From contig JAIORP010000158.1 in the NCBI GenBank assembly GCA_021108075.1, positions 5,740-69,739 on the forward strand: a DNA stretch of 64,000 nucleotides, in the 5' to 3' direction. This document shows, one piece after another, positions 1 to 64,000 of the stretch (position 1 is the stretch's first letter; each line of letters starts with the position of its first letter). The translations under genes and the position numbers were made by a program. Under the pieces are notes generated by a model that was not told the origin of the DNA, made no database searches, and saw only the letters and a list, made by a program, of their open reading frames with translations. The DNA is from Candidatus Omnitrophota bacterium. Its GTDB lineage: Bacteria > Omnitrophota > Gorgyraeia > Zapsychrales > Zapsychraceae.

Positions 1-255
1 TCGAATTGAATGAAATTATCAATATTTTGGTTTATGCGATAAATTATTATGCTACTATAATTTCAACCATATTTCCATTAGAATTTAACCTGAAAAACGC
101 ACTTGGGATCGTAACGAGAAGGCAAAAATTATTACACGCGCGAGGCATTGCAATTGCGACGAATTGGACCTTCGTAATAGATCCCAATTGCATTTTCCGG
201 GTTTAACAAGAAACCGACGGAAGCAATCAAACCCTCATAATGAAAAGCCGCGATC

Positions 256-654
256 ATGACGAATAAGGAAACACAAGTTCTCGAGCAAGAATTAGAACAA
301 TTCCAAAAAGAACAACAAAAAATCCGCAATGTCATCGGTGCCATTGGAGGGACCGAAGCCTCCAAAAGAGACAAACAGATCAACCTGTTTTTTGTCGTCC
401 TCCTGTCTCTGCTTTTTGTCCTGGATTTACTGCGTCATTTGCTGCATTTACCGCTCCCGCTGCCACCGCTCTTTTCTTTAGAACTCGGCATCCTCCTGGT
501 TTCGTTGAAAATCATCTGGATGATCCACAAACAGTCCAAAGTCGAACACTTCCAATTCTGGATCCTCAATTCCATTGAATTCCGGATCAACGAATTATCA
601 AATCAATTAAAGCGGGTTGAAAAAAAATTAAAAGAAAACGGATCAAAACCGTAA
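256..654 (+). CDS. hypothetical small protein with an N-terminal coiled-coil and a C-terminal hydrophobic segment
   Basis: 132-aa ORF. A charged, coiled-coil-like N-terminus (EQELEQFQKEQQK) is followed by a hydrophobic stretch (LFFVVLLSLLFVLDLL). No family was recognised. Confidence 0.35.
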   Translation: MTNKETQVLEQELEQFQKEQQKIRNVIGAIGGTEASKRDKQINLFFVVLLSLLFVLDLLRHLLHLPLPLPPLFSLELGILLVSLKIIWMIHKQSKVEHFQFWILNSIEFRINELSNQLKRVEKKLKENGSKP

Positions 655-915
655 GTGCACAAACAATCGGCCGAAATTCTTGCTGTCCTTGTCGATGCGG
701 TGATAAAGCTTTTTTATCTCTTTCTGTTCAAAAAAACGCAGAACGCGTTTCTTCAACTGTCCACTGCCTTTACCTGGAATAATTTCTATCAAACGTATCT
801 TTTTTTGACAGGCCTCTTCGATAACACGCTGCAATTCACGGTCAATGTCCTGACCTTTATTGTAAATATCGTGCAAATCCAATTTAATTTTTGCCATGAC
901 CAAACAACCTTTCAT
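643..915 (-). CDS. Smr domain protein
   Basis: LDLHD..(hairpin)..IEIIPGKGSGQLKKRV matches the Smr/MutS2 C-terminal nuclease domain (LDLHG ... HGKGsG.L). The true start may be the internal M (MAKIKLDLHD) at 897. Confidence 0.65.
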   Translation of the reverse strand: MKGCLVMAKIKLDLHDIYNKGQDIDRELQRVIEEACQKKIRLIEIIPGKGSGQLKKRVLRFFEQKEIKKLYHRIDKDSKNFGRLFVHLRF

Positions 916-1016
916 AAAAACCTGCCGGCAACCTGAAGGGATAAAAAAGATAACTGAAACATGAGGTTTTTCTCCTCTGGGAAAATGAAAAAAACGCCCT
1001 GACTATTGATGACGGC

Positions 1017-2354
1017 TTATAGATGCGCTTTCATGGGTTTGGGTGGATTAATCGGAAGCAGGATGATGAATGTCGTTCCTTTGCCAACTTCACTCTCTAC
1101 ACGAATTTCCCCTTGATGTTCTTGAATGATATTGTGGACAATAGATAAACCCAGCCCTGTTCCATCCCCGGGAGTTTTGGTGGTAAAAAATGGCGTGAAA
1201 ATATTTTTAAGATGTGTTTGCGGTATGCCCTTGCCGGAATCAGAAATCGTGATGATCACATCACTCTCGGTGGCTGTGGTTTCAATAAAGACATCACCAT
1301 AGTCTTCGATGGCTTGCGCGGCATTGACAATGATATTTAAAAAAACCTGGCCGATCCGAGACGGGTAGCCGTGAATGGTCGGCACGTCATTAAATGCCTT
1401 ATGCAATTTGCATTTGTATTTAATTTCATTCCAAACAACTTTTAAGGTCGATTCCAGGGTTTGATTGATGTCAATCGGGACCAATTCATGCTTGTCCATG
1501 CAAGCAAAATTTTTCAGCTCCAGAACAATATCCTTCACGCGCTTCGCCCCTTCTTTTGTTTCTTTGAGGAGATCATCAATATCATTCACAATAAAATCGA
1601 TCTTTTTTTCATTCACCAATTTATCAATTTGAGATAAGACTTCTTGACCCTGCTCAACCTCGCCGTTTTTCATGACATGGCTCAATGAATCATACTGGCT
1701 TAAAATACCGTTTAGAGTGCTGATATATTCATTCAAGGTGTTGAGATTCGTCATAATATATCCCATCGGATTGTTAATCTCATGGACAACACCCGCGGCC
1801 AATTGCCCCAGGCCGGCCATCTTTTCTGACTGGACAAGTTGTTCCTGCGTGCTTTGAAGGTCCTGGTTGAGTTTTTCCAACTCTCCTAATTTTTGACGCA
1901 AATAAATTTCAGCTGTAGCCAAATCCTTGGCCGCTATCTTTAATGACTTTTCAACCTTTTTCCTCTCAATCGCGAAATATATGGATTTACTCAACATCTT
2001 GGCATTGTATTCCCCTTTGACCAAATAATCCTGGGCACCATTCGCGATCGCGTCCATCCCCATCTCATGGTTATATTGGCTGGAAATAATGATGATCGGA
2101 ATATATGGGCACACGTTGCGGAATTTACCCAGTGTTTTTAAGCCCTGGGAGTCCGGCAAGTTCAGATCAAGCAGCAACAGGTCATAATCATTGCCTTCAA
2201 TGCAATTGAAAGCTTCCCGCACAGACCCGACGCACTCAATATGCGGACGGTAAAGCGTTAATTTTGAGACAAGTCCCTCTAATAATTTTAAATCTGTGGG
2301 ATTGTCTTCGACAATGAGGATATGAAACTCTTTAGATGTAAAGCCTTGGGTCAT
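1017..2354 (-). CDS. hybrid response-regulator receiver/histidine kinase (cytoplasmic)
   Basis: N-terminal REC domain ([11 protein letters not shown]...[10 protein letters not shown]), a HisKA H-box ([10 protein letters not shown]) and HATPase_c motifs (GTGLGLSIV). No transmembrane segments. Confidence 0.85.
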
Positions 2355-2532
2355 AATATTTTATTTTATATTGTCCGAGGACATCCTGTTAATTTATCCC
2401 TATCATACTGTATAAATATTTATAAAGATATAAAATAATAAATTAATTCAACCAGCACGACAGCATTGACAATTAACCTATTTTGGACTATCTTATCTCT
2501 TATTATAGATAATATTAATCACTGAAAAGGAC

Positions 2533-5500
2533 ATGATTGTGAACTCAAAGACAGAAGTGATAAAAGGACTGCTCCAAAAAAGAATTCTTGTTATGGACGG
2601 CGCCATGGGGACAATGATCCAATGTCATGATCTCGTTGAAGCGGATTACCGCAACGAACAATTTAAAGATCACTCCACGGATTTAAGAAACAATTCTGAT
2701 GTTTTGAGTTTAACCCAACCGCAGATCATCGAAGACATTCATCGCCAATATCTGAAGGCCGGCGCGGACATCATTGAAACAAACACTTTTGGCGCGACCG
2801 TCATCAGCCAGGCGGATTTTCAACTGGAAAATTTTGTTGACGACATGAATATCAAATCCGCGCAGATCGCGCGCAAGGCGGTGGATGATTTCATGAAACA
2901 AAATCCTCTCAAGCCGCGTTTTGTTGCGGGGTCCATTGGTCCGACCAACAAAATGGCTTCCATGTCGGCTGATGTCACGGATCCCGGACACCGCGCGGTA
3001 ACCTTTGACGGTTTTGTTGAGGCCTATTATCAACAGGTGCACGGACTCGTGGCCGGCGGGGTGGATATTCTTCTTGTCGAAACAATTTTTGACACGCTCA
3101 ATGCCAAAGCCGCTTTATTTGCCGTTCGTAAATATTTAAAAGATAACAATCTTAATCTGCCCGTAATGATTTCCTTTACAATTATCGATAAAACCGGCCG
3201 AACCCTTTCAGGGCAGAATGTCGAGGCCTTTTGGATCTCCGTGGCACACACGAAGCCGCTCTCGGTTGGATTAAACTGTGCCTTAGGAGCCGACGACATG
3301 AGGCCGCATCTTGAAACACTGCATCATATCGTGCCCTGCTATATCAGCTGTTATCCGAACGCCGGCCTGCCTGATGGCTTTGGAAATTTTAAGGAAACGC
3401 CCCGGGAGATGACCGGCATTATCAAAAATTTCGCCCAATCAGGCTTTGTGAATATGGTTGGCGGTTGCTGCGGGACCTCCCCTGAGCATATTAAACTTTT
3501 TGCTGAAGCAGTTGCGGACGTTCCTCCCCGGCCATTAAAAAAACAACCGGTTCAACCGCGTTACAGTGGATTAGAACCTCTGATCATTCGACCCGAATCG
3601 AATTTTATCAATATTGGAGAACGCACCAACGTTGCCGGATCTAAAAAATTTGCGCGTCTCATCAAAGAAGGTGATTATGAATCGGCACTGTCCATCGCCC
3701 GGCAACAGGTCGAAGCCGGCGCGCAAATGATCGATATCAACATGGATGAACCCATGCTGGATGCCAAAGCCGCAATGGTCAAATTCCTGAATCTGATCGC
3801 GGCTGAACCAGAAATCGCGCGCGTGCCCATCATGATTGACTCTTCCCGCTGGGATGTGATTGAGGCCGGGTTGAAATGTGTTCAGGGTAAGGCCGTTGTC
3901 AACTCGATCAGCCTCAAGGAAGGTGAAGAACCTTTCATCGCTCAAGCCCATCAACTTCTTGAATACGGAGCAGCGGTCATTGTCATGGCCTTTGATGAAA
4001 CAGGTCAGGCTGATTCATTGGAACGAAAAGTAAACATCTGCGCGCGAGCCTATAAAATTCTAACGGAAAAAGTGGGGTTCGCCCCTGAAGACATCATCTT
4101 CGACCCCAATATCTTTGCCGTGGCCACCGGCATAGAGGAACATAACAATTATGCGGTTGATTTTATTGAAGCCACACGGCAAATCAAACAAACCCTTCCA
4201 CACGCCTTAATTAGTGGTGGCGTCAGCAATGTTTCTTTTTCTTTCCGGGGTAATAATCCGATCAGAGAAGCCATGCATTCGGCTTTTCTATATCATGCCA
4301 TCAAAGCGGGTATGGACATGGGCATCGTTAATGCCGGGATGGTCGGTGTCTACGATGATATTGAACCAACCCTGTTGAAACGGATTGAAGACGTGCTGTT
4401 CAATAAACATCCCGACGCGACTGAAAACCTCATTGAGTTCGCTCAAACCGTCGACAGCGGCCCGGAAGCCCAAAAACAGCAACTCCAGGCCTGGCGGGGT
4501 AAACCGGTTGAAGAACGGCTCGCGTACGCCCTCATCAAAGGAATTACCGAATATCTTGAAATAGATGTTGCTGAGGCGCTAAAAACGTATAAACCGATTG
4601 AACTCATCGAAGGGCCCCTGATGACCGGGATAAATAAAGTGGGAGAATTGTTCGGCGAGGGAAAAATGTTTCTGCCGCAAGTCGTCAAAAGCGCGCGTGT
4701 CATGAAAAAGACCGTCGCTTTTCTTGAACCGCTTTTAGAAAAGGAAAAACTTTCCGGTAAAGTCCGGTCAGCCGGGAAAATCATCATGGCGACCGTTAAA
4801 GGGGACGTCCATGATATCGGCAAAAACATTGTTAGCGTTGTTCTGGCCTGTAATAACTTTGAGATTATCGACCTCGGGGTAATGGTCCCCTGCGAGAAAA
4901 TTCTTGAGGTTGTGAAGAAAGAAAACGTGGCGATCGTCAGCCTCAGCGGATTAATCACGCCCTCACTAGAACAAATGATCCATGTCGCCCAAGAAATGGA
5001 ACGTCAAGGATTTGAGATCCCTCTTGTCGTCGGCGGGGCAACCACGTCTATCCAACATTTAGCCATTAAAATAGCACCTCAATATCATGGTGCTTCTGTT
5101 CACGTACAAGACGCCTCCCAGAGTGTTGGCGTGTTTAAAAAATTGATCAATCCTGAGACAAAAAAAGCTTACGTGCAGGAACTCAAAGAAAAATATGCGC
5201 GGATCCGTGAAAAACATCTGAAGGAAAGTCAAACGCAACGGTTTTTGTCTTTTGAAAAATCGTATCAGGACCGCTTCAAGATCGACTGGAATGAAAAAGA
5301 AGTCACAAAACCGTCTCTTCTGGGTGTGCGCGCGTTAAAGGATTACGATTTAAATATCATTCGCCAAAAAATCAATTGGAGCTTCTTATTTTTAGCCTGG
5401 GGACTCAAAGGCCATTACCCGCAAATCATTGATGATCCGAAATACGGCGAAGAAGCAAAAAAACTTTACGCGGACGCGCAAGAGGAACTCGACCGGCTCA

Positions 5501-6216
5501 TTGACCGGCAGCTTATTAAAGCTCACGGCGTGATCGGCTTCTTTCCCGCGAATAGTCAGAAAAATGGCATTGAAATATATACCGATGATGACCGTAATGA
5601 AATTCTGGCGGTCTTACCGACTTTACGCCAACAGCAAATAAAAACAAACGGAAAACCCCATACGTCCCTGGCTGACTTTATTGCCCCTAAAGAGACGAAA
5701 ATTAGAGATTATATCGGCGCTTTTGCCGTAACCAACGGCATCGGCATTGAAAAGATCGCCCAACAAGCGAAAAACAACAAAGATGACTACCAGCATATCA
5801 TGCTCAAAACATTAGCCGACCGTATGGCTGAGGCCTTCGCAGAGCATCTGCATGAGTTAACGCGTAAAAAATTCTGGGGGTATCAATCCGACGAGAAGTT
5901 GGGCCTGAAGGATATGTTTCACTGCAAATATAAAGGCATTCGTCCGGCGCCAGGCTACCAGGCCTGCCCGGATCACACGGACAAACTGACCCTGTTCAAC
6001 CTGCTGGAAGCGGAAAAGAACACAGAGATTGTCCTGACAGAATCCATGATGATGAATCCGGCCGCGTCTGTGTGCGGTTGGTATTTCGCGCATCCTCAAT
6101 CGCATTATTTCTCTGTCGGAAAACTGCAAAAAGACCAAATTGAAGATTACGCCAAACAGAAAAAAATGACAGTTGAAAACGTTGAGAAATGGCTCGCTTC
6201 ATTTTTGGGATATTAA
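2533..6216 (+). CDS. metH: cobalamin-dependent methionine synthase (5-methyltetrahydrofolate-homocysteine methyltransferase)
   Basis: 1227 aa. Homocysteine-binding domain ([23 protein letters not shown]), a pterin-binding domain, a B12-binding [10 protein letters not shown] motif and a C-terminal AdoMet reactivation domain. Full-length four-module architecture. Confidence 0.95.
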
Positions 6217-6240
6217 AAAATGGGACGGACACGTTCTTCT

Positions 6241-7887
6241 TTATACACTATTCGGGTCTTCGACCTTCTGTAGAATCGGTAGGCGAATAATAACCAGAGT
6301 GCCCTCTCCTATCACACTCTCAATAAAAATATTTCCGTGGTGACTTTGGATGATGCCTTGCGCAATCGAAAGGCCTAAACCCGTATTCTGGTCTTTCAAG
6401 CTGTAAAAAGGGTCAAATAAAAAAGGGAGCTCGTCCTGATGGACACCATAACCCAAATCCTTAATCCGTATTTCAATCTCATTCCCCTCCCTTTTATCGA
6501 TCGCGATTGATATCGTCCCACCCCCCGGCATCGCTTCCCGGGAATTTGTGACCACGTTTAATAACGCCTGACTCAATTGATGCGGATCGGATTCAATGGT
6601 GATCGGCCGGTCATCATCATATTCTTTTAGAATCTGAATATTCAATTCAACGATACTGTTCTTTAAAGTGGTTAAAACGGTGTTCATCAGTTTCATTAAG
6701 TTTGTTTTCTTGATGCCGAACCGGATCGGCTTACTGTAGTCCATCAGGTGTTGCACCAAATCATACATGCGGTTCAACTCCGAATCCAAAACATTTGAAA
6801 ATTTTGTTAAAAAGACCTTATCATCCAGGCGCTGGGGCAAATAAAAGCAGTATCCCTTTAGAACTGTCAGGGGATTCTTCATTTCATGGGCAACACCGCT
6901 TGCCAGGGTGGTAATCATTTTATATTTATCAGTCTGGAAGACGCGATCGCGCAACATTTTATTTTCTTCAATGACATGGTCATAATTCAACATATAAAAA
7001 TGACGCTCAATAAAACCTTGAATGGTATTTTTAAGCGGAAAAAACATAATGGCAATCGTTAACGCAGAGGCCAGGTTGGTCATGATCGATTCCGTTCCAA
7101 TAACGTTCTTGAATAACTTCTCGTTAATGAAAACAATCAAAAAATACAGAACCAACATTACGGTGAACAATGTGGAATACGCCATTGTCTGCTTAACCAC
7201 CTTATCGCGAAACACCAATTGTTTTTTAAAAATCCCGTAGCCCACATAAACCAAACAGGCGAAAATCATAGACGGCCCCAACCACACAAGTTTAAAATAA
7301 TTATATAGCGGCAAAACGACGCCTGTCGTGCCTGCCAGTAAGAATGAAAAAAATAATCCCCCGATAACATACCGCATGGCCTGGCGCTGGGAATCCAAGG
7401 AAAAGCGATAGGATTGAAATAACCGCATAAATCCCCAAAGAAGGTAACAGACAACATAAATATACCAAAAATAATGCCCACTCGCCCAGGCCCATTGCTT
7501 TGTTTGATTTGAAATGTATATCTGCGTAAGCATGTAAGGTGTGCCGTAATACAAATAAGCTAAAATACCGGTAGGAATAAACACCGCCCATCTTAACCAT
7601 AGCGGAAGTTTCCATTCTTCTTGCGGATAAACAAACGAGAAAAGCAAAATTAATGTCACGATGAGACTTCCGGCAACATACTTCGCTCTAAGCCAGAATA
7701 ACGATGATATGTTCGTCGTCGAGACATAAAACATTCCCAGGCTGACCGCCCACAAAACAACACTTATTAAGAACTGGTTAAACAACTTGCCGGAGGGTTT
7801 CTTCTCACCCTTTGCGTGCACGACACCGCATAAAATAAGATAAATGCCGACCGTAAAAAACAATGTGATTGATTGATAGTTCATCAT
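6241..7887 (-). CDS. membrane sensor histidine kinase
   Basis: About 8 N-terminal TM helices, then a HisKA H-box (GVAHEMKNPLTV) and HATPase_c motifs (GGGTISIAI, GLGLSIAQGII). Confidence 0.85.
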   Translation of the reverse strand: MMNYQSITLFFTVGIYLILCGVVHAKGEKKPSGKLFNQFLISVVLWAVSLGMFYVSTTNISSLFWLRAKYVAGSLIVTLILLFSFVYPQEEWKLPLWLRWAVFIPTGILAYLYYGTPYMLTQIYISNQTKQWAWASGHYFWYIYVVCYLLWGFMRLFQSYRFSLDSQRQAMRYVIGGLFFSFLLAGTTGVVLPLYNYFKLVWLGPSMIFACLVYVGYGIFKKQLVFRDKVVKQTMAYSTLFTVMLVLYFLIVFINEKLFKNVIGTESIMTNLASALTIAIMFFPLKNTIQGFIERHFYMLNYDHVIEENKMLRDRVFQTDKYKMITTLASGVAHEMKNPLTVLKGYCFYLPQRLDDKVFLTKFSNVLDSELNRMYDLVQHLMDYSKPIRFGIKKTNLMKLMNTVLTTLKNSIVELNIQILKEYDDDRPITIESDPHQLSQALLNVVTNSREAMPGGGTISIAIDKREGNEIEIRIKDLGYGVHQDELPFLFDPFYSLKDQNTGLGLSIAQGIIQSHHGNIFIESVIGEGTLVIIRLPILQKVEDPNSV

Positions 7888-7984
7888 TAGGACATAACAA
7901 TGTCTTTCAGGTTAATAAAATTTTCTGGCAATTCTTTTTATAAATATTAGTATAGTATAAAAAAGTCTTCAGCTAAATCATTTT

Positions 7985-8692
7985 TCAATTTTTTCGTGGT
8001 TCTTCGATTGAAGAATCTGTGATGTCATATTTCTTTCGTAGATGCTGCATGTCTGCTTCAGAATAGTTGTCCATTTGCTCATCAGCATAAACCGGATCAA
8101 TGACACTTAGACGGGGAACAAAGCGTTGAAGATGATATTGAGTGGCACCTTTTATGAGAGCTGACATCTCTTGAATATCATTTTCTTTGAGTAAATCTTT
8201 AGGAACCGTACTGCGGAATTCATAGGGGACGTGCCGCTCTAACAGCAACCGGATGCTGTGCTTAATCAACTCTTCTTGATGGGGAATACCGGTAACCTGG
8301 TGATATTTGCTTAATGGCGCCTTGATATCCATCGAAATATAATCCACGAGACCTGAATGTATGATATCAGAGATGACCTCCGGATGGGTTCCGTTCGTAT
8401 CAAGTTTGATCGCATAATCCAGGTCTTTGACCTTCTGCAAAAAGGGCTTTAAATCTTGATGAACCGTCGGTTCCCCTCCGCTGATAACAACACCGTTCAG
8501 TTGCCCCTGCCTTTTTTTTAAGAAGTCAAAAATCGTTCGCAGTGGTATGGGAGGCTGATATTTTTCTGGAAGAACCAATTCGGCATTATGACAATACGGA
8601 CAACGCAGGTTGCAGCCCTGTGTAAAGACAACCGCGGCCAATTTGCCGGGAAAATCAATGATTGAAAATTTTAATAATCCACCTATTTTCAT
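7985..8692 (-). CDS. nrdG: anaerobic ribonucleoside-triphosphate reductase activating protein (radical SAM)
   Basis: FTQGCNLRCPYCHN cluster motif and the typical NrdG N-terminus (LKFSIIDFPGKLAAVVF). Lies directly downstream of nrdD. Confidence 0.9.
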   Translation of the reverse strand: MKIGGLLKFSIIDFPGKLAAVVFTQGCNLRCPYCHNAELVLPEKYQPPIPLRTIFDFLKKRQGQLNGVVISGGEPTVHQDLKPFLQKVKDLDYAIKLDTNGTHPEVISDIIHSGLVDYISMDIKAPLSKYHQVTGIPHQEELIKHSIRLLLERHVPYEFRSTVPKDLLKENDIQEMSALIKGATQYHLQRFVPRLSVIDPVYADEQMDNYSEADMQHLRKKYDITDSSIEEPRKN

Positions 8693-8700
8693 GATATATA

Positions 8701-8755
8701 AAAAGTAGGGACGGATGGTACTTTTTTTAAAAAAGTACCATCCGTCCCTACTTTT
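8701..8755. terminator. perfect ~25-bp inverted repeat (stem-loop) between nrdD stop and nrdG start
   Basis: aaaagtagggacggatggtacttttt / aaaaagtaccatccgtccctactttt. A palindromic hairpin flanked by T/A runs, symmetric on both strands. Confidence 0.5.
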
Positions 8756-8770
8756 TATTCCTTTTATCTT

Positions 8771-10915
8771 TTAAGCAACTTTACTGATACCTGACTCTAT
8801 TAAACAATAGGTCTTCCTATCAGCAAACTCGGCCTGTTTACCTTTATTCCACTGTTGGACCGGCCTTAAATAACCGACCACGCGCGAATAAACTTCACAC
8901 TGGCTTTCACATTGCGAACAATATTGATGTTCGCCCGCAATATAGCCGCAGTTCGGACAAATGCTGAATGTCGGCGTTATGGTGAAATACGGCAAATGAT
9001 ACCGCTCACAAACGACCCTGATCAATGACTTCAGACCTTCGACATTATCGATCTTCTCACCGACAAAACCATGCAGCACTGTTCCGCCGGTATAACGTGT
9101 CTGCAGATCATCCTGATGATCAAAAACTTCAAAGATATCCTGCGAATAATCCACCGGCAAGTGCGTCGAATTGGTATAAAAAGGCTCGTGACCTTGTTGG
9201 TACTTTTTTTCATTCGCACAAATAATACCTGGAAACATCTCCTTATCCACTTTAGCCATGCGGTATGAACAACCTTCGGCTGGTGTCGCTTCAAGATTGT
9301 AGATATTGTCGGACTCTTCCTGGAACCCTATTAATTTATCGCGCATAAAGTCCAAGACTCTTTTTGCGAGTTCATGACCGCGCGGATCGGCGATATCCAC
9401 ACCCAGTAAATTGAGACACGCCTCATTCATCCCTAACAGGCCAATGGTTCCGAAATGATTTTTCCAGTATTCGCCAAAACGCTCTTTCATATGACGCAGA
9501 AAAAACTTCATATACGGATAAAGATTATCATCCGTGAATTTTTCTAATACTTTACGCTTAATATCCAGGCTTTCTCTGGCTAACAACATCTTCTCTTCAA
9601 TCCTCTTTAAAAAATCGGATTCATCAGCCGAAAGATACGCTAAACGGGGCATATTCATCGTGACAACCCCGATCGAACCTGTTAATGGTGTCGCCCCAAA
9701 CAATCCGCCGCCGCGCTTGCGTAACTCGCGATTATCCAAACGCAGACGACAGCACATGCTGCGGGCATCCTCAGGCTCCATATCAGAATTGACAAAATTC
9801 GAGAAGTAAGGAATGCCATATTTGGCGGTGATATCCCATAACATCTTAAGATTCGGATTATCCCAATCAAAATCTTTCGTAATGTTATACGTCGGGATCG
9901 GAAACGTAAAAACACGACCCTTAGCATCGCCCTCGACCATGACCGCAAGAAAAGCCTTGTTCAGCACATCCATCTCGAGCTGGAATTCCTTGTAGGTCTC
10001 TGGCTGGATTCTCCCGCCGATGACAATCCCTTCATCAGCTAAATAGGCCGGAGGATGCAAATCCATGGTAATATTTGTAAACGGGGTTTGAAAACCAACG
10101 CGTGTTGGCACATTCACATTAAAAACAAACTCCTGCAATGCTTGTTTGACTTCAAGATAAGTCAGATTATCGAAGCGAATAAACGGAGCTAATAACGTAT
10201 CAAAATTGGAAAACGCTTGAGCACCGGCGGCTTCTCCTTGAAGGGTATAAAAGAAATTGACGATCTGACCGAGGGCACTACGCAAATGCTTGGCCGGTTT
10301 TGATTCCATCTTACCGGAAGCACCTGTAAAACCACATATCAGGAGATCTTTAAGATCCCAGCCGACACAATAAACGCTGATCAAACCTAAATCATGGATA
10401 TGAAAATCGCCATAAGTATGCGATTTTTTGATTTCGGCAGGATAGATTTTATTCAGCCAGTAGACTTTGCTGATTTCTGAAGAAACATACTGATTTAACC
10501 CCTGCAATGAAAATGCCATATTGCTATTTTCATTAACCTTCCAGTCAATCCGCGTCAGATATTGATCCACCAGTTCAACATTACTTTTAGAGGTTATTTC
10601 TCTTATTTTGGAATGTTGATCACGGTAAAGAATATATGCTTTGGCGGTCTTCTTATAAGGCGAGGTTATGAGGATATCTTCGACGATATCTTGAATTTCT
10701 TCAACCGTTGGCGCACGGTCATTAAAAACTTGCTGCGCAATATTCACAGCGCGAAACATAAGTTTTTGAGCGATATTATCCGAAAATTCACCCGTTGCTT
10801 CTCCAGCCAGTTGAATGGCCCGGGTAATTTTTTGCGGAATAAATTCTTCCTCCAGATTATTACGTTTAACAATTTTGTTAAGCATACCGCTTCTGCCCAT
10901 AAAACCTCCCCTCAT
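8771..10915 (-). CDS. nrdD: anaerobic ribonucleoside-triphosphate reductase (class III, glycyl radical)
   Basis: 714 aa. N-terminal ATP-cone, CCRLRLD active-site region, C-terminal Zn ribbon (CPNCGY...CSQCES) and the glycyl-radical motif RVVGYLRPV. Confidence 0.93.
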   Translation of the reverse strand: MRGGFMGRSGMLNKIVKRNNLEEEFIPQKITRAIQLAGEATGEFSDNIAQKLMFRAVNIAQQVFNDRAPTVEEIQDIVEDILITSPYKKTAKAYILYRDQHSKIREITSKSNVELVDQYLTRIDWKVNENSNMAFSLQGLNQYVSSEISKVYWLNKIYPAEIKKSHTYGDFHIHDLGLISVYCVGWDLKDLLICGFTGASGKMESKPAKHLRSALGQIVNFFYTLQGEAAGAQAFSNFDTLLAPFIRFDNLTYLEVKQALQEFVFNVNVPTRVGFQTPFTNITMDLHPPAYLADEGIVIGGRIQPETYKEFQLEMDVLNKAFLAVMVEGDAKGRVFTFPIPTYNITKDFDWDNPNLKMLWDITAKYGIPYFSNFVNSDMEPEDARSMCCRLRLDNRELRKRGGGLFGATPLTGSIGVVTMNMPRLAYLSADESDFLKRIEEKMLLARESLDIKRKVLEKFTDDNLYPYMKFFLRHMKERFGEYWKNHFGTIGLLGMNEACLNLLGVDIADPRGHELAKRVLDFMRDKLIGFQEESDNIYNLEATPAEGCSYRMAKVDKEMFPGIICANEKKYQQGHEPFYTNSTHLPVDYSQDIFEVFDHQDDLQTRYTGGTVLHGFVGEKIDNVEGLKSLIRVVCERYHLPYFTITPTFSICPNCGYIAGEHQYCSQCESQCEVYSRVVGYLRPVQQWNKGKQAEFADRKTYCLIESGISKVA

Positions 10916-11004
10916 CAGTAATTTTTGTGGTTTATATTAGTTTTGATACCCCAAAAACCCGGCAAACTTCATTCAGTTCGTTTTGTTCTTGCTCCTATTA
11001 TAAG

Positions 11005-11050
11005 CACAATATATGGTATGTCAACATCTTTTTAACACAATATATTGTGC
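11005..11050. promoter_or_regulatory. two NrdR-box-like palindromes upstream of nrdD
   Basis: acacaatatattgtgc (11035-11050) is a near-perfect 16-bp match to the NrdR box consensus acaCwAtATaTwGtgt. A weaker box, cacaatatatggtatg (11005-11020), lies about 30 bp away. This is the typical tandem-box spacing. Confidence 0.5.
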
Positions 11051-11083
11051 TTTTTTTAAAAATTTTTTACAAAAAATAAAAAT

Positions 11084-11863
11084 TTAACTTGACAGGCCAT
11101 GTCTTAACTTCGTTTGCTTGTCGTGCAATGGCTTGATATCTTTTTGTGTTTTTTCATAGACTGTTTTAGCGTTAAAATCAGCAAAAATTTTTTTTATTTC
11201 CCGCATATCCTTTTTAGAAATTGGCTGCACATTAGAGGGGCGTAAAGGTGTATTTAACTGGACTTCATCCGGGTTCAAATCACGAACGACCCGGGCGATC
11301 CGGGGAGCAAAAGACTTATTCGCTTCGACAAACATAATTTGAATAGCCAATATGCCCTTGAAAAAACAACGAAATTTTTTTATCCCGTCGACAATGTGGG
11401 AAAAATGAACATCCGGGGAAGGTTGGTTGATGCGCTGCAACGATTCTTGATTCCAGGCGTCCAGTTTTAAAAGGACACAATCGGCAAGCAATAAATCCTT
11501 CTGCACATCCACCCTGTCTATTAAGGTTGAGTTCGAAATCACAGCCACCTTGCCTTTTGTTATCGTTTTAACACCCTGGATCAATTCCCCCAGGTTTAAG
11601 GCTAAGGTCGGCTCTCCCCGGCCAGAAAACGTATAATAATCGACATGTTCCACAGGGAAAAATTTCAACTCATTAAGGATATCATTTGTTGCAACCCACT
11701 GCATACGTTCGGATTGCAAACAATCTGTCCGGGCCAGCTGACAATATTCACAATCAAACGAACAAATTTTCTGTGACTGTGATAAAGGATCGATCCCCAC
11801 AGAAACACCTAAACGCCATGAATAAATCGGGCCAAATATATATTGATATTCATTTTCTGGCAT
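11084..11863 (-). CDS. radical SAM domain protein (function unknown)
   Basis: CSFDCEYCQL CxxxCxxC motif near the N-terminus after IFGPIYSWRLGVSVGID. About 259 aa, no SPASM extension. Confidence 0.7.
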   Translation of the reverse strand: MPENEYQYIFGPIYSWRLGVSVGIDPLSQSQKICSFDCEYCQLARTDCLQSERMQWVATNDILNELKFFPVEHVDYYTFSGRGEPTLALNLGELIQGVKTITKGKVAVISNSTLIDRVDVQKDLLLADCVLLKLDAWNQESLQRINQPSPDVHFSHIVDGIKKFRCFFKGILAIQIMFVEANKSFAPRIARVVRDLNPDEVQLNTPLRPSNVQPISKKDMREIKKIFADFNAKTVYEKTQKDIKPLHDKQTKLRHGLSS

Positions 11864-12004
11864 AAATATATTATTTATTCATATTAATAGTTATATTAAT
11901 AGAATTATTTCATTAAATAAAAATAAACCTCAGAGGTGTCAACAGCGCGCAAAATTTAACAAGAAATCATCCTGATAAAACGTTGTCCGGAAACAATCCA
12001 AGCG

Positions 12005-12766
12005 TTAAAATTTGACCATTTCCGCATAGGCAGGGATGACCATTTCAGGTGACTGCCCCCGCATCGTATAATCGAGGGCCTCAGTGAGAATTGAAACAAC
12101 AATGCGAAACGATTGATTGACATCTCTCCAACGGCTTAATATGGATATCTTATCAATTTTGGATCCCAGTTGCATATCGACAAAAGTGGCTAATATCTCT
12201 TCGGATTGTGCGTCGATAAACTCAGCATCAATGCCCATTTCATTGAAGGCCAGACTGTTTTTTAAACGCGCAAACGGTGCAACACGCGGGTCGAAATCAC
12301 TGGGAGCGATATTCAATAAGGCCACGCGAATTTTCAAAACACCTTCCCCCGGTTGATTAACGACAATATACTGATGGGCCAATGAATCAGCAAGCATATT
12401 ATAGAACTTAATCCTTATGCGGTTCAAGTCACTTCGATCAATACTCGCTTCCTTATATTGCGGGTGAAAATAAATTTCAACAGGTTCAATCAAAATCTTA
12501 TCATAATCATTAAAGGAGAAATCAGTGGTCCCGAAGGAAATCATCGTTTCAGAAACATATTGATAGCTTGGTTGCAATGCAGCCTCTACTGACGCTGATT
12601 TCTCCATTGATTGACAACCCCCGGCCAATGAAGAAACGAGAAAACCCAAAACAACAAGTATATGGCGGTTACTGCTTTTCATAACATCCTTTCTTTTGTC
12701 GACTAAAAAAAATATTTGCTTAAAATTTATATCGCAATTTGACGGGACTGTCAAATTTCTGTTCAA
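12005..12766 (-). CDS. putative lipoprotein
   Basis: Probable real start at MKSSNRHILVVLGFLVSSLAGGC (about 12682), which gives a signal peptide and LAGGC lipobox. The rest is a soluble domain of unknown function. Confidence 0.5.
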   Translation of the reverse strand: MNRNLTVPSNCDINFKQIFFLVDKRKDVMKSSNRHILVVLGFLVSSLAGGCQSMEKSASVEAALQPSYQYVSETMISFGTTDFSFNDYDKILIEPVEIYFHPQYKEASIDRSDLNRIRIKFYNMLADSLAHQYIVVNQPGEGVLKIRVALLNIAPSDFDPRVAPFARLKNSLAFNEMGIDAEFIDAQSEEILATFVDMQLGSKIDKISILSRWRDVNQSFRIVVSILTEALDYTMRGQSPEMVIPAYAEMVKF

Positions 12767-12853
12767 GCCTGATGCTCATCGTTTTAAAAACAATTTTCAT
12801 GAATGAAAAATCATTAGAGATATCAACGACAAAAAATTATAATAAGAAATGAT

Positions 12854-12935
12854 CATACCAATTCCATTAAATAATGACCAAAACCAATTCTTCTTTTCAG
12901 AATTAAGATAGAACAATTCATTAATGGATTTGGTA
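12854..12935. repeat. 82-bp MITE/REP-like palindromic element, copy 1 (orientation A)
   Basis: ataccaattccattaaataatgaccaaaaccaattc...cagaattaagatagaacaattcattaatggatttggtat. About 20-bp TIRs plus an internal hairpin (aattctg..cagaatt). Confidence 0.9.
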
Positions 12936-13021
12936 TCATCTAGCGTTTCAGAAGAACTCCGCATAAAAAAAATATTTTATGCCCTTGCTGTCTATCCTGT
13001 TTTATCATATTATATAAGAAA

Positions 13022-13813
13022 TTGAATCCTTTTTTCCTCTATCTCTCGAGCACACTTATCTGGTCAAATAAGCCAGATCAGTGTGAAAGGCGGACATTTT
13101 TGAGCGTACATTCCTTAAAAAAAGACTTACGAAAATATGCTGACCCCAAAAAAGCAAAAATACTGCAGCGTTTTTTTAAGACTGGCCAAGGAGAATACGG
13201 CGAAGGGGATGTCTTCCTCGGGGTAAAGGTCCCGGATACCCGTCGTGTCGCCAAAAACCATAAGGGAGAACCTCTTGAGGTCATCGACAAACTCATCCAA
13301 TCCGAGATTCATGAAGAACGGTTATTAGCTCTCCTGCTGTTAATAGAAAAATTCAACACGGCAAACCCGATTGAGCGGCAAAAATTCTTTAAATTCTACA
13401 TCACATGTTTCCCCCACATCAACAACTGGGATCTCGTGGACCTCAGTGCTCCCAAAATCGTCGGTCAATACCTGTTCGGCCAGGCTAAAAAAAAACAGCA
13501 ATACCTTATTCAACTCGCACACTCACAAAATTTATGGGAAAAACGCATCGCCATTATTTCCACCGCTTTTTTCATCCAGCAAAACAAATTTGGTTTGACT
13601 CTGGCGATCAGCAAAATTCTTCTGAACGATCAGCATGATCTCATCCACAAAGCCGTGGGCTGGATGTTGCGTGAGGTGGGCAAACGTGATATCCGCGAAG
13701 AAGAAGAATTTCTAAAAAAGCATTATCAAAAAATGCCGCGGACCATGTTGCGCTATGCCATTGAAAAATTCGAAGAGAAAAAAAGACAGGACTATTTAAA
13801 AAACCGGATATAA
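13022..13813 (+). CDS. DNA alkylation repair protein (AlkD/AlkC-like HEAT-repeat DNA glycosylase family)
   Basis: KKAKILQRFFKTGQGEYGEGDVFLGVKVPDTRRVAK is the signature of the DNA_alkylation family (pfam08713). The ORF starts at TTG, and an alternative TTG lies near 13103. Confidence 0.8.
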   Translation: MNPFFLYLSSTLIWSNKPDQCERRTFLSVHSLKKDLRKYADPKKAKILQRFFKTGQGEYGEGDVFLGVKVPDTRRVAKNHKGEPLEVIDKLIQSEIHEERLLALLLLIEKFNTANPIERQKFFKFYITCFPHINNWDLVDLSAPKIVGQYLFGQAKKKQQYLIQLAHSQNLWEKRIAIISTAFFIQQNKFGLTLAISKILLNDQHDLIHKAVGWMLREVGKRDIREEEEFLKKHYQKMPRTMLRYAIEKFEEKKRQDYLKNRI

Positions 13814-13847
13814 AAAAAGGCGCCAACCGTTATCCATCCGCTTTGTC

Positions 13848-13929
13848 ATACCAAATCCATTAATAAATTGTTCTATCTTAATTCTGAAAAGCAGAATTGA
13901 TTTTGGTCATTGTTTAATGGAATTGGTAT
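13848..13929. repeat. 82-bp MITE/REP-like element, copy 2 (orientation B, inverted relative to copy 1)
   Basis: ataccaaatccattaataaattgttctatcttaattctgaaaagcagaattgattttggtcattgtttaatggaattggtat. Confidence 0.9.
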
Positions 13930-14864
13930 CAATATAACTCATATCTGAACAATGTTCTTGTGTCCGGCTGAACGTTCGATTCCTGACTCAGCTCCCGGCT
14001 TTTTTGGCGAATCAACCGCCCCTGACCGACATGTCCGAGCGCTTCGAGACATTGGCCCCAATGCTCATAAACATCAGGGTTATCGATATCAAACTGCAAG
14101 CTGTTCCTCAAATACATAATAGCGTCCTCATATTCTTTCATATTGAACGACGCTTTTCCGAGAAACAAAAAATAGAAGCCTTTTGACGGGTTATTTTTTT
14201 GTAAGGCGTCATTAGCCACATCCATCACACTTTGATATTGCTTCAATTGATAATAGGAAAGAATGACCATCTTATAGGCGGAATCATACGCTTGCTGCAA
14301 TTGATTCACGAAATACATATCAGACTCACGATGGAATTCACGATACAACCGGATATACAAACGCTCGGAGGTAAAAACATAATCTAAGGTCTGTTCCGGA
14401 GAACGGTTATAGGCCTTACGCAGATGGGCGATCGCTAACGGGTAATCTCCTCGATGATACCGGTCCACACCTAAATTATAATGATACCAAAAAAAGTCCG
14501 GCTGCAAGGCCAGGGCCTGAGAATAAGCATCCCGGGCCGCGGAATGCTCTCCCAGCAAGTAGCTGCAATACCCGTACAATCCCATCGCATCCGCCCTTTC
14601 AGGGAACAGGTTGAAAACTTCTTTATAGTACTGCCGGAATTCCTCCAGGCGCGTGACATCCAACGCGACTTGCCCTTTCGACAGGGCCTGCAGATATTCA
14701 TTCGATTCCGGACGCAAGCGGTTAAGGGCTAGAATTTTTGCCTGGTAGACCAGGTCGGGTATATTGATGAAACCGCTTAACAATAGAAACACGAGCAGAC
14801 AAAAAAACCCGAACCGGGTTAATACATACATGATCAGACTATTTTTTCTTTGTTTTACTATCAT
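13929..14864 (-). CDS. membrane-anchored TPR-repeat protein (module 3 partner of the YfhO-like GT-C)
   Basis: N-terminal TM helix followed by TPR repeats. Paralogous to 31019-31966 and 34234-35193 (shared LQPDFFWYHYNLGV and similar motifs). Confidence 0.8.
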   Translation of the reverse strand: MIVKQRKNSLIMYVLTRFGFFCLLVFLLLSGFINIPDLVYQAKILALNRLRPESNEYLQALSKGQVALDVTRLEEFRQYYKEVFNLFPERADAMGLYGYCSYLLGEHSAARDAYSQALALQPDFFWYHYNLGVDRYHRGDYPLAIAHLRKAYNRSPEQTLDYVFTSERLYIRLYREFHRESDMYFVNQLQQAYDSAYKMVILSYYQLKQYQSVMDVANDALQKNNPSKGFYFLFLGKASFNMKEYEDAIMYLRNSLQFDIDNPDVYEHWGQCLEALGHVGQGRLIRQKSRELSQESNVQPDTRTLFRYELY

Positions 14865-14865
14865 G

Positions 14866-17049
14866 TCATAATTTTTCAGGGTTTCTCAAACATTTCACAT
14901 CCGCACAATGCATAGCGATGACCCCGATAAACGTCACAAAAAACAAACCATACAAGGCTACCGGGAAAAAATACTCCCGGAAGGATAAAAAGCGTAAAGT
15001 GATGACATGCTTTCCGGGTGGGATCATAAGACCTTTAAAAGCCATCTGACTTTGAAAAATCGAAATCTGTTTGCCGTCTAAATAGGCCTGCCATTTCTTA
15101 TGAAAGGCATCTGTGTAGACAATAAATTTCTGTTGATCAAAATTTGTTTTAAACAAAATCTGGTCGGCACGATACCGCGTAACTTGAAATTCCGGCAGGG
15201 CGTCTTTGATTTTTAGCGGCGTGTCCGCACATGGTAAAAATTTCGCGTTTTCGATAAAATTCTCCAGCTTCAGTTTTTGGTCAGCAAACAGATTGGTGAC
15301 ATAAGCGATATTGCGGTTCTGCAACAGGGAACGCTTTAACAGCCGAAAGGAACTGTTATTAAACGGCAGGCCCTCAACCTGATCATAAATAATAAATTTT
15401 GTTTTTAAATAATCGCGCCAAAGAATTTGGTCAACATGCTTGATAAACGCATCGACCCCTTTCATAGAGCAATACGGAACATAACTGACCTCCGGCACAT
15501 ACGTCAACTGACGGTTACGGTCTCTTTCATATTCAAAGGATGTTTGATAGGCATCGTAACGGTAGCGCAATGGATGTTTGACTGTCCGTTGAATCAAGAA
15601 AGTGTATGTCTCCATGGAAGGATAAAAACTGGCGAAAAGAATAAAACCATAAACCAAAAACGCCCACACCCCCTCACTCCGGCCGGGCGACGGAACGTTC
15701 CGCCAAATAATCATCAGAAACACAAGGCCACTCATCAAAAGGGTAATCACCGACGGCAGAGTAAGCTGCGATGATTGCGTCAAGACACGCAAAATAAATT
15801 GAACCATAAAAATAATCCAGCAGCTGGCTAATAACTGAATAGCGCGGCCTTTGTTCTTTTGGGTTAAGAACTGGCACCAAATTTCTGAAGCCAAGACAAT
15901 TCCAAGAGGAAGCACAAAAAACCATAAATAAAAATGCAGGTTCCGGTATAATTTGTAATAAAAAATATGCTTGTATAAAAACTCGTAAAGGCTCGTCTGA
16001 GGGGAAACGGACAGGAATAAAACAATGGTCCAGGCAACAAAAAAACATAATCTTTTCGTCGTCTTCACAATAAAACCTAACCCCATAATGATGAATCCCA
16101 ATAATGGGACAAAAAAAGCATTGAGGCGCAGCAGACGATAATCCTTAAAAAATGACGAGAACACAATATGTTCCACCATCCCCCATCTGGAGACCCCTTC
16201 CCGCTGAATTTCAAAAATATTGCGTTGTTCATCCGCCATGATCCGGCCGGGTAATGTGAACTCACTTTGTTTGGTTTCCTGATAAAAGAACCAACCGGGT
16301 AAAAAAGAACTGGCCAGGATAAGGGTCAAAAGAAGGACGAACCATTTATGACGACAGGTAAAGGATCCGAATTGAGCAAGCCAACGAAAAAACCGCTTGG
16401 GATAGAATAGAATGCAACACAATGAAAACGTCGCAATAATATTAAAAGAAAAAAAAGGAATATACGTGCTATTGATCAGCATCATTGTAAAAACTAATCC
16501 CAGCAGTTCCTTCTTACTCCATTCTTTCGACAAACCGATCAGGAAAAAAAAGAACCACAGCAGCGGAACACTGACCAGGATCAAATAAGATTCAAACAAC
16601 TTGATGCTCATTGAAGAAAAAATAAAGAGACAAAAAGCGAGGAAAGAGGAATAGGAACAACGCGTTAACCGTTTGACAATCCCATAAAGCCCCCCGGCGC
16701 CAAGAAAAAAGTAAACAACCAGGAAGAAAAAATAAGCCTTGATGTGTGACAATCCCAGCCACCGTAAGAAAACAATGACCAGGAACACCGGATTATAGCC
16801 ATTGAATCGGCGGAGAAAATATTCATTCGGCACACCAAAATTCCAATGCGGGTCCCAGGACGGGTAGGCTCCTGTCATCAAATGATCGACATAATATTTA
16901 ATATGGTCATAGTAAGAAACAGCATCATTCTGCAGAGAAACTTTGTTCAACAAAAAACTGCTCATGAGGCCTAACCATAAACAGATGGCGACAACACAAA
17001 AAAAGAACCCTATCAAACATTTTTTATTTTGTTTTGGGATTGAGAACAT
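14866..17049 (-). CDS. YfhO-family GT-C membrane glycosyltransferase-like protein
   Basis: 727 aa. About 13 TM helices, then a C-terminal periplasmic domain. N-terminal YfhO-like motif (DAVSYYDHIKYY...YPSWDPHWNFGVP) and C-terminal YfhO motif (Y.D.FH.KW.AYLDGK...AFKGL.IP.GKH). Confidence 0.7.
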   Translation of the reverse strand: MFSIPKQNKKCLIGFFFCVVAICLWLGLMSSFLLNKVSLQNDAVSYYDHIKYYVDHLMTGAYPSWDPHWNFGVPNEYFLRRFNGYNPVFLVIVFLRWLGLSHIKAYFFFLVVYFFLGAGGLYGIVKRLTRCSYSSFLAFCLFIFSSMSIKLFESYLILVSVPLLWFFFFLIGLSKEWSKKELLGLVFTMMLINSTYIPFFSFNIIATFSLCCILFYPKRFFRWLAQFGSFTCRHKWFVLLLTLILASSFLPGWFFYQETKQSEFTLPGRIMADEQRNIFEIQREGVSRWGMVEHIVFSSFFKDYRLLRLNAFFVPLLGFIIMGLGFIVKTTKRLCFFVAWTIVLFLSVSPQTSLYEFLYKHIFYYKLYRNLHFYLWFFVLPLGIVLASEIWCQFLTQKNKGRAIQLLASCWIIFMVQFILRVLTQSSQLTLPSVITLLMSGLVFLMIIWRNVPSPGRSEGVWAFLVYGFILFASFYPSMETYTFLIQRTVKHPLRYRYDAYQTSFEYERDRNRQLTYVPEVSYVPYCSMKGVDAFIKHVDQILWRDYLKTKFIIYDQVEGLPFNNSSFRLLKRSLLQNRNIAYVTNLFADQKLKLENFIENAKFLPCADTPLKIKDALPEFQVTRYRADQILFKTNFDQQKFIVYTDAFHKKWQAYLDGKQISIFQSQMAFKGLMIPPGKHVITLRFLSFREYFFPVALYGLFFVTFIGVIAMHCADVKCLRNPEKL

Positions 17050-17068
17050 ATCCGAATTTTTTTATCTG

Positions 17069-17695
17069 TTACTTTGAGGACAAAATACCTTTTTGATATT
17101 CCTGAATGATCTTCCGCTTCATTTTTTCCTGCTCTTGCGCGATCACCTGCAACCGCAATTGCTGCTGAGTCACTTGCATCACGATGATCTTACGTTGATC
17201 CATCAAGGCCAGTTCTAACACCTTTTTAACAATTTTCTGGAAGAGGGGGTCCTGATACAAAGCTTGTAGATCCTGGTCAACTTTAGACTGGATATGTTGT
17301 TGGACAAGATTGGAATCGATGCCTTCTTCCAACTCTAATAAGGCTTTGTTTGTGGTGGATTCAAAAATATCCAAGGCCAATTCCCGGGTTGCCGGCTGGT
17401 TAAAAACCTGCCAGGCCGCTTGCTGTATCGCCTGAAAAGCTAACTGAGGGAATAAATCAATCTTATTATTCTGAATGGTCCGGCGGATCACTTCTCCTGA
17501 CTTTTTGATAACCGTGTTGACCACGACCTGCTGAACATAGCCCTCGATCATCGTCCGTTTGCGTTCTTTTTCCTGGTCCACTTCTGACTGCGCCGGCGAC
17601 GACATATAAACCCCATCATACGCCGCGCGTGATGGAACAGGCAGTACCAGGCATAAAAACAAACTCATCATCATAACAACTTTTTGTCTACTCAA
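17069..17695 (-). CDS. secreted coiled-coil protein, unknown function
   Basis: Signal peptide (MSLFLCLVLPVPSRA), Q/E-rich coiled-coil. Start overlaps the upstream gene by 8 nt, which suggests an operon. Confidence 0.5.
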   Translation of the reverse strand: MSRQKVVMMMSLFLCLVLPVPSRAAYDGVYMSSPAQSEVDQEKERKRTMIEGYVQQVVVNTVIKKSGEVIRRTIQNNKIDLFPQLAFQAIQQAAWQVFNQPATRELALDIFESTTNKALLELEEGIDSNLVQQHIQSKVDQDLQALYQDPLFQKIVKKVLELALMDQRKIIVMQVTQQQLRLQVIAQEQEKMKRKIIQEYQKGILSSK

Positions 17696-18371
17696 GAATC
17701 CGCTCTCCTTTCAATATTTCCGGTAATTTTCGGGCATCAATACGCAAACCGCCATCATGTTCGATCTTGATTGTATATAAGTACCCCGGAACAAACCTGG
17801 TGCCCGGGGCTTCTATCTGCGCGTTCTTAATGCCGACTTGCCCGGCCCTGGAGGCATCTAAGGCGTAAACCCAAAACTCATGCCAAAACTGATGTTCCAA
17901 AGGGTTCTCGATTACTGACATTTTATATCCCGCGGGAATAGTCTGTAAAGGGGTTATCTCAAACTCTTCTGTTTGAGCGCCATCCAGCATAAAGACTTTC
18001 CAAAAAAGAAAAACGCTGCGCCCTTTAAATAGATCCCCGCGCTTAATAAAACGATCATCAAACCGGACAACAAGGGATTGAAACTGAATGATATTGCCGG
18101 AAAAAGTAAAATATTTCGGTTCTAATGGTTGGTTGGAAACGTCGTACTCTAAAAACTTAATCGTTGTTACTGTTTTCTGTCTGTCCTGATGATATTTAAC
18201 ATTTGTGACCAAAACTTCCGCTGTCCGGGAATCCGATTCCAATCGGCTGATGATCGTCTTGTAAAATTCCTCCCGAAAGAGATAACGTTTGTATCCCACA
18301 TATCCCGCCCCACCGATTAATCCGGCGCAAACAAGACCGGCCACAACTTTTACGATTGTTACTCTTTTCAT
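17688..18371 (-). CDS. membrane-anchored periplasmic protein, unknown function
   Basis: N-terminal TM anchor (VVAGLVCAGLIGGAGYVGY). No known motifs. Confidence 0.5.
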   Translation of the reverse strand: MKRVTIVKVVAGLVCAGLIGGAGYVGYKRYLFREEFYKTIISRLESDSRTAEVLVTNVKYHQDRQKTVTTIKFLEYDVSNQPLEPKYFTFSGNIIQFQSLVVRFDDRFIKRGDLFKGRSVFLFWKVFMLDGAQTEEFEITPLQTIPAGYKMSVIENPLEHQFWHEFWVYALDASRAGQVGIKNAQIEAPGTRFVPGYLYTIKIEHDGGLRIDARKLPEILKGERILE

Positions 18372-18373
18372 GG

Positions 18374-18727
18374 CTATGATTCCATTCTGTTTTGAAACTT
18401 GTGGTACAACCGATAGTAATTCTTATCATCCGGTGATCCCGTCCGGTAAATTTTTATCATATACGGACCGCGACGGGCTTTCAGCGCCGGATCAAATTTA
18501 AAAACGGCTAGACCGCCCCTATCATCGCTCAGAATAGATTCAGCAGGCACGACTGTTGAAGAATTGACGCCTGTTACAGGTATCCAGACGGATTGCACAT
18601 CATCCAGCTGATACAGATACGCCTTCAACCCATCGCCTGGCTGCCCAACCTTATAAATACGCGCGGCAAATGTTGTGAAGTCGGATGTCTGCTCCACCGT
18701 CCCTAGAAATCCCCGATACTGATTCAT
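18374..18727 (-). CDS. hypothetical protein
   Basis: 117-aa ORF whose stop lies 2 nt before the start of the next gene. No family recognised. Confidence 0.35.
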   Translation of the reverse strand: MNQYRGFLGTVEQTSDFTTFAARIYKVGQPGDGLKAYLYQLDDVQSVWIPVTGVNSSTVVPAESILSDDRGGLAVFKFDPALKARRGPYMIKIYRTGSPDDKNYYRLYHKFQNRMES

Positions 18728-19233
18728 CCCGTGTACCGTTCCGATATTGTAAATATCATTCCGCAGTGTGAAAATCTGATCGTCGGACCATTCTGAAAAC
18801 GTTGCAAATCAATAATCCACGCCCGGCTGAGTGTCTCTTGTTCATAGGGCTTATGCCCTAGGACCAAATACCGGTATGTTAAAATTTCTTCCTCATGCGC
18901 CCAATACCGGCTTGATGCCAATGTCTTGAATGATGCCACCGCATAATCTTTGAGGCGATTATCGATAATTAATTTATTTAAAAAAGGATCTTTATCAAAT
19001 TGCTGATAGTCGCTATGGGCCGCGATATAAATAGAATCCTTGGTTATCGGAGGAATATACGCATAGCCTTTTTTCACCTTAAAAATTGTCTGCATGGGCA
19101 CAAAGAGCACATGGGCCTTGACCCAATTGTTCAATTGTCCGACTAAATGCAGTTGGTGCGGATGTTGGGGATAGGTGTAAAGCTTTTTAATCCCCAATTC
19201 CTGAATTTTCCCGGATATAAATGTGGTCGCCAT
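18724..19233 (-). CDS. hypothetical protein
   Basis: 169-aa ORF. Its start overlaps the end of the 441-aa upstream gene, so the true start is probably an internal M near 19095. It overlaps the next ORF by 4 nt (ATGA). Confidence 0.35.
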   Translation of the reverse strand: MATTFISGKIQELGIKKLYTYPQHPHQLHLVGQLNNWVKAHVLFVPMQTIFKVKKGYAYIPPITKDSIYIAAHSDYQQFDKDPFLNKLIIDNRLKDYAVASFKTLASSRYWAHEEEILTYRYLVLGHKPYEQETLSRAWIIDLQRFQNGPTIRFSHCGMIFTISERYTG

Positions 19234-20468
19234 GCGCGACGGATAAATGTCTGAGGCAAACGCGGTAAAACTGCTAAAAAGATGACAAGGCCATACACCC
19301 CCCGCCTGGCTGAGGCACGTAAAGAAGACAGGTGGTGCTCCCAGCGGTAAGCCGTATAACCGACGAGCAGAATGATACCGACCAAAGACGTAAAATAATT
19401 GGCGCCATATTGGGCGACCTTTTTAACATTCGCTAAGATGGGTGAAGACAAACACAACAGAACCATTAACATTGCCAGGACATAGACCTTTGGGGTCTGA
19501 TCTGTTTGTGCCGTCCTGAGCGCATCCACAAACAATAACAACAGGCACAGACAAAAGACCGGAAACAGGACCGGCATAATCAAAAAAAAGTATTTGATGA
19601 TCCACAACCAACCGCCATGTGATGTTGCGATATTGCCTGGAATCCATTGCTGCAGATTGGGTTGATTATAATAAAAATGGTTATATCCCACGCTCACTTC
19701 AACGTATTCCCAAAAGCTGATGATATTATGCCAGATATGCGGCAACGTTAACCAGATTAAGACAACCACACCGCCAACAGTTAAGAGACCGCAGTCGAAA
19801 GAGATCGCTTGAACATCCCTTTGGATCTTCCTTTCAACACAGTCATCAGACCGCAAAAAATAATGCCAAACAAGCAGGCCAAAGACATAGGGCACATATA
19901 AAGCCGACACGGAAGAAGAAAACAGAGCCGCGCACAAAGCCGCCCCGGAAAGAATTTTCAAGACCCAGCCAACCCGGGTTTGATGGGCGCATAAAAAACA
20001 TAGCACGCTAATAAGAAAAAACATGAGGCCCAGGGGTTGATGTTTCGCGAACAGGATATACAAATAGGGCCAGAAACTGGTCGTAAATAAAAAATAACAC
20101 AACAGGCCGATCGTGTCATTGAAAATGCGCCGGGTAATTTCAAAGACAAGCACGGATGACACGCCCACTGCGGCCGAACAAACCAGAATAAACGGCCTCA
20201 GGGTGGTCTCATCACACATGATTCGCTGGAGCAGCGAGGCTAAATATATAAAAAACTCTTTGCCGTGCAGCCAACGGACGCGAGGTTGATCAAATGATTC
20301 ATGCATCTCTGAAATAAAAGTGAGGTCCTTTAGTCGTACGGCCGCGTCAAAATAATACGCTTTTGTATCGGTCGGCCAGAACTGAATATCCCAAATAAAC
20401 ATAATAATAGTAATATTTATAAGTAACGTAATGGCGATAACAGCCCATGACAATTGTTTGTTATTCAT
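19143..20468 (-). CDS. polytopic membrane protein, possible ArnT/PMT-like GT-C glycosyltransferase
   Basis: 441 aa, about 11 TM helices. The first loop has the acidic motif WPTDTKAYYFDAA, reminiscent of the GT-C DE/DD motif. First gene of the operon. Confidence 0.5.
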   Translation of the reverse strand: MNNKQLSWAVIAITLLINITIIMFIWDIQFWPTDTKAYYFDAAVRLKDLTFISEMHESFDQPRVRWLHGKEFFIYLASLLQRIMCDETTLRPFILVCSAAVGVSSVLVFEITRRIFNDTIGLLCYFLFTTSFWPYLYILFAKHQPLGLMFFLISVLCFLCAHQTRVGWVLKILSGAALCAALFSSSVSALYVPYVFGLLVWHYFLRSDDCVERKIQRDVQAISFDCGLLTVGGVVVLIWLTLPHIWHNIISFWEYVEVSVGYNHFYYNQPNLQQWIPGNIATSHGGWLWIIKYFFLIMPVLFPVFCLCLLLLFVDALRTAQTDQTPKVYVLAMLMVLLCLSSPILANVKKVAQYGANYFTSLVGIILLVGYTAYRWEHHLSSLRASARRGVYGLVIFLAVLPRLPQTFIRRAWRPHLYPGKFRNWGLKSFTPIPNIRTNCI

Positions 20469-20617
20469 CTCGTCCTTCTCTAAGGTCGCATACGGCTAAT
20501 CATTCCCTTGCATTATACGTGAAAAAAGAATACCGATTGTATTTTTTTTTATTAAATATTCCGACATTCACCTTTTTCAAAATTTTCATTTACGGAATCA
20601 CCAATCATCCGTAAAAT

Positions 20618-22024
20618 ATGAAGACATTTATAGGAATTTTCATGAAAAAACAATATCCCATCCTATCATTTATTATACTGCTTTGCTTTTTGGCCAGCAG
20701 TTTTCTTTATCACGGCATTCAAGCCGCTGATCAGGCCTCTGAAGGAACACTGTCCAAAAACGTTGATATCGCACAAGCCGGTCAACAAAAACAAATCCGA
20801 GAGATTTTCCCGCAAGCCCACAGCATACACATCAACCGTAAAGACCGGATCCACTATATCATTTATGACAAACAAAGTATGTTTTTAGGAATCGCCTTTT
20901 ATACTAAAGACATTGCACCGGACATCTACGGCTACGGCGGCCATGTCAATCTGCTGGTGGGGATAACCGCGCAAGGCACATTAACGTCCATCAAACTGAT
21001 CAACCATCTTGAAACGCCGGCCTATGTGGAAGGTAAATTGCTCCCCTTCCTTCAACAGTTCAGCGGACGGTCCATCCAGGACAAAATTGTCCTGGACCAA
21101 AACGTCAACGCCATCACGCACGCGACGGTCAGCAGCACGGCCGTGGTTAATGCCTTAAATCAAAGCATCGCCAAAATGTCCACCCTTAGGGTCGTTCAAG
21201 AAAAACTGATACCTCCGCGCTCCTCCTTTCCGGCCAAAGACATTATCCTCACTCTTTTACTTTTTATGTTAGCCATAATCAGTGTCCTGACATCCCAACC
21301 AATCTTACGCTGGTTCACGCTGTTAAGCAGTTTGCTCTATTTGGGCATCCTGAAAGGTTCCATGATATCGGCGTCGAATATAGCGGTCCTTTTTTCCGGA
21401 CGCTGGCCATTGTTCCAAACAAATCCGCACTGGTACCTGCTGACATTTTTTTCCATTCTTTGCGCGCCTTATTTCGGTATGGTGTTTTGCGGATACCTCT
21501 GCCCTTTTGCGGGAACGCAGGAAATCCTTCATGCCTTGACAAAAAAGATCCGCAAGCAAAGAACGGACACCATTTCCCCTGCGATTGAAAACAAAGCCCG
21601 GTTTATCAAATACGCGGTTCTGATGATCGCGGTCAGTGCGGGCATTCTGACGGGCCATCCCAATATCGCCATCATCGAACCCTTCATTACTTTGTTTACC
21701 TTCAACGGATCACACGCCGCCTGGATTTTATTAGGGCTGATGTTGCTGCTCTCCATGATATATTACCGCTTTTGGTGCCGGTTTTTTTGCCCGGTGGGGG
21801 CCTTCCTCGGTCTCATTGCCCAAAAAAGTTTATGGGGTATCACCTTAAAAAAATATCCGTGCAGCTATTGTCTGAAGTGTGAACAGATCTGTCCGACTCG
21901 GGCGATCAATTTTCAGAATAAAGATCACTTGCGTGTTGATACCCCGGAATGTGTGCTCTGCTTGGAATGCGTCAACAACTGTCCGGATAGAACATTAGGA
22001 GTCCGTCGCTATGGCAAGAAATAA
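20618..22024 (+). CDS. NosR/NapH-like membrane redox protein (FMN-binding domain plus 4Fe-4S clusters)
   Basis: N-terminal signal/TM, then an FMN_bind domain with the flavinylation motif (HATVSSTAVVNAL). TM helices carry CX3CP motifs (FCGYLCPF, CRFFCPVG). C-terminal 2x[4Fe-4S] ferredoxin motifs (CSYCLKCEQICP, CVLCLECVNNCP). Confidence 0.7.
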   Translation: MKTFIGIFMKKQYPILSFIILLCFLASSFLYHGIQAADQASEGTLSKNVDIAQAGQQKQIREIFPQAHSIHINRKDRIHYIIYDKQSMFLGIAFYTKDIAPDIYGYGGHVNLLVGITAQGTLTSIKLINHLETPAYVEGKLLPFLQQFSGRSIQDKIVLDQNVNAITHATVSSTAVVNALNQSIAKMSTLRVVQEKLIPPRSSFPAKDIILTLLLFMLAIISVLTSQPILRWFTLLSSLLYLGILKGSMISASNIAVLFSGRWPLFQTNPHWYLLTFFSILCAPYFGMVFCGYLCPFAGTQEILHALTKKIRKQRTDTISPAIENKARFIKYAVLMIAVSAGILTGHPNIAIIEPFITLFTFNGSHAAWILLGLMLLLSMIYYRFWCRFFCPVGAFLGLIAQKSLWGITLKKYPCSYCLKCEQICPTRAINFQNKDHLRVDTPECVLCLECVNNCPDRTLGVRRYGKK

Positions 22025-22216
22025 TGGGCTGGCCGTCACGGTCCTGGCCATAACCGGTTTGCTTGTTTGTTGGATCATGACCGAGAATATCCTCGCGATG
22101 AAGCGGGCAAAGACTTTTTCCCCGACAACCGACCGCTCACAGAGAGTTCAAGAACCTCTTCAAAAACAAACCATTAAACCGTATAATGCCTTATATTGGA
22201 GAGTTGCCGATGAATA

Positions 22217-22322
22217 ATACCAAATCCATTAAATAATTGCCAAAATTTCTCATCGTTTTTTGCGAACGCTTTTACGCAAATAGCAATGAGAAATCAGATG
22301 AATTATTTATTGGATTTGGTAT
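22217..22322. repeat. 106-bp variant element with the same TIRs as the 82-bp family but an unrelated core
   Basis: ataccaaatccattaaataattg[ccaaaatttctcatcg...atgagaaatcagat]gaattatttattggatttggtat. The core has its own nested hairpins. Confidence 0.8.
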
Positions 22323-22372
22323 AATTTAAACAATATCATGCCCGTTATCAAAAGGCACCAAGGAAAAATGTC

Positions 22373-23347
22373 ATGAACACGATTATCTGCGATTTATGCC
22401 CGAAACATTGCCGCCTGCGTCCAGGCGACCGGGGGAATTGCCGTGTCCGGACCAATCAGGACGGGAAATTACAAACGCTTGTTTATGGAAATCCCTGCGC
22501 GGTCCATGTTGACCCGATTGAAAAGAAACCCCTGTTTCATTTTTTACCGACGTCAAAGGCCTTCTCGATCGCGACCGCGGGGTGCAATCTGCATTGCAAA
22601 TATTGTCAAAACTGGCAAATTTCTCAACGCCCTCCGGAGGAAACGAATAATTATGATATGCCGCCAGAGATTGTGGTTGAAAAAGCCATTGAAACAGATT
22701 GCCAAAGTATTGCCTACACGTACACTGACCCGGTTATTTTCTATGAGTACGCGTTTGACACATCCAAGGCCGCCCATCAAAAGGGCATCCGCAATGTGCT
22801 GGTCACAGCCGCTTATATCGAACAAAAGCCGCTCAAGGATCTCTGCAAGTATACCGACGCGGCCAATGTGGACTTAAAAGGCATCACCGATGAATTTTAC
22901 CGCAAGATGTCAGACGCGACACTGCAGCCTGTCCTGGACGCCATCCTCACCATGATCAAGTTGGGGGTGTGGGTGGAATTAACCAATTTGATTGTGCCGA
23001 CCTGGAATGATCAAGAAAAGGATATCCGGCAATTATGCCGCTGGGTTTACAAAAACGCCGGACCGGACGTGCCAATGCATTTTTCAAGATTTTGGCCGCA
23101 ACATAAATTAAAAAATTTACCGCCAACACCGCTTAAGGTGATGAGCCGCGCCTGGGAGATCGCCAAGGAAGAAGGCCTTCATTTCCCGTATGTGGGCAAT
23201 GTGCCCGGTCATCCGGGGAATAACACCTATTGCCCCCATGACGGCAAAATCATTATCCGCCGGCGGGGATACATGATCACTGAAAACCATGTGATCAACG
23301 GACATTGCACGTTTTGTAAGAATTCAATCCCCGGGGTTTGGTCTTAG
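22373..23347 (+). CDS. AmmeMemoRadiSam-system radical SAM enzyme
   Basis: N-terminal Cys-rich region (CDLCPKHCRLRPGDRGNCRVR) and CNLHCKYCQNWQIS radical-SAM motif, which is the PFL-activase-like TIGR04337 architecture. Confidence 0.8.
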   Translation: MNTIICDLCPKHCRLRPGDRGNCRVRTNQDGKLQTLVYGNPCAVHVDPIEKKPLFHFLPTSKAFSIATAGCNLHCKYCQNWQISQRPPEETNNYDMPPEIVVEKAIETDCQSIAYTYTDPVIFYEYAFDTSKAAHQKGIRNVLVTAAYIEQKPLKDLCKYTDAANVDLKGITDEFYRKMSDATLQPVLDAILTMIKLGVWVELTNLIVPTWNDQEKDIRQLCRWVYKNAGPDVPMHFSRFWPQHKLKNLPPTPLKVMSRAWEIAKEEGLHFPYVGNVPGHPGNNTYCPHDGKIIIRRRGYMITENHVINGHCTFCKNSIPGVWS

Positions 23348-23377
23348 AAAAAACAGACGCCGGAACAAGGAGTGACG

Positions 23378-23542
23378 ATGAAAAAATTAACACGACGACA
23401 ATTCATGAAAATCAGCGCAACCTCTTTACTGGGTTTGCTTGTTTTGCCGTTCTGGCGGTTGTTCGCCAACAAAACAAAAAAAATCAGTAAACATGTTAAA
23501 GAAGCCAAATATTACGGTCAGGCCGACCATCTGGCCGGGTAA
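23378..23542 (+). CDS. 54-aa mini-ORF with a twin-arginine-type signal peptide
   Basis: Strong RBS (aaggagtg), then ATG. MKKLTRRQFMKISATSLLGLLVLPFW contains the Tat consensus T-R-R-x-F-[LM]-K followed by an h-region. It is too short to appear in the ORF track. Confidence 0.35.
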   Translation: MKKLTRRQFMKISATSLLGLLVLPFWRLFANKTKKISKHVKEAKYYGQADHLAG

Positions 23543-23835
23543 AAAGGCAAGGACAGGGTGGCGGCTGAAGAAGGTTAGAACCTGTTTACTGCTTAACTAA
23601 GTATTGTATCCCCCAAATTTTATTGCACACATTCCAAATCTTGCAGGAATTATCTTGGATTCTTTCTCGAATAATTAATGCATAGGTAGCATATTTTACC
23701 TTTTACGGCTGGGTCGCATCATACAAACAGCACATTCAAAATTATGTGCAAGGGGCATAACCAAATATGAGTTATACCCCTTTCCTTTAACGTTACAAAT
23801 TATCTAGCCGTAAGCTTGCAACTGCTTTCATTAAT

Positions 23836-26271
23836 TTATTCTTGTAATGAATCATAATCTTGCCCGTCGTCGATGGATGTTCCTTTACGGTTATGCGGCA
23901 CTGTTACATTGACAGAACCTGAGCAGCTTTCATAGTTATCGCTTGCTGTAAAATGCACCTCATACACCCGGCCGTTACCTTGGCCTGAACGTTCTGAACG
24001 AATGTAGACCTTTTCTTCTTGCGGGTCATCATAATTAACCACCGCATCCGGACTCGTATCTCCATCACCTAAACCATTCACAGGCTCATCTTGTGTGACC
24101 GCCTCAATCGTGATAAATAACTCATCACTTTGTGGATCAGCTAAATTATCGATTGAGATGAGCTTCATCTTATGGTTTGGAGACCATAAACTGAATGAAC
24201 TCGGGACAGCCTCATTGCAATTAGGTGGATCATTGATATTTTGGACATGAACGATCACTTCATCCGTATCAACATATTCCGCATCATCCACCGTCAACTG
24301 AAAGACGAAATCTTCACCGTCTAACTGTACAGCAGGAGCCGTAAACTGAGCGATAGCTTGATGCGCATTTTCAATCATAACTGTTGGTCCACTGATTTGA
24401 TCCCATTGGTATGCCAACGGATTATTCTCCGGATCATAACTCGCCGATCCGTCCAACGTGACGATTGAGAATTCATATCGCGTTAGTGGCCCTGGGCCGC
24501 CAGCGTCAGCAACGGGTGGTTGATTGATATGAATGATCAGTATTTGAACATAATCCGGCTCACTATCTTCGATGCCGTCATTAACGATCAATTCAAATTC
24601 CATTAATTCCCCTTCCACTGGCACAAGCACGGGAGCAGTAAAGGTCGCTTGACAATTTTCCAGCGGTGTTATGACAACAGTGGTACCAGCGATCTGGGTC
24701 CATTGACAGGCCAATGGTTCATTATCTAAATCATAACTGTTCGATCCATCAAGCAAAACTGCTTCTCCTTCAGGAATGCCAGGATCCAACTGATCATCAC
24801 CGGCATCCGCTATAGGTTTATTGTTCACATTAGTAACCGTGATATCAACCTCATCAGAATCCATGAGATCGTTAATTTCTGTGACTGTGAGCTTGAGGGT
24901 TAATGTCGCTCCACCAGTAGGCACGATAGGAGTTGTAAATTCAGGACGAATAGGATCGCTGAGATCCAAGTCTACTGTTGGTCCGGCAATTTGTTCCCAT
25001 TGATAAGTTAGGTCAAACCCTTCACTACCTTCAGCGTTTAATGTTACTATACTATTTTCTGCTACCGATTGATCTACCCCGGCATTAGCCCGTGGATGTG
25101 AAACAGCAATCCCTAAACCATAAGAATTAATTGGATACTGTATATTTGAAAACACGATTTCTTTTATATTATCGTTGTTATAATCAACGGCTGTATTAAC
25201 TCTGCTAGCTTTATATTCCTGGGCTAAAGTTTCTGGGTCAGAAAAAGATCCTTGTCCATCGCCGTAATATATTCTTATGCCGGGATAATTATCCTTGCCT
25301 CCCAAGGCAATATCCAAAAATCCGTCGCCATTGACATCATTAACCGGGATAGACCAGGAAGAATTTTGGTTCCCTATTCCACTGGCTAGAATATCTATTT
25401 CTTCCACGGTCCATGTTAAATTATTTAAATTGTCTACATTTCCCCAAAATACAATAAGTTTGCGTTCATCGGTTGCTTCTTCATAGATATCAGTGGCAAT
25501 GTCGATATATCCATCATTATTTAAATCGTCTGTCCCATCTTTCCATGATTGACTTTTGAAGAGAGATGAATGACTTCTGAGAGTTGACCAGACACGATTA
25601 CCTTCATTTATGTAAGATCCGATAAAAACGCTTGCGCCCAACCGCGCTTTTCCGATTAGATCAACAAAGCCGTCATTGTTAATATCTTTAGGCATTAAAA
25701 AAGCAGCTTCTACTGGTGCCGGGCCGCTAATTAAATTTCCTTGCCCATCACCGTAAAATATCTTATTCACTCCGGTAACAGTAAGTCCGAAAACATCCAA
25801 ATGACCATCTTGATCAAAATCTAACACTTCCACCTGATTACCATAGGTTCCGTTTATAAAAACTTCGGTCCAATTCCCAGGTCCATTATTGAGATAAAGT
25901 CTAAAACCTTGAAATCGTAAAGCAACCACAATGTCCATATTTCCATCTTCATTAAAATCACCCACACCAACATCCACTGGATCATAATCTAAGTTGGTTA
26001 TACTATCAACAACATTCCAGGTTTGCGTTTCTGTGTCATATTTCCAAATTTCAACAGCCATGGAGGCTCCATTATGTCCACGGCAGGTAAGTAATTCTTG
26101 AATACCGTCGCCGTCCATGTCTGCATTCTGGCTAAAGCCTTTATAAAAGATTGTTTCATTCATAAGTTCTACTGGTTGCCAGGCGGCATGGCAGACAAAA
26201 CAAAACGTAAGCATAAAAAATATTAGTGGTACCAACCTCATAAGAAAACCTTTTGTTCTACTGTGACCCAT
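23836..26271 (-). CDS. large secreted FG-GAP/VCBS-repeat and Ig-like (PKD/cadherin-like) domain surface protein
   Basis: Signal peptide. Multiple FG-GAP-like Ca-binding loops (DMDGDG, NEDGNMD, DINNDGF, NNDGYID) and repeated Ig-like modules containing NKPIADAGDDQ / NQPPVADAGGP motifs. Confidence 0.75.
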   Translation of the reverse strand: MGHSRTKGFLMRLVPLIFFMLTFCFVCHAAWQPVELMNETIFYKGFSQNADMDGDGIQELLTCRGHNGASMAVEIWKYDTETQTWNVVDSITNLDYDPVDVGVGDFNEDGNMDIVVALRFQGFRLYLNNGPGNWTEVFINGTYGNQVEVLDFDQDGHLDVFGLTVTGVNKIFYGDGQGNLISGPAPVEAAFLMPKDINNDGFVDLIGKARLGASVFIGSYINEGNRVWSTLRSHSSLFKSQSWKDGTDDLNNDGYIDIATDIYEEATDERKLIVFWGNVDNLNNLTWTVEEIDILASGIGNQNSSWSIPVNDVNGDGFLDIALGGKDNYPGIRIYYGDGQGSFSDPETLAQEYKASRVNTAVDYNNDNIKEIVFSNIQYPINSYGLGIAVSHPRANAGVDQSVAENSIVTLNAEGSEGFDLTYQWEQIAGPTVDLDLSDPIRPEFTTPIVPTGGATLTLKLTVTEINDLMDSDEVDITVTNVNNKPIADAGDDQLDPGIPEGEAVLLDGSNSYDLDNEPLACQWTQIAGTTVVITPLENCQATFTAPVLVPVEGELMEFELIVNDGIEDSEPDYVQILIIHINQPPVADAGGPGPLTRYEFSIVTLDGSASYDPENNPLAYQWDQISGPTVMIENAHQAIAQFTAPAVQLDGEDFVFQLTVDDAEYVDTDEVIVHVQNINDPPNCNEAVPSSFSLWSPNHKMKLISIDNLADPQSDELFITIEAVTQDEPVNGLGDGDTSPDAVVNYDDPQEEKVYIRSERSGQGNGRVYEVHFTASDNYESCSGSVNVTVPHNRKGTSIDDGQDYDSLQE

Positions 26272-26694
26272 AATCCCCTCCTGTTTTATAGTATTTGTTC
26301 AATATGTTAGCAGTATATTGTCATTTCAAAATGCTGTCAACACGATATCGTGTGACAATCAGATTCACAAATTCCGAAGTAGAATCCGGAAAATAAAAAA
26401 AATAGCGATGATGTAATAAAACTCGCCATTCGATCTTGATCAACCATGAATTTTTTTGGCTTCTAAAGATTAATTGTTTATTCGAATTTTATTTGGGTCG
26501 TCTGGATGGATCTTGAACACACTCTTCCCTTGGGATTTGCTATCAGGATTATTTTTCTGTGATGATTGTCCTAGCAAGCAGATAATGAGATTATAACACA
26601 GTAAAATTGGGTAACACTCTAATTAAATTTCAAGAAAAAACAAAAAGGAATATTACCAGAAAAGTCAACAATTTTCACTCTTCGATTTCCCTGC

Positions 26695-27225
26695 TTACGG
26701 TCTTTTCGGCATAAACTCACCAGGACCGCTTTTGTGCACACCATGAAATCTTCCGCTTTTCCCCATCATTTTCCCGGCTTTATCATGAAATTTCCGGAAT
26801 TGTTCCGGGGTTAAAATCTCGCGCAATTGAAGAATTCCTTCTAAACGGTGATCCGCCATCTCATTCTCAAGAACTTTAATCTGATCATGAAGACCATAGA
26901 CCTTTGCTGTATCAATTTCTGCCTTTTCCAGTTCCGTCTTTAGCTTATCCCGAAAATCCATCATCTTCTCCATATATTCTTTAATCTGACCCCTGTGACT
27001 GCCTCGATGTTTTTCAAGTTTTTGCTGTTGTTCTTCTGTTACGCCAAGATCTTCTCTCATTTTTTTTCTCATTTTCTCTTTTCGCTCCCGCATATGCTCG
27101 ATCATTTCCACTTCCTCCGGGGCTAAATCCTCAAATTCTTGTGCGAATGCATAACCAGAACTTCCCAAGATTCCAACCAGGGTAATCATTGCGACGGCTT
27201 GTAATGTTTTTTTCATCACGCTCAC
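26695..27225 (-). CDS. periplasmic LTXXQ-motif (Spy/CpxP-like) protein
   Basis: Signal peptide, helical charged protein with LTPEQFRKFHD (LTXXQ). Downstream of the ECF sigma/anti-sigma pair. Confidence 0.65.
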   Translation of the reverse strand: MSVMKKTLQAVAMITLVGILGSSGYAFAQEFEDLAPEEVEMIEHMRERKEKMRKKMREDLGVTEEQQQKLEKHRGSHRGQIKEYMEKMMDFRDKLKTELEKAEIDTAKVYGLHDQIKVLENEMADHRLEGILQLREILTPEQFRKFHDKAGKMMGKSGRFHGVHKSGPGEFMPKRP

Positions 27226-27289
27226 TCCTTTTTAAAATTTTTATTATCGTTACCAACTTAGATCCTTTTACGAAAATAAAGTTCCAGAA

Positions 27290-27829
27290 CTAAAGAAAAT
27301 ATTGCTCTACGGATGTGCCATAATCCGTAGTGTCTTCTTCATTGAAATAATACGCTAGATATTCGTCTTGATCAGCTGTTTCTTTCGACGCTACAAGCAC
27401 TTCTTGCTTGATTTGGTTTTGATCCTGCCCTTGATTTTGGTTCACTAAATAGGGTTGTTTCACACTAGCACTTAAGAGAAAAAACAGCACGACTAAGACC
27501 GCAAAAACCCCCCAAACAAAAACAGGTTCAGGGAAAAATATTATTTTCTTCCATCGCTCAATAAGACCAAACTCTTGTTGACACTCCGGTGTATCCTTTT
27601 TTTCATTTTGAATGTCTTCTTGTAACCTCGCCCAAACAACAGCCCTCGATCGATCATATTTTTTAGCCTTCATGAAAGGTTCAACCGTTGTTTGTTGTGC
27701 CAAAACAAAAAACTCTTTGCAATCTCTACAGGATGCAAGATGACTTTCTAATAGACCTTTCTTACCTTGATGTATTTCTCCATCTAAATAATCTGTGAGT
27801 ATCAACTCTTGAATCTCTTTACAATTCAT
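27290..27829 (-). CDS. zf-HC2-type anti-sigma factor (single TM)
   Basis: MNCKEIQELILTDYLDGE...HLASCRDCKEF zinc-finger anti-sigma N-terminus plus one TM (VFVWGVFAVLVVLFFLL). Overlaps the sigma gene stop. Confidence 0.65.
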   Translation of the reverse strand: MNCKEIQELILTDYLDGEIHQGKKGLLESHLASCRDCKEFFVLAQQTTVEPFMKAKKYDRSRAVVWARLQEDIQNEKKDTPECQQEFGLIERWKKIIFFPEPVFVWGVFAVLVVLFFLLSASVKQPYLVNQNQGQDQNQIKQEVLVASKETADQDEYLAYYFNEEDTTDYGTSVEQYFL

Positions 27830-28379
27830 GCGGGGCCGCCTCTCTTCTCAATGCAAGCATAGCTTCTCTTGCTCTTTTTATTCTTGAACGCACTGTATTA
27901 ATGGGAATTCTTAAGGTATCCGCGATCTCCTTGTAGCTCAAACCTTGTATACTTCGCAAAACAATACATGTTCTTTGCTCCAAATATAAATGACCTAACA
28001 ATTTATGGATCACTTTCTCATTCTCTTCTTCATCGATTCTGTCTCGAATGTCTTTCATAGGAGCGGCTATGGGATTCGTTTCATCGTATTCAACCACGCC
28101 TTTTATCTGCTTGCTTTTTTTTTGAGAATATTTTAAAGCACAATTGATTGTTATTCGATAAATCCATGTTTTAAGCGAAGACTGTTGACGAAAAGCGCTT
28201 ATTTTCCTATAAACGGTCATAAAGACTTCCTGGCATATCTCTTCCGCTTCTTCTCTCTTGCTAACAATACGAAAAGCAACATTGAAAACAAAACCAAAGT
28301 ATTCCCTGTAAATTGATTCAAAAGCACGTTCATCTCCCTGAATCGCCTGTTGTACTATGTCATCTGTCATATTTCGCAT
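27819..28379 (-). CDS. ECF-family RNA polymerase sigma-70 factor
   Basis: Sigma-70 region 2 (FESIYREYFGFVFNVAFRIV...) and region 4 HTH (GLSYKEIADTLRIPINTVRSRIKRAR). Confidence 0.85.
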   Translation of the reverse strand: MRNMTDDIVQQAIQGDERAFESIYREYFGFVFNVAFRIVSKREEAEEICQEVFMTVYRKISAFRQQSSLKTWIYRITINCALKYSQKKSKQIKGVVEYDETNPIAAPMKDIRDRIDEEENEKVIHKLLGHLYLEQRTCIVLRSIQGLSYKEIADTLRIPINTVRSRIKRAREAMLALRREAAPHEL

Positions 28380-28529
28380 TACTTTCTTTTATATATCCTT
28401 AGATCCCTTTTAACAAAAAAAGTTCCCGATTTAATTCTCATTATTATCTAAATACTCTTGTTTAACATAGAGCACCTATTGTTTCAAAAAAATATGCAGT
28501 TTTGTAGAAAGTTACTGAGAAATAATCTA

Positions 28530-29339
28530 TTAAGGAAGATTCCAGCGCTTGCGGTTGCTCAGAACCGTCTCAGCCGCGACCTTTTGCAAGTAGGCCGCTT
28601 TTGTTTGGCCGAGATTGTACGGGTCACCGGTTCCTTGAGGACTTTCTTGAAAGATCACACTGAAAAAAACACATGCGGCTAAATACGATCCCATCTGATT
28701 CGGATGGCTGTTATCCTGTTCCCAGAAATCCAGCAAGGGGGCGTCCAGACGCGCTTTTTGAAAAGCCAGGCCCACGGGAGCGACCGTCGCATTGAGTTCT
28801 TTTGCGATGGTCATGTATCCAGAGGATACACGCATCTGCATCTCTTTGTAATTCCTGAAGCCATGTTTGGCCAGCCCATTCCGGCGGCCCCACGTCATAA
28901 AAAAAATAGTTTTTGCCCCGGAACGGCGGATCATCCGGTCTAACTTGCGTGCGGCCGGATACATATTCTTCATCCGGTAAGACGATACGGAGGGGATGAT
29001 ACTTTGTTCCTGTAAAACAACATAATCCCAACGAGTTTGTTTGATCTTCGAGAGTGTGGCTTGATTGGCTGAGTGTTTCGATAAGGTCCATCCTCCCGGC
29101 GCAATCAGATCAATGTCAACCTGATAGCCTTTTTGGCGGGCGATCCGGACGAACATTTGCGGCATGCTATTAAAAAAGGTATAGCTATTACCGATAAATA
29201 AAACTTTAACAGATTCCTGATCTTTCGCCTGCGCACGTGACAGCGGCAAAAAAAAGAAACACAATAAAAACAACATTCCAAAAATAATAAAAACGCGTCG
29301 CTTTTTCATATCAAAATTCGAAACCCGACCTGGTGACAT
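28530..29339 (-). CDS. secreted SGNH/GDSL-like hydrolase family protein
   Basis: Signal peptide. The VLFIGNSYT block resembles the GDS(L) motif block I. Length and remaining blocks are consistent with an SGNH fold, but the assignment is moderate. Confidence 0.5.
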   Translation of the reverse strand: MSPGRVSNFDMKKRRVFIIFGMLFLLCFFFLPLSRAQAKDQESVKVLFIGNSYTFFNSMPQMFVRIARQKGYQVDIDLIAPGGWTLSKHSANQATLSKIKQTRWDYVVLQEQSIIPSVSSYRMKNMYPAARKLDRMIRRSGAKTIFFMTWGRRNGLAKHGFRNYKEMQMRVSSGYMTIAKELNATVAPVGLAFQKARLDAPLLDFWEQDNSHPNQMGSYLAACVFFSVIFQESPQGTGDPYNLGQTKAAYLQKVAAETVLSNRKRWNLP

Positions 29340-30084
29340 CGATCATTTTAGACTCGGTTAAATTCTTTCTGGTATAGCTCTGAAGTGACACAAATGAAAT
29401 AATCAAAAAACAGGATAAAATCCGTCTCAAGGCATGTGTTTTCATGTTTAGAAACATAATGACATTACTTGTTCAGTGTCTGTTGGGTAGGTTTAATATA
29501 AATATATATTTCGCACGTCTAAGTATAATATATATATTTTATAGTGCAACTTCTCCCGGCGGACAAAATGATTGTCTCATAAATGGCAGGGCTGGCGGAT
29601 AGAATACATCCTTTTTTAAATATGGCGGAATATATACGGAATTAGCCTGACAAAATCCGTCCAGGAGGCTGTCCGAAAATAGAATTTTTGTTCAGAACAA
29701 GGCGCGATACGAGAGAAAACCCACAGGCGTACATGTGTACGTTGAGGATTTTTACGAGTTTCGCAACGCAGGACTGGACAAAAACATCATTATCGGACAG
29801 CCTCCTGGTCGGATTGCCCCATAAACTCAAACCGGGAGGCTAAGTCTTCTATCATCGAAGCCAGAACAGTCTCATGGCTTAAACGCTGATCGGATGATAC
29901 CGCCTCTTGCTGAATGCTTGCCGTTGACGCGATGCATAAAGAGAACAAAAAGGCCGTGATAACATAAAACGTCTTAACGGTCAAATTTGTCTCCTGTTCA
30001 AAAATATCTTCCATGGGAGCACCTTTTTTATGAATGTTAGAAATAATTCCATAGCAAAACTAAAAATAGTATAAAAAAGGCGCG

Positions 30085-30366
30085 TTAAATCCGTATGTCG
30101 AAAATGTTACTGTTGTGTAAATCATGCGGTTTTTGTTGGATCTCTCCGATTGGGGAAAAGCGCTGAAATCCGGAAGCGGGCTGTTTCAGGAATTCCAGCT
30201 TTTCAAATGTTGAAGTCCTGCAAAAAATCTGATTGCGGTGCGGATAACGGCCAAACTGCTCAATGACGGCCTTATGTTTGATCTTAAAATCACAATTCAA
30301 CTGGATCCCATTATTGCGGAACAAATCCACCAAACAAACTTGTCCGGACATACGCGGGCTCATCAA
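30085..30366 (-). pseudogene. C-terminal fragment of a DUF924-family protein (truncated)
   Basis: IEQFGRYPHRNQIFCRTSTFEKLEFL matches the conserved DUF924 C-terminal block (FGRFPHRN.ILGR.ST.EE..FL). Only ~93 aa of the usual ~180 are present, and the upstream space is occupied by the next gene. Confidence 0.45.
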
Positions 30367-30367
30367 T

Positions 30368-30982
30368 CTAAAACAGGCCCATGACCAGCCGGGCTAACTG
30401 CCATACGACAAAATAAAAAACACCGCCAATGACAGGCGCCATGTAAGCCAGCATTTTAATACTCCGACTAATGGGCAAATCCTTCTTTTTCTGCTGATCC
30501 GGATACGTATTGTTGACAACCTTGATATTGCTCCACCGATCATGCCACCACGTCGAATTAAAATCATCCTGGCTCTTAACGACGAGTGGTTCAAACGGCA
30601 GCAAACGCAACAGGCTTCTGATCCATACTTGCTTGGCCGTGGGCGGCCCTTCACCCAGATGGCAAATCTTCGTGCGGGTGAGATATTTGGAGGGTGTCTT
30701 CTGGAACCAGGTCTCAAAAACGTAATAGTACACAATAAAACAAACGCCAAACACGCAGAATAAAAATAACTCGGCAATCCGATTGAACGTCTCCGGCAGT
30801 TGACTGAACCATAATATGTCAAGAAAACCTTTCACAATATAAAAAGCAATACTGATCAAAACCAAATCAATTACAAAATTTAAAAACCGTTTCCACACAT
30901 CAGCATGCGCATAAACAGTGTTAAAGCCGCGCCATTCCTTTATGTAGTCCGGTTTAACGACTTCAAAATCAGGATCGCACAT
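30368..30982 (-). CDS. RDD-family-like membrane protein
   Basis: KRFLNFVIDLVLISIAF and following TM helices resemble the RDD domain. Low specificity. Confidence 0.4.
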   Translation of the reverse strand: MCDPDFEVVKPDYIKEWRGFNTVYAHADVWKRFLNFVIDLVLISIAFYIVKGFLDILWFSQLPETFNRIAELFLFCVFGVCFIVYYYVFETWFQKTPSKYLTRTKICHLGEGPPTAKQVWIRSLLRLLPFEPLVVKSQDDFNSTWWHDRWSNIKVVNNTYPDQQKKKDLPISRSIKMLAYMAPVIGGVFYFVVWQLARLVMGLF

Positions 30983-31018
30983 CGCCCTCTCCTTTATAGC
31001 AATATTTCTCTCTTTCCA

Positions 31019-31966
31019 TTATTCGAACCGTTTCATTTTATAATAGATCCCCTCATCAACGATATAAAAAAATAATGTTTTTTTCTGGTATGGCTTGAAG
31101 GAAAATATATCTGTCTGGATATCTGGAAGTTTGGAAAGATCCAGCTCCTTTTGCTGCATCTCGAATTGCAGCATGATCTCCGCCAGATAGACCTTTGATG
31201 GAGAAAAGTTGGGGTTCGCCCGCAAACTGTCCTTCAAGAACGTCACACCCTTTTCATATGCTTTTAACTCCAGACATGCCAGGGCCGCCAGATAATAAAA
31301 GACCTCTTGTTTGTCAGGGACTTTCCCGGCACCGATGACAGCGGCACGCAATAGCGAATGAAAATCATTCCGCGCAGCATAACTGCTCATAAGATATAGA
31401 TAACCATCGACATATGCCTTCTGAAGCATCAGCGGCATATTGTCCGGATCAACCGGCAGATATTCATTCTGCTGATTGATCGACGTCAATTTCCCCCCTC
31501 GCTGAAAGATATCATTGCACCGCAGATCAACATTTCCTTTGAAATACGATATGGCACTCTGGTAATCTTTCTGTTCATACGCCAGTACCCCTAAATTATA
31601 ATTGATACCAAAAGCATCCTTTTTTTGCTGATACGCCCGCTCAAACATTTTATGGGCGAGCTCCGGTTCGTCTAAGGCCACATAACACCAGCCCATGTTG
31701 TTGTAGCTGATCGGGGCTTGATCAAAAATTTTAATAATACAGGAGTAATAACGTAATGCTGCCCTTAAACGTCTTTGCTGAAAAGGAGCCTGCCCCATAA
31801 CAGAATGATTCAAGTACATCATTTCTGAGTTCAAATGATCCAATGTTCGAAAGACAATCCGGTTGTGGTCCAGCAAAAAAACGCACAGCAATAAAAGCGC
31901 GCCATAGATGCTGACATACCGCCCCAGTATAAGCCCCATCATTTTTTTCAGGCTGCTTATTTTCAT
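31019..31966 (-). CDS. membrane-anchored TPR-repeat protein (module 2)
   Basis: N-terminal TM plus TPRs. Paralog of 13929-14864 and 34234-35193 (GINYNLGVLAYEQKDYQSAISYF). Starts 1 nt after the YfhO-like stop. Confidence 0.8.
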   Translation of the reverse strand: MKISSLKKMMGLILGRYVSIYGALLLLCVFLLDHNRIVFRTLDHLNSEMMYLNHSVMGQAPFQQRRLRAALRYYSCIIKIFDQAPISYNNMGWCYVALDEPELAHKMFERAYQQKKDAFGINYNLGVLAYEQKDYQSAISYFKGNVDLRCNDIFQRGGKLTSINQQNEYLPVDPDNMPLMLQKAYVDGYLYLMSSYAARNDFHSLLRAAVIGAGKVPDKQEVFYYLAALACLELKAYEKGVTFLKDSLRANPNFSPSKVYLAEIMLQFEMQQKELDLSKLPDIQTDIFSFKPYQKKTLFFYIVDEGIYYKMKRFE

Positions 31967-34198
31967 TTAATGGAACACTCCCCGGCTTTTCCCGTTCAGT
32001 CCACGCCCGAACATCTTCTTGAGTCTAATGAAATAACAACTGATCAGCAAAAGAAAAAATGCTAAAAAATATATCATCAACAATTTATAAAAGGTTTCCA
32101 TCAAGCGGCTTTCATAACGAAGACGCAACCGATGCTTTCCAGCCGGGACCCAAACACCTTTAAAAGCCACATTCGCCCGATAAATGGTTTCCGGCTTTCC
32201 GTCCACGGTTAAATGCCATTTGCGGTGATAACTGTCATTATAAACGAATAATTGTGGAAAAGGCACATCCAACAACAGTTCGATTTCGTTTAAATCAAAA
32301 CGGCGGACAGTCAAAGTTTGACCATCGGCCAAGATGACCCGTGGAGGCTTTAACGGCGCGGGCGGTCCCGCCTTTGTCATTTCAGTTTGATCATCCCCAC
32401 AAACAACAAGGGCTTTCTTCGACCGCAAGGATAAGACCTCAGCTATATGCTGTTTATCATCAAAGGTTTCATCAACGCATTGAAAATCATCATATAAAAT
32501 AAATTTATTTTTAACGTAGGACTGCAATAACTCCCTGGGCATCTGTTCATGCAGGAAGTACGACCATCTCATCCCATAGTAATTCTCCTTGAAAAATCCT
32601 GACGTATCCTGCAGGGCCCCAAAGGCTTCATAGGGTTTTAACACTTCCCTTTGATAATCCGGCCTTTCAAATACAAATACCGGAGGGTCATCGTTGGTCC
32701 AGTTATCTTGCTGACTGTCTGTGAATTTATAATGCGCGGTGTTTTGCCTAAAGGATTGAAAGACACTGACAGGCTGTATCATAATGATAATAAAAAATCC
32801 GGCCATCAAGCCGTAACGTACGATTGGTTTTGAATGGTAACGCCCCCACAGGATTAAGAATATGACATTGAGCAATAAACTTAAGTAAGAAATGAAACCC
32901 ACATTCCGGATTTGATAAAAAAACACTCCCAACGCAGAATGTATCACAATGAGCAGCAGACCGATTATTTTTTTGGACTTCTGTTGTGGGAATGAGTACA
33001 TCCACCAGGCTAAGACGTCAACAAAGAATAACAGTGCGGCCAACCAGGCAAACCAGACGAGATAGTGCAAATTCCGAAAATACCTGAAGAAAAATATATA
33101 TTTAAATAAAAACAGAAACAACGGCGTAAAATCCGCAAGGCTGATAAGGAAAATCAAGAAAGCAATGGATATAAAAATCAATCCCTTCTTCCGGACAGGA
33201 ACGATCAGGCCACAGGCTAAAATCAACCAAAAAAATAAAGGAGCATAAAAAAGACCTAAATCCATCCCATCTAAATCGGCCCACAACCCTCTGATACTGT
33301 TCGGTCCGATCAGACTGCTCAGGCTGATGGTCGCTAAAGTCATCTCCAGGGGGTCATCCCCCGCTGTCCGCCAGTTCACGACATAATCCCCATTCCGGGC
33401 TTCCAAAAACCAACGGAAGCCCGGCAACAAAGATAACAGGATAGAAACAATGGCCAGCGCAAAAATGATCTTATTTTTTCCGGCGAATGTCCTCAATTCT
33501 TTCAAACAAAGCCCGACGCGCCGGGGGTAGAACGCGCACAAACAAACCAGAATGATCCCCAGGCTGGTCAAGAAATGAAAAGGCATATAAGTCACATTTA
33601 TGATCATCATCGCCAAGGTCAGCCCGAGCCAATCAACAATTTTAAACTCCTTAAAAAAAGACACAAAAAAATAATAAAACCATATCGCGGGAACAATGAT
33701 CAGCACCAGCAAACAATCGTTAAAAATATTGCTGCCCAAATTAGACAATAACACGAGACAGAACGCGCAATAAGCCAACCAGAACTTCTTATACAAACAC
33801 TTCACCAAAAAGTAAAAACCAAAGGCGCCCAAAATAAAATAGAAGAGATAAAAGCAAGCGTATGCCGTAGAAAAATTCGCGCCCACGCCCCGCATCAGAC
33901 TGATGATATAGGTCAATGGGTTGCACTCTCCGATCATGCGCACGCCAAAATCATCTGGTCTGCCCCAGGCATGATAGGGATCCCATAAAGGATACACCCA
34001 ACGGCCGATATGATGAAAAAAATACTCCGTATAACGGTAACAGACCTGGGCATCAACGATAAGTTTGATGTGACCTTTTATTAAATGGGAGATTGAATGC
34101 AGCCATATAAAGACCGGAAGGATAAAAAGAAAAAGATAAGCAGCTGACCGGATGAACACATCGAATAACGAAAAATTTTGATTATTATTTTTTGGCAT
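31967..34198 (-). CDS. YfhO-family GT-C membrane glycosyltransferase-like protein (module 2)
   Basis: 743 aa. N-terminal YPLWDPYHAWGRP motif, multi-TM core, C-terminal YNDSYHRKWHLTVDGK...AFKGVWVPAGKH block. Paralogous to 14866-17049 and 35190-37451. Confidence 0.7.
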   Translation of the reverse strand: MPKNNNQNFSLFDVFIRSAAYLFLFILPVFIWLHSISHLIKGHIKLIVDAQVCYRYTEYFFHHIGRWVYPLWDPYHAWGRPDDFGVRMIGECNPLTYIISLMRGVGANFSTAYACFYLFYFILGAFGFYFLVKCLYKKFWLAYCAFCLVLLSNLGSNIFNDCLLVLIIVPAIWFYYFFVSFFKEFKIVDWLGLTLAMMIINVTYMPFHFLTSLGIILVCLCAFYPRRVGLCLKELRTFAGKNKIIFALAIVSILLSLLPGFRWFLEARNGDYVVNWRTAGDDPLEMTLATISLSSLIGPNSIRGLWADLDGMDLGLFYAPLFFWLILACGLIVPVRKKGLIFISIAFLIFLISLADFTPLFLFLFKYIFFFRYFRNLHYLVWFAWLAALLFFVDVLAWWMYSFPQQKSKKIIGLLLIVIHSALGVFFYQIRNVGFISYLSLLLNVIFLILWGRYHSKPIVRYGLMAGFFIIIMIQPVSVFQSFRQNTAHYKFTDSQQDNWTNDDPPVFVFERPDYQREVLKPYEAFGALQDTSGFFKENYYGMRWSYFLHEQMPRELLQSYVKNKFILYDDFQCVDETFDDKQHIAEVLSLRSKKALVVCGDDQTEMTKAGPPAPLKPPRVILADGQTLTVRRFDLNEIELLLDVPFPQLFVYNDSYHRKWHLTVDGKPETIYRANVAFKGVWVPAGKHRLRLRYESRLMETFYKLLMIYFLAFFLLLISCYFIRLKKMFGRGLNGKSRGVFH

Positions 34199-34233
34199 GG
34201 GATTTGATGACGGTATTCATCTTATACAAGCAA

Positions 34234-35193
34234 TCAATATGGTGCCAGATCGATGTTATGGTATTTTTCAACGCGAGAGCCAACGCTCTGTTGATGTATT
34301 TTCGACTGTTCTAAAAAATTATGGGCCACCTGCGGTTTACCGACGGCCTGCATGATCAGGCTGGAGTAATACAATGCTTCATAATGATACGGATCATATC
34401 TTAGGGCTGTACGAAAAGATTGTAGCGCCAATTTATAACTCTTCACTTTATATTGAGCGAGTCCCAGATAAAAATGAAAGAACGCGTAATCATCGATATC
34501 TTCCCGCAGGGCCGAATTCGCGTAACCGACCATCTCTGAAATCTCATCCATCGCATATAAACTCATAACAACAACCTTGTAATCATTTTCATAGCCGAAC
34601 CTCATCTGGGCCAAAACATATTCAGGGCTTAAATGCGCACCGGATATCAAAAAAGGAACATATATCCGCCTGGAATTTAACGTGTAACGTAAGGTCTCCC
34701 TTTTCTTTGCGTCCAGGGCCTTGACCATAAATTGAAAAGCAGCAGGATATTCTTTCGATTTAAAATGAATAACACCCAAATTATAATTGAACCAAAAGAA
34801 ATCCGGTTTTAAATCACTTGCTTTGTTATACAACTTTTTCGATTCGCCGACCTGCCCTTGCAGATAACGGCAGTAGGCCAACATACCATATGAGTCAGGC
34901 CGGTTGGGCAAGGCTTCAATGATTTCTTCCAGATAGTGAACGTAACGATCCAGCTCTTTGGGCTCAGGGGTTTCTTTTGATTCAGTCGCACGCACGAGCA
35001 ACTCCCAGCTTGCGGGCATAAGCCGGCTTAAAGTAACCAGCTTGGCTTTTAAAACGACATAGTCCCACGGGATAAAAGTCTTTGAGATCACATAAAAAAG
35101 GAGGCAAAGCACAATCACGCGATTGAACACAAAATTGATCCATTGACGTCCACCGGAGAAACATTTTTTCTGTTTAAATGGTTGTTTTGTCAT
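34234..35193 (-). CDS. membrane-anchored TPR-repeat protein (module 1)
   Basis: N-terminal TM plus TPRs (LKPDFFWFNYNLGVIHF). Its ATG overlaps the YfhO-like stop (ATGA), which indicates translational coupling. Confidence 0.8.
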   Translation of the reverse strand: MTKQPFKQKKCFSGGRQWINFVFNRVIVLCLLFYVISKTFIPWDYVVLKAKLVTLSRLMPASWELLVRATESKETPEPKELDRYVHYLEEIIEALPNRPDSYGMLAYCRYLQGQVGESKKLYNKASDLKPDFFWFNYNLGVIHFKSKEYPAAFQFMVKALDAKKRETLRYTLNSRRIYVPFLISGAHLSPEYVLAQMRFGYENDYKVVVMSLYAMDEISEMVGYANSALREDIDDYAFFHFYLGLAQYKVKSYKLALQSFRTALRYDPYHYEALYYSSLIMQAVGKPQVAHNFLEQSKIHQQSVGSRVEKYHNIDLAPY

Positions 35194-37451
35194 TGTGCTG
35201 TCACCGCTCTGTTTCTATTCATGAACGCTCTCCACCCATAAAAAAGAACAGCCAGAAAGACCGCGTAAAAAATCAGCATGAATAGCACTTTCAAATAATA
35301 CTGAAACATCGTGTTGAACCGGAAGGTAATTTCATGTTCTCCCGCCGGAACAAACAGTCCCTTAAAAGCGATGTTGGCGATATCAATGCCGACAGGATTA
35401 TTGTCGATGGCGGCGTTCCACAGGGGATGAAAGCTGTCATTGTAGACCAAATATTTATCAATATCATAATGCATGTGTACTGTGACCTGATTGCTGTCAT
35501 AGGAAACAACTTTAAAGCTCGAGCTTGATTCGGACACATACTCAGGCTGTCCTTGAATATCCTGAATGTTGCGGACCCTGGTAACACCACGATCCGAATA
35601 ATAGGAGAAATAATTCTCCGGTAAAGGCTGAATGAAGGCGACGTTCTTATTGCCACGCAACGAAACCGTTAAGTCATCATAGTGAAAATCTTTTTCGACC
35701 ACCTTAACCTGATCATATACGATAAATCGGTAATAAATATAATTTTTCAGGACCGGGTACGGGATGTGCGATAATAACTGCTGATAGCCTTTTGAGGCGT
35801 AATATATCTGGGGCCCCCCGATCTCAAGCTGCTCCTGCTTTAAAGAATCCAGCAGAACCTTGCGCCCGCGCGTATATTGAAAATCGTGCGACAAGTTATC
35901 ATATTTCGAGATGTCATAACCCAGAGGGATATTATTTTTTAAATAAGAAAAGACTTCTAATGGCTGGACGACGAGGGACAAAAAAAGCAATACCCAGCAC
36001 AGTCCATTCAGTTTCTGATTGATTGCCCCGTTCTTTTGGGATGAAAAAAAACTAATAATAAAGTAAGCCAGACTCAGGACGATAACGAAGTAGGTTGAGT
36101 TGATATTATAGGGTTGTTTCACATGGACGAACAAAACAAGGCCATGCACCAAGACGGCAAACAAGACATAAACCACCGTATTAATTTTTTTCTTTTTTAT
36201 GGCGTGCTGATACTGATCAAAAATCTCGGTTAAAAACAGGATCGCGACAGGAGATAAAATGATCCAAAGAAAAAAATGAAGGTTCTTAAAATATTTAAAG
36301 AAGAAGACCCGCGAATAGAACCAATCATACAATGGAATCCGTGGAAAATAGACGAGAAACAATCCCATACCCCAAAAACAAAAAAACAAAAGACGTTTTG
36401 ATATCTTATTGAACAAACCCATAGCAAAAATTATGAACGCGAATAATGGAAGGTACAATACCGCGTAAGTAAAACGCTTCAAATTATTAAAGTACTGGAC
36501 ATACACGATGTCTTCCATAATACCCCAGTCCTTGATGGCGACTTTATTCACTTCGAAAATATGTTTCGCGTTCTGGGCTGAAGGGCGGCCCGGCAAGACA
36601 AAATGTGAGAGGCTGGATTGTTTATAAAATAACCACCCCGGCAACAACGATAGGCCAAAACAGACGAGAACGATGACAATCAGAATTTTATGTTTTTTTA
36701 AAAAACATCCAAAAACAAAGACAAAACGCAACATTTTCTTAGGGGAAAAAATAATCATAAGAAGAAAAAATGAAATGGCAATGCTGATGAAATAAAACGG
36801 GATATATGTTCCCATTAAAATCATGCTGGTCAGTAATATCCCCAATATGTCGCGGATGATCCGATCGCAGTCCTCGTTTAAACCCGGCGATTGTCTTTCT
36901 TCACTCAAAGCCTGAAATATGTCCAGAAAGAAATAAAAAAACCAAATCATCGGGACAAACATCAAATGCAGATAGGAATCAAACATGCGTGTCGTTAAAG
37001 AAGAAAAAAGAAACAGACAAAAAGCTGTAAAGGCGCTCTTTCTGTAATGAAAAATCCTTCTGGCCAACAAATAAAATCCATATGCCCCTAAAAAATTGTA
37101 AAACACACAAAACAAGATATACCCTATGCGGTATGGGAGACCCATCTTCGCGCTTAAGATCAAAAAAAAGTATGCCGGATTAAATTCGTTGAAACGCCTT
37201 AAAAAAAACTCATTGTTAACCCCACAGTTCCAGTTGGGGTCCCAAAGCGGGATCACATTCCGGGCCAAAGATTCAACGAAATATTTTGTATGTTCGTAAT
37301 AAGAGATAGCGTCGCTGGCAACGGGAATTTTCCCGAATAAAAAACCTTTAAACACAAACATCCACATTAAAAAAGAAATCACGATAAAAAAACAGATGAT
37401 TTTCTCTTCACTCTGAAAGACGTTACTGATCCATGTCCGTAAATTTTTCAT
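35190..37451 (-). CDS. YfhO-family GT-C membrane glycosyltransferase-like protein (module 1)
   Basis: 753 aa. SDAISYYEHTKYF...IPLWDPNWNCGVNNEFF N-terminal motif and YNDSFHPLWNAAIDNNPV...AFKGLFVPAGEH C-terminal motif. Confidence 0.7.
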   Translation of the reverse strand: MKNLRTWISNVFQSEEKIICFFIVISFLMWMFVFKGFLFGKIPVASDAISYYEHTKYFVESLARNVIPLWDPNWNCGVNNEFFLRRFNEFNPAYFFLILSAKMGLPYRIGYILFCVFYNFLGAYGFYLLARRIFHYRKSAFTAFCLFLFSSLTTRMFDSYLHLMFVPMIWFFYFFLDIFQALSEERQSPGLNEDCDRIIRDILGILLTSMILMGTYIPFYFISIAISFFLLMIIFSPKKMLRFVFVFGCFLKKHKILIVIVLVCFGLSLLPGWLFYKQSSLSHFVLPGRPSAQNAKHIFEVNKVAIKDWGIMEDIVYVQYFNNLKRFTYAVLYLPLFAFIIFAMGLFNKISKRLLFFCFWGMGLFLVYFPRIPLYDWFYSRVFFFKYFKNLHFFLWIILSPVAILFLTEIFDQYQHAIKKKKINTVVYVLFAVLVHGLVLFVHVKQPYNINSTYFVIVLSLAYFIISFFSSQKNGAINQKLNGLCWVLLFLSLVVQPLEVFSYLKNNIPLGYDISKYDNLSHDFQYTRGRKVLLDSLKQEQLEIGGPQIYYASKGYQQLLSHIPYPVLKNYIYYRFIVYDQVKVVEKDFHYDDLTVSLRGNKNVAFIQPLPENYFSYYSDRGVTRVRNIQDIQGQPEYVSESSSSFKVVSYDSNQVTVHMHYDIDKYLVYNDSFHPLWNAAIDNNPVGIDIANIAFKGLFVPAGEHEITFRFNTMFQYYLKVLFMLIFYAVFLAVLFYGWRAFMNRNRAVTAQ

Positions 37452-37465
37452 TAAAAAATAACCAT

Positions 37466-39574
37466 TTAATGTGATTGAACCCCTTGCTTTTCCCGAATAA
37501 GCTGAACGGCCATGATTTTAACAATAGCATTCGGACGAGCGGCTCTTATTATAAATCGATATTCATGATACGCGACAGGATGGAGCAAAGGGTACAAACG
37601 GTCAAACCCATTCTTGTGATGAGAAATCTCACGTTTGACATCCAAATTTTTCCATTCTCTATCCTGGTAGCGGCCTTGCAATGTCCATTGGAAAGGCACT
37701 CTCTGTCCATCCCGGTTAAAACCGGATCCGATCAGTCGATAACCATACAGATCTTGGGCTAAATGTTTTGATTCGATTCGAAATTCCTGTTCTCCCCGGA
37801 TATACCAAAAAGGAAATTTTTTTTCGGGTTGAGTTCGATGCTGTTGTTCAAAGACCAAAAACGGCGCCGCATCCAATCCTTCCCGATGAACGGTTATAAG
37901 GCTTTGCGCGTCACTGCCCCCTGCCTCGAGATACACCCGGCCATCCTGAACCGCGCTTGGAGTAAATGAATACCGCACATCATTGAGATCAATGACTTTA
38001 GTAAATTTGTCGTAATATATCGCATCCCCGGGTTCGATAAAAGAAATATCTTGAGAAAATTCAGACTTCGACTCCATAATGACAGCAAAAAGCGGACGGA
38101 CATGATTCACGGAGGTCAGCATATATCCAAACTCAAATGGAAAGGCCTTGCGGACTAAAGCCGTGCCGACCGGGATTCCTTTAACAACCACGCGTTTCAT
38201 CTCTGCGGGGATTCCGGCTGTCATCTGACTTTTCAGATATCGCCATTCCAGGTAATAATTTTGTGCGACCGCCGTCATATGCCTCATTGTTACGACGCTG
38301 TAAAGCACGACCAATGCCACGCCATAAACCTTCAGCCCGCTTAAACAATCACGTTTATTTTGATCCAATTTATTCCACAGCCAAAAATGCAACACAACCC
38401 CTAGCGCGGTGGTCGGCCATAAAACCCTGAAACCCAAAACAGAAAAACACTGTTGGGCTATAATCATCGGACTGATGATCAATAAAGACAGGATCAGAAA
38501 CATAACAAACTTTTCTAAAACAAAAAACCAGGATGTGGTCTCGTTCTTATCTAAACGAGCCGCCCGATTGAATAAGCAGACCAACGGCGTAAAAACAATG
38601 ATCAGCCTTAACACAACACCAAAAGAGGGCCGCAACAGATACCAGATATGACTGATGGACAACAGCACAATTTCTTTGACCAGTCCCCACTTGCTCCAAA
38701 TATCTTTCACCAATCCCATAGAATAAACAGACCCCGCGGGGGCGGAGTATTCCAAATGCTGGCTGGCGATCGGATAGATACACTGCCGGTCTATGATCCG
38801 GTAAATCACCATGCCCGCAGAAAAAAAGATCACATCATTGATAAAAACTTTCCGTTGATCCTGTCTTTGTGACGATTTAAATGACAAAATATTTATAACC
38901 GTTAAAACAAAAACAAACAGCGCGGTTAAGGGATAAATCAATAAACTGCACTGGAAGAATATAAACGACAACACAATCCAGGCGTACTCAGAAAGACTTC
39001 GCCTTTCCCAGAGCCATTTCAATCCACGCCCTCTTTCCCAAAGGAAGTAACAAAGAAAGGCAAAGACAGCATTAAAAGGTCCACAAAAGAAATTCGCGAC
39101 CCAGATGACGTTAATTTGCTGCGGGGCGGAAAAGATCAAGCTAAATCCAGCCAGTACCGCCCAAAACGGGTCCAGAAAACGGCGCTTGATCATGAATCGG
39201 ATAAAAACGGTCATGGCGATATAAATAAAGAAAAAACATGCAAACCTTCCCCACGCTAAGGCGTTCAAACTGTTCATCCCCCACGCTAAGACGCTCACAC
39301 ATACCGCCCCTAAAGCACGTCCAACCATAAGAATGTGCACGGACTCAAAAAAACCCAGCCACTCAAAGGATTTGACAGATAACAAGGCTGCATCATTGTG
39401 ATAGGCGAAAGGGGTGATGAAAACTGGCAGATAGACAAGAAAACTAACGCAGGTTAAGGCCCAAAAGAGACATTGACTGTTACCCCATCCATAAAAAAAA
39501 TTTTGGTAAGACTTATTTATTTTTTCTTTTAAAAACTGGATCATATATAAAACATTTATTGATACCAATTCCAT
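37466..39574 (-). CDS. large polytopic membrane protein with a C-terminal soluble domain, possible GT-C-like
   Basis: 702 aa, at least 12 TM helices, then a ~250-aa hydrophilic domain. No sequence similarity to the YfhO paralogs. The annotated ATG lies inside MITE copy 3, and an alternative start is at about 39544. Confidence 0.55.
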   Translation of the reverse strand: MELVSINVLYMIQFLKEKINKSYQNFFYGWGNSQCLFWALTCVSFLVYLPVFITPFAYHNDAALLSVKSFEWLGFFESVHILMVGRALGAVCVSVLAWGMNSLNALAWGRFACFFFIYIAMTVFIRFMIKRRFLDPFWAVLAGFSLIFSAPQQINVIWVANFFCGPFNAVFAFLCYFLWERGRGLKWLWERRSLSEYAWIVLSFIFFQCSLLIYPLTALFVFVLTVINILSFKSSQRQDQRKVFINDVIFFSAGMVIYRIIDRQCIYPIASQHLEYSAPAGSVYSMGLVKDIWSKWGLVKEIVLLSISHIWYLLRPSFGVVLRLIIVFTPLVCLFNRAARLDKNETTSWFFVLEKFVMFLILSLLIISPMIIAQQCFSVLGFRVLWPTTALGVVLHFWLWNKLDQNKRDCLSGLKVYGVALVVLYSVVTMRHMTAVAQNYYLEWRYLKSQMTAGIPAEMKRVVVKGIPVGTALVRKAFPFEFGYMLTSVNHVRPLFAVIMESKSEFSQDISFIEPGDAIYYDKFTKVIDLNDVRYSFTPSAVQDGRVYLEAGGSDAQSLITVHREGLDAAPFLVFEQQHRTQPEKKFPFWYIRGEQEFRIESKHLAQDLYGYRLIGSGFNRDGQRVPFQWTLQGRYQDREWKNLDVKREISHHKNGFDRLYPLLHPVAYHEYRFIIRAARPNAIVKIMAVQLIREKQGVQSH

Positions 39575-39643
39575 TAAATAATGACCAAAACCAATTCTGC
39601 TTTTCAGAATTAAGATAGAACAATTTATTAATGGATTTGGTAT
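39562..39643. repeat. 82-bp MITE/REP-like element, copy 3 (orientation A)
   Basis: ataccaattccattaaataatgaccaaaaccaattctgcttttcagaattaagatagaacaatttattaatggatttggtat. Confidence 0.9.
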
Positions 39644-39670
39644 GATTACAAATATCGACCGTGTCTATTT

Positions 39671-39754
39671 ATACCCATTCCGATTCTGCTTTTCCCGACG
39701 CTTAAGCAAAAATATCAGAATTGAAATAAAACAATTAACTAATAAATTTGGTAT
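39671..39754. repeat. degenerate, deleted copy of the 104-bp insertion variant of the element
   Basis: atacccattccgattctgcttttcccgacgcttaagcaaaaatatcagaattgaaataaaacaattaactaataaatttggtat. Shares the extra segment (cgacg.tt.agc.a.aatat) seen in the 62190-62293 copy. Confidence 0.65.
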
Positions 39755-40812
39755 TACCATTTAAAAGTAATACTGGTTCTCTCACAGCGTGAACAAACAG
39801 AAACCGCTCCCCGCCCTTTTTCATTCAATAGCATACGCATTTTCTGCGCGGAATGTCCATTCCAAATTTCTAATAAATTTGTTACACCAATCTTAAACGT
39901 CCCATAACGGGTTGTATCGCTCCAAACAGCACATTCGCAGCAGGCTAAAATATCGCCATTCCAATCCAATTGCATGGCCTTCCATATCCAATCGCACGAC
40001 CCCTTTAACGGCAGAACGGCCTGACTCAATGCCGGCTCCTGATCCTCTAATCCTCCTTTGGGATTACCGGGCCGAACATTTAACATAATTCCTAATGGGC
40101 GACAAAAGTCCTGGACCAACTTCAATTCATGCTGATTGTAATTATAGAGGATATAGTCAATCATAATGACGGTGCCGAAACGCCCTTTTTTATTTTTCTC
40201 CACCAATAAACGGATATTTGATTTAATCTTTTCAATATCACCATGCCGGACCTGAACATTATAAATATCTTTCGAAAATCCGCTTATGGCTATCTTTACA
40301 AAATCTAATCCCGCGTCCAATAATTCTTCGATCTTCCGCTCTGTTAATAATGAGCCATTGGTCGCGATCATGGTTGCCACACCTTGATCGGTTGCGGATT
40401 GGATGACCCGAGCCAAGTCCTTGTATATAAGCGGTTCCCCATTGGTGTATAAAACGGCTATAAGCAAATAATCCTTTAATTGCCGAATGATATCTAAGGC
40501 CATCTCAAGCGGCATTTTTCCTTTAGGGATTGTTCCCGTCCGACCTTTAGGATTCACATCAGGAATCACTCCTCTGGCATCACGGCAAAACAAACAATTC
40601 GCATTGCACTCATTGGATAAGTCCAGACTCAACATGTAGGGACCTTGCGCGGAGATCGGATTTTTTCTCCAATAAGCGAAATAACAATCCAACATATTTC
40701 TTATTTTGCGGATATTAATTTTCTTCTGCTGAATAACCCGCTGTAAAATTTTGAGGTGAAGTAAGATGTATTGATTGCGCATAGATATTTTTTTGGGGCT
40801 GTGAGAACCCAT
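39754..40812 (-). CDS. radical SAM/SPASM-domain protein
   Basis: LSLDLSNECNANCLFCRD (CxxxCxxC) and a C-terminal Cys-rich SPASM-like region (CDWIW...ILACCECAVW...CSRC). The real start is probably the internal M at about 40695, which avoids overlap with the upstream GT2 gene. Confidence 0.8.
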   Translation of the reverse strand: MGSHSPKKISMRNQYILLHLKILQRVIQQKKINIRKIRNMLDCYFAYWRKNPISAQGPYMLSLDLSNECNANCLFCRDARGVIPDVNPKGRTGTIPKGKMPLEMALDIIRQLKDYLLIAVLYTNGEPLIYKDLARVIQSATDQGVATMIATNGSLLTERKIEELLDAGLDFVKIAISGFSKDIYNVQVRHGDIEKIKSNIRLLVEKNKKGRFGTVIMIDYILYNYNQHELKLVQDFCRPLGIMLNVRPGNPKGGLEDQEPALSQAVLPLKGSCDWIWKAMQLDWNGDILACCECAVWSDTTRYGTFKIGVTNLLEIWNGHSAQKMRMLLNEKGRGAVSVCSRCERTSITFKW

Positions 40813-41752
40813 AGGTATTGTTTACAATGAATTTGGGGCGGTTCTTTGTTTCGTCATAAACCGCACCCAAGTAAAGTCCGATGATCCCCGTACAAAAAAG
40901 CTGAACACTCCCGATAAAAATAACAGCCATCATAATCGCCGTCCAACCTGGGATCGCTTTGCCCTGAAATTTCTCTAAAAGAACATGCCCGAGCAACACA
41001 AAACTGAATAAGATCGAAACAAAACCAATGGCGGAAGCTATTTGAAGGGGAACCGTGGAGAAAGAGACCACCGCGGATTCAAAAAAGTTGCGAATAACAT
41101 CAAAACTAAATATCTTGAATTTCGTCTCACCACCATAACGCGCGTGCCGTTCATACGGCACAAACGTCTGTTTAAAACCGATCCAGCAGACTAAACCACG
41201 AACAAACGGTCTTTTTTCTTTTAATTGAGTCACCTGGTCCGCAGCCCGGCGTGTTAAAAGCTTAAAATCCCCGGCCTCAACAGGCAAATGGATATCCGTG
41301 ATTTTATTGAGAATAAGATAACCGATCCTGGTGATAAACAACTTCACGCGCGATTCACCTTTCCGTAACGTGCGGACCGTGTGGATCACTTCCAAAGAAC
41401 GGTCTTTTTGCCAGATATCAATAAGTTTTGGAATTAACTCCGGAGGATCCTGCAAGTCGGCGTCCATATAAAGAACGAGGTCTCCTTGCGCAAATTCCAA
41501 GCCGGCTAATATCGAGGCCGCGACACCAAAACGCCGTGATAAGTTGACAACTCGAATATCACGATACAGTTTATCTTTCTCCATCAACAACTCGAAAGAC
41601 CGGTCGGTTGAAGCGTCGTTGACAAAAACAAGTTCATAGCCGTCAATCGCTCCGCGTTTAACTTCACGTCGCATCACAGAACGAACCCGTCTTAACAATT
41701 CGGGAAGAACTTGCTCCTCATTTCTAAAGGAGAACACAACAGACAATAGCAT
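40715..41752 (-). CDS. GtrB/ArnC/DPM1-like polyprenyl-phosphate glycosyltransferase (GT2) with C-terminal TM helices
   Basis: LSVVFSFRNEE, FVNDASTDRS and YMDADLQDPPE (DxD) are GT2 motifs. Two C-terminal TM helices are typical of Und-P-sugar synthases that feed GT-C enzymes. Confidence 0.85.
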   Translation of the reverse strand: MLLSVVFSFRNEEQVLPELLRRVRSVMRREVKRGAIDGYELVFVNDASTDRSFELLMEKDKLYRDIRVVNLSRRFGVAASILAGLEFAQGDLVLYMDADLQDPPELIPKLIDIWQKDRSLEVIHTVRTLRKGESRVKLFITRIGYLILNKITDIHLPVEAGDFKLLTRRAADQVTQLKEKRPFVRGLVCWIGFKQTFVPYERHARYGGETKFKIFSFDVIRNFFESAVVSFSTVPLQIASAIGFVSILFSFVLLGHVLLEKFQGKAIPGWTAIMMAVIFIGSVQLFCTGIIGLYLGAVYDETKNRPKFIVNNTYGFSQPQKNIYAQSIHLTSPQNFTAGYSAEEN

Positions 41753-41876
41753 AAGCTTATTATTATATATATTATTAAAGGACTAAAACATTATAATAAA
41801 AATTATAAACATTCTCATCATATTTCTTTAAGAAAACCTCTCCTGATTCCCTTTGACGGTAAAGATCAAAAAAAAA

Positions 41877-42968
41877 TCATTCCAGCTCTTCTTTTCCGAA
41901 TTCCCGATTTAAATAACACCACTCCTCGTCATCCATTTCCCATTCGCTGTATACGGCAAGCCCACGATAATTTTCTGGTAAGGACTCAAACCGCAGCAAC
42001 CCCGCGTGTATCCCGAATAAAGCGTTCTGGATGTTTTCCACTTTGGGTGAATGATATAAGACCGTCGCATCATCATAAACAGGCACACCCAGGAGTATTT
42101 CTGTTCCCTGCCCCCAGGTTAAAACATCCCTGGTCCAAGCACTCATCACTTTTTGGTAAACCTTCTGCAAACGTATGGCGCTGTCATACATCATAACGGC
42201 AATTTGGTCAGCATGTTGCGCCACCTGCTGATAGTATTTCCGCCCCCAATGGACCCTGGGAAAAGGATGCCACTTTGTCGGAGGAGGATAAGCGGCGATC
42301 GACAATATCTTGTCCCGCGGCATCGCCTGCCGGAGTTCTTGAAGCAGATCCAAAAAATCAGTATCGCCGGAAATCATCGGCTCAATATTCACTTGCACAC
42401 CAGCCAGACGAGGGTGGCGCGCGAACAGATCAAGGATGGATGCGATGAAACGGGAACGCCATTCACGCGAGTCGATAAAGCAATGCGTGCCCACAATACC
42501 GCCAACCCAAGGGATGACCTTCAAATCACTTAACTGATCTAGAAAAATTTCCGTGTTAGGTTCATCGTGACGGGCAATCTTGCCATCCGGCTGGCACGGA
42601 CAGACATGAGGAAAAACATATTTTATGCCATGAAAACGCAATTTACTGGCCAACCGCGCCATTTGGCGAGCATCACGAAATCTTGATTTGTCTCTCTTGT
42701 TGCGCTGAAACCAATCATCATCTCCCATCCAACCATGCTGCAACCATATGGCATTCGTACGCAGGTCATGCCGGCCGTCACGGACAAGCCGGCCCGGATG
42801 CCACGCGGCATAAGCAAATACCAACATGATCATGGTCAACAAAATGAATGCCGCCATCAACACTCTTTTTGACCGGTTCATTTGAGAATAAAATTTTAAC
42901 ATCCTTGACGAAGTCCTCGCGCAACAATCCATCCTGAGGTGAAAACGAGCACATAATACCAAATCCAT
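41877..42968 (-). CDS. membrane-anchored protein with a putative glycoside-hydrolase-like TIM-barrel domain
   Basis: Probable start at MNRSKRVLMAAFILLTMIMLVFAYAAW (signal anchor). The soluble domain has alternating beta/alpha character. Family assignment is tentative. Confidence 0.4.
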   Translation of the reverse strand: MDLVLCARFHLRMDCCARTSSRMLKFYSQMNRSKRVLMAAFILLTMIMLVFAYAAWHPGRLVRDGRHDLRTNAIWLQHGWMGDDDWFQRNKRDKSRFRDARQMARLASKLRFHGIKYVFPHVCPCQPDGKIARHDEPNTEIFLDQLSDLKVIPWVGGIVGTHCFIDSREWRSRFIASILDLFARHPRLAGVQVNIEPMISGDTDFLDLLQELRQAMPRDKILSIAAYPPPTKWHPFPRVHWGRKYYQQVAQHADQIAVMMYDSAIRLQKVYQKVMSAWTRDVLTWGQGTEILLGVPVYDDATVLYHSPKVENIQNALFGIHAGLLRFESLPENYRGLAVYSEWEMDDEEWCYLNREFGKEELE

Positions 42969-43059
42969 TACATCATATAAAGTCGAACATTAAAATAAAA
43001 ATAAGGATCTCAAGACCGAAAAACATTGATCCACACCATGGGCAACATAACGGTTCTGA

Positions 43060-43962
43060 TTAATAAAACGAAGCCGAAATACTGTCAAATAATTCTTTCG
43101 ATTCAAAAACTTGACTTCTTGGATTGTCTACTATGACCAATTTTTTGCGATCATATTCAACAATAAAATGACGCCAATAAAATTCAATCTCAGACAATTC
43201 TTTACGAAAAGAGGCCTCTAAATAAGAGTTATAGCCATCCAATGTGTTTTCTTTTAACTGCTCTAAATATGCTCTTAACTTTCCCCTTTTATGCAAAAAG
43301 AGGATGACGAGACGAACCTCATTCTTTGTTAATTGATCGACAGGCTTTGTAACAATGTCACTTAATTTAATCCCCGCTATGCCCCCACGGTTCATAAGTT
43401 CTTGCGTACGGATGGGACTATGATAGCCGACATTCAAGACGAGCTGCCCATCATCTTCATAGACATAAATCATCTCAAAAAAAGATGCCAGGCCCATGAC
43501 GAACCAGGGGGGTGCGCTTCTAAAGCGACCTGCCATCAAAGGCTGCATGACAATATAAGCAACCGTTCCGATATCAGCCTCTTCATGCGTTATCAACGCT
43601 CTTAAATCATATACGTATTCCCCCCCATCAGAAGGAATTCCATCTAACTCCTGACGAATGAACGATCGAAATTCTTCTCTGTCAGATAAGACATAAAAAT
43701 CAAGCGGATCGACGATATCCGTCTCAAAATAATGATTTTTAATAAAAGGCACAAACGCATCCGCGAACGCAGCAAATTCCGGAACAACCTGAATCTTCTT
43801 GTTATAGTAAAATGTGAAATGCTTCGATTGGTAGCTATTATCAAAATATGCCGCAGGATTAAAATTCCTGCGCTTGTGTTCTTTAACAGAAAGATAATAC
43901 ATTCCCATTAAAATAATGATGCCGGCCAGAACAATCCGTGAATAAAACTTGTCTGAATCCAT
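43060..43962 (-). CDS. membrane-anchored hypothetical protein
   Basis: N-terminal TM (IVLAGIIILMGMYYL), then a ~270-aa soluble domain. No motif recognised. Confidence 0.45.
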   Translation of the reverse strand: MDSDKFYSRIVLAGIIILMGMYYLSVKEHKRRNFNPAAYFDNSYQSKHFTFYYNKKIQVVPEFAAFADAFVPFIKNHYFETDIVDPLDFYVLSDREEFRSFIRQELDGIPSDGGEYVYDLRALITHEEADIGTVAYIVMQPLMAGRFRSAPPWFVMGLASFFEMIYVYEDDGQLVLNVGYHSPIRTQELMNRGGIAGIKLSDIVTKPVDQLTKNEVRLVILFLHKRGKLRAYLEQLKENTLDGYNSYLEASFRKELSEIEFYWRHFIVEYDRKKLVIVDNPRSQVFESKELFDSISASFY

Positions 43963-43983
43963 CTCGTTCCCTTCCTTATCATT

Positions 43984-44065
43984 ATACCAATTCCATTAAA
44001 TAATGACCAAAACCAATTCTGCTTTTCAGAATTAAGATAGAACAATTTATTAATGGATTTGGTAT
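43984..44065. repeat. 82-bp MITE/REP-like element, copy 4 (orientation A)
   Basis: Identical family sequence. Its 3' end (ggtat|TA) supplies or abuts the TAA stop of gene 44065-44811. Confidence 0.9.
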
Positions 44066-44811
44066 TACGTGACGTTAATATCCGGACGGAAATGCTTTAA
44101 AAACTTTTTGTCTGGATAGATAGTAACTTTTTGAAACTCTTTTGTTTCCCCGGTTCTTAATTGAAACCGCAAGGTTTTATTCCATATTCCTTTCATTGCA
44201 ACGGAATCGATTTCTGATAAGACCAGTTCTTTAAAAGTGTTGTCTTTCCCATCTCTTTGAATCAAACGTTGATTCGTTAAAATAAACCAGGCCGGATTTT
44301 TTGCGCCCGCCTCATCCCCAACACCGACTAAAAACTCGCCCGGCTGAGGTGGAAATTGGGTAAATAAGACATGCAAACAGCCACCTTCTTGTGGAGGATA
44401 AATTTTAACAAAATCTTCATAGGGCGTTTTAGCCTCCTGTTGAAAAGCCGCGTTCAAATCGGAAAGTTGCCCAGAACCCCAGGCATCCAGGGTGGACTGA
44501 TAAAAACCGACGACCCTTTGATCTTGAAGCAACACGCTGTCCACCGCAGCCCGAACAGAATCAACATGCCGTCTGGCTGAAAAAAATTCTTTTGTGTCAA
44601 AAGCATACCAGACCAAACAAGCAACAATAAAAACAGTTTGTGAAATCGGCATCCCGAAAAGCGCAATTTGATCCCCTTGCGCATACACCGTCAGGCCCCA
44701 GATTAATATCCCTGTTGTCAGAATGTAGCCGAAGACAGCTCCAACGGTTTTAGAACCTTTAGACATGACACCCTGCAGAAGAATAGCAACAATGATATAT
44801 GGATTAAACAT
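44065..44811 (-). CDS. membrane protein with a C-terminal soluble domain, unknown function
   Basis: Three N-terminal TM helices followed by a ~150-aa soluble domain. Confidence 0.45.
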   Translation of the reverse strand: MFNPYIIVAILLQGVMSKGSKTVGAVFGYILTTGILIWGLTVYAQGDQIALFGMPISQTVFIVACLVWYAFDTKEFFSARRHVDSVRAAVDSVLLQDQRVVGFYQSTLDAWGSGQLSDLNAAFQQEAKTPYEDFVKIYPPQEGGCLHVLFTQFPPQPGEFLVGVGDEAGAKNPAWFILTNQRLIQRDGKDNTFKELVLSEIDSVAMKGIWNKTLRFQLRTGETKEFQKVTIYPDKKFLKHFRPDINVT

Positions 44812-45154
44812 AAATAGACACCTTTCTTTTTAGTTGCGGCGGCTAAAAACAAACACGTTTTGTCATACGTCCCTAAATAAAATCTGTCCTTGCCCTCGGG
44901 TCAATATTCAGGCAATCTCTAAAAATTCAATTATTGCAACAAAATAATAACCGGGTTTCGGCGAGAAGACCTGAATACTCTAACCATTTCTATCAATTAT
45001 TAGAGGTTGCCTTTAATGAATCGGACTCCTGAGGCAGATAAACATCTCATCAAAACATTTCGCTTCACTAAAAACGAACGACGCTTCACGCATTCATGTC
45101 CTGAGCACCTATTTGCGACGATAGAATGTCAATAATCTGAAAATGAATGACGCC

Positions 45155-45523
45155 TTATAATGATGGAACAAAAATCGATATGACTGTTAAAAGAAAGATA
45201 ATGCCATAACTCAAAAGAAAATCCTTGCGCTCCATCCATATCGATTTGAAGTCATCATGAAAAAAGGATATGACAAACAAAATAATTGTTAAACATATCA
45301 TAACCGGCATTAAACAAAAAAACCCGACGAGTTGTTTGTATCCTTCAGGAAATGGCGCGGCCAGAACGGGGAATATTTCTTCCAACAATCCTCTCGGCGC
45401 CAACAATTCGGTAGACAATTTATGTTGAAACCCGAGCAAAAGCGTTAAGATAAAAAGGATCATCCCCTGAAATAAAAAAAGTGAAAATTTCTTCGACACA
45501 CTCGCTCCATATGCTCCGGTCAC
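45155..45523 (-). CDS. small integral membrane protein
   Basis: 122 aa with 3-4 TM helices. Overlaps the upstream gene by 4 nt. Confidence 0.35.
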   Translation of the reverse strand: MTGAYGASVSKKFSLFLFQGMILFILTLLLGFQHKLSTELLAPRGLLEEIFPVLAAPFPEGYKQLVGFFCLMPVMICLTIILFVISFFHDDFKSIWMERKDFLLSYGIIFLLTVISIFVPSL

Positions 45524-45945
45524 AGTGGATTGAAATAAAACCTCCCGCCTAACTTTTTGACAGCCTGCCTCACCGGTTCTTTGTGCTTTTCATCACCAAT
45601 GAAAAGAATTTGTAATCCCGGCAAAGGATCAAGGTGCATGTCCAAAGCATCTAAAATAACCCTCATTGTATTAGAGCTTTTTGGCCCCACACAACAGATT
45701 CTAAAACTTTTCGTTTTTGCAGCCGACAACTTGTTTGCTAAGTCCACGCTCAAACTTGATCGGGAAGTGTTTTCTGCAGGCACCCATAACAACAAAGCGT
45801 CCTTACCTAAAACGGCATTAGCTTGAAACATCATAGAGGTCGTCGGTTCTGTGGCAACTGGAGCAGTGGAACAGCCAGTCAAAATAAAAACAAGAACCCA
45901 TATTCCACAACAGCGATAAAAGGCGAAACTCATATTCTCCTCCAA
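45520..45945 (-). CDS. putative lipoprotein
   Basis: Signal peptide plus lipobox (LTGCS). Confidence 0.4.
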   Translation of the reverse strand: MEENMSFAFYRCCGIWVLVFILTGCSTAPVATEPTTSMMFQANAVLGKDALLLWVPAENTSRSSLSVDLANKLSAAKTKSFRICCVGPKSSNTMRVILDALDMHLDPLPGLQILFIGDEKHKEPVRQAVKKLGGRFYFNPL

Positions 45946-45970
45946 TAATCTTTCCCGTAGACATTAAACA

Positions 45971-46390
45971 TTAATCTGTCTTTACTCTTTGAAAAACTAA
46001 TGTTTCTGACGTAAATTCCAGTGGATATTCGCCTATATCATCTTTGGTAAATGAATGTCCGTCCATCTTAAAACTATCATTGTTCAAGAATTCAATCAAG
46101 GTGACTATAAACATGTCCTCAAACTCTTTGCTGGTAAAGTCGGAAAAAACAACATATTCCTTGCCGTTTTTCTGTTCAATGACAAATTGACCATCCATCG
46201 TCATTTTATTTTCCGGGCTCTCTGTCTCCCAGGTAAACGTATTGTCCTTAAAAAAATGATAGGTTAATGTCACACCTTCAACAGGAGATGTCATCCAGAC
46301 ACCTAACAATTGATTTATGGATATTGCCTGCGCATGCGCAGTGCTAACCATCAGCGATATAAAAATGACAAAACTTAGAATTTTCTTCAT
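45971..46390 (-). CDS. small secreted protein (lipocalin-like size), unknown function
   Basis: Cleavable signal peptide (MVSTAHAQA), 139 aa. Confidence 0.4.
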   Translation of the reverse strand: MKKILSFVIFISLMVSTAHAQAISINQLLGVWMTSPVEGVTLTYHFFKDNTFTWETESPENKMTMDGQFVIEQKNGKEYVVFSDFTSKEFEDMFIVTLIEFLNNDSFKMDGHSFTKDDIGEYPLEFTSETLVFQRVKTD

Positions 46391-46483
46391 TTGACCTCCT
46401 TCAAACCTATTGCTCGTTGGGCGTTAAATATATGAAAAGATCGTGTTATCAAGAAAAACATATCTTTAAACATGGACCCTGTT

Positions 46484-47563
46484 TTATTTTTGCCGCCATA
46501 TGATCTGATTGATGACCTCCCCTTCTAAGGTCCGTACTTCAGTTTTTTTGATTAATTTAATACTAGATTTTTCATCTTTCAAAAAATAATCACAAAAGAG
46601 TACCATTAAAGCCTTTGATATCCGCTGGGCATCCGGACGGGAAGCAGACGGAAAAAAACGCGCCTCTGGATTATCTGAAAAAGCAAAATGATCCGCATTC
46701 TTCAGCCAAAAAAAATATTTATCGCCATCCGGCAACAGCTTGAATACTTGCCACCGGGTATAGGGCAATAAAACTCCACCATCATATCGTTTTTGAACAT
46801 CTCTTGATCCGGTCAGGCAAACAAGCGGACGGTCAATGGAACGATAACTGTCCGGGCCGAAATAGGTTGTGTCCGGACTTTGAGGAGACATCGCAAACCC
46901 AAAAATAATACGTGAATCATTTAAAGGAGGAGCCAATCCCTTGCCAGTTCCTTGGACCGGATCCAAATGATCCAAAATTGGCCGGGCCCCACAGGCGACG
47001 AGGGTTGTATAAGCTCCAAACGAATGCCCCATCATCGCGATTTTATTAATATTTATTTTTCCTCTCAATACGGCATGTTGCCTATTCCATCGCTCTGCCT
47101 GGTCAATGGCAAAACGGACATCCTTCGGCCGTTCAAGAACGGCTTGAGGATCCTTCGTTATTTTATGCACAGCTTGTTTCAGTGTCATCTGTCCGCCCTG
47201 CGGACTTAAATAATATTTAACACGTCGATTGTTGCTAAAAACATGTTCCATGCAAATGACAACATAACCCCAACGGGCTAAATGCTGTGCCTGGTATATA
47301 TTGGCATCCCGTGTTCCCATTCCTCCATGAGAAAAAATAATCAGAGGATATTGTCCCCGTTCTTCCGGATAATGAATCTTTAATGGAACATTCCGGTCCT
47401 TACGAGAAGCGTCCGTTAAGTCAGGGAAATCCAGTGTATCGATTTCATGCGGACCCGGTTGGCTATAATCCATCAAGCTCGCATAAGAACAGCTAAAAAC
47501 AGGTAGACATAAAAAAATAAGAAGCAAACAAACATAGCTGCAAACATGATAAAATTTTATCAT
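46484..47563 (-). CDS. secreted alpha/beta hydrolase, PAF-acetylhydrolase/dienelactone-hydrolase-like lipase/esterase
   Basis: Signal peptide, PLIIFSHGGMG oxyanion region and GHSFG nucleophile elbow (plasma PAF-AH-like GHSFGA). Confidence 0.75.
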   Translation of the reverse strand: MIKFYHVCSYVCLLLIFLCLPVFSCSYASLMDYSQPGPHEIDTLDFPDLTDASRKDRNVPLKIHYPEERGQYPLIIFSHGGMGTRDANIYQAQHLARWGYVVICMEHVFSNNRRVKYYLSPQGGQMTLKQAVHKITKDPQAVLERPKDVRFAIDQAERWNRQHAVLRGKININKIAMMGHSFGAYTTLVACGARPILDHLDPVQGTGKGLAPPLNDSRIIFGFAMSPQSPDTTYFGPDSYRSIDRPLVCLTGSRDVQKRYDGGVLLPYTRWQVFKLLPDGDKYFFWLKNADHFAFSDNPEARFFPSASRPDAQRISKALMVLFCDYFLKDEKSSIKLIKKTEVRTLEGEVINQIIWRQK

Positions 47564-47584
47564 ACAGTCACCCTTCGCATCCTC

Positions 47585-48046
47585 TTACGACGGCAGGCCA
47601 TCCGGCCAATATTGCTTTGATAATGATACAATCGTTTGCCGCTGCTCAGGAGTAAGAAAGGCTTCCGGTGAATTTTCCAAAGATGTTTCCCTGTTCTCGA
47701 CAATAAGAACCATCGCATCTCTGCTTAAAGAATGTGTGTGCCAGACTCCCCTCTTCACATTATACTGTTTCAACGGCTGCATTTGCTCAATATGTATCTT
47801 TGTTATTGCATTCGCGCCTTCACCTAAAAACAATAAACATTGTCCTTTCAATAAAACGAAAACTTCGTCTGTTTCATCGTGACGCTGCATCTTCAATATT
47901 TCTTGAGGCTCTAACTCATCAATGTAATTCAAAATAGCGACACGCCATTGTTCATAATCAATGATCGGATTGTAACCTTGAGCGTGGCATTCATGAATGG
48001 CTAATAAGTTTGTCGTCATAATAATATCCATTTTACTTCTTTTCAC
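47585..48046 (-). CDS. hypothetical protein, possible cupin fold
   Basis: HDETDEVFVLLKGQCLLFLGEG resembles the cupin motif 1 region. Weak. Confidence 0.3.
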   Translation of the reverse strand: MKRSKMDIIMTTNLLAIHECHAQGYNPIIDYEQWRVAILNYIDELEPQEILKMQRHDETDEVFVLLKGQCLLFLGEGANAITKIHIEQMQPLKQYNVKRGVWHTHSLSRDAMVLIVENRETSLENSPEAFLTPEQRQTIVSLSKQYWPDGLPS

Positions 48047-48128
48047 TCATCCGCGTAATCCGTGTGAGCGAACATACGCTGTAAACGGGCGGGAAAACAA
48101 TGCCGCTGACCTTCACGCCTCACATATA

Positions 48129-48500
48129 TCATCCCTTAAACGATTTTCCAAATGGGAATAAGGCTAATGCTATTAACTTCAAATGTTGTCTGGCAAAGGG
48201 GATCCCAATGATTGTTATGGCTAGAAGTCCCGCCAGGATTAAATGCATGATAGCGATCTCAAGCCCAAAAAACAGGAGCCAAATGACATTCAAAATGGCG
48301 GCTATCACGCCGGACTTTCCTTCAGTCTGAACAACTTCTTTACCAAAGGGGAAACACGCGATGCCGGAAAGTTTAAAGCATTGCACACCGAATGGAATAC
48401 CGATAATCGTCAGACAACAGGCAATCCCACCAAGAAAATAAGATACGGCGATAAAAAAACCGCCAAAAACAATCCATAAAAGATTCCCGATAAAACTCAC
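48129..48500 (-). CDS. yccF: YccF-like inner membrane protein (DUF307)
   Basis: Duplicated DUF307 motif GNLLWIVFGGFFIAVSYFLGGIACCLTIIGIPFGVQCFKL ... LAGLLAITIIGIPFARQHLKL. Confidence 0.7.
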   Translation of the reverse strand: MSFIGNLLWIVFGGFFIAVSYFLGGIACCLTIIGIPFGVQCFKLSGIACFPFGKEVVQTEGKSGVIAAILNVIWLLFFGLEIAIMHLILAGLLAITIIGIPFARQHLKLIALALFPFGKSFKG

Positions 48501-48547
48501 CTAAAACCTCCGATCAAAATATCATTTAAGAAAACGACACAAAACAT

Positions 48548-49045
48548 TCACCGTGACTGCGTGTTTCTTCTATTCTTTTTAATCTTTTTTAATGTTTTTA
48601 TCGCAATATCCCAATCTTCCCTGTATATCGCAAAAATATCAGCCGGGGCTGTTCCGATCACGGAAAAAACACGGCCCTCTTGATCCGCGACATAATAGGC
48701 GATGTTGAGCAATGATCCTGTCCGGAAAATGAACCAAATAATTTCCCGCCTTAATACTTCAATAACCCCCTCATCTACAATATCCGGATTCATCACCTGA
48801 TCAATATAATACTTTTCATGCACGTCTTTCGCCTGTAAGAGGTTTATAACCATCAAGCCCCCCATGCCATCTTGAAAAGCCATGCTTTGACGGGCTATAT
48901 CTTCTTCCAATTCAAGCGCAACCCAACCCCGGGGAATATCTATCGTTACCTGCAACAGATCATTGGAATGTGTTTCACTAAAAGGGCTGTCACAGGCACT
49001 AAAAAATAAACAAAATATCACGGCACATCGAATAAAAAATTTCAT
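48548..49045 (-). CDS. putative lipoprotein, unknown function
   Basis: Signal peptide with a Cys lipobox (FFSACDS). Confidence 0.4.
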   Translation of the reverse strand: MKFFIRCAVIFCLFFSACDSPFSETHSNDLLQVTIDIPRGWVALELEEDIARQSMAFQDGMGGLMVINLLQAKDVHEKYYIDQVMNPDIVDEGVIEVLRREIIWFIFRTGSLLNIAYYVADQEGRVFSVIGTAPADIFAIYREDWDIAIKTLKKIKKNRRNTQSR

Positions 49046-49192
49046 AAAGAATCCCGGGAACGTCGCGTACTTTTTATCAATAAAACACCCTGGTCATTCC
49101 CGAGGGTCCAAGCGGGAAATAACACTGAAATATAAATTATAACAGAAAAGAATAGTGCCCTCAAAAAAAGATGCACAAAACAATCACAAGAG

Positions 49193-51493
49193 CTACAATT
49201 TCAAAATGAGAATAAAAACAAAAACATTTAAGACCGCGCAAAAAATAGCGACCTGGTTGATCCCCCATAAAGGGATCATGACAATCCCAGCCAGAGCCGC
49301 ACCTATTGTAGCGCCTAAAACATCCATGGCATATAGATAACCCGCGTTCCTGGCTGACGAATCAGAAGAAAGACGCATGGGTTCTTCTTCTGAGCGTATG
49401 CGTGTGAATAAATATGTAGCTAAAGGATATTGAATGCCGCCGATAAATCCCGCAATGATGGGCAAAAAAGCAAATACAGTTCCAAACAAACCCATTAGAT
49501 AACGACCTTGAAAAACATCACGAAAAACAATAAAAAGAACAGGTAAAAATAGTGGATAAACGCAAACACCGCATTGAACATGTTTGTATGTCCTGATCAC
49601 ATTCGAAACGGGTTTCTTTAAAACTTTTCGGGCCGCCAGGACCCCAAAGACAAGACCAATCATAAAGGAAGAGACAATCAGGCCAATCTTGTAATACGCG
49701 TATCCATATAATGTCTGAAACGCGATGATGACGATAACCTGGTATATAATCTCAGAAAACCCTGTGGTCATAATCGAGAGGCTGAGCGGCCACGTCTTTT
49801 GTCTCTTAAACAAAATACCGATGAAACAGAGCACGAACGGAACAATCAGGACCTGCCAAAATTTTATCCCTCTCAGATAATTTATGAATTTCTTAAAACC
49901 TGTATTAAAATGAATGGACCAATGAATAATATCAAAAAGATATGCTACCGGGCGGGCATCTGAATTGATTTGACCCGGGTGTTGAAGGACATCCTGAATA
50001 TAGTCCATGCGGTCCGGACTCATCCGGAAAGGAATATAATATGATTGAACATACTGCGTGTCAATTTGTCGGTCCTGGAGACGCTGAACAAGCAAGTCGG
50101 GATCTAAACGGATCCCTCCTTTTTCATTTGACGCCAAGAAGATATGCGTATCACCCGGAATGGACTTTACATCAGTATAAACGTGCTGTAATGTTGTGTT
50201 GATTGATTGCAAAAATTCTTGCGTTTCATCATTCAGATAATTCTCTGAAGACGAGACACTCACAGAAATAATCCCCCCCGGGACCAACCGTTGATGTGCT
50301 TCCTTGAAAAATTCAAGGGTATAGTAACGATTGATCAAGGCCGTGTGCGGGTCAGATAAATTGAGAATAATCACATCATAACGATTTTTTGTTTGTTTGA
50401 CAAAATGGCGTGCGTCCTGCACAAAAATCCGGACTCGCCGTGACTTAAGAATGTTTGTAACGGAATCAGGTAAATGGTCTTCCGTTACCTGAATAACTTT
50501 CGGGTCCAATTCCAAATAATCAACACGGGACTGCGGATGCTTCAGAATTTCCTGAATACTACCCCCGAGTCCATTACCGATCAAAAGGATGTTTTTAGGG
50601 GCAGGATGGGTTAATAACGGATAATGGACACGTTCTTCACTGCTCAACGCATCATTCGTTGTAAAAACATGTAACCCATTCTGAAAAAGGCTGTATTCTC
50701 CATATCTTTTTAGCAAGGCAATGTTCCCGTACAGGGAATCCTCGATATGAACGATTTCATAGCCTTTCCATTGCTGTTGACGGCTCCATTGGTCGATTTT
50801 ATCTACGCCACCGCTGAACCATAGCCCGACTAAAAAAAACATCAAAACAAAATGTATTGTTCGCAATAAAAAATTTTTAGGATCGATCAAAATGGAACAA
50901 ATGCCAAGAATAATAACGGCCATCCCGCACACTAAAACCAGAGGAGACAAAAAATGGATGAGCACAAAACTAAAAACAACCCCGCCCAGGGCAGAGCCAA
51001 CAGCCTCCCACAGATAAACACCGCTGACACCGTGGATCTCAGGATGACGCGGCCCTTCATTGACCGGTGATCTTTGACTGAAGGCGCAAATCAGCGTGTA
51101 AAGGGCGCCCAGACAAAATGTCAAAGGAGCCAATAAAAAAAAAGAACTCACTGTCATCGATAGAATACCCACAATCTCACCGATGGGAATGTCCATAACA
51201 ATGAACAGGTTCCGGATACAAAGGATCGTGAGTGGAAGAATGAACAGAATGGACCAAAATCCCAATAAAATCCATCTGCGGGATTGTTGAAGTTTGTGGA
51301 TAAAGAAGCTGACAACAGAACTGCCAACGGCAATCCAGAATAACCAACTGGCCAATATGACAGCATAAGCTGTCTCATTTCCATAAAACACGGAAATCAA
51401 TTCACGGAGCAGTAAAACCTGGCTAATAATAGAAATGAATCCAAGCAAAAACGACAGGCATATTGATTGTGTTCGGTTTTGGTTCATTCTCAT
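49193..51493 (-). CDS. fused polytopic membrane / spermidine-synthase-like (polyamine aminopropyltransferase fold) protein
   Basis: 766 aa. About 7 N-terminal TM helices, a central Rossmann domain (ILLIGNGLGGSIQEIL...YLELDPKVI...YDVIILNLSDPHT...YTLEFF...LVPGGII) and 5-6 C-terminal TM helices. Confidence 0.75.
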   Translation of the reverse strand: MRMNQNRTQSICLSFLLGFISIISQVLLLRELISVFYGNETAYAVILASWLFWIAVGSSVVSFFIHKLQQSRRWILLGFWSILFILPLTILCIRNLFIVMDIPIGEIVGILSMTVSSFFLLAPLTFCLGALYTLICAFSQRSPVNEGPRHPEIHGVSGVYLWEAVGSALGGVVFSFVLIHFLSPLVLVCGMAVIILGICSILIDPKNFLLRTIHFVLMFFLVGLWFSGGVDKIDQWSRQQQWKGYEIVHIEDSLYGNIALLKRYGEYSLFQNGLHVFTTNDALSSEERVHYPLLTHPAPKNILLIGNGLGGSIQEILKHPQSRVDYLELDPKVIQVTEDHLPDSVTNILKSRRVRIFVQDARHFVKQTKNRYDVIILNLSDPHTALINRYYTLEFFKEAHQRLVPGGIISVSVSSSENYLNDETQEFLQSINTTLQHVYTDVKSIPGDTHIFLASNEKGGIRLDPDLLVQRLQDRQIDTQYVQSYYIPFRMSPDRMDYIQDVLQHPGQINSDARPVAYLFDIIHWSIHFNTGFKKFINYLRGIKFWQVLIVPFVLCFIGILFKRQKTWPLSLSIMTTGFSEIIYQVIVIIAFQTLYGYAYYKIGLIVSSFMIGLVFGVLAARKVLKKPVSNVIRTYKHVQCGVCVYPLFLPVLFIVFRDVFQGRYLMGLFGTVFAFLPIIAGFIGGIQYPLATYLFTRIRSEEEPMRLSSDSSARNAGYLYAMDVLGATIGAALAGIVMIPLWGINQVAIFCAVLNVFVFILILKL

Positions 51494-51533
51494 GTGTCTT
51501 GTGGTCCAGACTGCGGCATCTAAATAACGGCTT

Positions 51534-51615
51534 ATACCAAATCCATTAATAAATTGTTCTATCTTAATTCTGAAAAGCAGAATTGGGTTTGGTCATTATT
51601 TAATGGAATTGGTAT
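51534..51615. repeat. 82-bp MITE/REP-like element, copy 5 (orientation B)
   Basis: ataccaaatccattaataaattgttctatcttaattctgaaaagcagaattgggtttggtcattatttaatggaattggtat. Confidence 0.9.
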
Positions 51616-51650
51616 TATCGGCTCATCCATACAAAAAAGAACAAACGGGA

Positions 51651-52364
51651 TTAAAGAAATGATTCAACGACTTGTGCCCCTTCTGGAATACTCAGTGTAA
51701 ATATTTCCCGGGGAATATTCACATTCACTTGATAACTTTCATATTCAACAGACCTTATCGGTTTCCTTTTTGAATCATATATGTAATGTTTCATTTCCAG
51801 CCCATCTGCTACGCGGATATAATACGCGATAATAAATTCATGAACAGATCTTTCTTGATGATCTTCAAAACTCTCGGAAACAATTTGGTGGGATCTATGC
51901 TCAATCAAATACACCTCGTTTTCGCCTATCATATCCTTACGGACATAAAACAAACCCCCTTCGAACCCCGCGTTTTTCTTCAAGTTATCAGCAAAACAAA
52001 AGGACAATACCTGACTGGTATCATAAGGACGCTTGAGAATTTTTTCTCTACCGACTTCATAAGACCACAAAAATTGTCCATCCAGGATGTAGACGGATTG
52101 GACATTATCCGCGTTTGTTTCCGTGCGCAATATATTCGGTTTCTGCGCCCAAATTTTTTTATATATAAAATTGTTGTTATTAACCCCCTGATAATACCTT
52201 GTTCGCTCAATGGTTATGATCGTTTTCACGTTATCGGTCTTTTGCTTGATGTCGGCTAAAACTTGATCTGTCGTTAGACCTTTTTGATTGGCTTCAACCG
52301 CCGTAACACAGCAAATAAAAAACAGGATACCGTAAAACATTCTTTTTCTTAACATGAGAGACAT
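51651..52364 (-). CDS. LolA-like outer-membrane lipoprotein-sorting/carrier-fold protein (secreted)
   Basis: Signal peptide. Size and beta-rich composition are typical of LolA/LppX-like DUF4292 proteins. Bracketed by two direct MITE copies. Confidence 0.45.
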   Translation of the reverse strand: MSLMLRKRMFYGILFFICCVTAVEANQKGLTTDQVLADIKQKTDNVKTIITIERTRYYQGVNNNNFIYKKIWAQKPNILRTETNADNVQSVYILDGQFLWSYEVGREKILKRPYDTSQVLSFCFADNLKKNAGFEGGLFYVRKDMIGENEVYLIEHRSHQIVSESFEDHQERSVHEFIIAYYIRVADGLEMKHYIYDSKRKPIRSVEYESYQVNVNIPREIFTLSIPEGAQVVESFL

Positions 52365-52481
52365 CCTTTTGGTTTAACTCACATTTCGAATAAAAAATAT
52401 GAAGTTTCAATTTAAACTGAAGACAAAAGGACAGACGCATATTCTATGCCGCTGTCCTTTTGTCTTCAAAACTCAATTGTT

Positions 52482-52563
52482 ATACCAAATCCATTAATTA
52501 ATTGTTCTATTTTAATTCTGAAAAACAGAATTGGTTTTGGTCATTATTTAATGGAATTGGTAT
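52482..52563. repeat. 82-bp MITE/REP-like element, copy 6 (orientation B)
   Basis: ataccaaatccattaattaattgttctattttaattctgaaaaacagaattggttttggtcattatttaatggaattggtat. Lies immediately 3' of the PFOR stop. Confidence 0.9.
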
Positions 52564-52580
52564 TATCATGGACAAATAAT

Positions 52581-55500
52581 CTATCCCTGCCATCGATCTT
52601 TTAACGCTTGATAGCGTTGCCACTTTTCATCAACATCTTTTTGCGCCAGCACAATTAACTTCTTAGCGCGTTCCGGCTTTGCTTTAGTAAGCATTTTAAA
52701 ACGCATTTCACTGTAGGCAAATTCCTCAAAGGACATCTTCGGCGCCTGGGAATCCAAGCTAAATGGATTTTTTCCTTCAGAGGACAGACGAGGATCATAA
52801 CGGAAAAGCGGCCAATGGCCAGAGGCGACAGCTGCTTTTTGATTACCTAATCCTGTGGTCATATTGATCCCATGGGCAATACAATGCGAATAAGCGAGAA
52901 TTAATGAAGGGCCATCATAACTTTCCGCTTCAATAAAAGTTTTAACGGTATGCGCATCATTTGCCCCCATTGCAACCTGGCCGACATACACCGTGCCATA
53001 ATTGATATAAATCATGGCCAAGTCTTTCTTTGCTAATGGCTTCCCATCAGCGGCAAATTTTGCCACAGCCGCACGGGGAGTCGCTTTTGACGCCTGGCCA
53101 CCGGTATTAGAATAAACTTCCGTGTCTAAGACCAGCACATTCACATTGCGGCCTGAGGCTAATACATGGTCAAGTCCACCGTAACCGATGTCATAGGCCC
53201 AACCGTCACCTCCAATGATCCAGACACTCTTCTTGACAAGCATGTCAGCGATACTCAACAATTGAGCCGCTTCAGAAGAACTGTCTCCTTTTATTTTGTC
53301 CTTTAACGCGGCAACACGTTCGCGTTGTTCAAAAATGCCGGACTCTTCGGTTTGGTCTGCTTCTAAAATAGACTGCGCCAAATCATCTCCGATCCTGGAA
53401 GACAATTTCTTAACCAGTTCTTGAGCGTATTCTTTTTGCTTATCAATGGTTAAACGAAAACCGAAACCGAATTCAGCATTGTCCTCAAACAAGGAATTGG
53501 ACCAGGCAGGGCCACGGCCTTCCAAGTTCGTTGTATACGGCGTTGTTGGCAGGTTTCCACCATAAATGGACGAGCAACCAGTCGCGTTGGAGATGATCAT
53601 TCGATCGCCGAACAATTGTGTTGCTAACTTAATATAGGGGGTTTCCCCACAGCCCGCGCACGCACCGGAGAATTCAAACAACGGCTGCAAGGCTTGAACA
53701 GTGCGAACTGTCGTTCTTTTAACAAGTTTACGGTCTATCTCAGGAATCGTCAGGAAGAATTCCCAATTCTCGCGTTCACGTTCCCGAATTTCAATTTGCG
53801 GCTCCATGTTGATCGCTTTACGGCCTTCGACTTCTTTGTTTTTGGCCGGACAAACATAAAGACAAGCCCCACATCCGGTACAGTCTTCAACCGAAACCTG
53901 GAGGGTAAACTTTTGTCCTTCCCATTCTTTGACTTTTGAGTTTGCCGATTTAAAATCTGCCGGTGCTCCCTCTAAATATTTCGGATCATAAACCTTCATC
54001 CGGATAACCGCATGCGGACAGACAATCGAACACTTGCCGCATTGAATACAAACATTCTGATCCCATACGGGAACTGACAATGCCACGTTTCTTTTCTCCC
54101 ATTGCGTCGTTCCGCAAGGGAATGTGCCGTCATCCGGCATCGCGCCAACAGTTAAGGTATCGCCTTTACCAGCAAGGATCCTGGCCGTAACTGTTTGAAC
54201 AAAATCCGGGGCTTTGTCAGAGACCACCAACGGTTTCTTAATCTTACTATTGGCGTCTTGCGGATAATTCACTTCATGCAAATGGGCCAGGGCCTGGTCA
54301 ACGGCATTGTAATTTTTCCGCACAATTTCGTCACCTTTTTTGCCATAGGCCTTTTGAATCGCCTTTTTGATCTGCGCGATCGCTTCGTCTTTCGGTAAAA
54401 CACCGGAAATAGTGAAGAAACACGTTTGCATAATGGTGTTGATCCGCACACCCATGCCAGTTTTTTCCGCCACTTCATAACCATCGATCACATAGAACTT
54501 TAACTTTTTATCGATAATTTGTTTTTGGACTTCAACAGGGATATTTTCCCAAATGTTGTCAGGTCCCCAAGGACTATTCAAAAGGAAAACTCCGCCTTCT
54601 TTTATTTTTTCAAGAACATCATATTTTTCCAGGAACACAAACTGGTGACAGGCGACAAATTGAGCCCGGGTAACGAGATATGTTGAACGGATCGGGTTCG
54701 GCCCGAAACGGAGGTGAGAAACCGTAACCGAACCGGCTTTCTTTGAGTCATAGACAAAATAACCCTGGGCAAAGTTCTCTGTTTCTTCCCCGATAATCTT
54801 AATCGAATTCTTGTTCGCACCAACAGTTCCATCAGAACCCAAACCATAAAAAACGGCTTGAACACCTTGTTCATCTTCTGTGTGGAAACTTGAATCAAAA
54901 TCTAAACTCAGATGGGTGACATCATCTTGTATACCGATTGTGAAATGATTTTTTGGTTTCTCTTTTCCTAATTCATCAAAAACTCCTTTAACCATAGCAG
55001 ATGTAAATTCTTTGGAAGATAGACCGTAACGACCACCCACAACTTTCGGCGGCGTATCAAAAGTGCTGAACTCATACAGGGCATTAACCACATCCAGGTA
55101 TAACGGCTCTCCACCAGCACCGGGTTCTTTGGTCCGGTCAAGTACAGCAATTTTCTTCGTTGATTTTGGCAATGCCGCAATAAGGTGTTTTGCTGAGAAA
55201 GGACGGTATAAACGGACTTTTAAAACGCCGACTTTTTCACCCCGGGTCAATAAACAATCAACCGTTTCATGACATGTTTCTGCGCCAGATGTCATGAGGA
55301 TGATGACCTTCTCGGCATCAGGGGCACCAACATAATCAAAAAGGTTGTATTGACGGCCCGTTAATTTTGCGAATTTGTCCATCACGTCCTGAACAATTTG
55401 CGGACAAGCATCATAATATTTGTTCACGGTTTCTCGTGCCTGAAAAAAAACATCCGGATTCTGAGCTGTTCCCCGGACAACAGGACGGTCAGAAGATAAG

Positions 55501-56129
55501 GCTCTTTGGCGATGGGCAATGACGAGCCGGTCATCGATCATTGAACGGATATCTTCTTCGGTTAACTGTTCAATTTTTGATATTTCATGTGAAGTCCTGA
55601 ATCCATCAAAGAAATGGACAAACGGAATGCGGGACTTAAGCGTCGCCGCGTGAGAGATTAAAGCCATATCCATGACTTCCTGTACGGAAGAGGAGGACAA
55701 CATACCAAACCCTGTCGAACGGGCAGCCATGACATCAGAATGATCCCCAAAAATGGAAAGCGCATGTGTCGCGACAGTTCTGGCTGATACGTGAAACACG
55801 ACCGGTGATAATTCACCTGAAATCTTAAACATGTTCGGGATCATCAATAATAATCCCTGGGATGCCGTAAATGTTGTTGTCAACGCTCCCGTTTGGGTCG
55901 CACCATGAACCGAGCCGGAAGCCCCGCCCTCACTCTGCATCTCCTGGACGAGAGGAATCGTCCCCCAAATATTGGTTTGACCTTCAGCAGACCATTGATC
56001 CGCCCATTCACCCATATTTGATGATGGCGTTATTGGATAAATGGCAATGACCTCACTGACCTTATGCGCGACATAGGCCGCCGCTTCATTTCCGTCAATC
56101 GTTACTTTTTTTCTGTCCATAAAGCTCAA
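52581..56129 (-). CDS. nifJ: pyruvate:ferredoxin (flavodoxin) oxidoreductase, fused homodimeric type
   Basis: 1182 aa. N-terminus MSFMDRKKVTIDGNEAAAYVAHKVSEVIAIYPITPSS, two ferredoxin 4Fe-4S motifs (CIQCGKCSIVCP, CTGCGACLYVCP) and a TPP-binding GDG region. Confidence 0.95.
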   Translation of the reverse strand: MSFMDRKKVTIDGNEAAAYVAHKVSEVIAIYPITPSSNMGEWADQWSAEGQTNIWGTIPLVQEMQSEGGASGSVHGATQTGALTTTFTASQGLLLMIPNMFKISGELSPVVFHVSARTVATHALSIFGDHSDVMAARSTGFGMLSSSSVQEVMDMALISHAATLKSRIPFVHFFDGFRTSHEISKIEQLTEEDIRSMIDDRLVIAHRQRALSSDRPVVRGTAQNPDVFFQARETVNKYYDACPQIVQDVMDKFAKLTGRQYNLFDYVGAPDAEKVIILMTSGAETCHETVDCLLTRGEKVGVLKVRLYRPFSAKHLIAALPKSTKKIAVLDRTKEPGAGGEPLYLDVVNALYEFSTFDTPPKVVGGRYGLSSKEFTSAMVKGVFDELGKEKPKNHFTIGIQDDVTHLSLDFDSSFHTEDEQGVQAVFYGLGSDGTVGANKNSIKIIGEETENFAQGYFVYDSKKAGSVTVSHLRFGPNPIRSTYLVTRAQFVACHQFVFLEKYDVLEKIKEGGVFLLNSPWGPDNIWENIPVEVQKQIIDKKLKFYVIDGYEVAEKTGMGVRINTIMQTCFFTISGVLPKDEAIAQIKKAIQKAYGKKGDEIVRKNYNAVDQALAHLHEVNYPQDANSKIKKPLVVSDKAPDFVQTVTARILAGKGDTLTVGAMPDDGTFPCGTTQWEKRNVALSVPVWDQNVCIQCGKCSIVCPHAVIRMKVYDPKYLEGAPADFKSANSKVKEWEGQKFTLQVSVEDCTGCGACLYVCPAKNKEVEGRKAINMEPQIEIRERERENWEFFLTIPEIDRKLVKRTTVRTVQALQPLFEFSGACAGCGETPYIKLATQLFGDRMIISNATGCSSIYGGNLPTTPYTTNLEGRGPAWSNSLFEDNAEFGFGFRLTIDKQKEYAQELVKKLSSRIGDDLAQSILEADQTEESGIFEQRERVAALKDKIKGDSSSEAAQLLSIADMLVKKSVWIIGGDGWAYDIGYGGLDHVLASGRNVNVLVLDTEVYSNTGGQASKATPRAAVAKFAADGKPLAKKDLAMIYINYGTVYVGQVAMGANDAHTVKTFIEAESYDGPSLILAYSHCIAHGINMTTGLGNQKAAVASGHWPLFRYDPRLSSEGKNPFSLDSQAPKMSFEEFAYSEMRFKMLTKAKPERAKKLIVLAQKDVDEKWQRYQALKDRWQG

Positions 56130-56313
56130 ACCTTTCTTTTATAAAAATTATCGTATTATTAAAGTTTAAATTTAAAATCCTAAAATTCTTTATTATTTTT
56201 TCCCTAATTATAGTTCTAAAACGCGTTACGTCAAATAATAATTCTAACGCGAAAAATTCAATATTATTAACAACGTATTGTGCGCTGATGATGGCAAATC
56301 GAAACCGGAGAAA

Positions 56314-56820
56314 CTACCTCTTTGAATAATAATGATCGAGACTAAAATAAGATGATAAATTAATCTTTTTATAAAGGACAAATGCCAATACAAGGACACC
56401 CACATCCAGAATGATCACAGCATGAAGAGGCATATGAACGAGATCACCAAAACAACCACAATTATCGATCTGTAATTTTCTTACAATCGCCTGAGAAACA
56501 ACGACAATAAACGTCAATGACAACACGCTGTAACCCCATAAGCAAAGCTTGATCCATAAGCCTAAAAGCAAAAAAACGCCTAAGAAAAATTCTATCCATG
56601 GGAAAAAAAATGCGGCAATGCGCTCAAGGGTATAGTTATGAACAATATCATAGCCCTGAAGCACGTAAACAAAATTTTCATATGGCTGCATTAACTTCTC
56701 TATTCCAGAAGACACATACAAAAGACCTAACAATAAACGAACGATAAAAAATAAATTAAATTTCTGCATACGATCAGTTTGCCTGGCTTCCTTTTGGAAT
56801 TTCTTGTGCGGCTGAAGCAC
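56314..56820 (-). CDS. DoxX-family membrane protein
   Basis: Four TM helices with a DoxX-like N-terminus (LLLGLLYVSSGIEKL). Probable start at the internal M at about 56769. Adjacent to the DsbA-like gene. Confidence 0.55.
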   Translation of the reverse strand: MLQPHKKFQKEARQTDRMQKFNLFFIVRLLLGLLYVSSGIEKLMQPYENFVYVLQGYDIVHNYTLERIAAFFFPWIEFFLGVFLLLGLWIKLCLWGYSVLSLTFIVVVSQAIVRKLQIDNCGCFGDLVHMPLHAVIILDVGVLVLAFVLYKKINLSSYFSLDHYYSKR

Positions 56821-57487
56821 TTTCTTTAAAATACTTCTTAAATTCTTCTTTTAATGCGATATGGCCGACAACTCTTTTCCCGTTAATGAAATAGGTCGGT
56901 GTCGCTCTAACCCCCATATTGTTTCCTAATTCTTTTTCCTTGATAATCACTTTTTCGACTTTTGGGTCCGCGACACATTGACGGATCTGTTCCATGTCCA
57001 AATCAATGTCTTCAGCTATTTTCAACAAATAACGAAAAACAGCATCGCCTTTGGCTCTATGAATGGTCTTTACCTGTGAGATTAACCTGTCATGATACTC
57101 CCAAAATTTACCCTGCGCCCCTGCGCATTCAGCATAAACAGCTGACGGTAAAGAATTTGGATACAGGGGATAGTAATGATAGACCAAACGCATATCATCG
57201 GGATACTTCTTCATGTATTCATTGAGGACTCTGGAACCGACCGCGCAGGCCGGACAAAGAAAATCGGTAAACTCTTCAATTTTGACAGCCGCCTGGGAGG
57301 GACCTTTTGTTCTGGGGTACTGCTGCGGGGACGTCACACCGAAGTCATTCTTCTTCAGCCCTTTTAACGTATGAATGAAAAATATCAGCGCGACCATGAC
57401 AAGCACAACCGCTAATGTAAAATAAATTTTTTGTTTTGATCCACTCTGTGACATGATCCATCCTTTATCTTTGACCATTTGGGACAA
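56774..57487 (-). CDS. DsbA-family thiol:disulfide oxidoreductase (membrane-anchored)
   Basis: N-terminal TM, thioredoxin-fold CPAC active site (FTDFLCPACAVG) and cis-Pro region (RATPTYFING). Confidence 0.8.
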   Translation of the reverse strand: MSQMVKDKGWIMSQSGSKQKIYFTLAVVLVMVALIFFIHTLKGLKKNDFGVTSPQQYPRTKGPSQAAVKIEEFTDFLCPACAVGSRVLNEYMKKYPDDMRLVYHYYPLYPNSLPSAVYAECAGAQGKFWEYHDRLISQVKTIHRAKGDAVFRYLLKIAEDIDLDMEQIRQCVADPKVEKVIIKEKELGNNMGVRATPTYFINGKRVVGHIALKEEFKKYFKESASAAQEIPKGSQAN

Positions 57488-57536
57488 TCAAATTACATTG
57501 ATTTTAATACATTTCCTTATTTTCACAAACAAAAAA

Positions 57537-58298
57537 TTAAATCTTCGTGACAGCCAAAGACCGGCTCCAACCCATCTTCCCATCCAACCGTTGAACTTTA
57601 ATCCAATCCTCCCGCTGTTCAATGATTCGCACGCGGGTGCCGTCAAAAAGTGTGAAATGTTTTGTCGCCTTCATTTGCGGCTCAAAAAGCGCATCCTCTT
57701 GCCCGATCATAACAGCGGCCCCAGCCTCAATATCCTTTTTATAAAAAAACGTTATCAGATGGAGAACCAATAAGACAGCGATGAGACCGAGAACAACGCG
57801 CGTGATGACGGAAGACCACCTCGAGCACATAAAAACGACTGCCGAGATCAACCCGCAGGCATAAAGAACAAAAATAATTCTTGCGATCAGGTCTAATGAA
57901 AATTGCCGGTGATACGAATCAAGCATTCTTTTGATGAAAGGAGGATTTTGGGTGGAACTGGTTTTTTTGACTTGTGATAACGCAAAGGCATAATTAGCCC
58001 TTAGATCACTATCTTTCGGAATGTATTTTCTGGCCCGTTCATAATTTAAAATGGCCATCCCGACTCGACCTGTCTTGAAATAGCTGTTACCTAAATTATA
58101 ATAGAGCGCCCCGCTCGCTTGACCGTCATTCAAAATCTGTTCGTAAAGAAGAATGGCCTCCTGATACTGACCTTGCCGGTAACGGTCATTCGCTTGTTCA
58201 AATATTTTTGTAAAAGCGCAAACGTCCCGGGGTATCAAGCTCAACGCGGCAAAGGCTAAAAATAAAAAAACAATAATATCACTTCTTTTCATTTCCAT
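57537..58298 (-). CDS. batE: BatE-like TPR + SH3b domain aerotolerance-operon protein
   Basis: Signal peptide, TPRs (GALYYNLGNSYFKTGR), a TM helix and a C-terminal SH3b-like domain (WIKVQRLDGKMGWSRS). Confidence 0.6.
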   Translation of the reverse strand: MEMKRSDIIVFLFLAFAALSLIPRDVCAFTKIFEQANDRYRQGQYQEAILLYEQILNDGQASGALYYNLGNSYFKTGRVGMAILNYERARKYIPKDSDLRANYAFALSQVKKTSSTQNPPFIKRMLDSYHRQFSLDLIARIIFVLYACGLISAVVFMCSRWSSVITRVVLGLIAVLLVLHLITFFYKKDIEAGAAVMIGQEDALFEPQMKATKHFTLFDGTRVRIIEQREDWIKVQRLDGKMGWSRSLAVTKI

Positions 58299-60196
58299 TT
58301 CCTCTCACAGTCATCAATCAACTCCTCACAGGCTTTTAAGCTCTGTTGCATCTTACTTTTATCGATGGTCATGGAAGCGAAACGGACCTCATCGCACTGC
58401 AGACAAATGTCCTTAAGTTTTTGGTATTGATTTTCTTCCATGTTCTTACTTTTAACAATCGGATCCAGCTTATCAAACGTCAAACCCTGTGACGGCAAAT
58501 GCAGTTTATTGCCGAAATAATTTCGCAGTGTTTTAAAAATCTGGTTGTAAAAATCCTCTGGTTGGTTTTGCTCTAAAAACTTACGGGCGGCTTTTATCCC
58601 CTTACGGGCGGCTTTTGGAGCTTTAAGACGACGCGCATACGCGATATCTGTTTTAATTTTCTGATTATGATTAAAGAGGATTAGAAAAACAATGAATATC
58701 AGTGTGATAATAACATACCATAACTTTATTTTCAGACTTTTGTAGAACCGATAATTTACGGTATAAATTGGGCCGGCCTTTTCCTTAATAAAAATAATAT
58801 CGCGGCCTAATGTTTCTTGGACCGTTTGCACCACGGTTGTTGCCGGGTGCGCTATGACCGTTAAGGCTTGATCATTTAAGGACTTCTCAACGGTTATCGC
58901 GAAGGGCCCCTGTTTGATCGTTTGATATTTTTTGGTCTGGGGGTCAAAATAGGAAAAGGCCAACGCGGGGACCTGGCGAATCTTATCTGATTTAGGGATT
59001 AAAACCTGTTCTAATGTCTTAATCGAATGATCCTCTTTGACTTCAGGTTCGTAAACTTTAAATTTGTCATCTTCGATATGCGACGGTATCCTGACCTGTC
59101 TTAAGTCACCCCGGCCACGGATCCGGGCCTTCAGTGTGATCGGGTCGCCCACATTCACGGTTGTTGGGCTTGCCGCAACTTGGAACGTAAACTGGCCGAC
59201 AGCCCCTGAGAAAGTGGCTGGTTGACCTTCATTCGGTAAGGGCAAAATATTCATCCTCTGAGCATCCGCCCGCACAGCATACGGCCTCTTTTCGACCCGG
59301 CCAAAAAATTCATCAAAGAAGTCCTCGCTCATCATGGCGCCACCAAAAAAATCTTCTTCAAAAATGGAACGACGTCTTTTCTGACGTTGGCGCCGCAAAC
59401 TGCAGTTAAGCTGCACCGGGCCAAAATCTAAAGAACCGGTCCGTTGAGGATAAACGGTTGTCTTGAATTCAAGAATCTCAAAGCGAACCCCGTCGATACT
59501 GTCTTCATACCGCCGCGGTTGTTGGAAGTCCCCGGAAAAGAATCCCGTCTTCTCAAACACTGGAAACTGAATATCCCCAACAGAAAGACCACTGACAGAC
59601 AGTTTGATCGTGACCGGGATTTCTTCATACAGGTAATAATCTTTTCGGGGGATATCAACCTGAAGAAAAATTCGATCCTCCAGGGCAACCGGTTCCTGAG
59701 ATTGTTGCGGTGAATACTGTTGATGGGGCGTGACTTTATTATAAACCTCAATCTTCAGAGGTTGTGTTGTGTATGTTTTCCCCTTGATTGACAATGACAT
59801 GGCGGGGACCTGAAATGTTCCTGTCCTCTCAGGATATAAGGCAAACGTATGCGACTGGGACTGCGATGACTTGCCGTTGACCCAGGAAAAACTTGTTGAA
59901 GGGTGCAAATACCGCGCTTGAAAACCATCCAACGGGGGTAAATTCACTTGCCCGACTTGCGCGCCATAAATGGTGACTGTTAATTGAACCGAACCATCCA
60001 AAGGAACACGGCTCCGGTTAACGGTGGTCTCGACGGAAATATCTCCTGCTACGGCCATCCGCGGTTGCGCGAGAATAATGCTCCATATACACACCAATCC
60101 CATCAACCACCTCAACACAGAAGCGTGGCCATATGTGCGCCGTAAAAATTTATGATTCATCGTCAGCACACGCATAATTTCACCAATCTCGCTCAA
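58289..60196 (-). CDS. batD: BatD-like protein
   Basis: 635 aa with a signal peptide, a long beta-rich periplasmic region, a TM helix and a C-terminal cytoplasmic tail. Position in the bat operon. Probable start at the internal M at about 60175. Confidence 0.65.
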   Translation of the reverse strand: MSEIGEIMRVLTMNHKFLRRTYGHASVLRWLMGLVCIWSIILAQPRMAVAGDISVETTVNRSRVPLDGSVQLTVTIYGAQVGQVNLPPLDGFQARYLHPSTSFSWVNGKSSQSQSHTFALYPERTGTFQVPAMSLSIKGKTYTTQPLKIEVYNKVTPHQQYSPQQSQEPVALEDRIFLQVDIPRKDYYLYEEIPVTIKLSVSGLSVGDIQFPVFEKTGFFSGDFQQPRRYEDSIDGVRFEILEFKTTVYPQRTGSLDFGPVQLNCSLRRQRQKRRRSIFEEDFFGGAMMSEDFFDEFFGRVEKRPYAVRADAQRMNILPLPNEGQPATFSGAVGQFTFQVAASPTTVNVGDPITLKARIRGRGDLRQVRIPSHIEDDKFKVYEPEVKEDHSIKTLEQVLIPKSDKIRQVPALAFSYFDPQTKKYQTIKQGPFAITVEKSLNDQALTVIAHPATTVVQTVQETLGRDIIFIKEKAGPIYTVNYRFYKSLKIKLWYVIITLIFIVFLILFNHNQKIKTDIAYARRLKAPKAARKGIKAARKFLEQNQPEDFYNQIFKTLRNYFGNKLHLPSQGLTFDKLDPIVKSKNMEENQYQKLKDICLQCDEVRFASMTIDKSKMQQSLKACEELIDDCERKWK

Positions 60197-61199
60197 CTTT
60201 TCTCATTTTTAGATATTCCTCCGGGGGAATAAAAATTATTTGCTGTTGCTGTTGCTGCATATATTGATCTAATAACATCATCGCTTCTTTCTTATCTAAC
60301 CGGTCAGAGGCATCCTCATCAAAAAGCATATTCGCGCGATCTTCAGTGGCAGCATCCTTCTTTTCACCCTTGGATTTCTCTTGGGCGACTGAATCCTTCT
60401 CTCCTTTACCCCTGGCGTCTTCTGCCTGCTCATCTTCCTGGCCAGCCGGCTCGCCATCCTTGCCCTGCCTGCTTTTGTCTTTCTCCTCTTGCCCCGGCTG
60501 ATTCATTTTATTCTCCGTCTTCTCATCCTGTTTTTTATTTTGAGAACCGTTGTTATTCAGCGGACACGTTTTATTGGGATCTTTCCGCTGTTCATCCCCC
60601 TCCTGGTTTTGCTGACCTTTTTCTTGTTCTTTCTGCTGTCGCTCCAGGGCTTTCTTATACTCTTCATATTTCTTTTCGACAAACGCCCGATTAAATGTGA
60701 CATCCTCATCCTGACTGTCGATCGCAAGGGCCTTATCATATTCTTCCATGGCTGATTCCAGTAACGTCACCGCTTCAGGCAATTGCGTGTCCGCCTGCTC
60801 TTCCCCTAAACGGTACAATGTGTTGCCCAAATTGTAATACGCTTTTTGACGCAAGGACGGCTCATCACCCAACAAGGATTGGTAAAAGTAATTCAGCGAT
60901 TCATTATAGTCTTGTTTTTTATAATGGGCTGTTCCCAAATTAAAACTTATAATAGCATCATTCGGCTGTTGTTCTATACCTTTTTCATACGCCTGGACCG
61001 CGGCACCATACATCCCTTTTTGATAAAAACGATTTCCTTTTTTTACGTCTGTACCGACCGCCGCCTGCGCACTTCCATGCCAACAAGCAGTCAGCAGGAG
61101 CAGCGCAATGAGAGGACATATGTTAAATTTCAAAATCCGTTCCTTCATCTGTTTCAGACCTTCTTCACTTTTCGAGTCGTTAATAATGTTTCCCAACAC
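60180..61199 (-). CDS. batC: BatC-like TPR protein with a long acidic/basic low-complexity tail
   Basis: Signal peptide, TPRs (AYYNLGNTLYRLGEEQ), then a K/E/Q-rich tail. Probable start at the internal M at about 61148. Confidence 0.65.
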   Translation of the reverse strand: MLGNIINDSKSEEGLKQMKERILKFNICPLIALLLLTACWHGSAQAAVGTDVKKGNRFYQKGMYGAAVQAYEKGIEQQPNDAIISFNLGTAHYKKQDYNESLNYFYQSLLGDEPSLRQKAYYNLGNTLYRLGEEQADTQLPEAVTLLESAMEEYDKALAIDSQDEDVTFNRAFVEKKYEEYKKALERQQKEQEKGQQNQEGDEQRKDPNKTCPLNNNGSQNKKQDEKTENKMNQPGQEEKDKSRQGKDGEPAGQEDEQAEDARGKGEKDSVAQEKSKGEKKDAATEDRANMLFDEDASDRLDKKEAMMLLDQYMQQQQQQIIFIPPEEYLKMRKVERDW

Positions 61200-62161
61200 A
61201 ACAAAATAAACGCCATGAACAAAGGATATTGAAAGCGCTCATGATAACGTTTTTCCATTTGGCTTTTAAACTCAACCTTTTCAAACTTCGATAAATATTG
61301 ATCGTAGATCACATCCAGGCCGAATTCCGCTCCACTGGACCGCACATAAACACCCCCGGTTGTCAGGGCAATATCTTGCATAATTTTTTCATTTAACCGG
61401 GATTTAACAAAATTTCCGTCTTTGTCCTTTAAGAATTCTGACTGTCCTAAATCATTCTTCACACGAATCAACTCCCCTTCTTTTGTCCCGATACCCACAC
61501 AGAATATCTTAATGTTATCCTGAAGGGCCTTCTTCGCCAATTCCAAAACATTGCCTTGAAGATCTTCACCATCTGTAATAATAACCAACGCTTTATGTTT
61601 ACTTGAGATATCTTTATAACTCTGCAGGGCTTCAGCAATCGCCTCGCTGATGGAGGTTCCACCCCGGGGAATCGTCGAGGTATCAACATGTTCAAGGGTC
61701 AGGAGGAAACCATCATAGTCTGTTGTTAATGGACAAATCATAAAACTGCCTCCGGCAAAGGCGATCAAACCCACCCGGTCTCCCTTAAGTTTCTTTAATA
61801 GGTCTCTAATCGCAAGCTTGGACCTTTCCAGACGGTTCGGCTTAACATCCTGCGTCAGCATGCTCTTTGACGTATCGATCGCGACCATAATATTGATGCC
61901 CTCCCGTTTGATCTCTTGCCAATCAAATCCCCATTGCGGCCGGACCAAAGCCAGTAAAACAAAAATGTACACACAAATGAGCAGAACAGCCTTCCCCTTC
62001 TCTCGTCGCTGGATAAAGTCCGGGATGATCGACGGCCAGAGATGGGCCGCGATAAAACACTGTCTTTGTTTATTTTTGAAAGCCAGCCGGATGAAAATAA
62101 AAAGACTCAACCCGATGATCACCCAGGTAAAATGTAACATGTGTTGTGCGGCTAATTTCAT
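61154..62161 (-). CDS. batB: BatB-like von Willebrand factor A domain membrane protein
   Basis: Two N-terminal TM helices and a vWA MIDAS motif (IMVAIDTSKSM...GDRVGLIAFAG...TDG). Confidence 0.8.
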   Translation of the reverse strand: MKLAAQHMLHFTWVIIGLSLFIFIRLAFKNKQRQCFIAAHLWPSIIPDFIQRREKGKAVLLICVYIFVLLALVRPQWGFDWQEIKREGINIMVAIDTSKSMLTQDVKPNRLERSKLAIRDLLKKLKGDRVGLIAFAGGSFMICPLTTDYDGFLLTLEHVDTSTIPRGGTSISEAIAEALQSYKDISSKHKALVIITDGEDLQGNVLELAKKALQDNIKIFCVGIGTKEGELIRVKNDLGQSEFLKDKDGNFVKSRLNEKIMQDIALTTGGVYVRSSGAEFGLDVIYDQYLSKFEKVEFKSQMEKRYHERFQYPLFMAFILLCWETLLTTRKVKKV

Positions 62162-62189
62162 TATGATCTCAGTTTCTATCGTTTGAATT

Positions 62190-62293
62190 ATACCAATTCC
62201 ATTAAATAATGACCAAACCCAATTCTGCTTTTCTCGACGATTTAGCGAGAATATCAGAATTAAGATAGAGCAATTTATTAATGGATTTGGTAT
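62190..62293. repeat. 104-bp variant of the element carrying a ~22-bp internal insertion (orientation A)
   Basis: ataccaattccattaaataatgaccaaacccaattctgcttttc[tcgacgatttagcgagaatat]cagaattaagatagagcaatttattaatggatttggtat. Confidence 0.85.
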
Positions 62294-62299
62294 TATATC

Positions 62300-63319
62300 T
62301 CACGGTAGTGTCATCAAGACGGTCCATCTTAAGGTCACCTCTATGGTTAATAACAGCATCGCCCCTAACAAAATAAACGGGAACAACTGTTTGTATTCTT
62401 TGTAGCCCGTTTCTTCACGCTCTGTTTTTTCAAGACGGTCAATTTCATTGTAGATGTCTTTTAACGACTCCGTGTCCGTCGCCCGAAAATATTGACCGTC
62501 CGAGATGGAGGCCAGTTCCTTTAGAAGCCCTTCATCCATATCAATGCGGACATTTTGCATGATCGTGCGTCCGAATAAATCCTGGACAGGAAAAGGAACG
62601 CGCCCCTTGGACCCGGCACCAATGGTATACACTTTTATCCCCAGTGCCCGCGCAGCTTTTGCAGCATCCAGGGGTTGAAACTGGCCGGCATTATTCTTCC
62701 CGTCTGTCAACAAAATCACAATCTTGCTTTTAACATCCCGTTCTTTTAAACGGGTTAGAGACGTCGCCAGTGCCGATCCGATCGCTGTTCCATCTTCCCT
62801 GATCAGGCCTAACTCAACACGGTCCAAATTCATTTTAATCCAATCATAATCTGTCGTTAAGGGCGAAATCGTATACGCCCGCGCCGCAAAAACGACAATC
62901 CCGATCCGGTCCCCCCTCCGTTGAGATATGAAATCTTTGACCACGTCCTTGACCACGGCCAAACGGTTCACGCGCCTTCCCTTAATAACAAAATCCTGGG
63001 CAGCCATACTCCCGGAGGCATCTATGGCCAAAATAATGTCAATCCCTTCCGTCTTAATCTCGGTCTGCTGCAGGATTTGCCGCGGGCCAGCTAAGGCCAA
63101 TAGAAAAAGCACAAGGACAAAGAGACGAAGAAACGGTAACCATTTCAGGGCGCGCGCACGCCATGAGACCTTCACATCCTTCATGATGTTGACCGAAGAA
63201 AACCGGAATGAAACGGGCCGCTGACGTTTAAGCAGATAAATCATCCCGGCCACACACACGGGGATGAACCATAACAGCCAGGGGTCTTTGAACGATATCA
63301 TTGTCATAAGGTTTATCAT
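62300..63319 (-). CDS. batA: BatA-like von Willebrand factor A domain membrane protein
   Basis: N-terminal TM helices and a vWA MIDAS motif (IILAIDASGSM...GDRIGIVVFAA...LLTDGKNN). Confidence 0.8.
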   Translation of the reverse strand: MINLMTMISFKDPWLLWFIPVCVAGMIYLLKRQRPVSFRFSSVNIMKDVKVSWRARALKWLPFLRLFVLVLFLLALAGPRQILQQTEIKTEGIDIILAIDASGSMAAQDFVIKGRRVNRLAVVKDVVKDFISQRRGDRIGIVVFAARAYTISPLTTDYDWIKMNLDRVELGLIREDGTAIGSALATSLTRLKERDVKSKIVILLTDGKNNAGQFQPLDAAKAARALGIKVYTIGAGSKGRVPFPVQDLFGRTIMQNVRIDMDEGLLKELASISDGQYFRATDTESLKDIYNEIDRLEKTEREETGYKEYKQLFPFILLGAMLLLTIEVTLRWTVLMTLP

Positions 63320-63336
63320 CTGAGCACCAAAAAATT

Positions 63337-63418
63337 ATACCAAATCCATTAATAAATTGTTCTATCTTAATTCTGAAAAGCAAAATTGGTTTTGGTCATT
63401 ATTTAATGGAATTGGTAT
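63337..63418. repeat. 82-bp MITE/REP-like element, copy 8 (orientation B)
   Basis: ataccaaatccattaataaattgttctatcttaattctgaaaagcaaaattggttttggtcattatttaatggaattggtat. Confidence 0.9.
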
Positions 63419-63439
63419 TATTACCTCTTTATAAACGCC

Positions 63440-64000
63440 TTAAGCCTTCACATGCACGGCGGTTGATGGTTGTGTTTCCATAATAAAATTTTTCGTCATT
63501 GTCGCTGCCGCTTCAATTTCTTTTTCCGACGGGCCGTATTTGGCAAACTTAACCATGTCGCAGCAAGCCAAAAAATCTCTCAGAATCTGTTTATGTTCCG
63601 CACATAACACCCGGGTCTTATTCATCGCGTCTAAAAACTCAGGTGTTGTCATTTCCGGAGCCCTGAGGTCAAATTGACGTTCGATGTAATAACGGACAAT
63701 GTCCGACAGCCGCGAGAAATATTCTTTAATCTGACCTGAAGCAGGCAAATTCCGGGCCATGAGGGACTCCAACTCTTCAAGGGCGATCTCCCAGGCTGGC
63801 CGGCGAGGAACAGCCGGTTTGAGCTGTTTCGCGCTTTTTCGCTGTGACCCCTTTCTAAACACAAACCAAGATAGAACAGCAAGACAAAGGAGTACTCCGA
63901 TGGTCAGTAAAAACCAAAAATTTAAAGGATACGCCACCGGCGGTTTGATGTCGCGGATATCTTCGAGCGGTTCTGTGGCCGAACATAAAGAAACGGACAA
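63440..64000 (-). CDS. DUF4381-like membrane protein of the MoxR/DUF58/Bat operon (5' end beyond window)
   Basis: One TM helix (FWFLLTIGVLLCLAVLSWFVF) and the conserved C-terminal CDMVKFAKY motif typical of the protein encoded just upstream of batA. The ORF runs to the window edge. Confidence 0.55.
   Translation of the reverse strand: MSVSLCSATEPLEDIRDIKPPVAYPLNFWFLLTIGVLLCLAVLSWFVFRKGSQRKSAKQLKPAVPRRPAWEIALEELESLMARNLPASGQIKEYFSRLSDIVRYYIERQFDLRAPEMTTPEFLDAMNKTRVLCAEHKQILRDFLACCDMVKFAKYGPSEKEIEAAATMTKNFIMETQPSTAVHVKA

Follow-up and report, generated by a model that had tools for sequence, protein, structure and literature searches.

Short palindromic MITEs, probably of IS630 type, with a 3-bp TNA target duplication in an Omnitrophota genome

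Related elements in other organisms

The RUP elements of Streptococcus pneumoniae and the Correia/CREE elements of Neisseria are repeats of ~100–150 bp that lie densely in intergenic DNA, carry terminal repeats and duplicate a TA target; Correia elements also bear functional promoters. A further point of comparison is ISNpu3, an insertion sequence of the IS630 family. The Nezha MITEs of Anabaena/Nostoc have terminal repeats in common with ISNpu3 (PMC3184786). Within the IS630-Tc1-mariner group TA is recognised and duplicated (PMC8533490), and a 2-bp TA duplication is listed for an Endozoicomonas IS630 element whose end (ATRCCAAT...) is similar to the one described here (PMC6007542). Duplications of 3 bp, TAA/TTA, are reported for Zator-1 (PMC12905397), and a descent of Zator from bacterial TP36 elements clustering with IS630 has been reported (PMC7386202).

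The window examined here is a 64-kb stretch of an Omnitrophota MAG; a single palindromic element occurs in it ten times, always between genes, and a solo end of it once. Like Nezha, these are small palindromic MITEs with stable folding and apparently recent mobility, whose ends and direct repeats match an IS found only in another species (PMC3184786). They differ from Nezha in sequence, in host phylum and in length (80–104 bp against 130–170 bp), and also in that they duplicate TNA and have ends found in records from five phylum-level lineages. The terminal repeats, target duplications and dense intergenic placement of RUP and Correia elements are found here as well; however, there is no sequence similarity to either, the orientation of the Omnitrophota elements is unbiased and their promoter-like motif is putative. 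The parent-type insertion sequences resemble canonical IS630/Tc1-mariner elements in length (~1.1 kb), in their short terminal repeats, in encoding HTH and DDE_3 domains and in passing the NCBIfam IS630 model, whereas the lineage duplicates TNA and the canonical group TA (PMC8533490).

Copies in the window and their target duplications

The original prediction placed ten repeats in this stretch, and the repeats are real. A repeat search of the window recovers every canonical copy, a 20-nt terminal-repeat pattern allowing up to three mismatches matches 20 times where shuffling predicts 0.09, and an nhmmer profile picks out precisely ten elements with nothing further above noise. The ten copies occupy ten different intergenic sites spread over 50 kb and are listed here together with the solo end; the outer coordinates of the copies include the duplications, and the element itself is in brackets:

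12853–12938, plus strand: 80-bp copy (12856–12935), TCA on both flanks, between divergent DUF3313 and DNA-alkylation-repair protein genes
13846–13931, minus strand: 80-bp copy (13849–13928), TCA duplication
22215–22324, plus strand: 104-bp subfamily copy (22218–22321), TAA duplication, a near-perfect long palindrome
39560–39645, plus strand: 80-bp copy (39563–39642), TGA duplication
39669–39756, plus strand: 82-bp derivative (39672–39753), TTA duplication, from the 102-bp form with a ~20-bp internal deletion in the left arm
42957–42975, plus strand: solo terminal-repeat remnant TACCAAATCCATTACATCA, preceded by TAA
43982–44067, plus strand: 80-bp copy (43985–44064), TTA duplication
51532–51617, minus strand: 80-bp copy (51535–51614), TTA duplication, between DUF2092-like and spermidine-synthase-like genes
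52480–52565, minus strand: 80-bp copy (52483–52562), TTA duplication, with the pyruvate:ferredoxin oxidoreductase (PFOR) stop codon on one side and a terminator-like hairpin on the other
62188–62295, plus strand: 102-bp copy (62191–62292), TTA duplication, between batB-like and batA-like genes
63335–63420, minus strand: 80-bp copy (63338–63417), TTA duplication, immediately upstream of the batA-like gene

Seven copies are thus 80 bp long, one is 102 bp, one is the 82-bp deleted form and one belongs to the 104-bp subfamily. Pairwise identity among the seven 80-bp copies is 93.8–100% (mean 96.8%). A length of ~82 bp had been proposed; the family stands as described, while the element proper, bounded by TACC...GGTA, measures 80 bp. 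It consists of two terminal inverted repeats of ~19 bp (TACCAAWTCCATTAAWWAA; 19–20 bp with 1–2 mismatches across the copies) and a short palindromic core, and the repeat as element end, in searchable form, is TACCAAWTCCATTAA. The elements are non-coding, and their 80–104 bp leave no room for a transposase gene. The predicted terminal repeats, internal hairpin, intergenic location and occurrence in both orientations were all found, the eight canonical copies being divided 4:4. So were the deleted copy at 39671, which has kept both termini and its TTA duplication, and the variant at 22217 sharing the terminal repeats, which is the 104-bp subfamily copy and is similar to a copy in the Omnitrophota MAG OFTM38. 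Spacing is irregular (0.1–26 kb), and three pairs of copies (12856/13849, 51535/52483 and 62191/63338) each bracket a single gene. The longest ORF upstream of the copy at 39563–39642 (37466–39574) would have its ATG start within the terminal repeat; an alternative in-frame ATG lies at 39544, outside it.

The insertion at 43985 is also present in an independent 73-kb assembly, and contigs from two separate sequencing runs end 25 nt inside this repeat. The same junction in independent assemblies, together with these contig breaks, shows that the copy is no assembly artefact. Short-k-mer assemblies of the host organism break at intergenic sites because of the repeated element.

Every one of the ten copies is flanked on both sides by an identical 3-bp TNA direct repeat (TTA in six, TCA in two, TGA and TAA in one each). 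Among these flanks the pairs TCA/TCA and TGA/TGA are not palindromic, and a simple lengthening of the palindrome cannot account for them. At three copies a stop codon (TAA or TGA) lies exactly at the insertion point and is regenerated by the duplication: the right TCA of 13849–13928 is the TGA stop of a minus-strand TPR gene (13929–14864), and the right TTAs of 39672–39753 and 43985–44064 are the TAA stops of a minus-strand radical-SAM/SPASM gene (39754–40812) and of the minus-strand gene 44065–44811, respectively. Identical TNA flanks also occur in 47 of 71 candidate terminal-repeat pairs at related loci, with further cases besides these.

Vibrio sp. HN007 contains two independent cases of one IS inserted into another, and both show the IS lineage to duplicate exactly 3 bp. 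At one (locus L004) the uninterrupted IS reads GCAGAG-TGA-GATAAC and the interrupted copy GCAGAG-TGA[TACC..1090 bp..GGTA]TGA-GATAAC; at the other, a different site (L077), a gap-free alignment over 1090 bp is regained once the inner IS and 3 bp are taken out. These nested sequences rule out a model in which the element starts at CCAA. A TA duplication would predict TAA to the left and TTA to the right of each copy, which fits none of the ten, and the nested insertions give 3 bp. The original prediction had offered TA or TAA as the duplicated unit; TA falls, and TAA comes nearer to the truth because the unit is a 3-bp TNA. The TA duplication expected of an element derived from IS630/Tc1-mariner is therefore not what is found here, and no IS630 subgroup with a TNA or 3-bp duplication is described in the literature searched.

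Elements with the same ends in other genomes

Insertion sequences of 1090–1094 bp with the same terminal repeats were identified in Psychromonas sp. PT13 and Vibrio sp. HN007. Colwellia TT2012 holds a degenerate copy of ~1.1 kb with the shared repeat, which is 19 bp long in these relatives, and fragments of transposase coding sequence are present in P. hadalis, P. marina, Shewanella litoralis and Vibrio sp. 99-70-13A1. The transposase is encoded by two ORFs, orfA with HTH_33/32/29 and orfB with DDE_3 (PF13358, E = 1.9e-28). A full-length homologue reaches 252 bits against the model NF033545 (IS630 family transposase; cut-off 100), close homologues carry the NCBI name IS630 family transposase, and among the best 120 the source-named homologues are all gammaproteobacterial. 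A plasmid search returned only the generic label 'IS630 family transposase'. Full-length relatives with an IS630-family DDE_3 transposase thus exist in Gammaproteobacteria; the window itself holds no cognate transposase, as had been stated, by tblastn and by Pfam on the neighbouring genes.

The loci retrieved from Omnitrophota, CAZIRV01 and metagenomes contained no transposase with these ends. Candidate terminal-repeat pairs 1.4–1.5 kb apart at two loci (L093, L016) enclose host genes and no transposase. Apart from the terminal repeats, the MITE core and the gammaproteobacterial IS ends share a 14/15-nt match of borderline significance. Judging from sequence comparison, the gammaproteobacterial insertion sequences are relatives of the MITE's parent and not the parent itself.

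The terminal-repeat scan of genome contigs gave at least 84 loci, with the host genome absent among the matches listed. MITE families that share these ends were seen in records labelled as Gammaproteobacteria, Bdellovibrionota and Omnitrophota, and also in a "Planctomycetales" MAG and in a cyanobacterial MAG. A metagenome scan with the A end of the element yielded 11 contigs, all of them carrying 100–109-bp MITEs without a transposase, and a metagenome scan for the junction specific to the 80-bp form had no match. Viral contigs gave single unpaired matches only, with neither a MITE nor an IS. The copy at 62191–62292 had been described as carrying a 22-bp insertion, which the wider distribution reverses: the 102-bp form is also found in CAZIRV01 and OFTM38 MAGs and in marine-sediment metagenome contigs. 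On these comparisons the 102-bp form is ancestral, and the 80-bp form is a 22-bp deletion derivative that was amplified afterwards.

Syntenic relatives with ~78% protein identity keep the gene order and lack the elements, with no copy in 19–23 kb around the PFOR gene; the region of copies 51535 and 52483 is without a copy in them. One relative (L090) overlaps the window at its left end alone, which is free of MITEs. The nearest relatives share 77–82% protein identity and their intergenic DNA is not alignable, a divergence too great to provide a base-level empty site for a MITE copy in the host genome. Exact-protein look-ups returned the same strain only, and one ORF was without a record.

Origin of the elements and its implications

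The elements are small, non-coding and dispersed, with terminal repeats, target duplications and ends common to autonomous insertion sequences, as is characteristic of bacterial MITEs. The proposal of a dispersed IS630/Tc1-type MITE is supported by the IS630-family insertion sequences with the same ends and by copies that lie in both orientations among unrelated housekeeping genes, each with a duplication of its own. We are confident that they are IS630-type MITEs moved in trans with duplication of TNA, and that the 80-bp form has spread recently. An IS630-family DDE transposase would recognise the ends, excise the element and re-insert it at TNA with a 3-nt staggered cut, repair of which would leave TNA duplicated. 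Loss of 22 bp of the central hairpin turned the 102-bp form into the 80-bp form, whose subsequent recent spread in this lineage is shown by the 94–100% identity between copies. The copies that survive would be the harmless insertions only, in AT-rich intergenic DNA. Because the retrieved Omnitrophota-type sequence holds no transposase with these ends, mobilisation in trans in this host is something we infer, and a matching transposase would be present in the host organism now or would have been so formerly.

An origin as structured RNA or DNA signals maintained by host selection (mRNA stabilisers of REP/ERIC type, terminators or promoters), in which repetition reflects function and not recent transposition, is unlikely. 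A long hairpin is predicted for each copy, with energies of -21 to -43 kcal/mol and z of -4.4 to -10, yet inverted repeats give a hairpin automatically, and scans of the window with Rfam at gathering thresholds and for tRNAs found no match. At the A end lies a promoter-like motif that faces outward, TGGTCA-17-TGgTATnAT, in which the -10 is completed by the target duplication. However, the canonical copies are evenly divided in orientation although the flanking genes are nearly all on one strand, so that half of these motifs are antisense. The positions of one copy between the PFOR stop codon and a terminator-like hairpin, and of two copies between genes of the bat-like operon, would suit such a role; against it, arrival by transposition is shown by the duplications and by ends common to transposase-bearing IS, and the syntenic relatives do without the copies. 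A host signal role may have been acquired secondarily by co-option, and would not be the origin of the elements.

A 3-bp TNA duplication is the signature of IS5 (IS1031 group) and PIF/Harbinger elements, and its presence at all copies would suit Tourist-like MITEs of an IS5 or PIF-Harbinger-type transposase. This is very improbable, as all full-length elements found with the exact terminal repeats encode HTH and DDE_3 and not DDE_Tnp_1/4, and the DDE_3 elements with these ends make the 3-bp duplication themselves. REP/REPIN elements mobilised by a RAYT (Y1) transposase, or the attC sites that flank integron cassettes, would likewise be short, palindromic and intergenic and could bracket single genes in pairs, but this explanation can practically be dismissed: REPs and attC sites lack the combination of terminal inverted repeats and target duplications, the spacing is irregular, the neighbours are housekeeping genes (MetH, NrdD, PFOR, Bat) and the contig is chromosome-like, the 30 window ORFs that were scanned (ten with NCBIfam and twenty with Pfam, the latter including every copy-adjacent gene) contain neither a RAYT nor an integrase or any other recombinase, and relatives hold the same gene order without the elements. 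Neither an attC array nor a local duplication, both raised beforehand as alternatives, was seen, the copies being scattered among unrelated genes.

Taken as IS630-type MITEs, the elements are ordinary in kind, save for the three-base TNA target duplication in place of the usual TA. The 3-bp duplication also characterises Zator, and the likeness to Zator/TP36 is one of duplication length and sequence. A speculative extension, which we regard as doubtful, is that the lineage is an unrecognised bacterial IS630 branch with a 3-nt TNA stagger, a TP36-like prokaryotic counterpart of eukaryotic Zator, that has moved, conceivably along a predator–prey route, between phyla including host-dependent or predatory groups (Omnitrophota, Bdellovibrionota) and marine Gammaproteobacteria; what was observed of this is the 3-bp duplication.

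No earlier description of a MITE family in Omnitrophota was found in the literature searched, which does not prove that none exists; as far as that literature goes, this is apparently the first concrete one. The copies can be used as strain markers. They would be transcribed as stable hairpins, both in 3' untranslated regions and within operon mRNAs, and would affect expression incidentally; by their position in 3' untranslated regions and in the bat-like operon they may perturb it. That a lineage of the IS630 family, its ends nearly identical across five phylum-level lineages, duplicates TNA rather than TA bears on the evolution of target choice in the IS630/Tc1/mariner/Zator group and on annotation practice.

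Copies, target duplication and subfamilies

A repeat search of the window recovered two oriented sets of four ~87-99-nt copies each, together with a 39673/62212 pair and a palindrome at 22213-22326. The 20-nt end motif ATACCAAWTCCATTAAWTAA, counted with up to three mismatches, occurs 20 times in the window against 0.09 expected from shuffles, and an nhmmer profile made from the window copies and related copies identified exactly ten elements, with nothing further above noise. The dispersed MITE family is real and had been correctly recognised. All copies are located between ORFs, the eight canonical copies are divided 4:4 by orientation, and the seven 80-bp copies share 93.8-100% pairwise identity (mean 96.8%). 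The insertion at 43985 recurs in an independent 73-kb assembly, and contigs of two separate sequencing runs end 25 nt inside this repeat, as is expected where a repeat exceeds the assembly k-mer; an assembly artefact can therefore be excluded as the origin of the copies. The density of one copy per 6.4 kb is high, yet inside the range for other bacterial MITE/REP families. A lone terminal-repeat-like remnant (TACCAAATCCATTACATCA, preceded by TAA) is found at 42957-42975, between a GH18-like gene and gene 43060-43962, and probably represents what is left of a decayed copy.

Aligned with their flanks, the copies read T-N-A/TACC...GGTA/T-N-A, and the middle base matches on both sides in every copy (TCA, TCA, TAA, TGA and six TTA). 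Because TCA/TCA and TGA/TGA are direct and not inverted repeats, the flanks represent a 3-bp target-site duplication rather than an extension of the palindrome. This duplication lies outside TACC...GGTA, so that the element proper is 80 bp, not the ~82 bp of the original prediction. A TA or TAA duplication had also been proposed. The TA model, with an element ATACC...GGTAT, requires a left-hand TAA and a right-hand TTA and fits none of the ten copies; the duplication is a 3-bp TNA, which includes one TAA copy.

The copy said to carry a 22-bp insertion is better read the other way round. Comparison with copies in other genomes identified the 102-bp copy at 62191 as the widespread form, with a central CTCG-N8-CGAG hairpin of which the 80-bp copies have lost 22 bp. 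The element at 39672-39753 is the 102-bp form minus ~20 bp in the left arm, with both tips and the TTA duplication retained. A separate subfamily is represented by the 104-bp copy at 22218, which is similar to a copy in the Omnitrophota MAG OFTM38. RNA of either strand folds into a single long hairpin (-21 to -43 kcal/mol, z -4.4 to -10), a direct result of the inverted repeats.

Autonomous relatives and nested insertions

Scanning one genome per species for the end motif gave at least 84 loci. Among the matches listed, terminal-repeat pairs 1090-1094 bp apart were present in Psychromonas sp. PT13 and, at two loci, Vibrio sp. HN007, a degenerate ~1.1-kb pair in Colwellia sp. TT2012, and transposase-coding fragments in P. 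hadalis, P. marina, Shewanella litoralis and Vibrio sp. 99-70-13A1. The 1090-1094-bp elements code for two overlapping ORFs, orfA with helix-turn-helix domains (HTH_33/32/29/23/28) and orfB with a DDE_3 domain (PF13358, E = 1.9e-28). Against the NCBIfam model NF033545 'IS630 family transposase' (cut-off 100) a full-length homologue reaches 252 bits, and close homologues in Colwellia, Vibrio, Photobacterium, Shewanella and Oceanisphaera carry that name. The predicted IS630-type affinity is thus borne out by full-length ISs with the same ends. The search for such an IS succeeded in Psychromonas and Vibrio; neither the window nor any retrieved Omnitrophota-type locus yielded a transposase with these ends. 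The MITE core only weakly resembles the gammaproteobacterial IS ends, so that the true parent is an unsampled relative.

On chromosome 2 of Vibrio sp. HN007 the IS is inserted in another copy of itself at two loci (L004 934-3116 and L077 268-2450), at different positions. GCAGAG-TGA-GATAAC in the intact copy of L004 becomes GCAGAG-TGA(TACC...GGTA)TGA-GATAAC in the interrupted one; in L077, removal of the inner IS and 3 bp leaves a gap-free 1090-bp alignment with 1073/1090 positions identical. These are true filled-versus-empty comparisons of the 3-bp duplication, and they rule out a TA duplication as well as a CCAA boundary of the element. One of the targets lies in the subterminal hairpin of the IS630-family IS itself. 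Of 71 candidate terminal-repeat pairs gathered from every retrieved locus, degenerate and spurious ones included, 47 have identical TNA flanks, as do most pairs in metagenome contigs. At a further locus (L067) two abutting MITEs have an overlapping TTAA in common, which would fit TTA and TAA insertions one after the other.

Surroundings and distribution

The genes around the copies are ordinary chromosomal ones (MetH, NrdD, pyruvate:ferredoxin oxidoreductase (PFOR), radical-SAM enzymes, glycosyltransferases and a batA-D-like operon). MetH and PFOR of the window match, at 100% identity, proteins assigned by NCBI to a 'Candidatus Omnitrophica bacterium' MAG, and the nearest other MetH and PFOR sequences are 77-82% identical and mostly from Omnitrophota. 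No transposase, integrase or RAYT was found among 30 window ORFs scanned, which include every copy-adjoining gene, and tblastn with the parent-type transposase gave no match in the window, in agreement with the original prediction that a cognate transposase is absent there.

Features of the window
13929-13931, 39754-39756, 44065-44067: duplication serving as TGA or TAA stop codon of the adjoining gene
12852-12880, 51590-51618, 52538-52566, 62187-62215, 63393-63421: promoter-like motif at the A end, one of the two terminal-repeat ends
29654-29815: second palindromic element, unrelated to the MITE (42-nt arms 83% complementary)
37466-39574: gene whose longest ORF starts at an ATG from the MITE terminal repeat (CCATT, AATGG on the other strand)
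58289-64000: batA/batB/batC/batD-like aerotolerance operon (BatA N-terminal domain plus VWA, VWA, TPR, BatD) with MITE copies between its genes

In three of the ten copies, one TNA duplication copy doubles as the TAA/TGA stop codon of the upstream gene; the insertion hit the stop codon exactly and the duplication restored it. Such landings are unsurprising, since TNA on either strand includes TAA/TGA, the duplication restores the stop and the original spacers are very short. Copy 52483 separates the PFOR stop codon from a terminator-like hairpin, copies 62191 and 63338 are situated between bat-like genes, and all three are probably transcribed. In gene 37466-39574 an in-frame ATG at 39544 falls outside the MITE, so that the MITE may or may not lengthen the protein by 10 residues (39544-39574).

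The A-end motif points outward (TGGTCA-17 nt-TGgTATnAT), with a -35-like TGGTCA and an extended -10-like TGgTATnAT completed by the TNA duplication and flank; as a consensus match only, it scores 9-10 of 12 plus TG. Four copies face a downstream gene start and four are antisense, so that there is no sign of selection for the motif.

MITE-sized elements with the same ends and TNA flanks, from the matches listed among the at least 84 loci (taxa are record labels)
'Planctomycetales' MAG CAZIRV01: many 100-109-bp copies, up to five per 8 kb
Omnitrophota OFTM38: 102-104 bp
Three Bdellovibrionota MAGs: 81, 139 and 175-181 bp
Alteromonadaceae, Colwellia, Thalassomonas, Algicola, Paraglaciecola, Psychromonas: 158-263 bp
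Synechococcales MAG: 241 bp

Over its first 44 nt the window MITE shares 93-98% identity with CAZIRV01 copies, and a 103-bp form occurs at similar density in marine-sediment metagenome contigs. A scan of the JGI metagenome collection for the junction that marks the 80-bp form gave no hit, and viral contigs scanned for the MITE ends gave no convincing match. In relatives whose PFOR is ~78% identical, the gene order (PFOR, small gene, spermidine-synthase-like gene) is preserved, but 19-23 kb of syntenic sequence contain no MITE copy, which indicates that the copies were gained in the window's lineage.

The second palindromic element (RNA fold -80 kcal/mol, z -9) lies in ~1 kb of sequence that lacks long ORFs. 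Two CAZIRV01 contigs contain copies of it at 82% identity (L059 6202-6349 and L016 6212-6352, the latter within the long ORF of an Lnt-like gene), so that the two genomes have two small repeat families in common.

Probable mobilisation in trans and comparison with known families

Judged from sequence, the best-supported reading is that the MITE was moved in trans by an IS630-family DDE transposase. Such an enzyme would bind the 19-bp ends, cut the MITE out and integrate it at TNA with a 3-nt stagger, and an 80-bp deletion derivative would then have undergone a recent burst. The window MITE is of the same kind as Nezha, RUP and Correia, and Nezha offers a precedent for an IS located elsewhere, as ISNpu3, which shares its ends, is known only from another species.

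TNA duplications are classically made by IS5 and PIF-Harbinger; as parents these are excluded, because all ISs found to carry these ends code for DDE_3. Readings as REP/RAYT or attC are rejected on three counts, namely terminal repeats, target duplications and an ordinary chromosomal context, and the original choice of a dispersed MITE over an attC array holds.

Parentage within IS630 agrees with DDE_3 and NF033545 in the parent-type ISs, but the window MITE departs from the textbook TA duplication of the family. TA recognition and duplication are described for the IS630-Tc1-mariner group (PMC8533490), and a TA duplication is also listed for an Endozoicomonas IS630 element whose end is similar (PMC6007542). 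The hallmark 3-bp TAA/TTA duplication of eukaryotic Zator (PMC12905397) resembles the TNA of the MITE, a likeness of duplication alone; Zator is reported as derived from bacterial TP36 elements clustering with IS630 (PMC7386202). No description of an IS630 subgroup with TNA duplication, or of an Omnitrophota MITE, was located in the literature searched, which is not proof of novelty. What is modest but noteworthy in this MITE family is the TNA duplication together with ends conserved across phyla.

Follow-up and report, generated by a model that had tools for sequence, protein, structure and literature searches.

The cluster examined here lies on the minus strand of an uncultured Candidatus Omnitrophota MAG, within a 64,000-nt stretch of DNA that was analyzed as a whole (the window), and raises the question whether its genes form one glycosylation machine or several independent units. 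The original prediction described an operon of seven genes including four uncharacterized proteins, and all seven minus-strand ORFs were found at the predicted coordinates (13929-14864, 14866-17049, 17069-17695, 17688-18371, 18374-18727, 18724-19233, and 19143-20468). The gene count, however, did not hold. When two 19-nt stretches that are missing from the window are put back, the 441-, 169-, and 117-aa ORFs fuse into a single 710-aa ORF, and the cluster thus comprises five genes and only two uncharacterized proteins (p227 and p208), the 169- and 117-aa ORFs being the C-terminal extracytoplasmic domain of the restored protein, GT-C710. The seven-gene observation is therefore partly artefactual. 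The five co-directional genes, in the order GT-C710, p227, p208, Y727, and TPR311, are separated by gaps of ≤34 nt and probably represent three separable units (GT-C710; p227 and p208; Y727 and TPR311), with an envelope glycosylation mechanism that would combine GtrB-type, GT-C, and TPR proteins.

Gene Junctions and Cluster Borders

The restored gene also changes the picture of the gene junctions. The ATGA overlap at 18724-18727, previously regarded as a junction, lies inside the 710-aa gene, and the 91-nt overlap at 19143-19233 between the 441- and 169-aa ORFs is likewise no gene junction. Instead of the proposed 2-nt overlap, a 2-nt gap separates the stop codon of the GT-C gene from the start of p227. 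An 8-nt overlap of p227 and p208 exists if p208 starts with TTG, but becomes a 19-nt gap with the ATG at 17668. The sequence shows a 19-nt gap between p208 and Y727, and Y727 is followed by TPR311 after 1 nt, or after 34 nt with the ATG at 14831.

Upstream of the cluster, a divergent intergenic region of 149 nt (20469-20617) is the sole non-coding gap of more than 35 nt adjoining the five genes and presumably contains the promoter, although a consensus promoter scan of this region was uninformative. The opposite border is marked by a convergent gene at 13022-13813. Scans for promoter- and terminator-like sequences inside the cluster performed no better than on shuffled sequence, so that the argument for co-transcription is a purely geometric one.

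Excised Sequences Split a Single GT39-Type Gene

Four independent assemblies of the same organism (L001-L004) were available for comparison. Over 20,684 nt, the window matched the ENA contig NODE_51 (L001) with 0 mismatches and exactly two gaps of 19 nt each, and another 22,232 nt of the window were 100% identical to the primary assembly. The stretch AGATCGGAATTAATGGATA is absent from the window at 19265|19264, and AGATCGGAAACAATTATCC is absent at 18789|18788. Both deletions start exactly at the Illumina adapter head AGATCGGAA, which occurs at only these two sites in the compared sequence (~36-36.5 kb) and nowhere in the window itself; the adapter match covers only 9 of the 19 nt of each excised stretch. 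Both 19-mers are kept in L001, L002, L003 (a Logan assembly of another run), and L004 (which shows 12 SNPs), and the intact gene was called with 710 aa in L001, L002, and L004, and with 688 aa in L003. In addition, the alignment to three homologs (P0129-P0131; 39-43% identity) remains colinear at both deletion junctions, with the deleted codons matched by residues that are present in these distant proteins. The split of GT-C710 is thus an artefact: the gene looks like three ORFs because two genuine, AGATCGGAA-headed 19-nt stretches were excised after assembly, presumably during sequence cleaning. The earlier suspicion of a single frameshifted gene at 18374-18727 and 18724-19233 was correct, and the 441-aa ORF belongs to the same gene. 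A genuine pseudogene with real frameshifts, in which the 169- and 117-aa ORFs would be remnants in decay or newly arisen small genes, would agree with the GenBank record, which holds the split ORFs as proteins called by PGAP (MCD4781247.1, 441 aa; MCD4781245.1, 117 aa), but is hardly conceivable given two deletions of exactly 19 nt at the sole two AGATCGGAA sites in ~36.5 kb, the otherwise complete identity of the window to the primary assembly, the intact gene in three further assemblies (one with 12 SNPs), and the agreement of the deleted codons with homologs at 40% identity.

Natural AGATCGGAA sites in a public GenBank MAG have hence silently lost 19 nt each, and every such loss shifts the frame of a real gene and generates spurious “hypothetical proteins.” The same error threatens analyses of pseudogenes and orphan ORFs in similarly processed assemblies.

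The restored gene (18374-20468, minus strand) encodes a GT39/PMT_2-type GT-C glycosyltransferase with ~8-11 transmembrane (TM) helices in the first ~420 aa, as judged by hydropathy, and a soluble C-terminal domain of ~290 aa. Both the 441-aa fragment (30.3 bits) and the full 710-aa protein (29.4 bits) pass the cut-off of the Pfam model PMT_2 (26.1 bits), and the fragment is named “glycosyltransferase family 39 protein” (GT39) by NCBI/GenBank, in agreement with its initial description as a GT-C-like membrane protein. GT-C710 thus resembles the PMT_2 enzymes of families GT39 and GT83 (PMT, ArnT, and bacterial GT-C enzymes of the GtlB/GacL type) in its PMT_2 match, its multi-pass topology, and its C-terminal outer domain. 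It differs from them in that this domain has no sequence match in Pfam or the PDB; only three homologs of the domain were detectable. GT-C710 homologs are followed by glycine-cleavage genes and not by p227, and their neighborhoods revealed no conserved association with the other cluster genes.

A YfhO-Like Glycosyltransferase and Its TPR Partner

Y727 (14866-17049, minus strand; 727 aa) has 12 hydropathy-predicted TM segments within residues 11-448, a soluble extracytoplasmic region with a beta-sandwich (residues 450-690, ~240 aa), and a last TM helix at residues 694-712. This corresponds to the YfhO architecture of a TM bundle, a large outer domain, and a single C-terminal TM helix. The match to the Pfam model YfhO (PF09586; 21.7 bits, E = 7.8e-5) stays below the gathering threshold of 28.5 bits and spans only profile positions 756-824, which represent the C-terminal ~70 residues; among 11 family members, seven matched the model at E < 0.01 (best E = 2.6e-8). 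In a Foldseek search with the AlphaFold2 (AF2) model of Y727 (pTM 0.81), the top PDB matches were STT3, ArnT, PglB, AglB, DPY19, EmbA/B, and Pmt4, with probabilities of 0.9-1.0 and E-values down to 1e-5, and all matches with a probability of 1.00 were GT-C enzymes. The catalytic base of ArnT, PglB, and PMT is an acidic residue of the first extracytoplasmic loop. Asp42 of Y727 is located in this loop, just after TM1; it does not vary in alignments A2 and A6 and is conserved to at least 90% in A5. The recognition of the 727-aa ORF as YfhO-like is borne out by the exclusive GT-C matches, the topology, and the Pfam hits of its relatives, and Y727 is predicted from its modeled structure to be a YfhO-like GT-C-fold glycosyltransferase.

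The last gene of the cluster, TPR311 (13929-14864, minus strand; 300 aa if translation starts at 14831), matches the Pfam models TPR_1, TPR_2, TPR_11, and related ones, as expected for the TPR protein anticipated at this position. Its TM segment (residues 10-28) follows K/R residues, and on sequence grounds its TPR domain would face the periplasm. In 20 of 21 assessable YfhO-like genes from metagenomes, a TPR gene lies immediately downstream, and in the 21st (L111) the two are fused in frame; the last TM helix of the Y part and the TPR protein's own TM segment would put the TPR domain back outside, but this single fusion could be an assembly error. Over 11 pairs, within-genome paralogs among them, the Y and TPR partners co-diverge (Mantel r = 0.90, p = 2e-4), a correlation that co-duplication alone can yield. 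The pair of Y and TPR proteins (Y+TPR) is a unit conserved across relatives.

Two paralogous Y+TPR modules are encoded on the minus strand at 31019-37451, identified by phmmer matches to Y727 and TPR Pfam matches: Y753 (35190-37451) with TPR319 (34234-35193), and Y743 (31967-34198) with TPR315 (31019-31966). Within these modules the stop and start codons overlap or abut. With phmmer E-values of 1e-64 to 1e-120 and mutual identities of 24-31%, Y727, Y743, and Y753 are paralogs, which makes Y727 and TPR311 a third such pair, as had been proposed; all three pairs lie within 25 kb. Y743 scored 24.8 bits against the Pfam YfhO model and Y753 gave no match. A GH18 gene adjoins the paralog cluster.

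A Glycosyltransferase Probably Involved in Donor Supply

A GT2 gene at 40715-41752 (minus strand), 23 kb from the five-gene cluster and beside the paralog cluster, encodes a GtrB-type polyprenyl-phosphate glycosyltransferase with strong similarity to GtrB of Synechocystis (5EKP; E = 1.2e-68) and to ArnC (E = 1.5e-31). Its match to the NCBIfam model PgfS (E = 2.7e-69, 233.7 bits) does not reach the model cut-off of 500 bits. In at least seven other loci, too, homologous GT2 genes lie a few kb or less from YfhO-like genes. The GtrB-type enzyme of the window is the likely supplier of a lipid-linked sugar donor for the GT-C enzymes. No flippase of the GtrA/GtcA family was found among the scanned ORFs of the window, whose only small multi-TM proteins are a MauE/DoxX protein and a 122-aa protein without family assignment. 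A GtrA-type flippase could be encoded elsewhere in the genome.

p227 and p208 Probably Form a Separate Unit

The p227 gene (17688-18371, minus strand) codes for a single-pass membrane-anchored protein of an orphan family that is found Omnitrophota-wide. In its AF2 model (mean pLDDT 84.9), a long helix that begins as the N-terminal TM helix reaches approximately residue 44 and precedes a beta-rich domain. Neither sequence searches against Pfam, NCBIfam, and the PDB nor a Foldseek search of the model against the PDB (E ≤ 1e-3) yielded a match. The family comprises 2418 homologs with ~55-65% identity and 53 invariant columns, spans 369 GTDB species genomes, and extends to 550 representative clusters in a profile search (E ≤ 1e-3). 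In architecture, its N-terminal TM helix and the following helical or coiled-coil segment resemble bitopic proteins of the FtsB/DivIC type: weak DivIC matches were obtained for 8 of 57 distant p227 relatives (best E = 1e-4), and FtsB and PilN appeared in a PDB profile search for p227 at E ~0.1. However, these matches are confined to the TM and coiled-coil part, p227 itself gives no significant match of this kind, and its conserved beta-rich domain (~170 aa) has no counterpart in FtsB/DivIC proteins. No divisome genes were found in the p227 neighborhoods examined.

The second protein of this unit, p208 (17069-17695, minus strand; 199 aa if started at the ATG at 17668, as called in L003, L005, and L006), is small and carries an N-terminal hydrophobic, signal-like segment (residues 4-22), as expected of a secreted protein. 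Only sub-threshold matches were obtained against Pfam. It accompanies p227 as its downstream neighbor in one subclade only, with p208 homologs directly adjoining p227 in 6 of 80 species loci and additionally in L128, a short contig.

If the whole cluster were one glycosylation machine, p227 and p208 would serve the YfhO/TPR or GT39 enzymes as acceptors, as chaperones, or as novel subunits. Besides the tight, co-directional arrangement of the five genes, this is suggested by four species loci (L012, L048, L067, and L072) in which p227 directly follows a Y-TPR pair, and by L128, where the order p227-p208-Y of the window recurs. The units have thus been brought together in at least two distinct gene orders, and a Y-TPR pair lies within 10 kb in two of five independently ascertained p208-containing loci vs. 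3 of ~74 others. Nevertheless, such a machine appears improbable. Two of the four supposed unknowns are artefactual fragments, and GT-C710 homologs do not adjoin p227. Only 5 of 80 species-level genomes contain a YfhO-like/TPR pair within 10 kb of the p227 homolog, and 75 have none. The neighbors of p227 across these 80 loci are heterogeneous and mostly unrelated to glycosylation, including DUF3352, TatD, PolX, ABC-F, AcrB, and response regulators. Conversely, among the 20 YfhO-like loci for which ≥1.5 kb upstream was available, neither p227 nor p208 was located upstream of Y; the additional short contig L128 repeats the order of the window. Conservation of the uncharacterized ORFs beside YfhO/TPR genes, on which the original prediction had been made to depend, is therefore largely lacking. 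Moreover, an identity of ~60% throughout the phylum, as compared to 24-31% among the Y paralogs, fits an independent core role of p227.

Most likely, p227 and p208 are co-expressed envelope proteins and not obligatory parts of a transferase. In view of the adjacency of p227 to Y-TPR pairs in different gene orders, a loose functional link may exist in some lineages. As a strongly conserved, phylum-wide membrane protein without a recognizable fold relative, p227 is a candidate core component of the envelope.

Relationship to Known Glycosylation Systems

Several features relate the Y+TPR pairs to the CsbB/GtcA/YfhO systems of Bacillus, Staphylococcus, and Listeria, namely the GT-C fold, YfhO topology, and C-terminal YfhO Pfam match of Y727, and the GtrB/CsbB-type GT2 enzyme encoded in the window and beside relatives elsewhere. 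They differ from these systems by the Pfam score of Y727 below the gathering threshold, by the nearly obligatory, co-diverging, and separately encoded TPR partner, by the presence of three paralogous pairs within 25 kb with no GtrA flippase found nearby, and by their host, an Omnitrophota bacterium that is expected to be diderm and to lack teichoic acids.

A GT-C module combined with an extracytoplasmic or luminal TPR domain is also found in TMTC1-4 and TMEM260, which catalyze protein O-mannosylation in eukaryotes, and in TfpW, which arabinosylates pilin in Pseudomonas. The predicted topology of the Y+TPR pairs would be similar, and the expansion of the Y/TPR paralogs would be compatible with specialization for different classes of acceptors. 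In contrast to these enzymes, the TPR domain resides on a separate polypeptide with its own TM anchor (fused in 1 of 21 relatives), and the catalytic module is YfhO-like and not of the PMT_2/DUF1736 type. The split module of GT-C and TPR proteins is modestly novel.

Proposed Mechanism and Nature of the Acceptor

Following the established model for systems of a GT-A C55-P-sugar synthase, a flippase, and a GT-C enzyme (PMC8035078), a GtrB-type GT2 such as that at 40715-41752 would attach a sugar to polyprenyl phosphate on the cytoplasmic side of the membrane. After flipping of the sugar-lipid, each GT-C enzyme would catalyze periplasmic sugar transfer by means of the conserved acidic residue in its first outer loop (D42 in Y727), and the periplasm-facing TPR subunit may select or present the acceptor. 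We propose that each Y/TPR paralog pair would consequently serve a different envelope acceptor.

The fused TPR domains in TMTC, TMEM260, and TfpW make a protein, by analogy, the marginally favored acceptor, a glycan being nearly as likely. If the acceptor were instead a glycan or lipid, such as exopolysaccharide, LPS, or a different polymer of the envelope, the enzymology would be the same, and the role of the TPR protein would be that of a scaffold for polymer handling, as in BcsC, PgaA, and AlgK. This is a serious possibility, although the odds are somewhat against it. A PilZ-domain protein is encoded immediately upstream of Y in 17 of 36 metagenomic Y loci, frequently in the order GT2-PilZ-Y-TPR-DUF6798, and PilZ, a receptor domain for c-di-GMP, typically controls exopolysaccharide synthesis. 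The GH18 gene beside the paralog cluster points in the same direction, and all characterized YfhO enzymes modify teichoic acid polymers (PMC8035078). However, no PilZ gene adjoins any of the Y+TPR modules in the window, and the five-gene cluster contains no genes for polysaccharide synthases or export. Furthermore, the TPR-bearing GT-C enzymes with a known acceptor (TMTC, TMEM260, and TfpW) have protein substrates.

A more far-reaching form of the protein reading holds that the Y/TPR pairs are two-subunit bacterial counterparts of TMTC and TMEM260 that carry out TPR-directed protein O-glycosylation, with the paralogs as a panel of specificities and p227/p208 as a client or assembly factor of one of them in the lineage of the window. 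This proposal is speculative and, taken as a whole, rather unlikely. If true, Y/TPR enzymes would be specific for a domain or class of substrates, with the co-evolving TPR subunit dictating which envelope protein is modified, and the paralog expansion in the Omnitrophota would represent a set of such specificities.

The Y+TPR pair, which occurs three times in the window and is near-universal among its relatives, offers a testable unit in which the GT-C-plus-TPR design of TMTC, TMEM260, and TfpW is divided between two proteins. These pairs suggest that several distinct acceptors are glycosylated in the periplasm, in a phylum that has no cultured model.

Gene structure of the cluster

All seven minus-strand open reading frames (ORFs) of the original prediction were recovered at identical coordinates, but they represent five genes instead of the seven claimed: GT-C710 (18374-20468), which encodes a 710-aa GT39/PMT_2 glycosyltransferase of the GT-C type; p227 (17688-18371) and p208 (17069-17695), coding for proteins of 227 and 208 aa; Y727 (14866-17049), coding for a YfhO-like GT-C protein; and its partner TPR311 (13929-14864), identified as a TPR protein by Pfam. 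The three ORFs of 441, 169, and 117 aa at the head of the cluster are pieces of GT-C710. The cluster is flanked by a divergent intergenic region of 149 nt (20469-20617) and by a convergent DNA-alkylation-repair gene (13022-13813).

An exact-match query with the 227-aa protein retrieved six contigs of the same organism; wherever these extended upstream of p227, the gene before it encoded one undivided PMT_2 protein, called at 710 aa or, in one case, 688 aa. In a BLAST comparison with the ENA contig NODE_51, 20,684 nt aligned without mismatch, and the window differed by just two gaps of 19 nt, AGATCGGAATTAATGGATA being absent at the junction 19265|19264 and AGATCGGAAACAATTATCC at the junction 18789|18788. 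Both 19-mers open with the nine bases that head the Illumina adapter, the adapter match covering only 9 of the 19 nt removed at each site. The compared NODE_51 segment contains only two AGATCGGAA sites, and the window contains none. Both 19-mers are present in a Logan assembly built from a different run and in a variant contig that carries 12 SNPs, and three homologs of the C-terminal region (39–43% identical) aligned unbroken across both junctions. The intact 710-aa protein is encoded on a primary contig of 73,484 nt; the GenBank contig has 69,862 nt, and fragments are deposited as the separate proteins MCD4781247.1 (441 aa, “glycosyltransferase family 39 protein”) and MCD4781245.1 (117 aa, hypothetical). 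Since each 19-nt loss moves the reading frame by one, the gene appears as three ORFs in three frames; the 91-nt “overlap” and the “ATGA overlap” are by-products of the same losses. A genuine pseudogene was rejected as an explanation because the gene is intact in other assemblies, the sole differences from the primary assembly being the two 19-nt gaps at AGATCGGAA sites. With very high confidence, 18374-20468 is one gene, split by an artefact of post-assembly adapter screening. The earlier suspicion that 18374-18727 and 18724-19233 form one frameshifted gene was thereby borne out by assembly comparison, and the 441-aa ORF belongs to this gene as well. The latter ORF has a Pfam PMT_2 match above the cut-off, and GT-C710 possesses at least eight TM helices followed by a C-terminal soluble domain of ~290 aa.

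Source names place the organism in Candidatus Omnitrophica/Omnitrophota, with locus tags K8S27_119xx. It appears that every AGATCGGAA site together with the next 10 nt was removed from the GenBank metagenome-assembled genome (MAG; locus tags K8S27_*), and similar frameshifts may be hidden in further genes of this MAG and perhaps in other MAGs of that submission. A third excision was considered for the 98-nt ORF overlap at 40715-40812 and rejected: at window positions 21967-44198 (22,232 nt), the window and the same ENA contig agree with 100% identity and are free of AGATCGGAA sites, so that this overlap reflects an over-long ORF start.

In the cluster order, the intergenic gaps amount to 2 nt, -8 or +19 nt, 19 nt, and 1 or 34 nt. 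Within the cluster, scans for consensus promoters and terminators gave scores not above those of shuffled controls, so that it is gene geometry that suggests co-transcription. Pfam and NCBIfam searches yielded no match for the 227-, 117-, and 169-aa ORFs and only sub-threshold matches for the 208-aa ORF. Two of the four proteins originally described as lacking motifs, p227 and p208, thus retain this status, whereas the 169- and 117-aa ORFs are fragments of GT-C710. An Rfam search of the window gave no match. Divergently from the cluster, the region 20618-23347 (plus strand) encodes a NosR/NapH-like FMN-binding polyferredoxin membrane protein of 468 aa and a radical SAM enzyme of the AmmeMemoRadiSam system (TIGR04337, E 1e-114), near which no AmmeMemo partner genes were seen.

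An intergenic repeat of ~82 nt is present in seven copies in the window (12842-12945, 13839-13942, 39557-39645, 43976-44065, 51534-51619, 52482-52569, and 63334-63418), in both orientations and with 95–98% identity. Palindromic ends (ATACCAAWTCCATTAAT ... ATTAATGGAWTTGGTAT) give it the appearance of a MITE or REP element; no Rfam match was obtained for it. One inverted repeat pair (104 nt, 87% complementary) brackets the DNA-alkylation-repair gene at 13022-13813, and the final 14 nt of the TPR311 gene lie within one copy.

YfhO-like proteins and their TPR partners

Measured against the Pfam YfhO family, Y727 misses the threshold, with a weak match (E 7.8e-5) confined to its C-terminal part; Pfam YfhO matches were found in 7 of 11 family members (best E 2.6e-8). 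Its hydropathy profile places 11 TM segments in residues 11-448 and a final TM helix at 694-712, separated by a soluble portion of ~240 aa. An AlphaFold2 model (pLDDT 77, pTM 0.81), calculated from an alignment (A2) that included one unrelated row (Y702, see below), matched exclusively GT-C glycosyltransferases in a Foldseek search of the PDB. STT3 was found at E 1e-5, and further matches comprised ArnT, PglB, AglB, DPY19, EmbA/B, Pmt4, and AftD with probabilities of 0.9–1.0. According to the alignments, an Asp (D42) in the first outer loop is conserved. Taken together, these features identify Y727 as a YfhO-like GT-C enzyme.

The window contains exactly three Y/TPR modules, in agreement with the description of the cluster as harboring the third of them. 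The other two are the pairs Y753/TPR319 and Y743/TPR315 at 31019-37451, and phmmer identified Y727, Y743, and Y753 as clear paralogs (E 1e-64 to 1e-120). Only three modules are claimed since phmmer detected no relation of these proteins to Y702 (37466-39574, minus strand), a protein initially considered as a fourth paralog and encoded directly upstream of Y753. Y702 has 702 aa and ~9 TM helices and is without a match in Pfam or NCBIfam; it also does not detectably resemble GT-C710 or any of the three YfhO-like paralogs. A relative adjoins a Y gene in another locus (L109), and Y702 may represent a further membrane glycosyltransferase that has escaped recognition.

A word-index homolog search with Y727 became saturated on membrane-protein words and returned 8 matches only. 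A metagenome scan with an 8-sequence Y alignment (a 16-sequence version being too divergent for the pattern scan) yielded 36 loci with 24 near-full-length Y genes, 21 of which had at least 300 nt of downstream sequence and were assessed for a TPR partner. A homolog of the TPR partner was located immediately downstream of Y in 20 of these 21 genes, usually with overlapping stop and start codons. The remaining one (L111:9989-12646) is an 885-aa in-frame Y-TPR fusion, in whose single ORF Pfam found both YfhO and TPR. Its residues 5-655 correspond to Y, and 692-853 to residues 19-180 of TPR311 (E 4.5e-30). The joint retains two TM helices, the final one of Y and then the one belonging to the TPR protein, a topology in which the TPR domain would again end up on the outer face; the positive-inside pattern at the N-terminus of TPR311 agrees with such an orientation. 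The ORF is a fusion of the Rosetta-stone type, or it may stem from an indel error in the contig. Among 11 Y/TPR pairs, including within-genome paralogs, Y similarity predicted TPR similarity (Mantel r = 0.90, p = 2e-4), and one locus (L094) contains two to three Y/TPR pairs within 13 kb. The pairs duplicate and diverge as units, and Y plus TPR is the conserved functional unit. The definition of this two-gene unit and the exposure of the adapter artefact are the two most useful concrete outcomes of the analysis.

Distribution of p227 and p208

The p227 protein has 2418 homologs at E ≤ 1e-3, typically 55–65% identical and nearly all labelled Omnitrophota. A relative is encoded in 369 GTDB species genomes, and an alignment of 28 sequences contains 53 invariant columns. 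An exhaustive profile search retrieved 550 representative clusters at E ≤ 1e-3, including longer distant relatives with an additional coiled coil. In six of these (P0158, P0215, P0221, P0245, P0275, and P0278; 250–330 aa), a long coiled coil separates the TM helix from the conserved domain, often together with Pro/Ser-rich tails. Since such distant relatives were found, the family appears, at the sequence level, to reach past its tight Omnitrophota core, the distant sequences being without taxonomy labels. No relative was detected in Pfam, NCBIfam, or PDB sequences, the last of which were searched with both profiles. A confident structural model (pLDDT 84.9) consists of a TM helix running on as a long helix and a subsequent beta-rich domain, and Foldseek found no match to it in the PDB at E ≤ 1e-3. 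A family assignment to DivIC, FtsB, or PilN was rejected because the weak similarity is confined to the TM and coiled-coil part, as was a pilin or archaellin identity (Foldseek probability ≤ 0.3, class III signal motif absent). p227 represents an orphan family spread across the phylum, which is of interest by itself.

Its neighbourhoods in 80 species genomes were heterogeneous and featured DUF3352, TatD, PolX, a TPR-M50 peptidase, PilZ, ABC-F, AcrB, Ysc84, and response regulators, the commonest upstream neighbour being DUF3352 (9 of 80 loci). In one Omnitrophota clade (L007-L009, L021, L022, and L033; e.g., L007:6709-14630), p227 lies inside a conserved run of genes for a DUF3352 protein (775 aa), a CMD-domain protein, p227, a TPR and Peptidase_M50 protein, a PilZ protein, and PolX. 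A Y/TPR pair occurred within 10 kb of p227 in only 5 of 80 loci, directly adjacent in four (L012, L048, L067, and L072), and p208 homologs adjoin p227 in 6 of 80 loci. They also do so in L128, where the order p227-p208-Y of the window is repeated (identities of 59%, 32%, and 42%). Conversely, neither p227 nor p208 was found in 20 Y loci for which 1.5 kb or more of sequence upstream was available, so that the proposed co-occurrence with YfhO/TPR genes is occasional but not general. All detectable GT-C710 homologs had glycine-cleavage genes downstream. It follows that the five-gene cluster combines three units whose juxtaposition is specific to this lineage. That p227 occasionally adjoins Y-TPR, with two or more different gene orders, is weakly suggestive of a link.

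A putative periplasmic glycosylation system

Beside the paralogous Y/TPR cluster, a polyprenyl-phosphate glycosyltransferase of the GtrB type (GT2) is encoded at 40715-41752. It resembles Synechocystis GtrB (5EKP; E 1.2e-68) and ArnC (1.5e-31), and matched the NCBIfam model PgfS at 2.7e-69 with 233.7 bits, below the model's cut-off of 500 bits. At least seven other loci carry a homologous GT2 gene no more than a few kb from a Y gene, one representative matching GtrB at E 3e-72. This agrees with the known three-component system, in which a GT-A C55-P-sugar synthase works together with a flippase and a GT-C enzyme; in Firmicutes, the GT-C part is played by YfhO (PMC8035078). A search of the window for a GtrA flippase was negative. 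The region 39754-42968 (minus strand), which heads the paralogous cluster, combines a radical SAM/SPASM protein with the GtrB-type GT2 and a GH18-domain protein; a radical SAM/SPASM enzyme within a glycosylation cluster is, to our knowledge, unusual.

A PilZ-domain protein of ~120 aa is encoded immediately upstream of Y in 17 of the 36 metagenomic loci (L106, L107, L109, L110, L112-L117, L119, L120, L124, L126, and L130-L132; e.g., L107:8569-13025), frequently in the order GtrB-type GT2, PilZ, Y, TPR, and a membrane protein of ~610 aa with DUF6798. This arrangement suggests c-di-GMP control of the glycosylation module in one subclade.

We propose that the GT2 would make a polyprenyl-phosphate sugar, which the GT-C enzymes would use in the periplasm. 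The TPR subunit would face the periplasm and select the acceptor, and the paralogous Y/TPR pairs may differ in the acceptor. TPR-bearing GT-C enzymes with known acceptors (TMTC, TMEM260, and TfpW) have protein substrates; unlike in these enzymes, the TPR domain of the Y727 system is a separate subunit. Characterised YfhO enzymes modify polymers (PMC8035078), and the PilZ genes directly upstream of Y hint at a c-di-GMP-controlled polymer modification in that subclade.

Follow-up and report, generated by a model that had tools for sequence, protein, structure and literature searches.

A GtrB-type glycosyltransferase and radical SAM gene pair beside YfhO-like/TPR modules: two independently conserved units in a candidate periplasmic glycosylation locus of Omnitrophota

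Seven minus-strand ORFs in an uncultured diderm Omnitrophota (MAG) occupy positions 31019-41752 of the window (the whole 64,000-nt stretch of DNA analysed) and juxtapose two independently conserved units, which probably make up a composite locus for periplasmic, lipid-carrier-dependent glycosylation. Unit A pairs a predicted GtrB-type GT2 with a radical SAM (rSAM) enzyme, a conserved gene pair found beside GT-C proteins of several families, and Unit B consists of a YfhO-like GT-C followed by its own TPR protein. A preliminary description had already given the coordinates and lengths of the seven ORFs, which the ORF check reproduced (Table 1), the domain labels of the GT2, the rSAM/SPASM protein and both ~315-aa TPR proteins, which Pfam confirmed, and the paralogy of the YfhO-like proteins and of the TPR proteins, which pairwise alignment upheld. 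Its overall reading stands for the GT2, the GT-C fold and the TPR pairing, and gives way on the single conserved operon, the 702-aa protein labelled "unknown" and the SPASM label.

Table 1. Features of the glycosylation locus and of the related module elsewhere in the window.
Feature	Length (aa)	Coordinates	Strand	Basis or remark
GtrB-type GT2 (predicted)	345	40715..41752	-	Pfam, NCBIfam and PDB matches
BtrN-like radical SAM (predicted)	352	39754..40812 (start 40812 or 40782)	-	Pfam, PDB, homologue alignment
GT-C-fold membrane protein	702	37466..39574	-	distantly GtrII-like; C-terminal CBM32 / F5-8 type C-like domain
YfhO-like GT-C paralogue 1	753	35190..37451	-	AF2 model and Foldseek
TPR partner 1	319	34234..35193	-	TPR Pfam matches, ATGA junction
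YfhO-like GT-C paralogue 2	743	31967..34198	-	similarity to paralogue 1
TPR partner 2	315	31019..31966	-	TPR Pfam matches, TAA-ATG junction
RDD-family small membrane protein	204	30368..30982	-	Pfam RDD, 58.7 bits
Third YfhO-like GT-C paralogue	727	14866..17049	-	outside the coordinates described earlier
Third TPR partner	311	13929..14864	-	TPR Pfam matches

The genes of Unit B are tightly packed. The stop codon of YfhO-like 1 and the start codon of TPR1 share an ATGA, that is, the 4-nt overlap from which translational coupling had been proposed, while at the YfhO-like 2/TPR2 junction the TAA is directly followed by the ATG, with 0 nt between them in place of the 1 nt reported. The gene for the RDD protein lies 36 nt downstream of TPR2 and may be the last of the transcription unit; it has no homologue in any related YfhO-like locus examined and is not conserved with the other genes.

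Structural modelling assigns the ~750-aa proteins to the GT-C fold, as members of a divergent, Omnitrophota-wide YfhO-like clade. The two paralogues of the locus align end to end at 27% identity (E 9e-72), and the third has 31% identity with paralogue 1 (E 4e-130). Paralogue 1 has 155 homologues; every organism named by their sources belongs to Omnitrophota, and one source is a hydrothermal-vent metagenome. The AF2 model of paralogue 1 (pLDDT 88.6, pTM 0.91) goes with 13 predicted TM segments, a periplasmic beta-sandwich and a final TM, and its top 16 Foldseek matches in the PDB are all GT-C enzymes, with STT3, PglB and AglB as the best, at low TM-scores (0.26-0.33 by query length, up to 0.44 by target length); at the sequence level, the family has no match to solved GT-Cs. 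The conserved acidic residue anticipated in a periplasmic loop is an invariant Asp, D47, located in the first periplasmic loop 11-14 residues after TM1. Specifically, the earlier YfhO/GT-C label holds for the fold and is reduced to YfhO-like for the family, as the 753-aa protein has no Pfam match, the 743-aa protein matches Pfam YfhO only at its C-terminus (24.8 bits, below the gathering score of 28.5), the third paralogue shows a similarly placed weak match, and the similarity of the whole family is confined to the C-terminal ~90 profile positions.

Both ~315-aa partners match several TPR families in Pfam and are 20% identical to each other over 212 aa (E 2e-12). A single N-terminal TM with a K/R-rich flank is present in all three TPR proteins of the window (residues 19-37 in TPR partner 1, 13-31 in partner 2 and 10-28 in the third), and 71 of 75 TPR partners carry one N-terminal hydrophobic segment, so that the TPR domain is predicted to be periplasmic and held by a membrane anchor. 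The TPR gene directly follows the YfhO-like gene in 73 of the 75 evaluable cases and precedes it in one more; in the third module (13929-17049) it starts 1 nt past the YfhO-like stop. Of the 93 TPR-like ORFs in 79 related loci, 73 come immediately after a YfhO-like gene, far more than chance would give. Moreover, two loci encode single-ORF fusions (L038, 1075 aa; L067, 1137 aa) in which TPR repeats follow the GT-C portion, with two TM helices where the parts meet. The distance matrices of the YfhO-like and TPR proteins correlate with a Mantel r of 0.779 (permutation maximum 0.144), in part through common species phylogeny, and in both matrices the nearest relative of the paralogue 2 module is the first module of locus L004. 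These data support the TPR genes as dedicated, co-conserved and co-evolving partners of the YfhO-like GT-Cs, as the preliminary description had expected for relatives.

TPR domains also act as scaffolds in polysaccharide export, and acceptor selection by the partner is therefore a proposal only; it is possible, though on balance not probable, that the partner is a structural subunit that stabilises or oligomerises the GT-C or tethers it to peptidoglycan, the outer membrane or an export machine, and that the acceptors are glycans or lipids (LPS, capsule, peptidoglycan). Such a role has precedents in the TPR domains of BcsC, PgaA, AlgK and PelB and is in line with NCBIfam matches to PilW, PrsT, FlcA and GltE-type envelope scaffolds (all far below cut-offs), with the polysaccharide-type neighbours of the related loci (MBOAT, carbamoyltransferase, DegT, methyltransferases and other GTs) and with the carbohydrate-binding module on the sister 702-aa GT-C. 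However, the TPR partners have diverged more quickly (mean identity 25%, against 34% for the GT-Cs) and yet co-evolve with the GT-Cs, which fits a specificity determinant better than a generic scaffold. In addition, YfhO-family enzymes are known to glycosylate proteins (PMC11092751), and the TMTC enzymes, the nearest architectural analogue, are described as O-mannosylating specific protein classes such as cadherins in the accounts drawn on here (PMC7801869, PMC11292533).

In Unit A, the GT2 is by family a true GtrB-type (GtrB/ArnC-type) polyprenyl-phosphate glycosyltransferase, in agreement with the GtrB-like enzyme supposed before. It matches Pfam Glycos_transf_2 (92.6 bits) and, over its full length, the NCBIfam models of PgfS (E 2.7e-69) and ArnC (E 5e-35), both under equivalog cut-offs; residues 3-317 match Synechocystis GtrB (PDB 5EKP, E 1.2e-68), and ArnC in the PDB is matched over the full length (E about 1e-31). 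A GT-A domain with a DAD motif at residues 97-99 is followed by two C-terminal TM helices (hydrophobic segments 227-245 and 267-285).

The orthologous GT2 is adjacent to the rSAM gene in 23 of 40 rSAM loci and within 6 kb in 33, the linkage recurs in all 4 neighbourhoods inspected, and the GT2s beside rSAM homologues are orthologues of the window GT2 (E 1e-82 to 1e-136). The GT-Cs adjoining these pairs belong to PMT_2 (three times), YfhO (twice) and the 702-like type (three times), and DedA/VTT proteins and NDP-sugar enzymes are recurrent neighbours. The 702-aa protein, formerly "unknown", is a third GT-C-fold protein, distantly GtrII-like (its homologues give weak Pfam GtrII matches), with a CBM32-like domain that suggests a glycan acceptor.

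The two units do not travel together as the one conserved system that had been proposed. In 76 related loci, homologues of the rSAM and 702-aa proteins are never near the YfhO-like genes and a GtrB-like GT2 is found within 10 kb in 5, and in GCA_030688425.1 a distance of more than 400 kb separates the two units on one contig, with the order GT2, rSAM, methyltransferase, 702-like gene retained. The donor of the YfhO-like + TPR modules may therefore differ, and one reading, which we consider rather unlikely, is that the adjacency is incidental: the modules would not use the GT2-rSAM product and might transfer glycans en bloc from Und-PP in the manner of oligosaccharyltransferases, which use lipid-PP-oligosaccharides and include the best structural matches of the YfhO-like proteins, leaving the 702-aa GT-C as the only true client, in keeping with the 702-like genes beside the GT2-rSAM pair in L084, L088 and L128. 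Against this, the genes of the locus are closely packed on one strand, where YfhO-like 1 follows the 702-aa gene after 14 nt and YfhO-like 2 follows TPR1 after 35 nt, and distant YfhO-like GT-Cs adjoin GT2-rSAM pairs in 6 loci. Furthermore, the Und-P-monosaccharides used by canonical YfhO come from GtrB/CsbB-type enzymes whose genes often lie at other sites in the genome; absent linkage is therefore no argument against dependence.

The rSAM enzyme matches Pfam Radical_SAM (68.2 bits) and SPASM (36.4 bits), in agreement with the original label, although its auxiliary domain appears to be a BtrN-like, single-cluster Twitch-type (abridged SPASM) domain. The family (40-63% identity) has an invariant CX3CX2C motif and only 5 further Cys, and the best PDB match is BtrN (E 7.6e-13, in two stretches covering the core and the auxiliary domain), a weak match due in part to the common radical SAM core, in which the four auxiliary-cluster Cys of the BtrN Twitch domain align with invariant Cys of the family; the closest relatives of solved structure are BtrN, BlsE and DesII. 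A public 293-aa gene call was rejected as truncated, because the conserved alignment to homologues begins at residue 12 of the 352-aa ORF, and the rSAM gene consequently shares 68-98 nt with the 3' end of the GT2 gene. That the enzyme is instead a peptide (RiPP) maturase, whose product the GT2 and GT-Cs would glycosylate or export, is very improbable, since the SPASM match and weak NCBIfam similarities (WgkB 6.4e-13, StsB 8.1e-11, PqqE 6.5e-11) are opposed by the lack of a plausible precursor peptide ORF beside the gene, by a consistent linkage to the GtrB-type GT2 alone (no small ORF, peptidase or ABC exporter is so linked), by the 5 auxiliary Cys in the pattern of BtrN, which acts on small molecules, and by nearest solved relatives that act on sugars.

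Under the favoured reading of a composite glycosylation locus, the most likely function is the glycosylation of several acceptors in the periplasm from a radical-modified, lipid-linked sugar, through activities that we infer as follows. The GT2 would load polyprenyl phosphate with a sugar at the cytoplasmic face, and the rSAM enzyme would modify it, as nucleotide sugar or once lipid-linked, the likeliest chemistry being radical oxidation or epimerisation at a secondary alcohol, after which the donor would be flipped across the membrane. In Unit B, each YfhO-like GT-C and its anchored periplasmic TPR protein would act together as a single enzyme, the two-chain equivalent of the fused GT-C + TPR in TMTC, using the Unit A donor, with the TPR domain holding or selecting the acceptor. 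The 702-aa protein would be a third GT-C transferase, and these three, together with the third YfhO-like paralogue as a fourth, could decorate different envelope acceptors; that the YfhO-like paralogues serve distinct acceptors is plausible.

Among known systems, neither the GT2 + rSAM pair nor a YfhO-like GT-C with its own TPR partner was found in the literature searched, as the preliminary description had also stated. In B. subtilis CsbB/YfhO and Listeria GtlA/GtlB, lipoteichoic acid is glycosylated; a diderm Omnitrophota should be without teichoic acids. The GtrB + YfhO logic, described earlier as established for teichoic acids, extends to proteins, as streptococcal GtrB/PgtC2 and PgfS/PgfM1 carry out protein O-glycosylation with YfhO-family GT-Cs (PMC11092751). 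The locus shares with these systems the full-length GT2 matches to PgfS, GtrB and ArnC, GT-Cs whose first outer loop holds a conserved acidic residue and whose C-terminal part is a YfhO-like beta-sandwich with a final TM, and, as in PgfM1 + PgfM2, several GT-C paralogues; it differs in the sub-threshold, C-terminal-only Pfam YfhO similarity, in the dedicated membrane-anchored TPR partner of each YfhO-like GT-C, and in the radical SAM enzyme where Pgf has the PgfE epimerase. Component 27, described as the largest functionally dark AFDB cluster and as a new family of YfhO-like GT-Cs (Durairaj et al. 2023, PMC10584680), has a similar profile by its published description: its members are bacterial, about 665 aa long and transmembrane for the most part, carry the annotation uncharacterised YfhO, cluster apart from canonical YfhO and are closest in structure to STT3 and PglB, with neither TPR partner nor gene context mentioned in the parts of that account used here.

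The rSAM enzyme resembles BtrN, a 2-deoxy-scyllo-inosamine dehydrogenase with a Twitch domain, in its core and auxiliary domain, but identity is low, BtrN has no conserved GT2 partnership, and in the rSAM family the N-terminus is extended by about 45 residues, conserved and basic in character, while a further invariant Cys gives a CC pair. As in serotype-converting Gtr clusters (the flippase GtrA, GtrB and a type-specific GT-C such as GtrII), a GtrB-type synthase is followed by GT-C transferases, one of them GtrII-like, and the Arn pathway, in which ArnD modifies the lipid-linked sugar after ArnC, offers a precedent for a candidate donor-modifying enzyme beside the GT2; unlike both, the locus has no GtrA or ArnE/F-type flippase, employs a radical SAM enzyme as that candidate, and adds a CBM32-like domain to the 702-aa protein.

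Lastly, the TPRs of TMTC enzymes are substrate selectors. TMTC1-4 are protein O-mannosyltransferases, and their uncharacterised bacterial full-length homologues consist of a GT-C followed by TPRs (PMC7801869). The YfhO-like modules similarly combine a GT-C membrane domain with TPRs on the non-cytoplasmic side, in several paralogues per genome, but their membrane domain has no Pfam PMT_2 match, the TPRs usually form a polypeptide of their own, complete with anchor helix, and only about 3-5 TPRs are recognisable per ~310-aa protein. The likeness is thus an architectural analogy and not family membership, an analogy drawn in the preliminary description and now strengthened by the natural single-chain fusions of L038 and L067, which have the same GT-C then TPR order.

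ORF checking and translation recovered all seven minus-strand genes at the positions given in the preliminary description, whose observations are thus confirmed and whose interpretation is supported in part, and Pfam and NCBIfam bore out its GT2 glycosyltransferase, its radical SAM (rSAM) enzyme with Radical_SAM and SPASM matches, and its two TPR proteins. The two ~750-aa YfhO-like proteins are paralogues, as had been proposed (27% identity over the full length, E 9e-72), and so are TPR1 and TPR2, whose similarity (E 2e-12) exceeds generic repeat likeness. The YfhO-like 1 and TPR1 genes share an ATGA overlap, the TAA of YfhO-like 2 abuts the ATG of TPR2, 14 nt separate the 702-aa gene from YfhO-like 1, and the same gene order was retrieved from other samples by homology search. 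Tight spacing on one strand would make co-expression of the seven genes likely, but less surely so across the gap of ~180-210 nt between the rSAM and the 702-aa genes and in view of uninformative signal scans. Specifically, the promoter scan (43 sites versus 35±4 expected) and the terminator scan (26 versus 18±4) were both near chance and, therefore, do not reliably inform the operon boundaries.

In the seven-gene arrangement, two conserved units, the GT2-rSAM pair and the YfhO-like gene with its own TPR gene, stand side by side in a lineage-specific way; it is not a conserved system, because the two units seldom or never meet elsewhere. Among 76 related loci, YfhO-like/TPR modules lie near a GtrB-like GT2 in five and never near a member of the rSAM or 702-aa families. 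Moreover, the units are apart in GCA_030688425.1, in which GT2, rSAM, methyltransferase and 702-like genes follow in this order at 683-698 kb, and the same contig carries a YfhO-like/TPR module at 268-287 kb.

Features of the window discussed in the text (window coordinates)
Feature	Position	Strand	Remarks
Third YfhO-like (727 aa) and TPR (311 aa) module	13929-17049	-	1 nt between the genes; 14 kb from the reported operon
PMT_2-type GT-C, 441 aa	19143-20468	-	30.3 bits versus cut-off 26.1; upstream of the third module
FG-GAP/PKD surface-type protein, 811 aa	23836-26271	-	after the sigma-factor genes
ECF sigma factor, anti-sigma factor, LTXXQ/Metal_resist protein	26695-28379	-	downstream of the operon
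702-aa protein	37466-39574	-	
rSAM, 352 aa	39754-40812	-	
GT2, 345 aa	40715-41752	-	
Membrane-anchored GH18-like protein	41877-42968	-	47.5 bits; just upstream of GT2
Unannotated 300-aa protein, N-terminal hydrophobic segment	43060-43962	-	just upstream of GT2
766-aa protein	49193-51493	-	spermidine-synthase-like domain at residues 288-445

The pairing of YfhO-like and TPR genes is the strongest result of the analysis. One genome per GTDB species was scanned with family-specific motifs, which yielded 79 loci whose records are nearly all Omnitrophota or "uncultured Planctomycetales" MAGs. Downstream sequence was sufficient for 75 YfhO-like genes, and a TPR gene directly follows 73 of them, at an apparent spacing that centres on about -8 to +10 nt; of the two exceptions, one has the TPR gene upstream and the other an MBOAT gene downstream. 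In two loci one ORF encodes both partners (1075 aa in L038, 1137 aa in L067), with the TPR repeats after the GT-C part. GT-C and TPR parts are thus physically coupled in the fusions, whereas the split form is coupled by gene adjacency and may form a complex. Distances between GT-Cs, taken pair by pair, correlate strongly with those between their TPR partners (Mantel r 0.779; maximum 0.144 in 2000 permutations), and the TPR partners diverge faster (mean identity 25% versus 34%).

The topology of the TPR proteins can be predicted from both forms. A single N-terminal hydrophobic segment is present in 71 of the 75 partners and has a K/R-rich N-terminal flank in all three TPR proteins of the window, which predicts a periplasmic TPR domain, with the catalytic loop and beta-sandwich of the GT-C on that side of the membrane too. 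The two TM helices at the joint of both fusions would likewise put the repeats in the periplasm.

The third module of the window shows that the YfhO-like/TPR pair is a recurring cassette. Tandem double modules also occur in four related loci (L004, L017, L019 and L071), and in many MAGs two to four modules are present. In the distance matrices, all three window modules are nearer to modules of other genomes than to their window neighbours; therefore, the three are old paralogous types. A YfhO-like/TPR locus was also met in a MAG labelled as Lysobacterales (L066, JBLINE010000004.1), by mis-binning or as a rare case outside Omnitrophota. Separately, a 758-aa PMT_2 GT-C of GCA_030688425.1 (L166, 3777-7018) is convergent with another TPR protein, of 322 aa, beside a YfhO-like/TPR module, and the GT-C/TPR pairing may thus extend beyond the YfhO-like clade.

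The YfhO label of the ~750-aa proteins held for their architecture and is weak at the sequence level, since all window members fall under the Pfam gathering threshold. Against Pfam YfhO (PF09586, threshold 28.5), the 743-aa and 727-aa proteins score 24.8 and 21.7 bits, and the 753-aa protein has no Pfam match. The profile matches are limited to about positions 734-827 of 835, and that of the 743-aa protein to the last ~50; this part of the profile corresponds to the beta-sandwich at the C-terminus with the TM helix that ends the protein and leaves the TM core unmatched. Across the family, YfhO was found at E<0.01 in 42 of the 50 members scanned singly, as weak matches (best E 4.9e-9) confined to the C-terminal ~90 positions. 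Homology search returned 155 relatives at about 30-38% identity, about half of them with a precomputed YfhO match; those with a named organism are all Omnitrophota, except for one hydrothermal-vent metagenome entry.

Conversely, structure points to the GT-C fold. Neither the proteins nor the family profile matched the PDB by sequence. The AlphaFold2 model built on the family alignment is confident (pLDDT 88.6, pTM 0.91), and its secondary structure shows the architecture of the YfhO family, in which about 13 TM helices are combined with a large extracytoplasmic domain near the C-terminus and one last TM; a hydropathy scan of the three window proteins gave 13, 13 and 12 segments, the terminal one included. 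Foldseek against the PDB ranked GT-C enzymes (STT3, ArnT, PglB, AglB, AftD) in all of the first 16 places (probability 1.0, E-values starting at 5.6e-4), at modest TM-scores of 0.26-0.33 on query length and up to 0.44 on target length. All 50 sequences of the alignment share D47, which lies shortly past TM1 (residues 18-36), whose N-terminus is K/R-rich; it is followed by a conserved PLWDP motif, with P68 and W70 invariant in the same set. Judged by position and without superposition, D47 is inferred to be the equivalent of the GT-C catalytic Asp in the first extracytoplasmic loop. The ~750-aa proteins are, in sum, YfhO-like and of GT-C fold but outside the YfhO family by the Pfam criterion, and in this they are similar to "component 27", the dark YfhO-like family of Durairaj et al. 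2023 (PMC10584680).

The 702-aa protein is read as the third GT-C transferase of the operon. A word-indexed homology search gave one weak match only, whereas an exhaustive HMMER search retrieved 161 relatives, which share a conserved HNDY...GR motif just past TM1. The structural model is confident (pLDDT 90.9), and the fold of its membrane domain is like that of solved GT-C enzymes. Pfam GtrII (PF14264) matched weakly in four of 48 homologues (best E 5.9e-5) and not in the window protein. The protein is not a third YfhO-like paralogue, given a profile-profile probability of 6% and no sequence relation. An F5/8 type C match is present in 15 of the 48 homologues, and the family profile matches the CBM32-like module of the GH92 mannosidase 7NSN (E 5e-28); this appended lectin-like domain suggests that the acceptor is a glycan.

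For GT2, membership of the GtrB/ArnC/DPMS-type superfamily and the corresponding architecture are established. The N-terminal GT-A domain matches Pfam Glycos_transf_2 (92.6 bits, cut-off 23.3), the translation carries the DxD motif as DAD at residues 97-99, and two C-terminal TM helices are marked by hydrophobic segments at 227-245 and 267-285. Residues 3-317 align with 28-333 of the Synechocystis GtrB crystal structure 5EKP (E 1.2e-68), residues 3-313 align with ArnC (E about 1e-31), and dolichol-phosphate mannose synthase follows at 1e-14, the alignments to solved members being full length and inclusive of the C-terminal membrane helices. These matches, together with that to NCBIfam PgfS (E 2.7e-69), identify GT2 as a predicted polyprenyl-phosphate glycosyltransferase; a non-polyprenyl-phosphate clade, which the preliminary description had named as a ground for refutation, does not apply. 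Orthology to a named enzyme is not supported at the NCBIfam equivalog cut-offs, since the scores are 233.7 bits for PgfS (cut-off 500) and 121 bits for ArnC (cut-off 529).

The rSAM family is well conserved, at 40-63% identity across about 110 clusters, and the window protein scores 68.2 bits against Radical_SAM and 36.4 bits against SPASM (cut-off 21.5). C29, C33 and C36 of the CX3CX2C motif are invariant, and only five other cysteines are (C233, C251, C252, C300 and C303), the C-terminus following 9 residues past the CX2C. The full seven-cysteine SPASM motif (CX9-15GX4C ... CX2CX5CX3C ... C) with its two auxiliary clusters is therefore absent. In a PDB search, the best solved relative is BtrN, in an alignment that spans the Twitch domain, and the cysteine pattern aligns with the single-cluster Twitch domain of that enzyme, including its four cluster-binding cysteines; the next solved relatives, BlsE and DesII, are also sugar-modifying enzymes. 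The true ORF is the long one, and a public call of 293 aa (L001, 6817-7698) is truncated; homologues conserve about 45 further N-terminal residues of basic character, which may form a membrane-associating helix. With its true start, the gene has 68-98 nt in common with the 3' tail of the GT2 gene, a part that is not conserved.

The linkage of the two genes is conserved as well. The rSAM gene directly follows a ~313-348-aa GT2 in all four neighbourhoods inspected and, in a survey of 80 metagenomic loci of which 40 had at least 1.2 kb on both sides, a window-GT2 orthologue (E 1e-82 to 1e-136) adjoins it in 23 of the 40 and lies within 6 kb in 33; GT2 is by far the commonest neighbour. Further neighbours are B12-binding radical SAM proteins (19 loci), NDP-sugar epimerases/dehydratases (8) and DedA/VTT proteins (4), and the large membrane proteins beside the pair comprise three PMT_2 GT-Cs, two YfhO proteins above threshold and, in three loci, 702-like proteins. 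A RiPP maturase reading of rSAM is rejected, as the flanking intergenic regions hold no credible small ORF for a precursor peptide; no small-ORF cluster (70 aa or more) recurs across 74 loci. The enzyme is concluded to be a probable sugar-modifying radical SAM enzyme that would work with GT2, before or after lipid attachment.

Three sets of neighbours deserve mention in their own right. The DedA/VTT family contains undecaprenyl-phosphate translocases; its members directly beside GT2-rSAM pairs (L085, 8183-9019; L133, 11083-11820; a cluster in 4 loci) could be the missing step of carrier-lipid handling. None of the small flanking ORFs, checked for a GtrA-type flippase, has a Pfam match. A second recurring pair consists of a small GT2 (~220-240 aa) and a B12-binding radical SAM protein (~495 aa), sometimes twice per locus (e.g., L085, 9016-11270; L083, 5508-7004; B12-rSAM cluster in 19 of 74 loci). 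Lastly, YfhO-like genes or the GT2-rSAM cluster have genes for an MBOAT O-acyltransferase and for carbamoyltransferases at their side (L005, 2846-4282; L079, 7917-9749; L084, 12527-14341), which hints at further glycan modification.

With the PMT_2 protein, the 64 kb hold five GT-C-fold genes; unannotated ORFs of 169, 208 and 227 aa lie between that protein and the third module. The GH18-like, 300-aa, 248-aa and RDD genes have no homologue in any related locus and are, therefore, left out of the conserved system. The sigma-factor genes downstream of the operon are a possible envelope-stress module, and the FG-GAP/PKD protein is a candidate surface glycoprotein.

What the locus does is inferred here from sequence, predicted structure and gene context. 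GT2 and the Twitch rSAM would form a dedicated pair that makes a radically modified polyprenyl-phosphate sugar, e.g., keto or epimerised, and this pair would serve GT-C transferases of unrelated families (YfhO-like, PMT_2 and GtrII-like). On this reading, no radical SAM enzyme would have been assigned to a pathway for lipid-linked sugar donors before. The YfhO-like/TPR module would be the prokaryotic split-gene counterpart of TMTC-type protein glycosyltransferases, each ancient paralogous module recognising its own set of periplasmic or surface proteins via the TPR subunit. Taken jointly, a pair that feeds several GT-C families with a modified donor and a split-gene TMTC counterpart make a tentative reading that is rather unlikely to be right in full. 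The rSAM-GT2 pair is the piece likeliest to give new chemistry, on lipid-linked sugar donors, and both units are testable by heterologous expression. Omnitrophota are small-celled and often host-associated, and for the biology of their surface it may be of importance that one genome has several modules for envelope glycosylation.

The logic of the locus is the two-step glycosylation of GtrB/CsbB/PgfS and YfhO, and the streptococcal GtrB/PgfS and YfhO system O-glycosylates Ser/Thr-rich regions of proteins (PMC11092751). Three points are new: a TPR subunit of the YfhO-like clade that is obligatory, encoded by its own gene and co-evolving; the presence of several such subunits per genome; and the pairing of GT2 with a BtrN-like rSAM. 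The literature searched, of incomplete coverage, gave no account of YfhO with TPR, or of radical SAM with GtrB, polyprenyl or GT-C. Among the functionally dark protein groups of bacteria, YfhO-type GT-Cs form one of the largest (PMC10584680), and a GT-C whose TPR subunit is obligatory, co-evolves with it and is fused to it in some cases gives a concrete testable hypothesis for acceptor selection. The combination of GT-C and TPR is the architecture of TMTC, and full-length homologues of TMTC are on record in bacteria, though unstudied (PMC7801869). The likeness is one of architecture only, as the Pfam scan gave the YfhO-like proteins no PMT_2 or related match, which removes them from the TMTC family. 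The two-gene module points to an independent bacterial origin of the TMTC-like solution.
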